This document shows positions 1 to 64,000 of a stretch of 64,000 nt of DNA, in pieces (the first letter of the stretch is position 1; each line of letters starts with the position of its first letter). A program made the position numbers and the translations under genes. The notes beneath the pieces were generated by a model. The model was given only the letters and a program-made list of their open reading frames with translations. It did not search any database and was not told the origin of the DNA. Location: positions 131,998,001 through 132,062,000 of the forward strand of contig OZ024744.1 in assembly GCA_964016885.1 (NCBI GenBank), in the 5' to 3' direction. The DNA comes from Eledone cirrhosa. Lineage: Eukaryota.

Positions 1-814
1 TTGGGGTTAAGTTAAGTTGGGGTTAAGTTAAGTTGAGGTTAAGTTAACTTGGGGTTAAGTTAAGTTGGGGTTAAGTTAAGTTGGGGTTGAGTTAAGTTGG
101 GGTTGAGTTAAGTTGGGGTTAAGTTAAGTTGGGGTTAAGTTAAGTTGGGGTTAAGTTAAGTTGGGGTTAATTTAAGTTCGGGTTAAGTTAAGTTCGGGGT
201 AAGCTAAGTTGGGGTTAAGTTAAATCGGGTCTAAGTTAAGTGGGAGGTTAAGTTAAGTTGGGGTTGAGTTAAGTTGTGGTTAAGTTAACTTGGGGTTAAG
301 TTAAGTTTGAGTTAAGTTGGGGTTAAGTTGGGGTTAAGTTAAGTTGGGGTTAAGTTACGTTGGGGTTAAGTTAAGTTGGGGTTAAGTTGAGGTTAAGTTA
401 AGTTGTGGTTAAGTTAAGTTGGGGCTAAGTTAAGTTGGGGCTAAGTTAAGTTGGGGTTAAGTTAAGTTGGGGTTAATTTAAGTTGGGGTTAGGTTAAGTT
501 GGGGATAATTTAAGTTGGGGATAAGTTAAGTTGGGGTTAAGTTAAGTTGGGTTTAAGTTAAGCTGGGGTTAAGTTAAGTTGGGGTTAAATTAAGTTGGGG
601 TTAAGTTAAGTTTGGGTTAGGTTAAGTTGGGGATAAGTTAAGTTGGGGATAAGTTAAGTTGGGGTTAAGTTAAGTTGGGTTTAAGTTAAGTTGGGGTTAA
701 GTTAAGTTGGGGTTAAGTTAAGTTGGGGTTAAGTTAAGTTGCGGTTAGTTAAGTTGAGTTTAAGTTAATTTAAGTTGGGGTTAAGTTAAGTTGGGGTTAG
801 GTTAAGTTGGGGTT

Positions 815-1046
815 AACACCAACTTAACTTAACCCCAACTTAACATAACCCCAACTTCACTCAACCCCAACTTAACTTAACCCCAACTTCACTCAACCCC
901 AACTTAACTCAACCCCAACTTAACTTAACCCCAACTTAACTTAACCCCAACTTAACTTAACCCTAACTTAACTTAACCCCGACTTAACGTAAGCCCGACT
1001 TAACTTAACCCCAACTTAACTTACCCCCAACTTAACTTAACCCCAA
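815..1046 (-). repeat. Inverted satellite block I1
   Basis: C-rich AACCCCAACTTAACTT units; left junction ggggttaacacc (1 mismatch to the palindrome), right junction ccccaa-agtcggag. Confidence 0.95.
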
Positions 1047-1859
1047 AGTCGGAGTTAAGTTGGGGTTAAGTTAAGTGGTGGTTATGTTAAGTTGGGGTTA
1101 AGTTAAGTTGGGGTTAAATTAAGTTGGGGTTAAGTTAAGTTGGGTGTAAGTTAAGTTGGGGTTGAGTGAAGTTGGGGTTCAGTTAAGTTGGGGTTAAGTA
1201 GAGTTGGGGTAAGTTAAGTTGGGGTTAAGTTAAGTTGGTGTTAAGTTGGGGTTAAGTTAAGTTGGGGTTAAGTTAAGTTGGGGTTGAGTGAAGTTGGGGT
1301 TAAGTTAAGTTGGGGTTAAATTAAGTTGGGGTTAACTTAAGTTGGGTTTAAGTTAAGTTGCGGTTAAGTTAAGTTGGGGTTAAGTTAAGTTGGGGTTAAG
1401 TTAAGTCGGGGTTAAGTGAAGTTGGGGTTGAGTTAAGTTGGGGTTATTTTAAGTTGAGGTTATGTTAAGTTGGGGTTAATTTAAGTTGGGGTTAAGTTAA
1501 GTTGGGGTTAATTTAAGTTGGGGTTAAGTTCAGTTGGGGTTAATTTAAGTTGGGGTTAAGTTAAGTTGGGTTTAAGTTAAGTTGGGGTTAAGTTAAGTTG
1601 GGGTTAAGTTAAGTTGAGTTTAAGTTAAGTTGGGGCTAAGTTAAGTTGGGTCTAATTTGAGTTGGGGTTAAGTTAAGTTGGGGTTAAGTTAAGTTGAGGT
1701 TAAATTAAGTTGGGGTTAATTAAGTTGGGGTTAAGTTAAGTTGGGGTTAAGTTAAGTTGAGGTTAAGTTAACTTGGGGTTAAGTTAAGTTGGGGTTAAGT
1801 TAAGTTGGGGTTGAGTTAAGTTGGGGTTAAGTTAAGTTGGGGTTAGTTTAAGTGGGGTT

Positions 1860-2059
1860 AACCCCAACTTAACTTAACCCCAACTTAACTTAACCCCAAC
1901 TTCACTCAACCCCAACTTAACTTAACCCCAACTTCACTCAACCCCAACTTAACTCAACCCCAACTTAACTTAACCCTAACTTAACTTAACCCCGACTTAA
2001 CTTAAGCCCGACTTAACTTAACCCCAACTTAACTTACCCCCAACTTAACTTAACCCCAA
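1860..2059 (-). repeat. Inverted satellite block I2
   Basis: ggggttaacccc left junction, ccccaa-agtcggag right junction. Confidence 0.95.
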
Positions 2060-3584
2060 AGTCGGAGTTAAGTTCGGGTTAAGTTAAGTTGGGGTTAAGT
2101 TAAGTGGTGGTTATGTTAAGTTGGGGTTAAGTTAAGTTGGGGTTAAATTAAGTTGGGGTTAAGTTAAGTTGGGTGTAAGTTAAGTTGGGGTTGAGTGAAG
2201 TTGGGTTTAAGTTAAGTTGGGGTTAAGTAGAGTTGGGGTTAAGTTAAGTTGGGGTTAAGTTAAGTTGGTGTTAAGTTGGGGTTAAGTTAAGTTGGGGTTA
2301 AGTTAAGTTGGGGTTGAGTGAAGTTGGGGTTAAGTTAAGTTGGGGTTAAATTAAGTTGGGGTTAACTTAAGTTGGGTTTAAGTTAAGTTGCGGTTAAGTT
2401 AAGTTGGGGTTAAGTTAAGTTGGGGTTAAGTTAAGTCGGGGTTAAGTTAAGTTGGGGTTGAGTTAAGTTGGGGTTATTTTAAGTTGAGGTTATGTTAAGT
2501 TGGGGTTAATTAAAGTTGGGGTTAAGTTAAGTTGGGGTTAATTTAAGTTGGGGTTAAGTTCAGTTGGGGTTAATTTAAGTTGGGGTTAAGTTAAGTTGGG
2601 TTTAAGTTAAGTTGGGGTTAAGTTAAGTTGGGGTTAAGTTAAGTTGGGTTTAAGTTAAGTTGGGGCTAAGTTAAGTTGGGTCTAATTTGAGTTGGGGTTA
2701 AGTTAAGTTGGGGTTAAGTTAAGTTGAGGTTAAATTAAGTTGGGGTTAATTAAGTTGGGGTTAAGTTAAGTTGGGGTTAAGTTAAGTTGAGGTTAAGTTA
2801 ACTTGGGGTTAAGTTAAGTTGGGGTTAAGTTAAGTTGGGGTTGAGTTAAGTTGGGGTTGAGTTAAGTTGGGGTTAAGTTAAGTTGGGGTTACGTTAAGTT
2901 GGTGTTAAGTTAAGTTGGGGTTAATTTAAGTTCGGGTTAAGTTAAGTTCGGGGTAAGCTAAGTTGGGGTTAAGTTAAATCGGGTCTAAGTTAAGTGGGAG
3001 GTTAAGTTAAGTTGGGGTTGAGTTAAGTTGTGGTTAAGTTAACTTGGGGTTAAGTTAAGTTAAGTTTGAGTTAAGTTGGGGTTAAGTTGGGGTTAAGTTA
3101 AGTTGGGGTTAAGTTACGTTGGGGTTAAGTTAAGTTGGGGTTAAGTTGAGGTTAAGTTAAGTTGTGGTTAAGTTAAGTTGGGGCTAAGTTAAGTTGGGGC
3201 TAAGTTAAGTTGGGGTTAAGTTAAGTTGGGGTTAATTTAAGTTGGGGTTAGGTTAAGTTGGGGATAAGTTAAGTTGGGGATAAGTTAAGTTGGGGTTAAG
3301 TTAAGTTGGGTTTAAGTTAAGCTGGGGTTGAGTTAAGTTGGGGTTAAATTAAGTTGGGGTTAAGTTAAGTTTGGGTTAGGTTAAGTTGGGGATAAGTTAA
3401 GTTGGGGATAAGTTAAGTTGGGGTTAAGTTAAGTTGGGTTTAAGTTAAGTTGGGGTTAAGTTAAGTTGGGGTTAAGTTAAGTTGGGGTTAAGTTAAGTTG
3501 CGGTTAGTTAAGTTGAGTTTAAGTTAAGTTGGGGTTAATTTAAGTTGGGGTTAAGTTAAGTTGGGGTTAGGTTAAGTTGGGGTT

Positions 3585-3816
3585 AACCCCAACTTAACTT
3601 AACCCCAACTTAACATAACCCCAACTTCACTCAACCCCAACTTAACTTAACCCCAACTTCACTCAACCCCAACTTAACTCAACCCCAACTTAACTTAACC
3701 CCAACTTAACTTAACCCCAACTTAACTTAACCCTAACTTAACTTAACCCCGACTTAACGTAAGCCCGACTTAACTTAACCCCAACTTAACTTACCCCCAA
3801 CTTAACTTAACCCCAA
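3585..3816 (-). repeat. Inverted satellite block I3 (copy of I1)
   Basis: Same junctions; shares aacataacc and aacgtaagcccgac variants with I1. Confidence 0.95.
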
Positions 3817-4753
3817 AGTCGGAGTTAAGTTGGGGTTAAGTTAAGTTGGGGTTAAGTTAAGTGGTGGTTATGTTAAGTTGGGGTTAAGTTAAGTTGGGGT
3901 TAAATTAAGTTGGGGTTAAGTTAAGTTGGGGTTAAGTTAAGTTGGGGTTGAGTTAAGTTGGGGTTGAGTGAAGTTGGGGTTAAGTTAAGTTGGGGTTGAG
4001 TGAAGTTAAGTTTGAGTTAAGTTGGGGTTAAGTTGGGGTTAAGTTACGTTGGGGTTAAGTTAAGTTGGGGTTAAGTTGAGGTTAAGTTAAGTTGTGGTTA
4101 AGTTAAGTTGGGGCTAAGTTAAGTTGGGGCTAAGTTAAGTTGGGGTTAAGTTAAGTTGGGGTTAATTTAAGTTGGGGTTAGGTTAAGTTGGGGATAAGTT
4201 AAGTTGGGGATAAGTTAAGTTGGGGTTAAGTTAAGTTGCGTTTAAGTTAAGCTGGGGTTAAGTTAAGTTGGGGTTAAATTAAGTTGGGGTTAAGTTAAGT
4301 TTGGGTTAGGTTAAGTTGGGGATAAGTTAAGTTGGGGATAAGTTAAGTTGGGGTTAAGTTAAGTTGGGTTTAAGTTAAGTTGGGGTTAAGTTAAGTTGGG
4401 GTTAAGTTAAGTTGGGGTTAAGTTAAGTTGCGGTTAGTTAAGTTGAGTTTAAGTTAAGTTGGGGTTAATTTAAGTTGGGGTTAAGTTAAGTTGGGGTTCA
4501 GTTAAGTTGGGGCTAAGTCAAGTTGGGGTTAAGTTAAGTTGTGGTTAAGTTAAGTTGGGGTTAGGTTAAGTTGGGGATAAATTAAGTTGGGGATAAGCTA
4601 AGTTGGGGTTAAGTTAAGTTGGGTTTAAGTTAAGTTGGGGTTAAGTTAAGTTGGGGTTAAATTAAGTTGGGGTTAAGTTAAGCTGGGGTTAAATTAAGTT
4701 GGGGTTATGTTAAGTTGGGGTTAAGTTAAGTTGGGGTTAGTTTAAGTGGGGTT

Positions 4754-5050
4754 AACCCCAACTTAACTTAACCCCAACTTAACTTAACCCCAACTTCACT
4801 CAACCCCAACTTAAATTAACCCCAACTTAACTTAACCCTGACTTAACTTAACCCCGACTTAATTTAACCCCGACTTAACTTAACCCCAACTTAACTTAAA
4901 CCCCAACTTAACTTAACCCCAACTTAACTTAACACCAACTTGACTTAACCCCAACTTAACTCACACCCAACTTAACTTACCCCCAACTTAACTTAACCAC
5001 AACTTGACGTAAACCCAACTTAACTTAACCCCAACTTAACTTAACCCCAA
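4754..5050 (-). repeat. Inverted satellite block I4
   Basis: Same junctions; ccctgact and ttgacgtaaaccc variants. Confidence 0.95.
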
Positions 5051-5709
5051 AGTCGGAGTTCAGTTAAGTTGGGGTTCAGTTAAGTTAGGCTTAACTTAAG
5101 TTGGGGTTAAGTTAAGTTGGGGGTAAGTTAAGTTGGGGGTAAGTTAAGTTGGGGTTAAGTTAAGTTAGGGTTAAGTTGGGGTTAAGTTAAGTTAGGGTTA
5201 AGTTAAGTTGGGGTTGAGTTAAGTTGGGGTTAAGTTAAGTGGTGGTTATGTTAAGTTGGGGTTAAGTTAAGTTGGGGTTAAATTAAGTGGGGTTAACTTA
5301 AGTTGGGTGTAAGTTAAGTTGGGGTTGAGTGAAGTTGGGGTTAAGTTAAGTTGGGGTTAAGTTAAGTTAGGGTTAATTTAAGTTGGGGTTATGTTAAGTT
5401 GGTGTTAAGTTAAGTTGGGGTTAAGTCGAGTTGGGGTTAAGTTAAGTTGGGGTTAAGTTAAATTGGTGTTAAGTTAAGTTGGGGTTAAGTTAAGTTGGGG
5501 TTAGTTAAGTTGAGTTTAAGTTAAGTTGGGGTTAATTTAAGTTGGGGTTAAGTTAAGTTGGGGTTCAGTTAAGTTGGGGTTAAGTTAAGTTGGGGTTGAG
5601 TTAAGTTGTGGTTAAGTTAAGTTGGGGTTAGGTTAAGTTAGGGTTAAGTTAAGCTGGGGTTAAATTAAGTTGGGGTTAAGTTAAGTTGGGGTTAGGTTAA
5701 GTTGGGGTT

Positions 5710-6054
5710 AACCCCAACTTAACTTAACCCCAACTTAACTTAACCCCAACTTCACTCAACCCCAACTTAACTTAACCCCAACTTCACTCAACCCCAACTT
5801 AACTCAACCCCAACTTAACTTAACCCCAACTTAACTTAACCCTAACTTAACTTAACCCCGACTTAAACTTAACCCCGACTTAACTTAACCCCAACTTAAC
5901 TTAACCCCAACTTAACTTAACCCCAACTTAACTTAATCCCAACTTGACTTAACCCCAACTTAACTCACACCCAACTTAACTTACCCCCAACTTAACTTAA
6001 CCACAACTTGACGTAAACCCAACTTAACTTAACCCCAACTTAACTTAACCCCAA
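5710..6054 (-). repeat. Inverted satellite block I5
   Basis: Same junctions; cttaaactt and ttaatccc variants. Confidence 0.95.
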
Positions 6055-8726
6055 AGTCGGAGTTAGGTTAAGTTGGGGTTAAGTTAAGTTAGGCTTAACT
6101 TAAGTTGGGGTTAAGTTAAGTTGGGGGTAAGTTAAGTTGGGGGTAAGTTAAGTTGGGGTTAAGTTAAGTTGGGGTTAAGATAAGTGGTGGTTATGTTAAG
6201 TTGAGGTTAAGTTAAGTTAGGGTTAAATTAAGTTGGGGTTAAGTTAAGTTGGGTGTAAGTTAAGTTGGGGTTGAGTGAAGTTGGGGTTAAGTTAAGTTGG
6301 GGTTAAGTAGAGTTGGGGTTAAGTTAAGTTGGGGTTAAGTTAAGTTGGTGTTAAGTTGGGGTTAAGTTAAGTTGGGGTTAAGTTGGGGTTAAGTTAAGTG
6401 GTGGTTATGTTAAGTTGGGGTTAACTTAAGTCGGGGTTAATTTAAATTGGGGTTAAGTTAACTTTGTGGTTAAGTTAAGTTGGGGTTAAGTTAAGTTGGG
6501 GTTAAATTAAGTTGGGGTTGAGTGAAGTTGGGGTTAAGTTAAGTTGGGGTTAACTTAAGTTGGGTTTAAGTTAAGTTGCGGTTAAGTTAAGTTGGGGTTA
6601 AGTTAAGTTGGGGTTAAGTTAAGTCGGGGTTAATTTAAGTTGGGGTTGAGTTAAGTTGAGGTTAATTTAAGTTGAGGTTATGTTAAGTTGGGGTTAATTT
6701 AAGTTGGGGTTAAGTTAAATTGGGGTTAAGTTAAGTTGGGGTTAATTTAAGTTGGGATTAAGTTCAGTTGGGGTTAAATTAAGTTGGGGTTAAGTTAAGC
6801 TGGGGTTAAATTAAGTTGGGGTTAAGTTAAGTTGGGGTTAAGTTAAGTTGGGGTTAAGTTAAGTTAGGGTTAATTTAAGTTGGGGTTATGTTAAGTTGGG
6901 GTTAAGTTAAGTTGGGGTTAAGTCGAGTTGGGGTTAAGTTAAGTTGGGGTTAGTTAAGTTGAGTTTAAGTTAAGTTGGGGTTAATTTAAGTTGGGGTTAA
7001 GTTAAGTTGGGGTTCAGTTAAGTTGGGGTTAAGTTAAGTTGGGGTTAAGTTAAGTTGGTTTAAGTTAAGTTGGGGTTAGGTTAAGTTGGGGATAAGTTAA
7101 GTTGGGGATAAGCTAAGTTGGGGTTAAGTTAAGTTGGGTTTAAGTTAAGTTGGGGTTAAGTTAAGTTAGGCTTAACTTAAGTTGGGGTTAAGTTAAGTTG
7201 GGGGTAAATTAAGTTGGGGGTAAGTTAAGTTGGGGTTAAGTTAAGTTGGGTTTAAGTTAAGTGGTGGTTATGTTAAGTTGGGGTTAAGTTAAGTTGGGGT
7301 TAAATTAAGTTGGGGTTAAGTTATGTTGGGTGTAAGTTAAGTTGGGGTTGAGTGAAGTTGGGGTTAAGTTAAGTTGGGGTTAAGTTAAGTTAGGGTTAAT
7401 TTAAGTTGGGGTTATGTTAAGTTGGGGTTAAGTTAAGTTGGGGTTAAGTAGAGTTGGGGTTAAGTTAAGTTGGGGTTAAGTTAAGTTGGTGTTAAGTTGG
7501 GGTTAAGTTAAGTTGGGGTTAAGTTAAGTCGGGGTTAAGTTAAGTTGGGGTTGAGTTAAGTTGGGGTTAATTTAAGTTGAGGTTATGTTAAGTTGGGGTT
7601 AATTTAAGTTGGGGTTAATTTAAGTTGGGGTTAAGTTAAGTTGGGGTTAAGTTGAGGTTAAGTTAAGTTGTGGTTAAGTTAAGTTGGGGCTAAGTTAAGT
7701 TGGGGCTAAGTTAAGTTGGGGCTAAGTTAAGTTGGGGTTAAGTTAAGTTGGGGTTAAGTTAAGTTGGGTTTAATTTAAGTTGGGGTCGACTTAAGTTGGG
7801 GTTAAGTTGAGTTGGGGTTAAATTAAGTTGGGGTTAATTTAAGTTGGGGCTAAGTTAAGTTGGGGCTGAGTTAAGTTGGGGTTAAGTTAAGTTGGGGTTA
7901 AGTTAAGTTGGGGTTAAGTTAATTTTGGGTTAAGTTAAGTTGTGGTTCAGTTAAGTTGGGGTTAAGTTAAGTTTGGGTTAATTTGGGGTTAAATTAAGTT
8001 GGGGTTAAGTTAAGTTGGGGTTAAGTTAAGTTGGGGTTAAGTTAAGTTGGGGATAATTTAAGTTGGGGTTAAGTTAAGTCGGGGTTAAGTTAAGTCGGTG
8101 TTAAGTTAAGTTAGGGTTAAGTTAAGTTGGGGTTAAGTTAAGTTGGCTTTAAGTTAAGCTGGGGTTAAGTTAAGTTGGGGTTAAATTAAGTTTTGGTTAA
8201 GTTAAGTTGGGGTTAGGTTAAGTTTGGGTTAGGTTAAGTTGGGGTTAAATTAAGTTGGGGTTAAGTTAAGTTGGGGTTAAGGTAAGTTGGGGTTAGGTTA
8301 AGTTGGGGATAAGTTAAGTTGGGGATAATTTAAGTTGGGGTTAAGTTAAGTTGGGTTTAAGTTAAGTTGTGGTTAAGTTAAGTTGGGGTTAAGTTAAGTT
8401 GGGGGTTAAGTTAAGTTGGGGTTAGTTAAGTTTAGTTTAAGTTAAGTTGGGGTTAATTTAAGTTGGGGTTAAGTTAAGTTGGGGTTCAGTTAAGTTGGGG
8501 ATAAGTCAAGTTGGGGTTAAGTTAAGTTGGGGTTAAGTTAAGTTGGGGTTAGGTTAAGTTGGGGATAAGTTAAGTTGGGGATAAGCTAAGTTGGGGTTAA
8601 GTTAAGTTGGGTTTAAGTTAAGTTGGGGTTAAGTTAAGTTGGGGTTAAATTAAGTTGGAGATAAGTTAAGCTGGGGTTAAATTAAGTTGGGGTTAAGTTA
8701 AGTTGGGGTTAGGTTAAGTTGGGGTT

Positions 8727-8990
8727 AACCCCAACTTAACTTAACCCCAACTTAACTTAGCCCCAACTTCACTCAACCCCAACTTAACTTAACCCCAACT
8801 TAAGTTAACCCCAACTTAACTTAACCCTAACTTAACTTAACCCCGACTTAACTTAACCCCGACTTAACTTAACCCCAACTTAACTTAACCCCAACTTAAC
8901 TTAACCCCAACTTAACTTAATCCCAACTTGACTTAACCCCAACTTAACTCACACCCAACTTAACTTACCCCCAACTTAACTTAACCCCAA
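8727..8990 (-). repeat. Inverted satellite block I6
   Basis: ggggttaacccc left junction; right junction variant ccccaa-aatcggagttacg. Confidence 0.95.
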
Positions 8991-11900
8991 AATCGGAGTT
9001 ACGTTAAGTTGGGGTTAAGTTAAGTTAGGCTTAACTTAAGTTGGGCTTAAGTTAAGTTGGGGGTAAGTTAAGTTGGGGGTAAGTTAAGTTGGGGTTAATT
9101 TAAGTTGGGGTTAAGTTAAGTGGTGGTTATGTTAAGTTGGGGTTAAGTTAAGTTGGGGTTAAATTAAGTTGGGGTTAAGTTAAGTTGGGTGTAAGTTAAG
9201 TTGGGGTTGAGTGAAGTTGGGGTTAAGTTAAGTTGGGGTTAAGTAGAGTTGGGGTTAAGTTAATTGGGGTTAAGTTGGTGTTAAGTTGGGGTTAAGTTAA
9301 GTTGGGGTTAAGTTGGGGTTAAGTTAAGTGGTGGTTATGTTAAGTTGGGGTTAACTTAAGTTGGGGTTAATTTAAATTGGGGTTAAGTTAACTTTGTGGT
9401 TAAGTTAAGTTGGGGTTAAGTTAAGTTGGGGTTAAGTTAAGTTGGGGTTGAGGGAAGTTGGGGTTAAGTTAAGTTGGGGTTAACTTAAGTTGGGTTTAAG
9501 TTAAGTTGCGGTTAAGTTAAGTTGGGGTTAAGTTAAGTTGGGGTTAAGTTAAGTCGGGGTTAAGTTAAGTTGGGGTTGAGTTAAGTTGGGGTTAATTTAA
9601 GTTGAGGTTATGTTAAGTTGGGGTTAATTTAAGTTGGGGTTAAGTTAAGTTGGGGTTAAGTTAAGTTGGGGTTAATTTAAGTTGGGGTTAAGTTCAGTTG
9701 GGGTTAATTTAAGTTGGGGTTAAGTTAAGTTGGGTTTAAGTTAAGTTGGGGTTAAATTAAGTTGGGGTTAAATTAAGTTGGGGTTAAGTTAAGTTGGGGT
9801 TAGGTTAAGTTGGGGATAAGTTAAGTTGGGGATAAGCTAAGTTGGGGTTAAGTTAAGTTGGGTTTAAGTTAAGTTGGGGTTAAGTTAAGTCGGGGTTATG
9901 TTAAGTCGGTGTTAAGTTAAGTTAGGGTTAAGTTAAGTTGGGGTTAAGTTAAGTTGGGGTTGAGTTAAGTTGGGGTTGAGTTAAATTGGGGTTGAGTTAA
10001 TTTGGGGTTAAGTTAAGTTGGGGTTAAGTTAAGTTGGGGTTGAGTTAAGTTGGGGCTACTTCAAGTTGGGGCTAAGTTAAGTTGGGGCTGAGTTAAGTTG
10101 GGTGTACGTTAAGTTGGGGTTAAGTTAAGTTGGGGTTAAGTAGAGTTGGGGTTAATTTAAGTTGGGGTTAAGTTAAGTTGGTGTTAAGTTGGGGTTAATT
10201 TAAGTGGTGGTTATGTTAAGTTCGGGTTAAGTTAAGTTGGGGTTAATTTAAATTGGGGTTAAGTTAACTTTGTGGTTAAGTTAAGTTGGAGTTAAGTTAA
10301 GTTGGAGTTAAGTTAAGTTGGGGTTGAGTGAAGTTGGGGTTAAGTTAAGTTGGGGTTAACTTAAGTTGGGTTTGAGTTAAGTTGGGGTTAAGTTAAGTTG
10401 GGGTTTAATTAAGTTGGGGTTGAGTTAAGTTGGGGTTGACTTAAGTTGGGCTTAAGTTAAGTTGGGGTTAAGTTAAGATGTGGTTAAGTTAAGTTGGGGT
10501 TAAGTTAAATTGGGGTTAAATTAAGTTGGGGTTAAGTTAAGTTGGGGGTAAGGTAGGTTGGTGGTAAGTTAAGTTGGGGGTAAGTTAAGATGGGGCTAAG
10601 TTAAGTTGGGGTTAAGTTAATTTGGGGTTAAGTTAAGTTAGGGTTAAGTTAAGTTGGGGTTGACTTATGTTGGGGTTAAGTTAAGTTGGGGTTATGTTAA
10701 GTTGGGTTTAAGTTAAGTTGGGGTTAAGTTAAGTTGGGGTTAAGTTAAGTTGCGGTTAAGTTAAGTTGGGGTTAAGTTAAGTTGGGGTTAAGTTAAGTTG
10801 GGGTTAAGTTAAGTTGGGGTTAAGTTAAGTTGGGGTTAATTTAAGTTGGGGTTAAATTAAGTTGGGGTTAATTTAAGTTGGGGGTTAAGATAAGTTGGGG
10901 TTAAGTTAAGTTGGGGTTAAATTAAGTTGGGGTTAAGTTAAGTTGGGGTTAATTTAAGTTGGGGTTAAGTTAAGTTGGGGTTGAGTTAAGTTGGGGGTAA
11001 GTTAAGTTGGGGGTAAGTTAAGTTGGGTGTAAGTTAAGATGGGGTTAAGTTAAGTTGGGGTTAAGTTATTTTGGGGTTAAGTTAAGTTGGGGGTAAGTTA
11101 AGTTGGTGATAAGTTAAGTTGGGGGTAAGTTAAGTTGGGGTTAAGTTAAGTTGGGTTAAGTTGGGGTTAAGTTAAGTTAGGGTTAAGTTAAGTTGGGGTT
11201 GAGTTAAGTTGGGGTTAAGTTAAGAGGTGGTTATGTTCAGTTGGGGTTAAGTTAAGTTGGGGTTAAGTTAAGTTGGGGTTAAGTTAAGTTGGGGTTAAGA
11301 TAAGTTGGGGTTAAGTTAAGTTGGGGTTGAGTTAAGTTGGGGTTGAGTTAATTTGGGGTTAAGTTAAGTTGGGGTTAACTTAATTTGGGTTTAATTTAAG
11401 TTGGGGTTAAGTTAAGTTGGGGTTAAATTAAGTTGGGATTAAGTTAAGTTGGGTGTACGTTAAGTTGGGGTTGACTGAAGTTGGGGTTAAGTTAAGTTGG
11501 GGTTAAGTAGAGTTGGGGTTAATTTAAGTTGGGGTTAAGTTAAGTTGGTGTTAAGTTGGGGTTAAGTTAAGTTGGGGTTAAGTTGGGGTTAAGTTAAGTG
11601 GTGGTTATGTTAAGTTGGGGTTAAGTTAAGTTGGGGTTAATTTAAATTGGGGTTAAGTTAACTTTGTGGTTAAGTTAAGTTGGAGTTAAGTTAAGTTGGG
11701 GTTAAGTTAAGTTGGGGTTGAGTGAAGTTGGGGTTAATTTAAGTTGGGGTTCAGTTAAGTTGGGGTTAAGTTAAGTTGGGGTTGAGTTAAGTTGGGGTTA
11801 ATTTAAGTTGAGGTTATTTTAAGTTGGGGTTAAGTTAAGTTGGGGTTAAGTTAAGTTGGGGTTAAGTTAAGTTGGGGTTAAGTTAAGTTGGGGTTAAGTT

Positions 11901-13898
11901 AAGTTGGGTTTAAGTTAAGTTGGGGTTAAATTAAGTTGGGGTTAAATTAAAGTGGGGTTAAGTTAAGTTGGGGGTAATTTAAGTTGGGGGTAAGTTAAGT
12001 TGGTGTTAAGTTAAGTTGGGGTTAAGTTAAGTTGGGGTTAAGTTAAGTTGGGTTTAAGTTAAGTTGGGACTAAGTTAAGTTAGGGCTAAGTTCAGTTGGG
12101 GTAAAGTTAAGTTGGGGCTAAGTTAAGTTGGGTATAAGATGAGTTGGGGTTAAGTTAAGTTGGGGTTAAGTTAAGTTGGGGTTAAATTAAGTTGGGGTTA
12201 ATTAAGTTGGGGTTAAGTTAAGTTGGGGTTAAGTTAAGTTGGGGTTAATTTAAGTTGGGGTTGTGTTAATTTGGGGTTAAGTTAAGTTGGGGTTATATTA
12301 AGTTGGGGTTAAGTTAAGTTGGGTTTAAGTTAAGTTGGGGTTAAGTTAAGTTGGGGTTAAGTTGAGTTAGGGTTAATTTAAGTTGGGGTTATGTTAAGTT
12401 GGGGTTAAGTTAAGTTGGGGTTAAGTAGAGTTGGGGTTAATTTAAGTTGGGGTTAAGTTAAGTTGGTGTTAAGTTGGGGTTAAGTTAAGTTGGGGTTAAG
12501 TTGGGGTTAAGTTGAGTGGTGGTTATGTTAAGTTGGGGTTAAGTTAAGTTGGGGTTAATTTAAATTGGGGTTAAGTTAACTTTGTGGTTAAGTTAAGTTG
12601 GAGTTAAGTTAAGTTGGGGTTAAGTTAAGTTGGGGTTGAGTGAAGTTGGGGTTAAGTTAAGTTGGGGTTAACTTAAGTTGGGGTTAAGTTAAGTTGGGGT
12701 TAAATTAAGTTGGGGTTAAATTAAGGTGGGGTTAAGTTAAGTTGGGGGTAAGTTAAGTTGGGGGCAAGTTAAGTTGGTGTTAAGTTAAGTTGGGGTTAAG
12801 TTAAGTTGGGGTTAAGTTAAGTTGGGTTTAAGTTAAGTTGGGACTAAGTTAAGTTAGGGCTAAGTTAAGTTGGGGTTAAGTTAAGTTGGGGCTAAGTTAA
12901 GTTGGGTCTAAGTTGAGTTGGGGTTAAGTTAAGTTGGGGTTAAGTTAAGTTGGGGTTAAATTAAGTTGGGGTTAATTAAGTTGGGGTTAAGTTAAGTTGG
13001 GGTTAAGTTAAGTTGGGGTTAATTTAAGTTGGGGGTAAGTTAAGTTGGTGGTAAGTTAAGTTGGGGTTAAGTTAAGTTGGGGTTAATTTAAATTGGGGTT
13101 AATTTAACTTTGTGGTTAAGTTAAGTTGGGGTTTATTTAAGTTGGGTTTAAGTTAAGTTGGGGTTGAGTTAAGTTGGGGTTGAGTGAAGTTGGGGTTAAG
13201 TTAAGTCGGGGTTAATTTAAGTTGGGGTTGAGTTAAGTCGGGGTTAATTTAAGTTGGGGCTAAGTTAATTTGTGGTTAAGTTAAGTTGGGGTTAAGTTAA
13301 GTTGGGGTTAAGTTAAGTTGGGGGTAAGTTAAGTTGGGGGCAAGTTAAGTTGGGGTTAAGTTAAGTTGCGGTTATTTTAAGTTGGGGTTAAGTTAAGTTG
13401 GGTTTAAGTTAAGTTGGGGTTCAGTTAAGTTGGGGTTTAGTTAAGTTGGGGTTAAGTTAAGTTGGGGTTGAGTTAAGTTGGGGTTTAATTAAGTTGGGGT
13501 TGAGTTAAGTTGGGGTTTAGTTAAGTGGGGGTTGAGTTAAGTTGGGGTTAAGCTAAGTTGGGGTTAAGTTAAATTGAGGTTAAGTTAACTTGGGTTTGAG
13601 TTAAGTTGGGGTTAAGTTAAGTTGGTGTTAAGTTCAGTTCAGGTTAAGTTAACTTGGGGTCAAGTTAAGTTGGGGTTGAGTTAAGTTGGGGTTGAGTTAA
13701 GTTGGGGTTAAGTTAAGTTGGGGTTAACTTAAGTTGGGGTTAAGTTAAGTTGGGGTTAATTTAAGTTGGGGTTCAGTTAAATTGAGGTTAAGATAACTTG
13801 GGTTTGCGTTAAGATGGGGTTAAGTTAGGTTTGTCGAAAACCTTATATAATCATTTTTATTTAGGTTCTTCGAAACACCTTATATAATCAATTTTTTT

Positions 13899-13916
13899 AG
13901 GTTTTTCGAAAAACCT
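13899..13916. other. Perfect 18-bp palindrome AGGTTTTTCGAAAAACCT (representative copy of the island subrepeat core)
   Basis: Sequence equals its reverse complement; degenerate copies recur throughout every island. Confidence 0.95.
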
Positions 13917-14542
13917 TATATAATCAATTTTTTAATACTTTTAGAAATATTTATATCTGATTTCAAATATTGATTTTATTAGGTTTTTGGAATAATCAAT
14001 TTTTTTTACGTTTTTCGAAAAATGTTATATAATCAATTTTTTTTAGGTTTTTCGAATCAATTCAATTTTTATAATCAAATATTTTTAGGTTTTTAGAAAA
14101 ACCTTATATAATCAAATTTTTTTAGGTTTTTCGAAAAACCTTATATAATTAATTTTTTTATACTTTTAGAAATATTTATATCTGATTTCAAATATTGGAT
14201 TTTTTAGGTTTTTCGATAATCAATTTTTTTTAGATTTTTCGAAAAATCTTATATAATCAATTTTTTTACGTTTTTAGAAAGACCTTATATAATCAATTTT
14301 TTTATACTTTTAGAAATATTTATATCTGATTTCAAATATTGATTTTTTTTTTAGGTTTTTCGAAATACCTTATATAATCAATTTTTTTTAGGTTTTTCAA
14401 ATTACTTTATATAATCAATTTTTTTTATCTGATTTCAAATATTGATTTTTTTAGCTTTTTCGACAAAATCTTATATAATCAATTTTTTTTAGGTTTTTCG
14501 AAAAAGAATGAATTTGAGTTCATAGTCGAAATATATACTTCT

Positions 14543-14599
14543 GCATTAATCTTTTTACGTTTTTTTGATTTTTTTTAAAAAAACGTAAAAAATTAATGC
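14543..14599. other. Potential stem-loop, ~23-bp stem with one bulged C and ~10-nt loop (representative; present in every 573-bp module)
   Basis: gcattaatctttttacgttttttt pairs with aaaaaaacgtaaaaaattaatgc. Confidence 0.85.
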
Positions 14600-14654
14600 T
14601 TTTACAAATCTTTACAAATCTTTCTAGTTTCAAATTTTGCAGATTAAATTTTTC

Positions 14655-14814
14655 TCGAAAAACCTAAAAAATCAGTTGTCGAAATCAGAAGTTAATATTT
14701 CGAAAAACGCAATTTGAAAAACTCATATTAATTTTTTTTCGAAAACATTATATAATCAATTTTTTAGAAATATTTATATCTGATTTCAAATATTGATTTT
14801 TTTAGGTTTTTCGA
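14655..14814. repeat. Diverged ~47-bp inverted repeat pair inside the island module
   Basis: tcgaaaaacctaaaaaatcagttgtcgaaatcagaagttaatatttc (14655-14701) is a diverged reverse complement of gaaatatttatatctgatttcaaatattgatttttttaggtttttcga (14767-14814). Confidence 0.8.
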
Positions 14815-16022
14815 AAACCCTATATAATCAATTTTTTTGTACTTTTAGAAATATCTATATCTGATTTCATGTATTGATTTTTTTATATTTTTCGAAAAAG
14901 CTTAGATAATCAATTTTTTTAGGTCTTTCGAAAACATTATATAATCAATTTTTTTTTAGGTTTTTCGAAAAAACCTTATATAATCAATTTTTTTTAGGTT
15001 TTTCAAATATTGATTTTTTTAGCTTTTTCGACAAAATCTTATATAATCAATTTTTTTTAGGTTTTTCGAAAAAGAATGAATTTGAGTTCATAGTCGAAAT
15101 ATATACTTCTGCATTAATCTTTTTACGTTTTTTTGATTTTTTTTAAAAAAACGTAAAAAATTAATGCTTTTACAAATCTTTTGAAATATTTACTTTCTAG
15201 TTTCAAATTTTGCAGAATAAATTTTTCTCGAAAAACCTAAAAAATCAGTTGTCGAAATCAGAAGTTAATATTTCGTAAAACGCAATTTGAAAAACTCATA
15301 TTAATTTTTTTTCGAAAACTTATTATATAATCAATTTTTTTATACTTTTAGAAATATTTATATCTGATTTCAAATATTGATTTTTTTTAGGTTTTTCGAA
15401 AACCCTATATAATCAATTTTTTTTAGGTTTTTCAAAAAAGTTACGTTGGGGTTAAGTTAAGTTGGGGTTAAGTTGAGGTTAAGTTAAGTTGTGGTTAAGT
15501 TAAGTTGGGGCTAAGTTAAGTTGGGGCTAAGTTAAGTTGGGGTTAAGTTAAGTTGGGGTTAATTTAAGTTGGGGTTAGGTTAAGTTGGGGATAAGTTAAG
15601 TTGGGGATAAGTTAAGTTGGGGTTAAGTTAAGTTGGGTTTAAGTTAAGTTGGGGTTAAGTTAAGTTGGGGTTAAGTTAAGTTGGGGTTAAGTTAAGTTGC
15701 GGTTAGTTAAGTTGAGTTTAAGTTAAGTTGGGGTTAATTTAAGTTGGGGTTAAGTTAAGTTGGGGTTCAGTTAAGTTGGGGTTAAGTCAAGTTGGGGTTA
15801 AGTTAAGTTGGGGTTAAGTTAAGTTGGGGTTAGGTTAAGTTGGGGATAATTTAAGTTGGGGATAAGCTAAGTTGGGGTTAAGTTAAGTTGGGTTTAAGTT
15901 AAGTTGGGGTTAAGTTAAGTTGGGGTTAAATTAAGTTGGGGTTAAGTTAAGCTGGGGTTAAATTAAGTTGGGGTTATGTTAAGTTGGGGTTAAGTTAAGT
16001 TGGGGTTAGTTTAAGTGGGGTT

Positions 16023-16367
16023 AACCCCAACTTAACTTAACCCCAACTTAACTTAACCCCAACTTCACTCAACCCCAACTTAAATTAACCCCAACTTCAC
16101 TCAACCCCAACTTAACTCAACCCCAACTTAAATTAACCCCAACTTAACTTAACCCTGACTTAACTTAACCCCGACTTAACTTAACCCCGACTTAACTTAA
16201 CCCCAACTTAACTTAAACCCCAACTTAACTTAACCCCAACTTAACTTAACCCCAACTTGACTTAACCCCAACTTAACTCACACCCAACTTAACTTACCCC
16301 CAACTTAACTTAACCACAACTTGACGTAAACCCAACTTAACTTAACCCCAACTTAACTTAACCCCAA
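16023..16367 (-). repeat. Inverted satellite block I7
   Basis: Same stereotyped junctions; I4-type variants. Confidence 0.95.
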
Positions 16368-19048
16368 AGTCGGAGTTCAGTTAAGTTGGGGTTCAGTTAA
16401 GTTAGGCTTAACTTAAGTTGGGGTTAAGTTAAGTTGGGGGTAAGTTAAGTTGGGGGTAAGTTAAGTTGGGGTTAAGTTAAGTTGGGGTTAAGTTGGGGTT
16501 AAGTTAAGTTAGGGTTAAGTTAAGTTGGGGTTGAGTTAAGTTGGGGTTAAGTTAAGTGGTGGTTATGTTAAGTTGGGGTTAAGTTAAGTTGGGGTTAAAT
16601 TAAGTGGGGTTAACTTAAGTTGGGTGTAAGTTAAGTTGGGGTTGAGTGAAGTTGGGGTTAAGTTAAGTTGGGGTTAAGTTAAGTTAGGGTTAATTTAAGT
16701 TGGGGTTATGTTAAGTTGGGGTTAAGTTAAGTTGGGGGTAAGTTAAGTTGGGGGTAAGTTAAGTTGGGGTTAAGTTAAGTTGGGGTTAAGTTGGGGTTAA
16801 GTTAAGTTAGGGTTAAGTTAAGTTGGGGTTGAGTTAAGTTGGGGTTAAGTTAAGTGGTGGTTATGTTAAGTTGGGGTTAAGTTAAGTTGGGGTTAAATTA
16901 AGTGGGGTTAACTTAAGTTGGGTGTAAGTTAAGTTGGGGTTGAGTGAAGTTGGGGTTAATTTAAGTTGGGGTTCAGTTAAGTTGGGGTTAAGTTAAGTTG
17001 GGGTTGAGTTAAGTTGGGGTTAATTTAAGTTGAGGTTATTTTAAGTTGGGGTTAAGTTAAGTTGGGGTTAAGTTAAGTTGGGGTTAAGTTAAGTTGGGGT
17101 TAAGTTAAGTTGGGGTTAAGTTAAGTTGGGTTTAAGTTAAGTTGGGGTTAAATTAAGTTGGGGTTAAATTAAAGTGGGGTTAAGTTAAGTTGGGGGTAAT
17201 TTAAGTTGGGGGTAAGTTAAGTTGGTGTTAAGTTAAGTTGGGGTTAAGTTAAGTTGGGGTTAAGTTAAGTTGGGTTTAAGTTAAGTTGGGACTAAGTTAA
17301 GTTAGGGCTAAGTTCAGTTGGGGTAAAGTTAAGTTGGGGCTAAGTTAAGTTGGGTATAAGTTGAGTTGGGGTTAAGTTAAGTTGGGGTTAAGTTAAGTTG
17401 GGGTTAAATTAAGTTGGGGTTAATTAAGTTGGGGTTAAGTTAAGTTGGGGTTAAGTTAAGTTGGGGTTAATTTAAGTTGGGGTTGTGTTAATTTGGGGTT
17501 AAGTTAAGTTGGGGTTATATTAAGTTGGGGTTAAGTTAAGTTGGGTTTAAGTTAAGTTGGGGTTAAGTTAAGTTGGGGTTAAGTTGAGTTAGGGTTAATT
17601 TAAGTAGGGGTTATGTTAAGTTGGGGTTAAGTTAAGTTGGGGTTAAGTAGAGTTGGGGTTAATTTAAGTTGGGGTTAAGTTAAGTTGGTGTTAAGTTGGG
17701 GTTAAGTTAAGTTGGGGTTAAGTTGGGGTTAAGTTGAGTGGTGGTTATGTTAAGTTGGGGTTAAGTTAAGTTGGGGTTAATTTAAATTGGGGTTAAGTTA
17801 ACTTTGTGGTTAAGTTAAGTTGGAGTTAAGTTAAGTTGGGGTTAAGTTAAGTTGGGGTTGAGTGAAGTTGGGGTTAAGTTAAGTTGGGGTTAACTTAAGT
17901 TGGGGTTAAGTTAAGTTGGGGTTAAATTAAGTTGGGGTTAAATTAAGGTGGGGTTAAGTTAAGTTGGGGGTAAGTTAAGTTGGGGGCAAGTTAAGTTGGT
18001 GTTAAGTTAAGTTGGGGTTAAGTTAAGTTGGGGTTAAGTTAAGTTGGGTTTAAGTTAAGTTGGGACTAAGTTAAGTTAGCGCTAAGTTAAGTTGGGGTTA
18101 AGTTAAGTTGGGGCTAAGTTAAGTTGGGTCTAAGTTGAGTTGGGGTTAAGTTAAGTTGGGGTTAAGTTAAGTTGGGGTTAAATTAAGTTGGGGTTAATTA
18201 AGTTGGGGTTAAGTTAAGTTGGGGTTAAGTTAAGTTGGGGTTAATTTAAGTTGGGGGTAAGTTAAGTTGGTGGTAAGTTAAGTTGGGGTTAAGTTAAGTT
18301 GGGGTTAATTTAAATTGGGGTTAATTTAACTTTGTGGTTAAGTTAAGTTGGGGTTTATTTAAGTTGGGTTTAAGTTAAGTTGGGGTTGAGTTAAGTTGGG
18401 GTTGAGTGAAGTTGGGGTTAAGTTAAGTCGGGGTTAATTTAAGTTGGGGTTGAGTTAAGTCGGGGTTAATTTAAGTTGGGGCTAAGTTAATTTGTGGTTA
18501 AGTTAAGTTGGGGTTAAGTTAAGTTGGGGTTAAGTTAAGTTGGGGGTAAGTTAAGTTGGGGGCAAGTTAAGTTGGGGTTAAGTTAAGTTGCGGTTAATTT
18601 AAGTTGGGGTTAAGTTAAGTTGGGTTTAAGTTAAGTTGGGGTTCAGTTAAGTTGGGGTTTAGTTAAGTTGGGGTTAAGTTAAGTTGGGGTTGAGTTAAGT
18701 TGGGGTTTAATTAAGTTGGGGTTGAGTTAAGTTGGGGTTTAGTTAAGTGGGGGTTGAGTTAAGTTGGGGTTAAGCTAAGTTGGGGTTAAGTTAAATTGAG
18801 GTTAAGTTAACTTGGGTTTGAGTTAAGTTGGGGTTAAGTTAAGTTGGTGTTAAGTTCAGTTCAGGTTAAGTTAACTTGGGGTCAAGTTAAGTTGGGGTTG
18901 AGTTAAGTTGGGGTTGAGTTAAGTTGGGGTTAAGTTAAGTTGGGGTTAACTTAAGTTGGGGTTAAGTTAAGTTGGGGTTAATTTAAGTTGGGGTTCAGTT
19001 AAATTGAGGTTAAGATAACTTGGGTTTGCGTTAAGATGGGGTTAAGTT

Positions 19049-20661
19049 AGGTTTGTCGAAAACCTTATATAATCATTTTTATTTAGGTTCTTCGAAACAC
19101 CTTATATAATCAATTTTTTTAGGTTTTTCGAAAAACCTTATATAATCAATTTTTTAATACTTTTAGAAATATTTATATCTGATTTCAAATATTGATTTTA
19201 TTAGGTTTTTGGAATAATCAATTTTTTTTACGTTTTTCGAAAAATGTTATATAATCAATTTTTTTTAGGTTTTTCGAATCAATTCAATTTTTATAATCAA
19301 ATATTTTTAGGTTTTTAGAAAAACCTTATATAATCAAATTTTTTTAGGTTTTTCGAAAAACCTTATATAATTAATTTTTTTATACTTTTAGAAATATTTA
19401 TATCTGATTTCAAATATTGGATTTTTTAGGTTTTTCGATAATCAATTTTTTTTAGATTTTTCGAAAAATCTTATATAATCAATTTTTTTACGTTTTTAGA
19501 AAGACCTTATATAATCAATTTTTTTATACTTTTAGAAATATTTATATCTGATTTCAAATATTGATTTTTTTTTTAGGTTTTTCGAAATACCTTATATAAT
19601 CAATTTTTTTTAGGTTTTTCAAATTACTTTATATAATCAATTTTTTTTATCTGATTTCAAATATTGATTTTTTTAGCTTTTTCGACAAAATCTTATATAA
19701 TCAATTTTTTTTAGGTTTTTCGAAAAAGAATGAATTTGAGTTCATAGTCGAAATATATACTTCTGCATTAATCTTTTTACGTTTTTTTGATTTTTTTTAA
19801 AAAAACGTAAAAAATTAATGCTTTTACAAATCTTTACAAATCTTTCTAGTTTCAAATTTTGCAGATTAAATTTTTCTCGAAAAACCTAAAAAATCAGTTG
19901 TCGAAATCAGAAGTTAATATTTCGAAAAACGCAATTTGAAAAACTCATATTAATTTTTTTTCGAAAACATTATATAATCAATTTTTTAGAAATATTTATA
20001 TCTGATTTCAAATATTGATTTTTTTAGGTTTTTCGAAAACCCTATATAATCAATTTTTTTGTACTTTTAGAAATATCTATATCTGATTTCATGTATTGAT
20101 TTTTTTATATTTTTCGAAAAAGCTTAGATAATCAATTTTTTTAGGTCTTTCGAAAACATTATATAATCAATTTTTTTTTAGGTTTTTCGAAAAAACCTTA
20201 TATAATCAATTTTTTTTAGGTTTTTCAAATATTGATTTTTTTAGCTTTTTCGACAAAATCTTATATAATCAATTTTTTTTAGGTTTTTCGAAAAAGAATG
20301 AATTTGAGTTCATAGTCGAAATATATACTTCTGCATTAATCTTTTTACGTTTTTTTGATTTTTTTTAAAAAAACGTAAAAAATTAATGCTTTTACAAATC
20401 TTTTGAAATATTTACTTTCTAGTTTCAAATTTTGCAGAATAAATTTTTCTCGAAAAACCTAAAAAATCAGTTGTCGAAATCAGAAGTTAATATTTCGTAA
20501 AACGCAATTTGAAAAACTCATATTAATTTTTTTTCGAAAACTTATTATATAATCAATTTTTTTATACTTTTAGAAATATTTATATCTGATTTCAAATATT
20601 GATTTTTTTTAGGTTTTTCGAAAACCCTATATAATCAATTTTTTTTAGGTTTTTCAAAAAA
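19049..20661 (+). repeat. AT-rich island A2
   Basis: Essentially identical to A1, offset 5222 bp. Confidence 0.95.
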
Positions 20662-21244
20662 GTTACGTTGGGGTTAAGTTAAGTTGGGGTTAAGTTGAGG
20701 TTAAGTTAAGTTGTGGTTAAGTTAAGTTGGGGCTAAGTTAAGTTGGGGCTAAGTTAAGTTGGGGTTAAGTTAAGTTGGGGTTAATTTAAGTTGGGGTTAG
20801 GTTAAGTTGGGGATAAGTTAAGTTGGGGATAAGTTAAGTTGGGGTTAAGTTAAGTTGGGTTTAAGTTAAGTTGGGGTTAAGTTAAGTTGGGGTTAAGTTA
20901 AGTTGGGGTTAAGTTAAGTTGCGGTTAGTTAAGTTGAGTTTAAGTTAAGTTGGGGTTAATTTAAGTTGGGGTTAAGTTAAGTTGGGGTTCAGTTAAGTTG
21001 GGGTTAAGTCAAGTTGGGGTTAAGTTAAGTTGGGGTTAAGTTAAGTTGGGGTTAGGTTAAGTTGGGGATAATTTAAGTTGGGGATAAGCTAAGTTGGGGT
21101 TAAGTTAAGTTGGGTTTAAGTTAAGTTGGGGTTAAGTTAAGTTGGGGTTAAATTAAGTTGGGGTTAAGTTAAGCTGGGGTTAAATTAAGTTGGGGTTATG
21201 TTAAGTTGGGGTTAAGTTAAGTTGGGGTTAGTTTAAGTGGGGTT

Positions 21245-21589
21245 AACCCCAACTTAACTTAACCCCAACTTAACTTAACCCCAACTTCACTCAACCCCAA
21301 CTTAAATTAACCCCAACTTCACTCAACCCCAACTTAACTCAACCCCAACTTAAATTAACCCCAACTTAACTTAACCCTGACTTAACTTAACCCCGACTTA
21401 ACTTAACCCCGACTTAACTTAACCCCAACTTAACTTAAACCCCAACTTAACTTAACCCCAACTTAACTTAACCCCAACTTGACTTAACCCCAACTTAACT
21501 CACACCCAACTTAACTTACCCCCAACTTAACTTAACCACAACTTGACGTAAACCCAACTTAACTTAACCCCAACTTAACTTAACCCCAA
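21245..21589 (-). repeat. Inverted satellite block I8
   Basis: Copy of I7, offset 5222 bp. Confidence 0.95.
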
Positions 21590-24270
21590 AGTCGGAGTTC
21601 AGTTAAGTTGGGGTTCAGTTAAGTTAGGCTTAACTTAAGTTGGGGTTAAGTTAAGTTGGGGGTAAGTTAAGTTGGGGGTAAGTTAAGTTGGGGTTAAGTT
21701 AAGTTGGGGTTAAGTTGGGGTTAAGTTAAGTTAGGGTTAAGTTAAGTTGGGGTTGAGTTAAGTTGGGGTTAAGTTAAGTGGTGGTTATGTTAAGTTGGGG
21801 TTAAGTTAAGTTGGGGTTAAATTAAGTGGGGTTAACTTAAGTTGGGTGTAAGTTAAGTTGGGGTTGAGTGAAGTTGGGGTTAAGTTAAGTTGGGGTTAAG
21901 TTAAGTTAGGGTTAATTTAAGTTGGGGTTATGTTAAGTTGGGGTTAAGTTAAGTTGGGGGTAAGTTAAGTTGGGGGTAAGTTAAGTTGGGGTTAAGTTAA
22001 GTTGGGGTTAAGTTGGGGTTAAGTTAAGTTAGGGTTAAGTTAAGTTGGGGTTGAGTTAAGTTGGGGTTAAGTTAAGTGGTGGTTATGTTAAGTTGGGGTT
22101 AAGTTAAGTTGGGGTTAAATTAAGTGGGGTTAACTTAAGTTGGGTGTAAGTTAAGTTGGGGTTGAGTGAAGTTGGGGTTAATTTAAGTTGGGGTTCAGTT
22201 AAGTTGGGGTTAAGTTAAGTTGGGGTTGAGTTAAGTTGGGGTTAATTTAAGTTGAGGTTATTTTAAGTTGGGGTTAAGTTAAGTTGGGGTTAAGTTAAGT
22301 TGGGGTTAAGTTAAGTTGGGGTTAAGTTAAGTTGGGGTTAAGTTAAGTTGGGTTTAAGTTAAGTTGGGGTTAAATTAAGTTGGGGTTAAATTAAAGTGGG
22401 GTTAAGTTAAGTTGGGGGTAATTTAAGTTGGGGGTAAGTTAAGTTGGTGTTAAGTTAAGTTGGGGTTAAGTTAAGTTGGGGTTAAGTTAAGTTGGGTTTA
22501 AGTTAAGTTGGGACTAAGTTAAGTTAGGGCTAAGTTCAGTTGGGGTAAAGTTAAGTTGGGGCTAAGTTAAGTTGGGTATAAGTTGAGTTGGGGTTAAGTT
22601 AAGTTGGGGTTAAGTTAAGTTGGGGTTAAATTAAGTTGGGGTTAATTAAGTTGGGGTTAAGTTAAGTTGGGGTTAAGTTAAGTTGGGGTTAATTTAAGTT
22701 GGGGTTGTGTTAATTTGGGGTTAAGTTAAGTTGGGGTTATATTAAGTTGGGGTTAAGTTAAGTTGGGTTTAAGTTAAGTTGGGGTTAAGTTAAGTTGGGG
22801 TTAAGTTGAGTTAGGGTTAATTTAAGTTGGGGTTATGTTAAGTTGGGGTTAAGTTAAGTTGGGGTTAAGTAGAGTTGGGGTTAATTTAAGTTGGGGTTAA
22901 GTTAAGTTGGTGTTAAGTTGGGGTTAAGTTAAGTTGGGGTTAAGTTGGGGTTAAGTTGAGTGGTGGTTATGTTAAGTTGGGGTTAAGTTAAGTTGGGGTT
23001 AATTTAAATTGGGGTTAAGTTAACTTTGTGGTTAAGTTAAGTTGGAGTTAAGTTAAGTTGGGGTTAAGTTAAGTTGGGGTTGAGTGAAGTTGGGGTTAAG
23101 TTAAGTTGGGGTTAACTTAAGTTGGGGTTAAGTTAAGTTGGGGTTAAATTAAGTTGGGGTTAAATTAAGGTGGGGTTAAGTTAAGTTGGGGGTAAGTTAA
23201 GTTGGGGGCAAGTTAAGTTGGTGTTAAGTTAAGTTGGGGTTAAGTTAAGTTGGGGTTAAGTTAAGTTGGGTTTAAGTTAAGTTGGGACTAAGTTAAGTTA
23301 GGGCTAAGTTAAGTTGGGGTTAAGTTAAGTTGGGGCTAAGTTAAGTTGGGTCTAAGTTGAGTTGGGGTTAAGTTAAGTTGGGGTTAAGTTAAGTTGGGGT
23401 TAAATTAAGTTGGGGTTAATTAAGTTGGGGTTAAGTTAAGTTGGGGTTAAGTTAAGTTGGGGTTAATTTAAGTTGGGGGTAAGTTAAGTTGGTGGTAAGT
23501 TAAGTTGGGGTTAAGTTAAGTTGGGGTTAATTTAAATTGGGGTTAATTTAACTTTGTGGTTAAGTTAAGTTGGGGTTTATTTAAGTTGGGTTTAAGTTAA
23601 GTTGGGGTTGAGTTAAGTTGGGGTTGAGTGAAGTTGGGGTTAAGTTAAGTCGGGGTTAATTTAAGTTGGGGTTGAGTTAAGTCGGGGTTAATTTAAGTTG
23701 GGGCTAAGTTAATTTGTGGTTAAGTTAAGTTGGGGTTAAGTTAAGTTGGGGTTAAGTTAAGTTGGGGGTAAGTTAAGTTGGGGGCAAGTTAAGTTGGGGT
23801 TAAGTTAAGTTGCGGTTAATTTAAGTTGGGGTTAAGTTAAGTTGGGTTTAAGTTAAGTTGGGGTTCAGTTAAGTTGGGGTTTAGTTAAGTTGGGGTTAAG
23901 TTAAGTTGGGGTTGAGTTAAGTTGGGGTTTAATTAAGTTGGGGTTGAGTTAAGTTGGGGTTTAGTTAAGTGGGGGTTGAGTTAAGTTGGGGTTAAGCTAA
24001 GTTGGGGTTAAGTTAAATTGAGGTTAAGTTAACTTGGGTTTGAGTTAAGTTGGGGTTAAGTTAAGTTGGTGTTAAGTTCAGTTCAGGTTAAGTTAACTTG
24101 GGGTCAAGTTAAGTTGGGGTTGAGTTAAGTTGGGGTTGAGTTAAGTTGGGGTTAAGTTAAGTTGGGGTTAACTTAAGTTGGGGTTAAGTTAAGTTGGGGT
24201 TAATTTAAGTTGGGGTTCAGTTAAATTGAGGTTAAGATAACTTGGGTTTGCGTTAAGATGGGGTTAAGTT

Positions 24271-25883
24271 AGGTTTGTCGAAAACCTTATATAATCATTT
24301 TTATTTAGGTTCTTCGAAACACCTTATATAATCAATTTTTTTAGGTTTTTCGAAAAACCTTATATAATCAATTTTTTAATACTTTTAGAAATATTTATAT
24401 CTGATTTCAAATATTGATTTTATTAGGTTTTTGGAATAATCAATTTTTTTTACGTTTTTCGAAAAATGTTATATAATCAATTTTTTTTAGGTTTTTCGAA
24501 TCAATTCAATTTTTATAATCAAATATTTTTAGGTTTTTAGAAAAACCTTATATAATCAAATTTTTTTAGGTTTTTCGAAAAACCTTATATAATTAATTTT
24601 TTTATACTTTTAGAAATATTTATATCTGATTTCAAATATTGGATTTTTTAGGTTTTTCGATAATCAATTTTTTTTAGATTTTTCGAAAAATCTTATATAA
24701 TCAATTTTTTTACGTTTTTAGAAAGACCTTATATAATCAATTTTTTTATACTTTTAGAAATATTTATATCTGATTTCAAATATTGATTTTTTTTTTAGGT
24801 TTTTCGAAATACCTTATATAATCAATTTTTTTTAGGTTTTTCAAATTACTTTATATAATCAATTTTTTTTATCTGATTTCAAATATTGATTTTTTTAGCT
24901 TTTTCGACAAAATCTTATATAATCAATTTTTTTTAGGTTTTTCGAAAAAGAATGAATTTGAGTTCATAGTCGAAATATATACTTCTGCATTAATCTTTTT
25001 ACGTTTTTTTGATTTTTTTTAAAAAAACGTAAAAAATTAATGCTTTTACAAATCTTTACAAATCTTTCTAGTTTCAAATTTTGCAGATTAAATTTTTCTC
25101 GAAAAACCTAAAAAATCAGTTGTCGAAATCAGAAGTTAATATTTCGAAAAACGCAATTTGAAAAACTCATATTAATTTTTTTTCGAAAACATTATATAAT
25201 CAATTTTTTAGAAATATTTATATCTGATTTCAAATATTGATTTTTTTAGGTTTTTCGAAAACCCTATATAATCAATTTTTTTGTACTTTTAGAAATATCT
25301 ATATCTGATTTCATGTATTGATTTTTTTATATTTTTCGAAAAAGCTTAGATAATCAATTTTTTTAGGTCTTTCGAAAACATTATATAATCAATTTTTTTT
25401 TAGGTTTTTCGAAAAAACCTTATATAATCAATTTTTTTTAGGTTTTTCAAATATTGATTTTTTTAGCTTTTTCGACAAAATCTTATATAATCAATTTTTT
25501 TTAGGTTTTTCGAAAAAGAATGAATTTGAGTTCATAGTCGAAATATATACTTCTGCATTAATCTTTTTACGTTTTTTTGATTTTTTTTAAAAAAACGTAA
25601 AAAATTAATGCTTTTACAAATCTTTTGAAATATTTACTTTCTAGTTTCAAATTTTGCAGAATAAATTTTTCTCGAAAAACCTAAAAAATCAGTTGTCGAA
25701 ATCAGAAGTTAATATTTCGTAAAACGCAATTTGAAAAACTCATATTAATTTTTTTTCGAAAACTTATTATATAATCAATTTTTTTATACTTTTAGAAATA
25801 TTTATATCTGATTTCAAATATTGATTTTTTTTAGGTTTTTCGAAAACCCTATATAATCAATTTTTTTTAGGTTTTTCAAAAAA
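24271..25883 (+). repeat. AT-rich island A3
   Basis: Essentially identical to A1 and A2. Confidence 0.95.
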
Positions 25884-26418
25884 GTTACGTTGGGGTTAAG
25901 TTAAGTTGGGGTTAAGTTGAGGTTAAGTTAAGTTGTGGTTAAGTTAAGTTGGGGCTAAGTTAAGTTGGGGCTAAGTTAAGTTGGGGTTAAGTTAAGTTGG
26001 GGTTAATTTAAGTTGGGGTTAGGTTAAGTTGGGGATAAGTTAAGTTGGGGATAAGTTAAGTTGGGGTTAAGTTAAGTTGGGTTTAAGTTAAGTTGGGGTT
26101 AAGTTAAGTTGGGGTTAAGTTAAGTTGGGGTTAAGTTAAGTTGCGGTTAGTTAAGTTGAGTTTAAGTTAAGTTGGGGTTAATTTAAGTTGGGGTTAAGTT
26201 AAGTTGGGGTTAAGTTAAGTTGGGGTTAGGTTAAGTTGGGGATAATTTAAGTTGGGGATAAGCTAAGTTGGGGTTAAGTTAAGTTGGGTTTAAGTTAAGT
26301 TGGGGTTAAGTTAAGTTGGGGTTAAATTAAGTTGGGGTTAAGTTAAGCTGGGGTTAAATTAAGTTGGGGTTATGTTAAGTTGGGGTTAAGTTAAGTTGGG
26401 GTTAGTTTAAGTGGGGTT

Positions 26419-26763
26419 AACCCCAACTTAACTTAACCCCAACTTAACTTAACCCCAACTTCACTCAACCCCAACTTAAATTAACCCCAACTTCACTCAA
26501 CCCCAACTTAACTCAACCCCAACTTAAATTAACCCCAACTTAACTTAACCCTGACTTAACTTAACCCCGACTTAACTTAACCCCGACTTAACTTAACCCC
26601 AACTTAACTTAAACCCCAACTTAACTTAACCCCAACTTAACTTAACCCCAACTTGACTTAACCCCAACTTAACTCACACCCAACTTAACTTACCCCCAAC
26701 TTAACTTAACCACAACTTGACGTAAACCCAACTTAACTTAACCCCAACTTAACTTAAGCCCAA
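26419..26763 (-). repeat. Inverted satellite block I9
   Basis: Copy of I7/I8 with a terminal aagccc variant. Confidence 0.95.
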
Positions 26764-27606
26764 AGTCGGAGTTCAGTTAAGTTGGGGTTCAGTTAAGTTA
26801 GGCTTAACTTAAGTTGGGGTTAAGTTAAGTTGGGGGTAAGTTAAGTTGGGGGTAAGTTAAGTTGAGTTAAGTTAAGTTGGGGTTAAGTTGGGGTTAAGTT
26901 AAGTTAGGGTTAAGTTAAGTTGGGGTTGAGTTAAGTTGGGGTTAAGTTAAGTGGTGGTTATGTTAAGTTGGGGTTAAGTTAAGTTGGGGTTAAATTAAGT
27001 GGGGTTAACTTAAGTTGGGTGTAAGTTAAGTTGGGGTTGAGTGAAGTTGGGGTTAAGTTAAGTTGGGGTTAAGTTAAGTTAGGGTTAATTTAAGTTGGGG
27101 TTATGTTAAGTTGGGGTTAAGTTAAGTTGGGGGTAAGTTAAGTTGGGGGTAAGTTAAGTTGGGGTTAAGTTAAGTTGGGGTTAAGTTGGGGTTAAGTTAA
27201 GTTAGGGTTAAGTTAAGTTGGGGTTGAGTTAAGTTGGGGTTAAGTTAAGTGGTGGTTATGTTAAGTTGGGGTTAAGTTAAGTTGGGGTTAAATTAAGTGG
27301 GGTTAACTTAAGTTGGGTGTAAGTTAAGTTGGGGTTGAGTGAAGTTGGGGTTAAGTTAAGTTGGGGTTAAGTTAAGTTAGGGTTAATTTAAGTTGGGTTT
27401 ATGTTAAGTTGGTGTTAAGTTAAGTTGGGGTTAAGTCGAGTTGGGGTTAAGTTAAGTTGGGGTTAGTTAAGTTGAGTTTAAGTTAAGTTGGGGTTAATTT
27501 AAGTTGGGGTTAAGTTAAGTTGGGGTTCAGTTAAGTTGGGGTTAAGTTAAGTTGGGGTTGAGTTAAGTTGTGGTTAAGTTAAGTTGGGGTTAGGTTAAGT
27601 TGGGGT

Positions 27607-27904
27607 AAACCCCAACTTAACTTAACCCCAACTTAACTTAACCCCAACTTTACTCAACCCCAACTTAACTTAACCCCAACTTCACTCAACCCCAACTTAA
27701 CTCAACCCCAACTTAACTTAACCCCAACTTAACTTAACCCTAACTTAACTTAACCCCGACTTAAACTTAACCCCGACTTAAATTAACCCCAACTTAACTT
27801 AACCCCAACTTAACTTAACCCCAACTTAACTTAATCCCAACTTGACTTAACCCCAACTTAACTCACACCCAACTTAACTTACCCCCAACTTAACTTAACC
27901 CCAA
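27607..27904 (-). repeat. Inverted satellite block I10
   Basis: Left junction variant ggggtaaacccc; I5-type variants; agtcggag right junction. Confidence 0.93.
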
Positions 27905-30671
27905 AGTCGGAGTTAAGTTAAGTTGGGGTTAAGTTAAGTTAGGCTTAACTTAAGTTGGGGTTAAGTTAAGTTGGGGGTAAGTTAAGTTGGGGGTAAGTTA
28001 AGTTGGGGTTAAGTTAAGTTGGGGTTAAGATAAGTGGTGGTTATGTTAAGTTGAGGTTAAGTTAAGTTAGGGTTAAATTAAGTTGGGGTTAAGTTAAGTT
28101 GGGTGTAAGTTAAGTTGGGGTTGAGTGAAGTTGGTGTTAAGTTGGGGTTAAGTTAAGTTGGGGTTAAGTTGGGGTTAAGTTAAGTGGTGGTTATGTTAAG
28201 TTGGGGTTAACTTAAGTTGGGGTTAATTTAAATTGGGGTTAAGTTAACTTTGTGGTTAAGTTAAGTTGGGGTTAAGTTAAGTTGGGGTTAAATTAAGTTG
28301 GGGTTGAGTGAAGTTGGGGTTAAATTAAGTTGGGGTTAAGTTAAGTTGGGGTTAACTTAAGTTGGGTTTAAGTTAAGTTGCGGTTAAGTTAAGTTGGGGT
28401 TAAGTTAAGTTGGGGTTAAGTTAAGTCGGGGTTAATTTAAGTTGGGGTTGAGTTAAGTTGGGGTTAATTTAAGTTGAGGTTATGTTAAGTTGGGGTTAAT
28501 TTAAGTTGGGGTTAAGTTAAGTTGGGGTTAAGTTAAGTTGGGGTTAATTTAAGTTGGGATTAATTCAGTTGGGGTTAAATTAAGTTGGGGTTAAGTTAAG
28601 CTGGGGTTAAATTAAGTTGGGGTTAAGTTAAGTTGGGGTTAAGTTAAGTTGGGGTTAAGTTAAGTTAGGGTTAATTTAAGTTGGGGTTATGTTAAGTTGG
28701 GGTTAAGTTAAGTTGGGGTTAAGTCGAGTTGGGGTTAAGTTAAGTTGGGGTTAGTTAAGTTGAGTTTAAGTTAAGTTGGGGTTAATTTAAGTTGGGGTTA
28801 AGTTAAGTTGGGGTTCAGTTAAGTTGGGGTTAAGTTAAGTTGGGGTTAAGTTAAGTTGGTTTAAGTTAAGTTGGGGTTAGGTTAAGTTGGGGATAAGTTA
28901 AGTTGGGGATAAGCTAAGTTGGGGTTAAGTTAAGTTGGGTTTAAGTTAAGTTGGGGTTAAGTTAAGTTAGGCTTAACTTAAGTTGGGGTTAAGTTAAGTT
29001 GGGGGTAAACTAAGTTGGGGGTAAGTTAAGTTGGGGTTAAGTTAAGTTGGGGTTAAGTTAAGTGGTGGTTATGTTAAGTTGGGGTTAAGTTAAGTTGGGG
29101 TTAAATTAAGTTGGGGTTAAGTTAAGTTGGGTGTAAGTTAAGTTGGGGTTGAGTGAAGTTGGGGTTAAGTTAAGTTGGGGTTAAGTTAAGTTAGGGTTAA
29201 TTTAAGTTGGGGTTATGTTAAGTTGGGGTTAAGTTAAGTTGGGGTTAAGTAGAGTTGGGGTTAAGTTAAGTTGGGGTTAAGTTAAGTTGGTGTTAAGTTG
29301 GGGTTAAGTTAAGTTGGGGTTAAGTTAAGTCGGGGTTAAGTTAAGTTGGGGTTGAGTTAAGTTGGGGTTAATTTAAGTTGAGGTTATGTTAAGTTGGGGT
29401 TAATTTAAGTTGGGGTTAATTTAAGTTGGGGTTAAGTTAAGTTGGGGTTAAGTTGAGGTTAAGTTAAGTTGTGGTTAAGTTAAGTTGGGGCTAAGTTAAG
29501 TTGGGGCTAAGTTAAGTTGGGGCTAAGTTAAGTTGGGGTTAAGTTAAGTTGGGGTTAAGTTAAGTTGGGTTTAATTTAAGTTGGGGTCAACTTAAGTTGG
29601 GGTTAAGTTGAGTTGGGGTTAAATTAAGTTGGGGTTAATTTAAGTTGGGGCTAAGTTAAGTTGGGGCTGAGTTAAGTTGGGGTTAAGTTAAGTTGGGGTT
29701 AAGTTAAGTTGGGGTTAAGTTAATTTTGGGTTAAGTTAAGTTGTGGTTCAGTTAAGTTGGGGTTAAGTTAAGTTTGGGTTAATTTGGGGTTAAATTAAGT
29801 TGGGGTTTAGTTAAGTTGGGGTTAAGTTAAGTTGGGGTTAAGTTAAGTTGGGGTTAATTTAAGTTGGGGTTAAGTTAAGTCGGGGTTAAGTTAAGTCGGT
29901 GTTAAGTTAAGTTAGGGTTAAGTTAAGTTGGGGTTAAGTTAAGTTGGCTTTAAGTTAAGCTGGGGTTAAGTTAAGTTGGGGTTAAATTAAGTTGGGGTTA
30001 AGTTAAGTTGGGGTTAGGTTAAGTTTGGGTTAGGTTAAGTTGGGGTTAAATTAAGTTGGGGTTAATTTAAGTTGGGGTTAAGTTAAGTTGGGGTTAGGTT
30101 AAGTTGGGGATAAGTTAAGTTGGGGATAATTTAAGTTGGGGTTAAGTTAAGTTGGGTTTAAGTTAAACTGAGGTTAAGTTAAGTTGGGGTTAAATTAAGT
30201 TGGGGTTAAGTTAAGTTGGGGTTAAGTTAAGTTTGGGTTAGGTTAAGTTGGGGATTAGTTAAGTTGGGGATAAGTTAAGTTGGGGTTAAGTTAAGTTGGG
30301 TTTAAGTTAAGTTGTGGTTAAGTTAAGTTGGGGTTAAGTTAAGTTGGGGGTTAAGTTAAGTTGGGGTTAGTTAAGTTTAGTTTAAGTTAAGTTGGGGTTA
30401 ATTTAAGTTGGGGTTAAGTTAAGTTGGGGTTCAGTTAAGTTGGGGATAAGTCAAGTTGGGGTTAAGTTAAGTTGGGGTTAAGTTAAGTTGGGGTTAGGTT
30501 AAGTTGGGGATAAGTTAAGTTGGGGATAAGCTAAGTTGGGGTTAAGTTAAGTTGGGTTTAAGTTAAGTTGGGGTTAAGTTAAGTTGGGGTTAAATTAAGT
30601 TGGAGATAAGTTAAGCTGGGGTTAAATTAAGTTGGGGTTAAGTTAAGTTGGGGTTAGGTTAAGTTGGGGTT

Positions 30672-30967
30672 AACCCCAACTTAACTTAACCCCAACTTAA
30701 CTTAGCCCCAACTTCACTCAACCCCAACTTAACTTAACCCCAACTTCACTCAACCCCAACTTAACTCAACCCCAACTTAAGTTAACCCCAACTTAACTTA
30801 ACCCTAACTTAACTTAACCCCGACTTAACTTAACCCCGACTTAACTTAACCCCAACTTAACTTAACCCCAACTTAACTTAACCCCAACTTAAATTAATCC
30901 CAACTTGACTTAACCCCAACTTAACTCACACCCAACTTCACTTACCCCCAACTTAACTTAACCCCAA
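30672..30967 (-). repeat. Inverted satellite block I11
   Basis: I6-type, aatcggagttacg right junction. Confidence 0.95.
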
Positions 30968-32884
30968 AATCGGAGTTACGTTAAGTTGGGGTTAAGTTAA
31001 GTTAGGCTTAACTTAAGTTGGGCTTAATTTAAGTTGGGGGTAAGTTAAGTTGGGGGTAAGTTAAGTTGGGGTTAATTTAAGTTGGGGTTAAGTTAAGTGG
31101 TGGTTATGTTAAGTTGGGGTTAATTTAAGTTGGGGTTAAATTAAGTTGGGGTTAAGTTAAGTTGGGGTTAAGTAGAGTTGGGGTTAAGTTAAGTTGGGGT
31201 TAAGTTAAGTTGGTGTTAAGTTGGGGTTAAGTTAAGTTGGGGTTAAGTTGGGGTTAAGTTAAGTGGTGGTTATGTTAAGTTGGGGTTAACTTAAGTTGGG
31301 GTTAATTTAAATTGGGGTTAAGTTAACTTTGTGGTTAAGTTAAGTTGGGGTTAAGTTAAGTTGGGGTTAAGTTAAGTTGGGGTTGAGGGAAGTTGGGGTT
31401 AAGTTAAGTTGGGGTTAACTTAAGTTGGGTTTAAGTTAAGTTGCGGTTAAGTTAAGTTGGGGTTAAGTTAAGTTGGGGTTAAGTTAAGTCGGGGTTAAGT
31501 TAAGTTGGGGTTGAGTTAAGTTGGGGTTAATTTAAGTTGAGGTTATGTTAAGTTGGGGTTAATTTAAGTTGGGGTTAAGTTAAGTTGGGGTTAAGTTAAG
31601 TTGGGGTTAATTTAAGTTGGGGTTAAGTTCAGTTGGGGTTAATTTAAGTTGGGGTTAAGTTAAGTTGGGTTTAAGTTAAGTTGGGGTTAAATTAAGTTAG
31701 GGTTAAATTAAGTTGGGGTTAAGTTAAGTTGGGGTTAGGTTTAGTTGGGGATAAGTTAAGTTGGGGATAAGCTAAGTTGGGGTTAAGTTAAGTTGGGTTT
31801 AAGTTAAGTTGGGGTTAAGTTAAGTCGGGGTTATGTTAAGTCGGTGTTAAGTTAAGTTAGGGTTAAGTTAAGTTGGGGTTAAGTTAAGTTGGGGTTGAGT
31901 TAAGTTGGGGTTGAGTTAAATTGGGGTTGAGTTAAGTTGGGGTTAAGTTAAGTTGGGGTTAAGTTAAGTTGGGGTTAAGTTAAGTTGGGGTTGAGTTAAG
32001 TTGGGGTTACTTCAAGTTGGGGCTAAGTTAAGTTGGGGCTGAGTTAAGTTGGGTGTACGTTAAGTTGGGGTTGACTGAAGTTGGGGTTAAGTTAAGTTGG
32101 GGTTAAGTTAAGTTAGGGTTAATTTAAGTTGGGGTTATGTTAAGTTGGGGTTAAGTTAAGTTGGGGTTAAGTAGAGTTGGGGTTAATTTAAGTTGGGGTT
32201 AAGATAAGTTGGTGTTAAGTTGGGGTTAATTTAAGTGGTGGTTATGTTAAGTTGGGGTTAAGTTAAGTTGGGGTTAATTTAAATTGGGGTTAAGTTAACT
32301 TTGTGGTTAAGTTAAGTTGGAGTTAAGTTAAGTTGGAGTTAAGTTAAGTTGGGGTTGAGTGAAGTTGGGGTTAAGTTAAGTTGGGGTTAACTTAAGTTGG
32401 GTTTGAGTTAAGTTGCGGTTAAGTTAAGTTGGGGTTAAGTTAAGTTGGGGTTAAGTTAAGTCGGGGTTAATTTAAGTTGGGGTTAAGTTAAGTTGGGGTT
32501 AATTTAAGTTGGGGTTAAGTTAAGTTTAGGTTAAGTTAAGTTGGGGTTAAATTAAGTTGGGGTTAAGTTAAGTTGGGGTTAAGTTAAGTTGGGGTTAGGT
32601 TAAGTTGGGGATAAGTTAAGTTGGGGATAAGTTAAGTTGGGGTTAAGTTAAGTTGGGTTTAAGTTAAGTTGGGGTTAAGTTAAGTTGGGGTTTAATTAAG
32701 TTGGGGTTGAGTTAAGTTGGGGTTGACTTAAGTTGGGCTTAAGTTAAGTTGGGGTTAAGTTAAGATGTGGTTAAGTTAAGTTGGGGTTAAGTTAAGTTGG
32801 GGTTAAATTAAGTTGGAGATAAGTTAAGCTGGGGTTAAATTAAGTTGGGGTTAAGTTAAGTTGGGGTTAGGTTAAGTTGGGGTT

Positions 32885-33148
32885 AACCCCAACTTAACTT
32901 AACCCCAACTTAACTTAGCCCCAACTTCACTCAACCCCAACTTAACTCAACCCCAACTTAAGTTAACCCCAACTTAACTTAACCCTAACTTAACTTAACC
33001 CCGACTTAACTTAACCCCGACTTAACTTAACCCCAACTTAACTTAACCCCAACTTAACTTAACCCCAACTTAACTTAATCCCAACTTGACTTAACCCCAA
33101 CTTAACTCACACCCAACTTAACTTACCCCCAACTTAACTTAACCCCAA
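32885..33148 (-). repeat. Inverted satellite block I12
   Basis: I6-type, aatcggagttacg right junction. Confidence 0.95.
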
Positions 33149-35599
33149 AATCGGAGTTACGTTAAGTTGGGGTTAAGTTAAGTTAGGCTTAACTTAAGTT
33201 GGGGTTAAGTTAAGTTGGGGGTAAGTTAAGTTGGGGGTAAGTTAAGTTGGGGTTAATTTAAGTTGGGGTTAAGTTAAGTGGTGATTATGTTAAGTTGGGG
33301 TTAATTTAAGTTGGGGTTAAATTAAGTTGGGGTTAAGTTAAGTTGGGGTTAAGTAGAGTTGGGGTTAAGTTAAGTTGGGGTTAAGTTAAGTTGGTGTTAA
33401 GTTGGGGTTAAGTTAAGTTGGGGTTAAGTTGGGGTTAAGTTAAGTGGTGGTTATGTTAAGTTGGGGTTAACTTAAGTTGGGGTTAATTTAAATTGGGGTT
33501 AAGTTAACTTTGTGGTTAAGTTAAGTTGGGGTTAAGTTAAGTTGGGGTTAAGTTAATTTGGGGTTGAGGGAAGTTGGGGTTAAGTTAAGTTGGGGTTAAC
33601 TTAAGTTGGGTTTAAGTTAAGTTGCGGTTAAGTTAAGTTGGGGTTAAGTTAAGTTGGGGTTAAGTTAAGTCGGGGTTAAGTTAAGTTGGGGTTGAGTTAA
33701 GTTGGGGTTAATTTAAGTTGAGGTTATGTTAAGTTGGGGTTAATTTAAGTTGGGGTTAAGTTAAGTTGGGGTTAAGTTAAGTTGGGGTTAATTTAAGTTG
33801 GGGTTAAGTTCAGTTGGGGTTAATTTAAGTTGGGGTTAAGTTAAGTTGGGTTTAAGTTAAGTTGGGGTTAAATTAAGTTGGGGTTAAATTAAGTTGGGGT
33901 TAAGTTAAGTTGGGGTTAGGTTAAGTTGGGGATAAGTTAAGTTGGGGATAAGCTAAGTTGGGGTTAAGTTAAGTTGGGTTTAAGTTAAGTTGGGGTTAAG
34001 TTAAGTCGGGGTTATGTTAAGTCGGTGTTAAGTTAAGTTAGGGTTAAGTTAAGTTGGGGTTAAGTTAAGTTGGGGTTGAGTTAAGTTGGGGTTGAGTTAA
34101 ATTGGGGTTGAGTTAAGTTGGGGTTAAGTTAAGTTGGGGTTAAGTTAAGTTGGGGTTAAGTTAAGTTGGGGTTGAGTTAAGTTGGGGTTACTTCAAGTTG
34201 GGGCTAAGTTAAGTTGGGGCTGAGTTAAGTTGGGTGTACGTTAAGTTGGGGTTGACTGAAGTTGGGGTTAAGTTAAGTTGGGGTTAAGTTAAGTTAGGGT
34301 TAATTTAAGTTGGGGTTATGTTAAGTTGGGGTTAAGTTAAGTTGGGGTTAAGTAGAGTTGGGGTTAATTTAAGTTGGGGTTAAGTTAAGTTGGTGTTAAG
34401 TTGGGGTTAATTTAAGTGGTGGTTATGTTAAGTTGGGGTTAAGTTAAGTTGGGGTTAATTTAAATTGGGGTTAAGTTAAATTTGTGGTTAAGTTAAGTTG
34501 GAGTTAAGTTAAGTTGGAGTTAAGTTAAGTTGGGGTTGAGTGAAGTTGGGGTTAAGTTAAGTTGGGGTTAACTTAAGTTGGGTTTGAGTTAAGTTGCGGT
34601 TAAGTTAAGTTGGGGTTAAGTTAAGTTGGGGTTAAGTTAAGTCGGGGTTAATTTAAGTTGGGGTTAAGTTAAGTTGGGGTTAATTTAAGTTGGGGTTAAG
34701 TTAAGTTTAGGTTAAGTTAAGTTGGGGTTAAATTAAGTTGGGGTTAAGTTAAGTTGGGGTTAAGTTAAGTTGGGGTTAGGTTAAGTTGGGGATAAGTTAA
34801 GTTGGGGATAAGTTAAGTTGGGGTTAAGTTAAGTTGGGTTTAAGTTAAGTTGGGGTTAAGTTAAGTTGGGGTTTAATTAAGTTGGGGTTGAGTTAAGTTG
34901 GGGTTGGCTTAAGTTGGGCTTAAGTTAAGTTGGGGTTAAGTTAAGATGTGGTTAAGTTAAGTTGGGGTTAAGTTAAGTTGGGGTTAAATTAAGTTGGGGT
35001 TAAGTTAAGTTGGGGGTAAGGTAAGTTGGTGGTAAGTTAAGTTGGGGGTAAGTTAAGATGGGGCTAAGTTAAGTTGGGGTTAAGTTAATTTGGGGTTAAG
35101 TTAAGTTAGGGTTAAGTTAAGTTGGGGTTGACTTAAGTTGGGGTTAAGTTAAGTTGGGGTTATGTTAAGTTGGGTTTAAGTTAAGTTGGGGTTAAGTTAA
35201 GTTGGGGTTAAGTTAAGTTGCGGTTAAGTTAAGTTGGGGTTAAGTTAAGTTGGGGTTAATTTAAGTTGGGGTTAAATTAAGTTGGGGTTAATTTAAGTTG
35301 GGGGTTAAGATAAGTTGGGGTTAAGTTAAGTTGGGGTTAAATTAAGTTGGGGTTAAGTTAAGTTGGGGTTAATTTAAGTTGGGGTTAAGTTAAGTTGGGG
35401 TTGAGTTAAGTTGGGGGTAAGTTAAGTTGGGGGTAAGTTAAGTTGGGTGTAAGTTAAGATGGGGTTAAGTTAAGTTGGGGTTAAGTTATTTTGGGGTTAA
35501 GTTAAGTTGGGGGTAAGTTAAGTTGGGGTTAATTTAAGTTGGGGTTCAGTTAAATTGAGGTTAAGATAACTTGGGTTTGCGTTAAGATGGGGTTAAGTT

Positions 35600-37790
35600 A
35601 GGTTTGTCGAAAACCTTATATAATCATTTTTATTTAGGTTCTTCGAAACACCTTATATAATCAATTTTTTTAGGTTTTTCGAAAAACCTTATATAATCAA
35701 TTTTTTAATACTTTTAGAAATATTTATATCTGATTTCAAATATTGATTTTATTAGGTTTTTGGAATAATCAATTTTTTTTACGTTTTTCGAAAAATGTTA
35801 TATAATCAATTTTTTTTAGGTTTTTCGAATCAATTCAATTTTTATAATCAAATATTTTTAGGTTTTTAGAAAAACCTTATATAATCAAATTTTTTTAGGT
35901 TTTTCGAAAAACCTTATATAATTAATTTTTTTATACTTTTAGAAATATTTATATCTGATTTCAAATATTGGATTTTTTAGGTTTTTCGATAATCAATTTT
36001 TTTTAGATTTTTCGAAAAATCTTATATAATCAATTTTTTTACGTTTTTAGATAGACCTTATATAATCAATTTTTTTATACTTTTAGAAATATTTATATCT
36101 GATTTCAAATATTGATTTTTTTTTTTAGGTTTTTCGAAATACCTTATATAATCAATTTTTTTTAGGTTTTTCAAATTACTTTATATAATCAATTTTTTTT
36201 ATCTGATTTCAAATATTGATTTTTTTAGCTTTTTCGACAAAATCTTATATAATCAATTTTTTTTAGGTTTTTCGAAAAAGAATGAATTTGAGTTCATAGT
36301 CGAAATATATACTTCTGCATTAATCTTTTTACGTTTTTTTGATTTTTTTTAAAAAAACGTAAAAAATTAATGCTTTTACAAATCTTTTGAAATATTTACT
36401 TTCTAGTTTCAAATTTTGCAGATTAAATTTTTCTCGAAAAACCTAAAAAATCAGTTGTCGAAATCAGAAGTTAATATTTCGAAAAACGCAATTTGAAAAA
36501 CTCATATTAATTTTTTTTCGAAAACATTATATAATCAATTTTTTAGAAATATTTATATCTGATTTCAAATATTGATTTTTTTAGGTTTTTCGAAAACCCT
36601 ATATAATCAATTTTTTTGTACTTTTAGAAATATCTATATCTGATTTCATGTATTGATTTTTTTATATTTTTCGAAAAAGCTTAGATAATCAATTTTTTTA
36701 GGTCTTTCGAAAACATTATATAATCAATTTTTTTTTAGGTTTTTCGAAAAAACCTTATATAATCAATTTTTTTTAGGTTTTTCAAATATTGATTTTTTTA
36801 GCTTTTTCGACAAAATCTTATATAATCAATTTTTTTTAGGTTTTTCGAAAAAGAATGAATTTGAGTTCATAGTCGAAATATATACTTCTGCATTAATCTT
36901 TTTACGTTTTTTTGATTTTTTTTAAAAAAACGTAAAAAATTAATGCTTTTACAAATCTTTTGAAATATTTACTTTCTAGTTTCAAATTTTGCAGATTAAA
37001 TTTTTCTCGAAAAACCTAAAAAATCAGTTGTCGAAATCAGAAGTTAATATTTCGAAAAACGCAATTTGAAAAACTCATATTAATTTTTTTTCGAAAACAT
37101 TATATAATCAATTTTTTAGAAATATTTATATCTGATTTCAAATATTGATTTTTTTAGGTTTTTCGAAAACCCTATATAATCAATTTTTTTGTACTTTTAG
37201 AAATATCTATATCTGATTTCATGTATTGATTTTTTTATATTTTTCGAAAAAGCTTAGATAATCAATTTTTTTAGGTCTTTCGAAAACATTATATAATCAA
37301 TTTTTTTTTAGGTTTTTCGAAAAAACCTTATATAATCAATTTTTTTTAGGTTTTTCAAATATTGATTTTTTTAGCTTTTTCGACAGAATCTTATATAATC
37401 AATTTTTTTTAGGTTTTTCGAAAAAGAATGAATTTGAGTTCATAGTCGAAATATATACTTCTGCATTAATCTTTTTACGTTTTTTTGATTTTTTTTAAAA
37501 AAACGTAAAAAATTAATGCTTTTACAAATCTTTTGAAATATTTACTTTCTAGTTTCAAATTTTGCAGATTAAATTTTTCTCGAAAAACCTAAAAAATCAG
37601 TTGTCGAAATCAGAAGTTAATATTTCGTAAAACTCAATTTGAAAAACTCATATTAATTTTTTTTCGAAAACTTATTATATAATCAATTTTTTTATACTTT
37701 TAGAAATATTTATATCTGATTTCAAATATTGATTTTTTTAGGTTTTTCGAAAACCCTATATAATCAATTTTTTTTAGGTTTTTCAAAAAA
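35600..37790 (+). repeat. AT-rich island A4 (three copies of the 573-bp module core)
   Basis: gaatgaatttgagttcatagtcg marker at 36280, 36853, 37426. Confidence 0.95.
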
Positions 37791-38283
37791 GTTACGTTGG
37801 GGTTAAGTTAAGTTGGGGTTAAGTTGAGGTTAAGTTAAGTTGTGGTTAAGTTAAGTTCAGGCTAAGTTAAGTTGGGGCTAAGTTAAGTTGGGGTTAAGTT
37901 AAGTTGGGGTTAATTTAAGTTGGGGTTAGGTTAAGTTGGGGATAAGCTAAGTTGGGGATAAGTTAAGTTGGGGTTAAGTTAAGTTGGGTTTAAGTTAAGC
38001 TGGGGTTAAGTTAAGTTGGGGTTAAATTAAGTTGGGGTTAAGTTAAGTTTGGGTTAGGTTAAGTTGGGGATAAGTTAAGTTGGGGATAAGTTAAGTTGGG
38101 GTTAAGTTAAGTTGGGTTTAAGTTAAGTTGGGGTTAAGTTAAGTTGGGGTTAAGTTAAGTTGGGGTTAAGTTAAGTTGCGGTTAGTTAAGTTGAGTTTAA
38201 GTTAAGTTGGGGTTAATTTAAGTTGGGGTTCAGTTAAATTGAGGTTAAGATAACTTGGGTTTGCGTTAAGATGGGGTTAAGTT

Positions 38284-39899
38284 AGGTTTGTCGAAAACCT
38301 TATATAATCATTTTTATTTAGGTTCTTCGAAACACCTTATATAATCAATTTTTTTAGGTTTTTCGAAAAACCTTATATAATCAATTTTTTAATACTTTTA
38401 GAAATATTTATATCTGATTTCAAATATTGATTTTATTAGGTTTTTGGAATAATCAATTTTTTTTACGTTTTTCGAAAAATGTTATATAATCAATTTTTTT
38501 TAGGTTTTTCGAATCAATTCAATTTTTATAATCAAATATTTTTAGGTTTTTAGAAAAACCTTATATAATCAAATTTTTTTAGGTTTTTCGAAAAACCTTA
38601 TATAATTAATTTTTTTATACTTTTAGAAATATTTATATCTGATTTCAAATATTGGATTTTTTAGGTTTTTCGATAATCAATTTTTTTTAGATTTTTCGAA
38701 AAATCTTATATAATCAATTTTTTTACGTTTTTAGAAAGACCTTATATAATCAATTTTTTTATACTTTTAGAAATATTTATATCTGATTTCAAATATTGAT
38801 TTTTTTTTTAGGTTTTTCGAAATACCTTATATAATCAATTTTTTTTAGGTTTTTCAAATTACTTTATATAATCAATTTTTTTTATCTGATTTCAAATATT
38901 GATTTTTTTAGCTTTTTCGACAAAATCTTATATAATCAATTTTTTTTAGGTTTTTCGAAAAAGAATGAATTTGAGTTCATAGTCGAAATATATACTTCTG
39001 CATTAATCTTTTTACGTTTTTTTGATTTTTTTTAAAAAAACGTAAAAAATTAATGCTTTTACAAATCTTTTGAAATATTTACTTTCTAGTTTCAAATTTT
39101 GCAGATTAAACTTTTCTCGAAAAACCTAAAAAATCAGTTGTCGAAATCAGAAGTTAATATTTCGAAAAACGCAATTTGAAAAACTCATATTAATTTTTTT
39201 TCGAAAACATTATATAATCAATTTTTTAGAAATATTTATATCTGATTTCAAATATTGATTTTTTTAGGTTTTTCGAAAACCCTATATAATCAATTTTTTT
39301 GTACTTTTAGAAATATCTATATCTGATTTCATGTATTGATTTTTTTATATTTTTCGAAAAAGCTTAGATAATCAATTTTTTTAGGTCTTTCGAAAACATT
39401 ATATAATCAATTTTTTTTAGGTTTTTCGAAAAAACCTTATATAATCAATTTTTTTTAGGTTTTTCAAATATTGATTTTTTTAGCTTTTTCGACAAAATCT
39501 TATATAATCAATTTTTTTTAGGTTTTTCGAAAAAGAATGAATTTGAGTTCATAGTCGAAATATATACTTCTGCATTAATCTTTTTACGTTTTTTTGATTT
39601 TTTTTAAAAAAACGTAAACAATTAATGCTTTTACAAATCTTTTGAAATATTTACTTTCTAGTTTCAAATTTTGCAGATTAAATTTTTCTCGAAAAACCTA
39701 AAAAATCAGTTGTCGAAATCAGAAGTTAATATTTCGTAAAACGCAATTTGAAAAACTCATATTAATTTTTTTTCGAAAACTTATTATATAATCAATTTTT
39801 TTATACTTTTAGAAATATTTATATCTGATTTCAAATATTGATTTTTTTAGGTTTTTCGAAAACCCTATATAATCAATTTTTTTTAGGTTTTTCAAAAAA
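38284..39899 (+). repeat. AT-rich island A5
   Basis: Same boundaries, two module copies. Confidence 0.95.
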
Positions 39900-42800
39900 G
39901 TTACGTTGGGGTTAAGTTAAGTTGGGGTTAAGTTGAGGTTAAGTTAAGTTGTGGTTAAGTTAAGTTGGGGCTAAGTTAAGTTGGGGCTAAGTTAAGTTGG
40001 GGTTAAGTTAAGTTGGGGTTAATTTAAGTTGGGGTTAGGTTAAGTTGGGGATAAGCTAAGTTGGGGATAAGTTAAGTTGGGGTTAAGTTAAGTTGGGTTT
40101 AAGTTAAGCTGGGGTTAAGTTAAGTTGGGGTTAAATTAAGTTGGGGTTAAGTTAAGTTTGGGTTAGGTTAAGTTGGGGATAAGTTAAGTTGGGGATAAGT
40201 TAAGTTGGGGTTAAGTTAAGTTGGGTTTAAGTTAAGTTGGGGTTAAGTTAAGTTGGGGTTAAGTTAAGTTGGGGTTAAGTTAAGTTGCGGTTAGTTAAGT
40301 TGAGTTTAAGTTAAGTTGGGGTTAATTTAAGTTGGGGTTAAGTTAAGTTGGGGTTCAGTTAAGTTGGGGTTAAGTCAAGTTGGGGTTAAGTTAAGTTGGG
40401 GTTAAGTTAAGTTGGGGTTAAGTTAAGTTGGGGTTAAGTTAAGTTGGGGTTGAGTTAAGTTGGGGTTGAGTTAAATTGGGGTTGAGTTAAGTTGGGGTTA
40501 AGTTAAGTTGGGGTTAAGTTAAGTTGGGGTTAAGTTAAGTTGGGGTTGAGTTAAGTTGGGGTTACTTCAAGTTGGGGCTAAGTTAAGTTGGGGCTGAGTT
40601 AAGTTGGGTGTACGTTAAGTTGGGGTTGACTGAAGTTGGGGTTAAGTTAAGTTGGGGTTAAGTTAAGTTAGGGTTAATTTAAGTTGGGGTTATGTTAAGT
40701 TGGGGTTAAGTTAAGTTGGGGTTAAGTAGAGTTGGGGTTAATTTAAGTTGGGGTTAAGTTAAGTTGGTGTTAAGTTGGGGTTAATTTAAGTGGTGGTTAT
40801 GTTAAGTTGGGGTTAAGTTAAGTTGGGGTTAATTTAAATTGGGGTTAAGTTAACTTTGTGGTTAAGTTAAGTTGGAGTTAAGTTAAGTTGGAGTTAAGTT
40901 AAGTTGGGGTTGAGTGAAGTTGGGGTTAAGTTAAGTTGGGGTTAACTTAAGTTGGGTTTGAGTTAAGTTGCGGTTAAGTTAAGTTGGGGTTAAGTTAAGT
41001 TGGGGTTAAGTTAAGTCGGGGTTAATTTAAGTTGGGGTTAAGTTAAGTTGGGGTTAATTTAAGTTGGGGTTAAGTTAAGTTGGGGTTAAGTTAAGTTGGG
41101 GTTAGGTTAAGTTGGGGTTAAGTTAAGTTGGGGTTTAATTAAGTTGGGGTTGAGTTAAGTTGGGGTTGACTTAAGTTGGGCTTAAGTTAAGTTGGGGTTA
41201 AGTTAAGATGTGGTTAAGTTAAGTTGGGGATAAGTTAAGTTGGGGATAAGTTAAGTTGGGGTTAAGTTAAGTTGGGTTTAAGTTAAGTTGGGGTTAAGTT
41301 AAGTTGGGGTTTAATTAAGTTGGGGTTGAGTTAAGTTGGGGTTGACTTAAGTTGGGCTTAAGTTAAGTTGGGGTTAAGTTAAGATGTGGTTAAGTTAAGT
41401 TGGGGTTAAGTTAAGTTGGGGTTAAATTAAGTTGGGGTTAAGTTAAGTTGGGGGTAAGGTAAGTTGGTGGTAAGTTAAGTTGGGGGTAAGTTAAGATGGG
41501 GCTAAGTTAAGTTGGGGTTAAGTTAATTTGGGGTTAAGTTAAGTTAGGGTTAAGTTAAGTTGGGGTTGACTTAAGTTGGGGTTAAGTTAAGTTGGGGTTA
41601 TGTTAAGTTGGGTTTAAGTTAAGTTGGGGTTAAGTTAAGTTGCGGTTAAGTTAAGTTGCGGTTAAGTTAAGTTGGGGTTAAGTTAAGTTGGGGTTAAGTT
41701 AAGTTGGGGTTAAGTTAAGTTGGGGTTAATTTAAGTTGGGGTTAAATTAAGTTGGGGTTAATTTAAGTTGGGGGTTAAGATAAGTTGGGGTTAAGTTAAG
41801 TTGGGGTTAAATTAAGTTGGGGTTAAGTTAAGTTGGGGTTAATTTAAGTTGGGGTTAAGTTAAGTTGGGGTTGAGTTAAGTTGGGGGTAAGTTAAGTTGG
41901 GGGTAATTTAAGTTGGGTGTAAGTTAAGATGGGGTTAAGTTAAGTTGGGGTTAAGTTATTTTGGGGTTAAGTTAAGTTGGGGGTAAGTTAAGTTGGTGAT
42001 AAGTTAAGTTGGGGGTAAGTTAAGTTGGGGTTAAGTTAAGTTGGGTTAAGTTGGGGTTAAGTTAAGTTAGGGTTAAGTTAAGTTGGGGTTGAGTTAAGTT
42101 GGGGTTAAGTTAAGAGGTGGTTATGTTCAGTTGGGGTTAAGTTAAGTTGGGGTTAAGTTAAGTTGGGGTTAAGTTAAGTTGGGGTTAAGATAAGTTGGGG
42201 TTAAGTTAAGTTGGGGTTGAGTTAAGTTGGGGTTGAGTTAATTTGGGGTTAAGTTAAGTTGGGGTTAACTTAATTTGGGTTTAATTTAAGTTGGGGTTAA
42301 GTTAAGTTGGGGTTAAATTAAGTTGGGATTAAGTTAAGTTGGGTGTACGTTAAGTTGGGGTTGACTGAAGTTGGGGTTAAGTTAAGTTGGGGTTAAGTAG
42401 AGTTGGGGTTAATTTAAGTTGGGGTTAAGTTAAGTTGGTGTTAAGTTGGGGTTAAGTTAAGTTGGGGTTAAGTTGGGGTTAAGTTAAGTGGTGGTTATGT
42501 TAAGTTGGGGTTAAGTTAAGTTGGGGTTAATTTAAATTGGGGTTAAGTTAACTTTGTGGTTAAGTTAAGTTGGAGTTAAGTTAAGTTGGGGTTAAGTTAA
42601 GTTGGGGTTGAGTGAAGTTGGGGTTAATTTAAGTTGGGGTTCAGTTAAGTTGGGGTTAAGTTAAGTTGGGGTTGAGTTAAGTTGGGGTTAATTTAAGTTG
42701 AGGTTATTTTAAGTTGGGGTTAAGTTAAGTTGGGGTTAAGTTAAGTTGGGGTTAAGTTAAGTTGGGGTTAAGTTAAGTTGGGGTTAAGTTAAGTTGGGTT

Positions 42801-43253
42801 TAAGTTAAGTTGGGGTTAAATTAAGTTGGGGTTAAATTAAAGTGGGGTTAAGTTAAGTTGGGGGTAAGTTAAGTTGGGGGCAAGTTAAGTTGGTGTTAAG
42901 TTAAGTTGGGGTTAAGTTAAGTTGGGGTTAAGTTAAGTTGGGTTTAAGTTAAGTTGGGACTAAGTTAAGTTAGGGCTAAGTTCAGTTGGGGTAAAGTTAA
43001 GTTGGGGCTAAGTTAAGTTGGGTATAAGTTGAGTTGGGGTTAAGTTAAGATGGGGTTAAGTTAAGTTGGGGTTAAATTAAGTTGGGGTTAATTAAGTTGG
43101 GGTTAAGTTAAGTTGGGGTTAAGTTAAGTTGGGGTTAATTTAAGTTGGGGTTGTGTTAATTTGGGGTTAAGTTAAGTTGGGGTTATATTAAGTTGGGGTT
43201 AAGTTAAATTGAGGTTAAGATAACTTGGGTTTGCGTTAAGATGGGGTTAAGTT

Positions 43254-45443
43254 AGGTTTTTCGAAAACCTTATATAATCATTTTTATTTAGGTTCTTCGA
43301 AACACCTTATATAATCAATTTTTTTAGGTTTTTCGAAAAACCTTATATAATCAATTTTTTAATACTTTTAGAAATATTTATATCTGATTTCAAATATTGA
43401 TTTTATTAGGTTTTTGGAATAATCAATTTTTTTTACGTTTTTCGAAAAATGTTATATAATCAATTTTTTTTAGGTTTTTCGAATCAATTCAATTTTTATA
43501 ATCAAATATTTTTAGGTTTTTAGAAAAACCTTATATAATCAAATTTTTTTAGGTTTTTCGAAAAACCTTATATAATTAATTTTTTTATACTTTTAGAAAT
43601 ATTTATATCTGATTTCAAATATTGGATTTTTTAGGTTTTTCGATAATCAATTTTTTTTAGATTTTTCGAAAAATCTTATATAATCAATTTTTTTACGTTT
43701 TTAGAAAGACCTTATATAATCAATTTTTTTATACTTTTAGAAATATTTATATCTGATTTCAAATATTGATTTTTTTTTTAGGTTTTTCGAAATACCTTAT
43801 ATAATCAATTTTTTTTAGGTTTTTCAAATTACTTTATATAATCAATTTTTTTTATCTGATTTCAAATATTGATTTTTTTAGCTTTTTCGACAAAATCTTA
43901 TATAATCAATTTTTTTTAGGTTTTTCGAAAAAGAATGAATTTGAGTTCATAGTCGAAATATATACTTCTGCATTAATCTTTTTACGTTTTTTTGATTTTT
44001 TTTAAAAAAACGTAAAAAATTAATGCTTTTACAAATCTTTTGAAATATTTACTTTCTAGTTTCAAATTTTGCAGATTAAATTTTTCTCGAAAAACCTAAA
44101 AAATCAGTTGTCGAAATCAGAAGTTAATATTTCGAAAAACGCAATTTGAAAAACTCATATTAATTTTTTTTCGAAAACATTATATAATCAATTTTTTAGA
44201 AATATTTATATCTGATTTCAAATATTGATTTTTTTAGGTTTTTCGAAAACCCTATATAATCAATTTTTTTGTACTTTTAGAAATATCTATATCTGATTTC
44301 ATGTATTGATTTTTTTATATTTTTCGAAAAAGCTTAGATAATCAATTTTTTTAGGTCTTTCGAAAACATTATATAATCAATTTTTTTTTAGGTTTTTCGA
44401 AAAAACCTTATATAATCAATTTTTTTTAGGTTTTTCAAATATTGATTTTTTTAGCTTTTTCGACAAAATCTTATATAATCAATTTTTTTTAGGTTTTTCG
44501 AAAAAGAATGAATTTGAGTTCATAGTCGAAATATATACTTCTGCATTAATCTTTTTACGTTTTTTTGATTTTTTTTAAAAAAACGTAAAAAATTAATGCT
44601 TTTACAAATCTTTTGAAATATTTACTTTCTAGTTTCAAATTTTGCAGATTAAATTTTTCTCGAAAAACCTAAAAAATCAGTTGTCGAAATCAGAAGTTAA
44701 TATTTCGAAAAACGCAATTTGAAAAACTCATATTAATTTTTTTTCGAAAACATTATATAATCAATTTTTTAGAAATATTTATATCTGATTTCAAATATTG
44801 ATTTTTTTAGGTTTTTCGAAAACCCTATATAATCAATTTTTTTGTACTTTTAGAAATATCTATATCTGATTTCATGTATTGATTTTTTTATATTTTTCGA
44901 AAAAGCTTAGATAATCAATTTTTTTAGGTCTTTCGAAAACATTATATAATCAATTTTTTTTTAGGTTTTTCGAAAAAACCTTATATAATCAATTTTTTTT
45001 AGGTTTTTCAAATATTGATTTTTTTAGCTTTTTCGACAGAATCTTATATAATCAATTTTTTTTAGGTTTTTCGAAAAAGAATGAATTTGAGTTCATAGTC
45101 GAAATATATACTTCTGCATTAATCTTTTTACGTTTTTTTGATTTTTTTTAAAAAAACGTAAAAAATTAATGCTTTTACAAATCTTTTGAAATATTTACTT
45201 TCTAGTTTCAAATTTTGCAGATTAAATTTTTCTCGAAAAACCTAAAAAATCAGTTGTCGAAATCAGAAGTTAATATTTCGTAAAACTCAATTTGAAAAAC
45301 TCATATTAATTTTTTTTCGAAAACTTATTATATAATCAATTTTTTTATACTTTTAGAAATATTTATATCTGATTTCAAATATTGATTTTTTTAGGTTTTT
45401 CGAAAACCCTATATAATCAATTTTTTTTAGGTTTTTCAAAAAA
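43254..45443 (+). repeat. AT-rich island A6 (three module copies)
   Basis: Marker at 43933, 44506, 45079 (573-bp spacing). Confidence 0.95.
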
Positions 45444-45936
45444 GTTACGTTGGGGTTAAGTTAAGTTGGGGTTAAGTTGAGGTTAAGTTAAGTTGTGGTT
45501 AAGTTAAGTTCGGGCTAAGTTAAGTTGGGGCTAAGTTAAGTTGGGGTTAAGTTAAGTTGGGGTTAATTTAAGTTGGGGTTAGGTTAAGTTGGGGATAAGC
45601 TAAGTTGGGGATAAGTTAAGTTGGGGTTAAGTTAAGTTGGGTTTAAGTTAAGCTGGGGTTAAGTTAAGTTGGGGTTAAATTAAGTTGGGGTTAAGTTAAG
45701 TTTGGGTTAGGTTAAGTTGGGGATAAGTTAAGTTGGGGATAAGTTAAGTTGGGGTTAAGTTAAGTTGGGTTTAAGTTAAGTTGGGGTTAAGTTAAGTTGG
45801 GGTTAAGTTAAGTTGGGGTTAAGTTAAGTTGCGGTTAGTTAAGTTGAGTTTAAGTTAAGTTGGGGTTAATTTAAGTTGGGGTTCAGTTAAATTGAGGTTA
45901 AGATAACTTGGGTTTGCGTTAAGATGGGGTTAAGTT

Positions 45937-47451
45937 AGGTTTGTCGAAAACCTTATATAATCATTTTTATTTAGGTTCTTCGAAACACCTTATATAATCA
46001 ATTTTTTTAGGTTTTTCGAAAAACCTTATATAATCAATTTTTTAATACTTTTAGAAATATTTATATCTGATTTCAAATATTGATTTTATTAGGTTTTTGG
46101 AATAATCAATTTTTTTTACGTTTTTCGAAAAATGTTATATAATCAATTTTTTTTAGGTTTTTCGAATCAATTCAATTTTTATAATCAAATATTTTTAGGT
46201 TTTTAGAAAAACCTTATATAATCAAATTTTTTTAGGTTTTTCGAAAAACCTTATATAATTAATTTTTTTATACTTTTAGAAATATTTATATCTGATTTCA
46301 AATATTGGATTTTTTAGGTTTTTCGATAATCAATTTTTTTTAGATTTTTCGAAAAATCTTATATAATCAATTTTTTTACGTTTTTAGAAAGACCTTATAT
46401 AATCAATTTTTTTATACTTTTAGAAATATTTATATCTGATTTCAAATATTGATTTTTTTTTTAGGTTTTTCGAAATACCTTATATAATCAATTTTTTTTA
46501 GGTTTTTCAAATTACTTTATATAATCAATTTTTTTTATCTGATTTCAAATATTGATTTTTTTAGCTTTTTCGACAAAATCTTATATAATCAATTTTTTTT
46601 AGGTTTTTCGAAAAAGAATGAATTTGAGTTCATAGTCGAAATATATACTTCTGCATTAATCTTTTTACGTTTTTTTGATTTTTTTTAAAAAAACGTAAAA
46701 AATTAATGCTTTTACAAATCTTTTGAAATATTTACTTTCTAGTTTCAAATTTTGCAGATTAAATTTTTCTCGAAAAACCTAAAAAATCAGTTGTCGAAAT
46801 CAGAAGTTAATATTTCGAAAAACGCAATTTGAAAAACTCATATTAATTTTTTTTCGAAAACATTATATAATCAATTTTTTAGAAATATTTATATCTGATT
46901 TCAAATATTGATTTTTTTAGGTTTTTCGAAAACCCTATATAATCAATTTTTTTGTACTTTTAGAAATATCTATATCTGATTTCATGTATTGATTTTTTTA
47001 TATTTTTCGAAAAAGCTTAGATAATCAATTTTTTTAGGTCTTTCGAAAACACTATATAATCAATTTTTTTTAGGTTTTTCGAAAAAGAATGAATTTGAGT
47101 TCATAGTCGAAATATATACTTCTGCATTAATCTTTTTACGTTTTTTTGATTTTTTTTAAAAAAACGTAAACAATTAATGCTTTTACAAATCTTTTGAAAT
47201 ATTTACTTTCTAGTTTCAAATTTTGCAGATTAAATTTTTCTCGAAAAACCTAAAAAATCAGTTGTCGAAATCAGAAGTTAATATTTCGTAAAACGCAATT
47301 TGAAAAACTCATATTAATTTTTTTTCGAAAACTTATTATATAATCAATTTTTTTATACTTTTAGAAATATTTATATCTGATTTCAAATATTGATTTTTTT
47401 AGGTTTTTCGAAAACCCTATATAATCAATTTTTTTTAGGTTTTTCAAAAAA
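45937..47451 (+). repeat. AT-rich island A7 (about 102-bp internal deletion)
   Basis: Module markers at 46616 and 47087 are 471 bp apart instead of 573. Confidence 0.93.
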
Positions 47452-50400
47452 GTTACGTTGGGGTTAAGTTAAGTTGGGGTTAAGTTGAGGTTAAGTTAAG
47501 TTGTGGTTAAGTTAAGTTGGGGCTAAGTTAAGTTGGGGCTAAGTTAAGTTGGGGTTAAGTTAAGTTGGGGTTAATTTAAGTTGGGGTTAGGTTAAGTTGG
47601 GGATAAGCTAAGTTGGGGATAAGTTAAGTTGGGGTTAAGTTAAGTTGGGTTTAAGTTAAGCTGGGGTTAAGTTAAGTTGGGGTTAAATTAAGTTGGGGTT
47701 AAGTTAAGTTTGGGTTAGGTTAAGTTGGGGATAAGTTAAGTTGGGGATAAGTTAAGTTGGGGTTAAGTTAAGTTGGGTTTAAGTTAAGTTGGGGTTAAGT
47801 TAAGTTGGGGTTAAGTTAAGTTGGGGTTAAGTTAAGTTGCGGTTAGTTAAGTTGAGTTTAAGTTAAGTTGGGGTTAATTTAAGTTGGGGTTAAGTTAAGT
47901 TGGGGTTCAGTTAAGTTGGGGTTAAGTCAAGTTGGGGTTAAGTTAAGTTGGGGTTAAGTTAAGTTGGGGTTAAGTTAAGTTGGGGTTAAGTTAAGTTGGG
48001 GTTGAGTTAAGTTGGGGTTGAGTTAAATTGGGGTTGAGTTAAGTTGGGGTTAAGTTAAGTTGGGGTTAAGTTAAGTTGGGGTTAAGTTAAGTTGGGGTTG
48101 AGTTAAGTTGGGGTTACTTCAAGTTGGGGCTAAGTTAAGTTGGGGCTGAGTTAAGTTGGGTGTACGTTAAGTTGGGGTTGACTGAAGTTGGGGTTAAGTT
48201 AAGTTGGGGTTAAGTTAAGTTAGGGTTAATTTAAGTTGGGGTTATGTTAAGTTGGGGTTAAGTTAAGTTGGGGTTAAGTAGAGTTGGGGTTAATTTAAGT
48301 TGGGGTTAAGTTAAGTTGGTGTTAAGTTGGGGTTAATTTAAGTGGTGGTTATGTTAAGTTGGGGTTAAGTTAAGTTGGGGTTAATTTAAATTGGGGTTAA
48401 GTTAACTTTGTGGTTAAGTTAAGTTGGAGTTAAGTTAAGTTGGAGTTAAGTTAAGTTGGGGTTGAGTGAAGTTGGGGTTAAGTTAAGTTGGGGTTAACTT
48501 AAGTTGGGTTTGAGTTAAGTTGCGGTTAAGTTAAGTTGGGGTTAAGTTAAGTTGGGGTTAAGTTAAGTCGGGGTTAATTTAAGTTGGGGTTAAGTTAAGT
48601 TGGGGTTAATTTAAGTTGGGGTTAAGTTAAGTTTAGGTTAAGTTAAGTTGGGGTTAAATTAAGTTGGGGTTAAGTTAAGTTGGGGTTAAGTTAAGTTGGG
48701 GTTAGGTTAAGTTGGGGATAAGTTAAGTTGGGGATAAGTTAAGTTGGGGTTAAGTTAAGTTGGGTTTAAGTTAAGTTGGGGTTAAGTTAAGTTGGGGTTT
48801 AATTAAGTTGGGGTTGAGTTAAGTTGGGGTTGACTTAAGTTGGGCTTAAGTTAAGTTGGGGTTAAGTTAAGATGTGGTTAAGTTAAGTTGGGGTTAAGTT
48901 AAGTTGGGGTTAAATTAAGTTGGGGTTAAGTTAAGTTGGGGGTAAGGTAAGTTGGTGGTAAGTTAAGTTGGGGGTAAGTTAAGATGGGGCTAAGTTAAGT
49001 TGGGGTTAAGTTAATTTGGGGTTAAGTTAAGTTAGGGTTAAGTTAAGTTGGGGTTGACTTAAGTTGGGGTTAAGTTAAGTTGGGGTTATGTTAAGTTGGG
49101 TTTAAGTTAAGTTGGGGTTAAGTTAAGTTGCGGTTAAGTTAAGTTGCGGTTAAGTTAAGTTGGGGTTAAGTTAAGTTGGGGTTAAGTTAAGTTGGGGTTA
49201 AGTTAAGTTGGGGTTAATTTAAGTTGGGGTTAAATTAAGTTGGGGTTAATTTAAGTTGGGGGTTAAGATAAGTTGGGGTTAAGTTAAGTTGGGGTTAAAT
49301 TAAGTTGGGGTTAAGTTAAGTTGGGGTTAATTTAAGTTGGGGTTAAGTTAAGTTGGGGTTGAGTTAAGTTGGGGGTAAGTTAAGTTGGGGGTAATTTAAG
49401 TTGGGTGTAAGTTAAGATGGGGTTAAGTTAAGTTGGGGTTAAGTTATTTTGGGGTTAAGTTAAGTTGGGGGTAAGTTAAGTTGGTGATAAGTTAAGTTGG
49501 GGGTAAGTTAAGTTGGGGTTAAGTTAAGTTGGGTTAAGTTGGGGTTAAGTTAAGTTAGGGTTAAGTTAAGTTGGGGTTGAGTTAAGTTGGGGTTAAGTTA
49601 AGAGGTGGTTATGTTCAGTTGGGGTTAAGTTAAGTTGGGGTTAAGTTAAGTTGGGGTTAAGTTAAGTTGGGGTTAAGATAAGTTGGGGTTAAGTTAAGTT
49701 GGGGTTGAGTTAAGTTGGGGTTGAGTTAATTTGGGGTTAAGTTAAGTTGGGGTTAACTTAATTTGGGTTTAATTTAAGTTGGGGTTAAGTTAAGTTGGGG
49801 TTAAATTAAGTTGGGATTAAGTTAAGTTGGGTGTACGTTAAGTTGGGGTTGACTGAAGTTGGGGTTAAGTTAAGTTGGGGTTAAGTAGAGTTGGGGTTAA
49901 TTTAAGTTGGGGTTAAGTTAAGTTGGTGTTAAGTTGGGGTTAAGTTAAGTTGGGGTTAAGTTGGGGTTAAGTTAAGTGGTGGTTATGTTAAGTTGGGGTT
50001 AAGTTAAGTTGGGGTTAATTTAAATTGGGGTTAAGTTAACTTTGTGGTTAAGTTAAGTTGGAGTTAAGTTAAGTTGGGGTTAAGTTAAGTTGGGGTTGAG
50101 TGAAGTTGGGGTTAATTTAAGTTGGGGTTCAGTTAAGTTGGGGTTAAGTTAAGTTGGGGTTGAGTTAAGTTGGGGTTAATTTAAGTTGAGGTTATTTTAA
50201 GTTGGGGTTAAGTTAAGTTGGGGTTAAGTTAAGTTGGGGTTAAGTTAAGTTGGGGTTAAGTTAAGTTGGGGTTAAGTTAAGTTGGGTTTAAGTTAAGTTG
50301 GGGTTAAATTAAGTTGGGGTTAAATTAAAGTGGGGTTAAGTTAAGTTGGGGGTAAGTTAAGTTGGGGGCAAGTTAAGTTGGTGTTAAGTTAAGTTGGGGT

Positions 50401-52666
50401 TAAGTTAAGTTGGGGTTAAGTTAAGTTGGGTTTAAGTTAAGTTGGGACTAAGTTAAGTTAGGGCTAAGTTCAGTTGGGGTAAAGTTAAGTTGGGGCTAAG
50501 TTAAGTTGGGTATAAGTTGAGTTGGGGTTAAGTTAAGATGGGGTTAAGTTAAGTTGGGGTTAAATTAAGTTGGGGTTAATTAAGTTGGGGTTAAGTTAAG
50601 TTGGGGTTAAGTTAAGTTGGGGTTAATTTAAGTTGGGGTTATATTAAGTTGGGGTTAAGTTAAGTTGGGTTTAAGTTAAGTTGTGGTTAAGTTAAGTTGG
50701 GGTTAAGTTAAGTTAGGGTTAATTTAAGTTGGGGTTATGTTAAGTTGGGGTTAAGTTAAGTTGGGGTTAAGTAGAGTTGGGGTTAATTTAAGTTGGGGTT
50801 AAGTTAAGTTGGTGTTAAGTTGGGGTTAAGTTAAGTTGGGGTTAAGTTGGGGTTAAGTTGAGTGGTGGTTATGTTAAGTTGGGGTTAAGTTAAGTTGGGG
50901 TTAATTTAAATTGGGGTTAAGTTAACTTTGTGGTTAAGTTAAGTTGGAGTTAAGTTAAGTTGGGGTTAAGTTAAGTTGGGGTTGAGTGAAGTTGGGGTTA
51001 AGTTAAGTTGGGGTTAACTTAAGTTGGGGTTAAGTTAAGTTGGGGTTAAATTAAGTTGGGTTAAATTAAGGTGGGGTTAAGTTAAGTTGGGGGTAAGTTA
51101 AGTTGGGGGCAAGTTAAGTTGGTGTTAAGTTAAGTTGGGGTTAAGTTAAGTTGGGGTTAAGTTAAGTTGGGTTTAAGTTAAGTTGGGACTAAGTTAAGTT
51201 AGGGCTAAGTTAAGTTGGGGTTAAGTTAAGTTGGGGCTAAGTTAAGTTGGGTCTAAGTTGAGTTGGGGTTAAGTTAAGTTGGGGTTAAGTTAAGTTGGGG
51301 TTAAATTAAGTTGGGGTTAATTAAGTTGGGGTTAAGTTAAGTTGGGGTTAAGTTAAGTTGGGGTTAATTTAAGTTGGGGTTGTGTTAAGTTGGGGTTAAG
51401 TTAAGTTGGGGATAAGTTAAGTTGGGGTTAAGTTAAGTTGGGGGTAAGTTAAGTTGGTGGTAAGTTAAGTTGAGTTTAAGTTAAGTTGGGGTTAATTTAA
51501 GTTGGGGTTAAGTTAAGTTGGGGTTCAGTTAAGTTGGGGTTAAGTTAAGTTGGGGTTAAGTTAAGTTGGTTTAAGTTAAGTTGGGGTTAGGTTAAGTTGG
51601 GGATAAGTTAAGTTGGGGATAAGCTAAGTAGGGGTTAAGTTAAGTTGGGTTTTAGTTAAGTTGGGGTTAAGTTAAGTTAGGCTTAACTTAAGTTGGGGTT
51701 AAGTTAAGTTGGGGGTAAATTAAGTTGGGGGTAAGTTAAGTTGGGGTTAAGTTAAGTTGGGGTTAAGTTAAGTGGTGGTTATGTTAAGTTGGGGTTAAGT
51801 TAAGTTGGGGTTAAATTAAGTTGGGGTTAAGTTAAGTTGGGTGTAAGTTAAGTTGGGGTTAAGTTAAGTTGGGTTTAAGTTAAGTTGGGGTTAAGTTAAG
51901 TTGGGGTTTAATTAAGTTGGGGTTGAGTTAAGTTGGGGTTGACTTAAGTTGGGCTTAAGTTAAGTTGGGGTTAAGTTAAGATGTGGTTAAGTTAAGTTGG
52001 GGTTAAGTTAAGTTGGGGTTAAATTAAGTTGGGGTTAAGTTAAGTTGGGGGTAAGGTAAGTTGGTGGTAAGTTAAGTTGGGCGTAAGTTAAGATGGGGCT
52101 AAGTTAAGTTGGGGTTAAGTTAATTTGGGGTTAAGTTAAGTTAGGGTTAAGTTAAGTTGGGGTTGACTTAAGTTGGGGTTAAGTTAAGTTGGGGTTATGT
52201 TAAGTTGGGTTTAAGTTAAGTTGGGGTTAAGTTAAGTTGGGGTTAAGTTAAGTTGCGGTTAAGTTAAGTTGGGGTTAAGTTAAGTTGGGGTTAAGTTAAG
52301 TTGGGGTTAAGTTAAGTTGGGGTTAATTTAAGTTGGGGTTAAATTAAGTTGGGGTTAATTTAAGTTGGGGGTTAAGATAAGTTGGGGTTAAGTTAAGTTG
52401 GGGTTAAATTAAGTTGGGGTTAAGTTAAGTTGGGGTTAATTTAAGTTGGGGTTAAGTTAAGTTGGGGTTGAGTTAAGTTGGGGGTAAGTTAAGTTGGGGG
52501 TAAGTTAAGTTGGGTGTAAGTTAAGATGGGGTTAAGTTAAGTTGGGGTTAAGTTATTTTGGGGTTAAGTTAAGTTGGGGGTAAGTTAAGTTGGGGTTAAT
52601 TTAAGTTGGGGATCAGTTAAATTGAGGTTAAGATAACTTGGGTTTGCGTTAAGATGGGGTTAAGTT

Positions 52667-54652
52667 AGGTTTGTCGAAAACCTTATATAATCATTTTTAT
52701 TTAGGTTCTTCGAAACACCTTATATAATCAATTTTTTTAGGTTTTTCGAAAAACCTTATATAATCAATTTTTTAATACTTTTAGAAATATTTATATCTGA
52801 TTTCAAATATTGATTTTATTAGGTTTTTGGAATAATCAATTTTTTTTACGTTTTTCGAAAAATGTTATATAATCAATTTTTTTTAGGTTTTTCGAATCAA
52901 TTCAATTTTTATAATCAAATATTTTTAGGTTTTTAGAAAAACCTTATATAATCAAATTTTTTTAGGTTTTTCGAAAAACCTTATATAATTAATTTTTTTA
53001 TACTTTTAGAAATATTTATATCTGATTTCAAATATTGGATTTTTTAGGTTTTTCGATAATCAATTTTTTTTAGATTTTTCGAAAAATCTTATATAATCAA
53101 TTTTTTTAGGTTTTTCGAAAAACCTTATATAATCAATTTTTTAATACTTTTAGAAATATTTATATCTGATTTCAAATATTGATTTTATTAGGTTTTTGGA
53201 ATAATCAATTTTTTTTACGTTTTTCGAAAAATGTTATATAATCAATTTTTTTTAGGTTTTTCGAATCAATTCAATTTTTATAATCAAATATTTTTAGGTT
53301 TTTAGAAAAACCTTATATAATCAAATTTTTTTAGGTTTTTCGAAAAACCTTATATAATTAATTTTTTTATACTTTTAGAAATATTTATATCTGATTTCAA
53401 ATATTGGATTTTTTAGGTTTTTCGATAATCAATTTTTTTTAGATTTTTCGAAAAATCTTATATAATCAATTTTTTTACGTTTTTAGAAAGACCTTATATA
53501 ATCAATTTTTTTATACTTTTAGAAATATTTATATCTGATTTCAAATATTGATTTTTTTTTTAGGTTTTTCGAAATACCTTATATAATCAATTTTTTTTAG
53601 GTTTTTCAAATTACTTTATATAATCAATTTTTTTTATCTGATTTCAAATATTGATTTTTTTAGCTTTTTCGACAAAATCTTATATAATCAATTTTTTTTA
53701 GGTTTTTCGAAAAAGAATGAATTTGAGTTCATAGTCGAAATATATACTTCTGCATTAATCTTTTTACGTTTTTTTGATTTTTTTTAAAAAAACGTAAAAA
53801 ATTAATGCTTTTACAAATCTTTTGAAATATTTACTTTCTAGTTTCAAATTTTGCAGATTAAATTTTTCTCGAAAAACCTAAAAAATCAGTTGTCGAAATC
53901 AGAAGTTAATATTTCGAAAAACGCAATTTGAAAAACTCATATTAATTTTTTTTCGAAAACATTATATAATCAATTTTTTAGAAATATTTATATCTGATTT
54001 CAAATATTGATTTTTTTAGGTTTTTCGAAAACCCTATATAATCAATTTTTTTGTACTTTTAGAAATATCTATATCTGATTTCATGTATTGATTTTTTTAT
54101 ATTTTTCGAAAAAGCTTAGATAATCAATTTTTTTAGGTCTTTCGAAAACATTATATAATCAATTTTTTTTTAGGTTTTTCGAAAAAACCTTATATAATCA
54201 ATTTTTTTTAGGTTTTTCAAATATTGATTTTTTTAGCTTTTTCGACAAAATCTTATATAATCAATTTTTTTTAGGTTTTTCGAAAAAGAATGAATTTGAG
54301 TTCATAGTCGAAATATATACTTCTGCATTAATCTTTTTACGTTTTTTTGATTTTTTTTAAAAAAACGTAAACAATTAATGCTTTTACAAATCTTTTGAAA
54401 TATTTACTTTCTAGTTTCAAATTTTGCAGATTAAATTTTTCTCGAAAAACCTAAAAAATCAGTTGTCGAAATCAGAAGTTAATATTTCGTAAAACGCAAT
54501 TTGAAAAACTCATATTAATTTTTTTTCGAAAACTTATTATATAATCAATTTTTTTATACTTTTAGAAATATTTATATCTGATTTCAAATATTGATTTTTT
54601 TAGGTTTTTCGAAAACCCTATATAATCAATTTTTTTTAGGTTTTTCAAAAAA
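52667..54652 (+). repeat. AT-rich island A8 (369-bp internal duplication)
   Basis: Segment starting at 52739 restarts at 53108. Confidence 0.93.
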
Positions 54653-56655
54653 GTTACGTTGGGGTTAAGTTAAGTTGGGGTTAAGTTGAGGTTAAGTTAA
54701 GTTGTGGTTAAGTTAAGTTGGGGCTAAGTTAAGTTGGGGCTAAGTTAAGTTGGGGTTAAGTTAAGTTGGGGTTAATTTAAGTTGGGGTTAGGTTAAGTTG
54801 GGGATAAGCTAAGTTGGGGATAAGTTAAGTTGGGGTTAAGTTAAGTTGGGTTTAAGTTAAGCTGGGGTTAAGTTAAGTTGGGGTTAAATTAAGTTGGGGT
54901 TAAGTTAAGTTTGGGTTAGGTTAAGTTGGGGATAAGTTAAGTTGGGGATAAGTTAAGTTGGGGTTAAGTTAAGTTGGGTTTAAGTTAAGTTGGGGTTAAG
55001 TTAAGTTGGGGTTAAGTTAAGTTGGGGTTAAGTTAAGTTGCGGTTAAGTTAAGTTGGGGTTATATTAAGTTGGGGTTAAGTTAAGTTGGGTTTAAGTTAA
55101 GTTGTGGTTAAGTTAAGTTGGGGTTAAGTTAAGTTAGGGTTAATTTAAGTTGGGGTTATGTTAAGTTGGGGTTAAGTTAAGTTGGGGTTAAGTAGAGTTG
55201 GGGTTAATTTAAGTTGGGGTTAAGTTAAGTTGGTGTTAAGTTGGGGTTAAGTTAAGTTGGGGTTAAGTTGGGGTTAAGTTGAGTGGTGGTTATGTTAAGT
55301 TGGGGTTAAGTTAAGTTGGGGTTAATTTAAATTGGGGTTAAGTTAACTTTGTGGTTAAGTTAAGTTGGAGTTAAGTTAAGTTGGGGTTAAGTTAAGTTGG
55401 GGTTGAGTGAAGTTGGGGTTAAGTTAAGTTGGGGTTAACTTAAGTTGGGGTTAAGTTAAGTTGGGGTTAAATTAAGTTGGGTTAAATTAAGGTGGGGTTA
55501 AGTTAAGTTGGGGGTAAGTTAAGTTGGGGGCAAGTTAAGTTGGTGTTAAGTTAAGTTGGGGTTAAGTTAAGTTGGGGTTAAGTTAAGTTGGGTTTAAGTT
55601 AAGTTGGGACTAAGTTAAGTTAGGGCTAAGTTAAGTTGGGGTTAAGTTAAGTTGGGGCTAAGTTAAGTTGGGTCTAAGTTGAGTTGGGGTTAAGTTAAGT
55701 TGGGGTTAAGTTAAGTTGGGGTTAAATTAAGTTGGGGTTAATTAAGTTGGGGTTAAGTTAAGTTGGGGTTAAGTTAAGTTGGGGTTAATTTAAGTTGGGG
55801 TTGTGTTAAGTTGGGGTTAAGTTAAGTTGGGGATAAGTTAAGTTGGGGTTAAGTTAAGTTGGGGGTAAGTTAAGTTGGTGGTAAGTTAAGTTGGGGTTAA
55901 GTTAAGTTGGGGTTAATTTAAATTGGGTTAATTTAACTTTGTGGTTAAGTTAAGTTGGGGTTTATTTAAGTTGGGTTTAAGTTAAGTTGGGGTTGAGTTA
56001 AGTTGGGGTTGAGTGAAGTTGGGGTTAAGTTAAGTCGGGGTTAATTTAAGTTGGGGTTGAGTTAAGTCGGGGTTAATTTAAGTTGGGGCTAAGTTAATTT
56101 GTGGTTAAGTTAAGTTGGGGTTAAGTTAAGTTGGGGTTAAGTTAAGTTGGGGGTAAGTTAAGTTGGGGGCAAGTTAAGTTGGGGTTAAGTTAAGTTGCGG
56201 TTAAGTTAAGTTGGGGTTAAGTTAAGTTGGGTTTAAGTTAAGTTGGGGTTCAGTTAAGTTGGGGTTAAGTTAAGTTGGGGTTAAGTTAAGTTGGGGTTGA
56301 GTTAAGTTGGGGTTTAATTAAGTTGGGGTTGAGTTAAGTTGGGGTTGAGTTAAGTGGGGGTTGAGTTAAGTTGGGGTTAAGCTAAGTTGGGGTTAAGTTA
56401 AATTGAGGTTAAGTTAACTTGGGTTTGATTTAAGTTGGGGTTAAGTTAAGTTGGTGTTAAGTTCAGTTCAGGTTAAGTTAACTTGGGGTTAAGTTAAGTT
56501 GGGGTTGAGTTAAGTTGGCGTTGAGTTAAGTTGGGGTTAAGTTAAGTTGGGGTTAACTTAAGTTGGGGTTAAGTTAAGTTGGGGTTAATTTAAGTTGGGG
56601 TTCAGTTAAATTGAGGTTAAGATAACTTGGGTTTGCGTTAAGATGGGGTTAAGTT

Positions 56656-58272
56656 AGGTTTTTCGAAAACCTTATATAATCATTTTTATTTAGGTTCTTC
56701 GAAACACCTTATATAATCAATTTTTTTAGGTTTTTCGAAAAACCTTATATAATCAATTTTTTAATACTTTTAGAAATATTTATATCTGATTTCAAATATT
56801 GATTTTATTAGGTTTTTGGAATAATCAATTTTTTTTACGTTTTTCGAAAAATGTTATATAATCAATTTTTTTTAGGTTTTTCGAATCAATTCAATTTTTA
56901 TAATCAAATATTTTTAGGTTTTTAGAAAAACCTTATATAATCAAATTTTTTTAGGTTTTTCGAAAAACCTTATATAATTAATTTTTTTATACTTTTAGAA
57001 ATATTTATATCTGATTTCAAATATTGGATTTTTTAGGTTTTTCGATAATCAATTTTTTTTAGATTTTTCGAAAAATCTTATATAATCAATTTTTTTACGT
57101 TTTTAGAAAGACCTTATATAATCAATTTTTTTATACTTTTAGAAATATTTATATCTGATTTCAAATATTGATTTTTTTTTTAGGTTTTTCGAAATACCTT
57201 ATATAATCAATTTTTTTTAGGTTTTTCAAATTACTTTATATAATCAATTTTTTTTATCTGATTTCAAATATTGATTTTTTTAGCTTTTTCGACAAAATCT
57301 TATATAATCAATTTTTTTTAGGTTTTTCGAAAAAGAATGAATTTGAGTTCATAGTCGAAATATATACTTCTGCATTAATCTTTTTACGTTTTTTTGATTT
57401 TTTTTAAAAAAACGTAAAAAATTAATGCTTTTACAAATCTTTTGAAATATTTACTTTCTAGTTTCAAATTTTGCAGATTAAATTTTTCTCGAAAAACCTA
57501 AAAAATCAGTTGTCGAAATCAGAAGTTAATATTTCGAAAAACGCAATTTGAAAAACTCATATTAATTTTTTTTCGAAAACATTATATAATCAATTTTTTA
57601 GAAATATTTATATCTGATTTCAAATATTGATTTTTTTAGGTTTTTCGAAAACCCTATATAATCATTTTTTTTGTACTTTTAGAAATATCTATATCTGATT
57701 TCATGTATTGATTTTTTTATATTTTTCGAAAAAGCTTAGATAATCAATTTTTTTAGGTCTTTCGAAAACATTATATAATCAATTTTTTTTTAGGTTTTTC
57801 GAAAAAACCTTATATAATCAATTTTTTTTAGGTTTTTCAAATATTGATTTTTTTAGCTTTTTCGACAAAATCTTATATAATCAATTTTTTTTAGGTTTTT
57901 CGAAAAAGAATGAATTTGAGTTCATAGTCGAAATATATACTTCTGCATTAATCTTTTTACGTTTTTTTGATTTTTTTTAAAAAAACGTAAACAATTAATG
58001 CTTTTACAAATCTTTTGAAATATTTACTTTCTAGTTTCAAATTTTGCAGATTAAATTTTTCTCGAAAAACCTAAAAAATCAGTTGTCGAAATCAGAAGTT
58101 AATATTTCGTAAAACGCAATTTGAAAAACTCATATTAATTTTTTTTCGAAAACTTATTATATAATCAATTTTTTTATACTTTTAGAAATATTTATATCTG
58201 ATTTCAAATATTGATTTTTTTAGGTTTTTCGAAAACCCTATATAATCAATTTTTTTTAGGTTTTTCAAAAAA
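56656..58272 (+). repeat. AT-rich island A9
   Basis: Same boundaries, two module copies. Confidence 0.95.
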
Positions 58273-58765
58273 GTTACGTTGGGGTTAAGTTAAGTTGGGG
58301 TTAAGTTGAGGTTAAGTTAAGTTGTGGTTAAGTTAAGTTGGGGCTAAGTTAAGTTGGGGCTAAGTTAAGTTGGGGTTAAGTTAAGTTGGGGTTAATTTAA
58401 GTTGGGGTTAGGTTAAGTTGGGGATAAGCTAAGTTGGGGATAAGTTAAGTTGGGGTTAAGTTAAGTTGGGTTTAAGTTAAGCTGGGGTTAAGTTAAGTTG
58501 GGGTTAAATTAAGTTGGGGTTAAGTTAAGTTTGGGTTAGGTTAAGTTGGGGATAAGTTAAGTTGGGGATAAGTTAAGTTGGGGTTAAGTTAAGTTGGGTT
58601 TAAGTTAAGTTGGGGTTAAGTTAAGTTGGGGTTAAGTTAAGTTGGGGTTAAGTTAAGTTGCGGTTAGTTAAGTTGAGTTTAAGTTAAGTTGGGGTTAATT
58701 TAAGTTGGGGTTCAGTTAAATTGAGGTTAAGATAACTTGGGTTTGCGTTAAGATGGGGTTAAGTT

Positions 58766-60382
58766 AGGTTTGTCGAAAACCTTATATAATCATTTTTATT
58801 TAGGTTCTTCGAAACACCTTATATAATCAATTTTTTTAGGTTTTTCGAAAAACCTTATATAATCAATTTTTTAATACTTTTAGAAATATTTATATCTGAT
58901 TTCAAATATTGATTTTATTAGGTTTTTGGAATAATCAATTTTTTTTACGTTTTTCGAAAAATGTTATATAATCAATTTTTTTTAGGTTTTTCGAATCAAT
59001 TCAATTTTTATAATCAAATATTTTTAGGTTTTTAGAAAAACCTTATATAATCAAATTTTTTTAGGTTTTTCGAAAAACCTTATATAATTAATTTTTTTAT
59101 ACTTTTAGAAATATTTATATCTGATTTCAAATATTGGATTTTTTAGGTTTTTCGATAATCAATTTTTTTTAGATTTTTCGAAAAATCTTATATAATCAAT
59201 TTTTTTACGTTTTTAGAAAGACCTTATATAATCAATTTTTTTATACTTTTAGAAATATTTATATCTGATTTCAAATATTGATTTTTTTTTTAGGTTTTTC
59301 GAAATACCTTATATAATCAATTTTTTTTAGGTTTTTCAAATTACTTTATATAATCAATTTTTTTTATCTGATTTCAAATATTGATTTTTTTAGCTTTTTC
59401 GACAAAATCTTATATAATCAATTTTTTTTAGGTTTTTCGAAAAAGAATGAATTTGAGTTCATAGTCGAAATATATACTTCTGCATTAATCTTTTTACGTT
59501 TTTTTGATTTTTTTTAAAAAAACCTAAAAAATTAATGCTTTTACAAATCTTTTGAAATATTTACTTTCTAGTTTCAAATTTTGCAGATTAAATTTTTCTC
59601 GAAAAACCTAAAAAATCAGTTGTCGAAATCAGAAGTTAATATTTCGAAAAACGCAATTTGAAAAACTCATATTAATTTTTTTTCGAAAACATTATATAAT
59701 CAATTTTTTAGAAATATTTATATCTGATTTCAAATATTGATTTTTTTAGGTTTTTCGAAAACCCTATATAATCAATTTTTTTGTACTTTTAGAAATATCT
59801 ATATCTGATTTCATGTATTGATTTTTTTATATTTTTCGAAAAAGCTTAGATAATCAATTTTTTTAGGTCTTTCGAAAACATTATATAATCAATTTTTTTT
59901 TAGGTTTTTCGAAAAAACCTTATATAATCAATTTTTTTTAGGTTTTTCAAATATTGATTTTTTTAGCTTTTTCGACAAAATCTTATATAATCAATTTTTT
60001 TTAGGTTTTTCGAAAAAGAATGAATTTGAGTTCATAGTCGAAATATATACTTCTGCATTAATCTTTTTACGTTTTTTTGATTTTTTTTAAAAAAACGTAA
60101 ACAATTAATGCTTTTACAAATCTTTTGAAATATTTACTTTCTAGTTTCAAATTTTGCAGATTAAATTTTTCTCGAAAAACCTAAAAAATCAGTTGTCGAA
60201 ATCAGAAGTTAATATTTCGTAAAACGCAATTTGAAAAACTCATATTAATTTTTTTTCGAAAACTTATTATATAATCAATTTTTTTATACTTTTAGAAATA
60301 TTTATATCTGATTTCAAATATTGATTTTTTTAGGTTTTTCGAAAACCCTATATAATCAATTTTTTTTAGGTTTTTCAAAAAA
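58766..60382 (+). repeat. AT-rich island A10
   Basis: Copy of A9, offset 2110 bp. Confidence 0.95.
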
Positions 60383-61093
60383 GTTACGTTGGGGTTAAGT
60401 TAAGTTGGGGTTAAGTTGAGGTTAAGTTAAGTTGTGGTTAAGTTAAGTTGGGGCTAAGTTAAGTTGGGGCTAAGTTAAGTTGGGGTTAAGTTAAGTTGGG
60501 GTTAATTTAAGTTGGGGTTAGGTTAAGTTGGGGATAAGCTAAGTTGGGGATAAGTTAAGTTGGGGTTAAGTTAAGTTGGGTTTAAGTTAAGCTGGGGTTA
60601 AGTTAAGTTGGGGTTAAATTAAGTTGGGGTTAAGTTAAGTTTGGGTTAGGTTAAGTTGGGGATAAGTTAAGTTGGGGATAAGTTAAGTTGGGGTTAAGTT
60701 AAGTTGGGTTTAAGTTAAGTTGGGGTTAAGTTAAGTTGGGGTTAAGTTAAGTTGGGGTTAAGTTAAGTTGCGGTTAGTTAAGTTGAGTTTAAGTTAAGTT
60801 GGGGTTAATTTAAGTTGGGGTTAAGTTAAGTTGGGGTTCAGTTAAGTTGGGGTTAAGTCAAGTTGGGGTTAAGTTAAGTTGGGGTTAAGTTAAGTTGGGG
60901 TTAGGTTAAGTTGGGGATAATTTAAGTTGGGGATAAGCTAAGTTGGGGTTAAGTTAAGTTGGGTTTAAGTTAAGTTGGGGTTAAGTTAAGTTGGGGTTAA
61001 ATTAAGTTGGGGTTAAGTTAAGCTGGGGTTAAATTAAGTTGGGGTTATGTTAAGTTGGGGTTAAGTTAAGTTGGGGTTAGTTTAAGTGGGGTT

Positions 61094-61615
61094 AACCCCA
61101 ACTTAACTTAACCCCAACTTAACTTAACCCCAACTTCACTCAACCCCAACTTAAATTAACCCCAACTTCACTCAACCCCAACTTAACTCAACCCCAACTT
61201 AAATTAACCCCAACTTAACTTAACCCTGACTTAACTTAACCCCGACTTAACTTAACCCCGACTTAACTTAACCCCAACTTAACTTAAACCCCAACTTAAC
61301 TTAACCCCAACTTAACTTAACCCCAACTTAACTCACACCCAACTTAACTTACCCCCAACTTAACTTAACCCCAACTTCACTCAACCCCAACTTAACTTAA
61401 CCCCAACTTCACTCAACCCCAACTTAACTCAACCCCAACTTAACTTAACCCCAACTTAACTTAACCCCGACTTAAACTTAACCCCGACTTAACTTAACCC
61501 CAACTTAACTTAACCCCAACTTAACTTAACCCCAACTTAACTTAATCCCAACTTGACTTAACCCCAACTTAACTCACACCCAACTTAACTTACCCCCAAC
61601 TTAACTTAACCCCAA
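61094..61615 (-). repeat. Inverted satellite block I13 (longest; chimeric)
   Basis: First part carries I4/I7-type variants, second part I5-type variants. Confidence 0.93.
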
Positions 61616-62735
61616 AGTCGGAGTTAAGTTAAGTTGGGGTTAAGTTAAGTTAGGCTTAACTTAAGTTGGGGTTAAGTTAAGTTGGGGGTAAGTTAAGTTG
61701 GGGGTAAGTTAAGTTGGGGTTAAGTTAAGTTGGGGTTAAGATAAGTGGTGGTTATGTTAAGTTGAGGTTAAGTTAAGTTAGGGTTAAATTAAGTTGGGGT
61801 TAAGTTAAGTTGGGTGTAAGTTAAGTTGGGGTTGAGTGAAGTTGGGGTTAAGTTAAGTTGGGGTTAAGTAGAATTGGGGTTAAGTTAAGTTGGGGTTAAG
61901 TTAAGTTGGTGTTAAGTTGGGGTTAAGTTAAGTTGGGGTTAAGTTGGGGTTAAGTTAAGTGGTGGTTATGTTAAGTTGGGGTTAACTTAAGTTGGGGTTA
62001 ATTTAAATTGGGGTTAAGTTAACTTTGTGGTTAAGTTAAGTTGGGGTTAAGTTAAGTTGGGGTTAAATTAAGTTGGGGTTGAGTGAAGTTGGGGTTAAGT
62101 TAAGTTGGGGTTAAGTTAAGTTGGGGTTAACTTAAGTTGGGTTTAAGTTAAGTTGCGGTTAAGTTAATTTGGGGTTAAGTTAAGTTGGGGTTAAGTTAAG
62201 TCGGGGTTAATTTAAGTTGGGGTTGAGTTAAGTTGGGGTTAATTTAAGTTGAGGTTATGTTAAGTTGGGGTTAATTTAAGTTGGGGTTAAGTTAAGTTGG
62301 GGTTAAGTTAAGTTGGGGTTAATTTAAGTTGGGATTAAGTTCAGTTGGGGTTAAATTAAGTTGGGGTTAAGTTAAGCTGGGGTTAAATTAAGTTGGGGTT
62401 AAGTTAAGTTGGGGTTAATTTAAGTTGGGGTTAAGTTAAGTTAGGGTTAATTTAAGTTGGGGTTATGTTAAGTTGGGGTTAAGTTAAGTTGGGGTTAAGT
62501 CGAGTTGGGGTTAAGTTAAGTTGGGGTTAGTTAAGTTGAGTTTAAGTCAAGTTGGGGTTAATTTAAGTTGGGGTTAAGTTAAGTTGGGGTTCAGTTAAGT
62601 TGGGGTTAAGTTAAGTTGGGGTTGAGTTAAGTTGTGGTTAAGTTAAGGTGGGGTTAGGTTAAGTTGGGGTTAAGTTAAGCTGGGGTTAAATTAAGTTGGG
62701 GTTAAGTTAAGTTGGGGTTAGGTTAAGTTGGGGTT

Positions 62736-63000
62736 AACCCCAACTTAACTTAACCCCAACTTCACTCAACCCCAACTTAACTTAACCCCAACTTCACTCA
62801 ACCCCAACTTAACTCAACCCCAACTTAACTTAACCCCAACTTAAATTAACCCCGACTTAAACTTAACCCCGACTTAACTTAACCCCAACTTAACTTAACC
62901 CCAACTTAACTTAACCCCAACTTAACTTAATCCCAACTTGACTTAACCCCAACTTAACTCACACCCAACTTAACTTACCCCCAACTTAACTTAACCCCAA
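62736..63000 (-). repeat. Inverted satellite block I14
   Basis: ggggttaacccc left junction, agtcggag right junction; I5-type. Confidence 0.95.
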
Positions 63001-64000
63001 AGTCGGAGTTAAGTTAAGTTGGGGTTAAGTTAAGTTAGGCTTAACTTAAGTTGGGGTTAAGTTAAGTTGGGGGTAAGTTAAGTTGGGGGTAAGTTAAGTT
63101 GGGGTTAAGTTAAGTTGGGGTTAAGATAAGTGGTGGTTATGTTAAGTTGAGGTTAAGTTAAGTTAGGGTTAAATTAAGTTGGGGTTAAGTTAAGTTGGGT
63201 GTAAGTTAAGTTGGGGTTGAGTGAAGTTGGGGTTAAGTTAAGTTGGGGTTAAGTAGAGTTGGGGTTAAGTTAAGTTGGGGTTAAGTTAAGTTGGTGTTAA
63301 GTTGGGGTTAAGTTAAGTTGGGGTTAAGTTGGGGTTAAGTTAAGTGGTGGTTATGTTAAGTTGGGGTTAACTTAAGTTGGGGTTAATTTAAGTTGGGGTT
63401 GAGTGAAGTTGGGGTTAAGTTAAGTTGGGGTTAAGTTAAGTTGGGGTTAACTTAAGTTGGGTTTAAGTTAAGTTGCGGTTAAGTTAATTTGGGGTTAAGT
63501 TAAGTTGGGGTTAAGTTAAGTCGGGGTTAATTTAAGTTGGGGTTGAGTTAAGTTGGGGTTAATTTAAGTTGAGGTTATGTTAAGTTGGGGTTAATTTAAG
63601 TTGGGGTTAAGTTAAGTTGGGGTTAAGTTAAGTTGGGGTTAATTTAAGTTGGGATTAAGTTCAGTTGGGGTTAAATTAAGTTGGGGTTAAGTTAAGCTGG
63701 GGTTAAATTAAGTTGGGGTTAAGTTAAGTTGGGGTTAAGTTAAGTTGGGGTTAAGTTAAGTTAGGGTTAATTTAAGTTGGGGTTATGTTAAGTTGGGGTT
63801 AAGTTAAGTTGGGGTTAAGTCGAGTTGGGGTTAAGTTAAGTTAGGGTTAGTTAAGTTGAGTTTAAGTTAAGTTGGGGTTAATTTAAGTTGGGGTTAAGTT
63901 AAGTTGGGGTTCAGTTAAGTTGGGGTTAAGTTAAGTTGGGGTTAAGTTAAGTTGGTTTAAGTTAAGTTGGGGTTAGGTTAAGTTGGGGATAAGTTAAGTT

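What the first reader, a model, noticed from the sequence alone, without database searches (positions are those of the whole stretch)
1..64000. Telomere-like 16-mer array that is amplified by recombination: candidate telomerase-independent chromosome-end (or centromeric) system
Seen: the monomer TTGGGG-TTAAG-TTAAG is strongly strand-asymmetric (6 G, 0 C), yet strings of mutated monomers, inversions and AT islands are copied faithfully in kb-scale blocks. Established: TTGGGG is the Tetrahymena telomere repeat, TTAGG is the common arthropod repeat, and telomerase re-synthesises its template consensus so it cannot propagate long strings of variants. The 11-bp variant TTAAGTTGGGG is also one base from the TTAGGTTGGGG motif that I recall from bumblebee telomeres. 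Inference: a telomere-derived or telomere-substituting repeat maintained by unequal exchange, break-induced replication or rolling-circle copying, with the G-strand running 5'->3' towards higher coordinates as expected if a chromosome end lies to the right. I do not recognise this monomer as a named satellite.
Basis: partly seen in the sequence, partly recalled or inferred. Interest (0 to 1): 0.75.

Follow-up and report, generated by a model that had tools for sequence, protein, structure and literature searches.

The report
Giant internal octopus satellite, not telomere
The window is part of an 8.4-million-base block of a 16-letter repeat that stops more than a million bases short of the assembled chromosome end, in what is likely an octopus whose chromosome tips carry ordinary TTAGGG, so it is not a new telomere system but satellite DNA that likely arose from a telomere-variant repeat, likely grows by local duplication and possibly lies at a centromere.

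Summary
In detail: a 16-bp monomer (TTGGGG-TTAAG-TTAAG), 14 small inversions and 10 AT islands, copied in near-exact blocks of 1-9 kb. The array spans C28:126.97-135.35 Mb and ends 1.15 Mb before the contig end, behind other satellites and LINEs. Ten of 46 chromosome ends examined carry outward-facing TTAGGG; none carries the 16-mer. Other arrays are internal, on C2, C3 and C18 only. The host is likely an octopod. All inversions descend from one fold-back at the array edge. A centromere role is open (about 0.3): 4 of 27 chromosomes, no CENP-A data. The scan reported this same array before from other windows. The monomer was not found in print. A new member of a known kind.

The parts
1..64000 (+). 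Section of the 8.38-Mb 16-bp satellite array (G000:C28:126,967,458-135,348,073); monomer TTGGGGTTAAGTTAAG, about 6% divergence from consensus among in-register monomers
818..1049 (-). Inverted 16-mer segment, first of 14 (also 1857-2063, 3585-3819, 4751-5056, 5710-6060, 8727-8996, 16020-16373, 21242-21595, 26416-26766, 27608-27907, 30672-30973, 32885-33154, 61091-61618, 62736-63003); spacer-free fold-back junction GGGGTTAACCCC on the left, shared CCCCAAAGTCGGAGTT-type junction on the right; descends from the array's edge segment
13838..15435 (+). AT-rich island (about 20% GC) of a second, ~36-38-bp satellite with 81/144/225/369-bp higher periods, first of 10 (also 19060-20657, 24282-25879, 35611-37786, 38295-39895, 43265-45439, 45948-47447, 52678-54648, 56667-58268, 58777-60378); same family forms pure blocks at C28:132.31-132.41 and 132.49-132.52 Mb
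14490..14760 (.). Non-periodic, inverted-repeat-rich core of the island; its pieces also occur as a dispersed repeat with many different flanks (likely MITE-like)
11703..26211 (+). 5,222-bp higher-order unit (16-mer + island + inversion), about 2.8 tandem near-identical copies
36117..47086 (+). Duplicated two-island block at offset 7,653 (3,317 bp with 3 breaks)
56569..60822 (+). 2,110-bp unit (island + 508-bp 16-mer), 2 tandem copies

Best explanation
This is an internal, multi-megabase satellite array with no role as the chromosome end, which likely descends from a telomere-variant repeat and likely expands by local head-to-tail duplication of kb-sized blocks, forming heterochromatin in a region that may flank the centromere of a chromosome with a very short arm. 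Shown: position, edges, ordinary telomeres elsewhere, block duplication, single origin of the inversions and island junctions. Inferred history: TTGGGG runs that accumulate at inner telomere borders gave a hexamer-periodic 32-mer; a shortened 16-mer arose in register at its edge; a fold-back template switch at the monomer's own TTAA centre turned the growing array round; one junction pair with an AT-rich satellite was captured; unequal exchange or break-induced replication then copied these scars passively.
For: Array edges at C28:126,967,458 and 135,348,073 of 136,499,333. Distal 1.15 Mb: 0 of 20 new 10-kb samples hold the 16-mer; they hold other tandem repeats and RT/endonuclease ORFs. TTAGGG at 10 of 46 ends, 16-mer at 0 of 46. 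Other arrays internal: C2 209.2-209.8 of 416 Mb, C3 184.77-185.37 of 379 Mb, C18 4.79-4.80 and <9.9-10.53 of 44 Mb. Local growth: 84-95% of 60-mers from three samples within 0.14 Mb are in the window, 3-15% from other 16-mer samples of the array; units vary in size and reach at most about 2.8 tandem copies, unlike a rolling-circle product. Inverted segments share 4-6 of 8 variant monomers with the edge segment, against at most 3 in 4,000 random 300-bp controls (controls overlap, and the 14 segments are one event). 32-mer: 763 copies, 73% matches, lag-6 autocorrelation 0.60, joined in the same orientation to the edge 16-mer. TTGGGG runs at 5 of 5 inner telomere borders captured.
Against: The assembled right end of C28 lacks TTAGGG, so the true distance to the tip is unknown, though at least 1.15 Mb as assembled; the distal region was sampled (about 23%), not read whole, so a scaffold gap there is not excluded. 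36 of 46 ends lack any telomere repeat (incomplete assembly) and 8 right ends were not read. The TTAAG/TCTAAG blocks resemble TTAGGG only weakly, so the descent from telomeric DNA rests on TTGGGG, hexamer periodicity and one adjacency; convergence of low-complexity sequence is possible. The mid-chromosome positions on C2 and C3 and the size of the C28 array fit a functional centromere equally well. No chromatin data.
Confidence: 0.62

Rival explanations
1. The array (16-mer, or the AT-rich blocks inside it at 132.3-132.5 Mb) is the functional centromere of C28, and perhaps of C3, C2 and C18: a chromosome-restricted centromeric satellite of telomeric descent; the window would be the transition layer beside the core.
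For: 8.4 Mb, no unrelated insertion in 19 of 19 interior 10-kb samples; single region per chromosome, at 49-50% of the two giant chromosomes and near the end of C28; heterogeneous higher-order repeats and two intermixed families, as described for candidate satellite centromeres (10.64898/2026.09.17.752431, section 6 read); an older, more diverged layer at the edge; octopods have localized centromeres by karyotype (PMC5646656, passages).
Against: Seen on only 4 of 27 chromosome-scale contigs; divergence is flat along the array (4.6-6.4%), with no more homogeneous centre; a separate 196/227-bp satellite forms a 98-99% homogeneous array at C2:245 Mb, 35 Mb from the 16-mer, and an array at C4:212 Mb, a more usual centromere candidate; 16 bp is far below the 100-200 bp mode. 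My one test of the AT family's spread was too sparse (5 hits, all C2).
Confidence: 0.3
2. The 16-mer is a telomere substitute maintained by recombination at a chromosome end.
For: G-rich strand asymmetry; G-strand runs towards the nearer end over most of C28's array; C28's assembled ends show no TTAGGG; TERT was not detected by one Pfam search (uninformative by the tool's own control).
Against: 0 of 46 ends carry it, 10 carry pure TTAGGG; continuous, gap-free passage from array into 32-mer and then LINE-bearing DNA; all other arrays internal; TTAGGG is the reported cephalopod motif (PMC13218726, passage).
Confidence: 0.02
3. The faithful kb-scale copies or the size of the array are largely assembly artefacts (repeated use of the same reads, haplotype pieces placed in tandem).
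For: 200-N scaffold gaps bound the two small minus-strand blocks (C28:124.69 Mb, C18:4.79 Mb); those blocks mirror parts of the main array and could be misplaced haplotype pieces; no long reads were examined.
Against: Copies differ by 0-7 breaks with graded divergence and nested unit sizes; sequence changes progressively along 8 Mb; no N in the window or in any of the array samples; about half of the sampled words are in three runs of the organism (these may be the source sample, so not independent).
Confidence: 0.06

Closest known systems
Tribolium madens TmSat1/TmSat2 (PMC13081366; abstract and passages read)
   Same: [quoted passage not shown]
   Different: There both satellites come from one ~110-bp element, lie on all chromosomes and form dyads of tens of kb; here two unrelated families (16 bp G-rich, ~37 bp AT-rich), inversions of 0.2-0.5 kb from one event, 4 of 27 chromosomes
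Satellite-type candidate centromeres with heterogeneous higher-order repeats, ditypic/polytypic genomes (10.64898/2026.09.17.752431; abstract, section 6 and passages read; supplements closed)
   Same: Long arrays, non-regimented HORs, intermixed families, chromosome-specific variants
   Different: Monomer far shorter than the 100-200 bp mode; not shared by most chromosomes; no central homogeneity seen. The main text has no 'octopus', 'cephalopod' or 'mollus'; its supplementary table could not be seen
Interstitial telomeric repeats amplified at centromeres, e.g. Solanum (via review PMC5615363, passages)
   Same: Telomere-like sequence amplified internally as satellite; the C3 tract of degenerate TTAGGG (about 220 kb, 81% matches) next to the 16-mer is a direct example
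   Different: The 16-mer holds no TTAGGG tandem; its link to telomeric DNA is inferred through TTGGGG and a 32-mer intermediate
Bombus telomere TTAGGTTGGGG (PMC9841428, passages)
   Same: One base from the 11-bp variant of this array
   Different: Telomerase-made and terminal in an insect; here 0 exact copies in the window, a minor deletion variant of an internal array in a mollusc: coincidence

Membership tests
Telomere (telomerase-made or telomerase-independent) | Occupies chromosome termini | tested here: not met
   0 of 46 ends examined; array ends 1.15 Mb from the C28 end
Telomere (telomerase-made or telomerase-independent) | G-strand points outward wherever it occurs | tested here: not met
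   minus-strand blocks inside the array, inward-facing edge layer, opposite to the adjoining TTAGGG tract on C3
Telomerase-independent telomere | Canonical telomerase repeat absent from ends | tested here: not met
   TTAGGG arrays at 10 of 46 ends, four of them over 13 kb and 98-100% perfect
Telomerase-independent telomere | TERT lost | tested here: inconclusive
   PF12009 search found nothing, but exon-wise search with no positive control
Telomere (any) | BAL31 sensitivity, terminal FISH, C-circles | not testable with these tools
   bench tests
Satellite DNA with higher-order repeats | Long tandem array with multi-monomer blocks duplicated at high identity | tested here: met
Satellite DNA with higher-order repeats | Local homogenisation: neighbours more alike than distant copies | tested here: met
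   60-mer sharing 0.84-0.95 within 0.14 Mb, 0.03-0.15 for other 16-mer samples
Centromeric satellite | One array on most or all chromosomes | tested here: not met
   hits on C2, C3, C18, C28 only among C1-C28 in four variant-pattern lists; small or diverged arrays and unplaced contigs could be missed
Centromeric satellite | Homogeneous core with diverged flanks | tested here: inconclusive
   older 32-mer at the distal edge but flat 4.6-6.4% divergence inside
Centromeric satellite | CENP-A occupancy, primary constriction | not testable with these tools
   no chromatin or cytological data
Heterochromatic interstitial telomeric sequence | Built of the organism's own telomere repeat | tested here: not met
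   0 TTAGGGTTAGGG in the window; only the variant TTGGGG is shared
rDNA-associated (NOR) satellite | Lies beside rRNA gene arrays | tested here: inconclusive
   none of 29 listed 5.8S matches is at a 16-mer locus, but only 40 candidates were scored; one degenerate 28S fragment at C28:124.876 Mb

The most novel reading that the evidence does not exclude
This is the centromere of an octopod chromosome, built from a 16-bp satellite whose stepwise descent from telomeric DNA is still readable (TTAGGG, then TTGGGG border variant, then 32-mer, then 16-mer), and the arrays at the midpoints of two giant chromosomes mark fusion sites turned into centromeres: a first sequence handle on cephalopod centromeres and a preserved telomere-to-centromere transition.
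Probability: 0.12. Interest if true: 0.7.

Novelty: new member of a known kind. Interest (0 to 1): 0.25.

Why it matters
As a satellite it is one more lineage-specific family. It matters modestly because I found no description of cephalopod centromere DNA and octopod karyotypes were reshaped by fusions (PMC12682272, passages): a mapped array with FISH-ready monomers, sitting mid-way on two giant chromosomes and once beside a 220-kb internal telomeric tract, makes the centromere and fusion-scar questions directly testable.

Tried and rejected
TERT search by PF12009: no match, uninformative. rDNA association: not supported by the 5.8S listing. Rfam: no family in the window. Canonical four-tract G-quadruplex motif with loops of 1-7 bases: 0 on the G-strand; 374 only if loops up to 12 are allowed; not pursued. 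Sequencing runs: no RNA holder listed. Organism B holds the island core (28 of 28 bins, 11 of 14 contigs at 95% or more) and organism C only diverged pieces; whether either holds the 16-mer was not tested. Monomer in print: 0 papers for four phases of the 16-mer; 9 unrelated papers for the 11-mer, listing only; most subscription papers and bioRxiv supplements are not covered. Rolling-circle amplification considered and judged unlikely from the low tandem copy number of each unit. Bumblebee resemblance rejected.
Full report
Observation. The window is a tandem array of TTGGGGTTAAGTTAAG (period 16). It splits into 42,251 bases of forward 16-mer, 14 inverted segments (4,328 bases) and 10 AT-rich islands (17,421 bases). 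Near-exact duplicates of 1 kb or more cover 68% of it; a 5,222-bp unit occurs about 2.8 times in tandem (11,703-26,211); the longest exact repeat is 4,230 bp against 110-131 bp in five simulated arrays with independent mutation. The 11-bp unit is a minor variant (67 of about 2,350 spacings) and the bumblebee motif itself is absent (the motif is real and telomerase-made in Bombus, PMC9841428, passages).

Place in the genome. The window is G000:C28:131,998,001-132,062,000; C28 is 136,499,333 bases. The genome has 27 chromosome-scale contigs. The array starts at 126,967,458, in DNA with C2H2 zinc-finger and LINE remnants, and ends at 135,348,073: 8.38 Mb. Of 19 interior 10-kb samples, 17 are 16-mer throughout, one has AT islands and one is pure AT satellite; none has an N. 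The right edge was read continuously from 135.203 to 135.400 Mb with no gap. Distal to it lie 1.15 Mb of other tandem repeats (30-135 bp units and multiples) and RT/endonuclease ORFs, with no 16-mer in 20 of 20 samples. The assembled end itself has no TTAGGG, so the tip is missing from the assembly.

Real telomeres. I read 46 of 54 chromosome ends (3-5 kb each; right ends of C19-C26 not read). Ten carry TTAGGG in the outward orientation, none carries the 16-mer. Four of the tracts exceed 13 kb and are 98-100% perfect, whereas perfect monomers cover 33% of the window's forward 16-mer. Purity of this kind fits telomerase synthesis (established knowledge); TERT itself was not found by one uninformative search. 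TTAGGG is also the reported cephalopod motif (PMC13218726, passage citing Adachi 2014).

Host. A nuclear haemocyanin unit scores best against 1js8_A (855 bits; next single units 738 and 734). That 1JS8 is octopus and 4YD9/6R83 squid haemocyanin is recalled. The 16-kb mitochondrial contig has the order cox3-nad2-cox1-cox2-atp6 (assignment by reading the translations). The host is likely an octopod; I did not establish the species.

Other arrays. Three perfect copies match 29,441 times and first appear on C2. Four variant patterns whose lists run through C1-C27 show 12, 3, 34 and 18 hits there, all on C2, C3 or C18; unplaced contigs were cut off in three of the four lists, and small or diverged arrays could be missed. 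C2:209.2-209.8 Mb (50% of its length) is a ~520-bp composite of a variant 16-mer with a 270-bp piece of a GC-richer satellite, preceded by an AT satellite related to the window's islands. C3:184.77-185.37 Mb (49%) directly follows about 220 kb of degenerate (CCCTAA)n, tail to tail, so not a head-to-head telomere fusion signature. C18 has a 12-kb gap-bounded block at 4.79 Mb whose flank is 97% identical to the left flank of the C28 array, and an array from below 9.9 to 10.53 Mb; the small block may be a segmental duplicate or a misplaced haplotype piece.

How it grew. All 14 inversions share one right junction and a spacer-free GGGGTTAACCCC-type left junction at the monomer's TTAA centre (13 of 14 listed); all islands share the right junction and 8 of 10 the exact left one. 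So each is one event, copied. The inverted segments share 4-6 of 8 variant monomers with the ~280-bp inverted segment at the array's distal edge, against at most 3 in 4,000 random controls. That edge segment runs in register into a 23.6-kb, 763-copy, 73%-matching 32-mer, TTGGGG-TTGGGG-TTTAAG-TCTAAG-TCTAAG-GC on its G-strand, and the same edge is mirrored at C28:124.56-124.60 Mb. Runs of TTGGGG occur at the inner border of all five telomeres whose border I captured. Inference: telomere-variant hexamers gave the 32-mer, the 16-mer is a shortened derivative, and a fold-back turned the expanding array. The TCTAAG/TTAAG blocks match TTAGGG poorly, so this step is plausible, not shown. Sharing of 60-mers with the window is 0.84-0.95 within 0.14 Mb and 0.03-0.15 for other 16-mer samples of the array; with variable unit sizes and fewer than three tandem copies each, this fits unequal exchange or break-induced replication better than rolling circles (inference). 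The window lies at the left margin of a 0.75-Mb zone where 16-mer alternates with AT satellite, including pure blocks at 132.31-132.41 and 132.49-132.52 Mb; one more island was seen at 129.1 Mb.

Centromere? For: size, one region per chromosome, mid positions on C2 and C3, a satellite-filled short distal arm on C28, two intermixed families with heterogeneous HORs (compare 10.64898/2026.09.17.752431, section 6). Against: 4 of 27 chromosomes, flat divergence along the array, and a 196/227-bp family with a 98-99% homogeneous array at C2:245 Mb and an array at C4:212 Mb. Without CENP-A data I put it at about 0.3.

Comparison and novelty. It works like the Tribolium madens major/minor satellite mosaics with conserved inversion and transition sites (PMC13081366) and like internally amplified telomere-like repeats (PMC5615363). 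It fails membership as a telomere and as a pan-chromosomal centromeric satellite. The monomer was not found in the library. Earlier notes of this scan describe the same array from other windows and reach the same verdict; they are not independent support, and my reading was recorded before seeing them. Verdict: real, undescribed satellite of a known kind; interest 0.25.

Noticed in passing
G000:C3:184.55-184.77 Mb (L183, L184, L077, L078, L185): About 220 kb of degenerate interstitial (CCCTAA)n (81% matches) at the midpoint of a giant chromosome, with inserted pieces of the GC-rich satellite, abutting the 16-mer array; candidate fusion scar
   Followed up: partly
G000:C2:245.03 Mb (L091), C4:212.22 Mb (L170), C18:6.7-6.85 Mb (L089), C28:124.7-126.0 Mb (L090), C1185, C1456: GC-richer 196/227-bp satellite family; 98-99% homogeneous on C2, 1,780-bp higher-order unit on C18/C28; a more typical centromere candidate than the 16-mer
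   Followed up: partly
G000:C28:124.3-124.69 Mb versus 135.3-135.6 Mb: Mirror arrangement (41-mer, 32-mer, 16-mer) on both sides of an 11-Mb region; the small block ends in a 200-N gap and shares 51% of its 60-mers with the window
   Followed up: partly
G000:C18:4.79-6.85 Mb versus C28:126.97-124.7 Mb: Inverted ~2-Mb correspondence (same 16-mer/zinc-finger junction, 97% identical flank, same 1,780-bp repeat): segmental duplication or misplaced haplotype
   Followed up: partly
window:14490-14760: Inverted-repeat-rich core of the AT island; 82-84% of matching reads from two other individuals run on into unlike sequence, so its pieces are also a dispersed repeat, possibly the MITE-like source of the AT satellite
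   Followed up: partly
L178, L179, L175, L180, L045/L172 (C5R, C6R, C9L, C14R, C19L): TTGGGG variant runs (up to 46 copies) at the inner border of every telomere read through
   Followed up: partly
L090:1-669 and 1078-1122 (C28:124.876 Mb): Degenerate 28S rRNA fragment and a histone 3' stem-loop beside a short 16-mer patch within the GC-satellite region
   Followed up: no
G000:C1:173.7-173.9 Mb, C26:21.9-22.0 Mb, C27:0.06 Mb: Several multi-unit haemocyanin gene copies (three on C1, an inverted pair on C26)
   Followed up: no
window inversion junction (e.g. 1041) and L168:1-40: The AAGTCGGAG in the inversion's right junction also occurs in a 32-mer variant; 9 bases, may be chance
   Followed up: no
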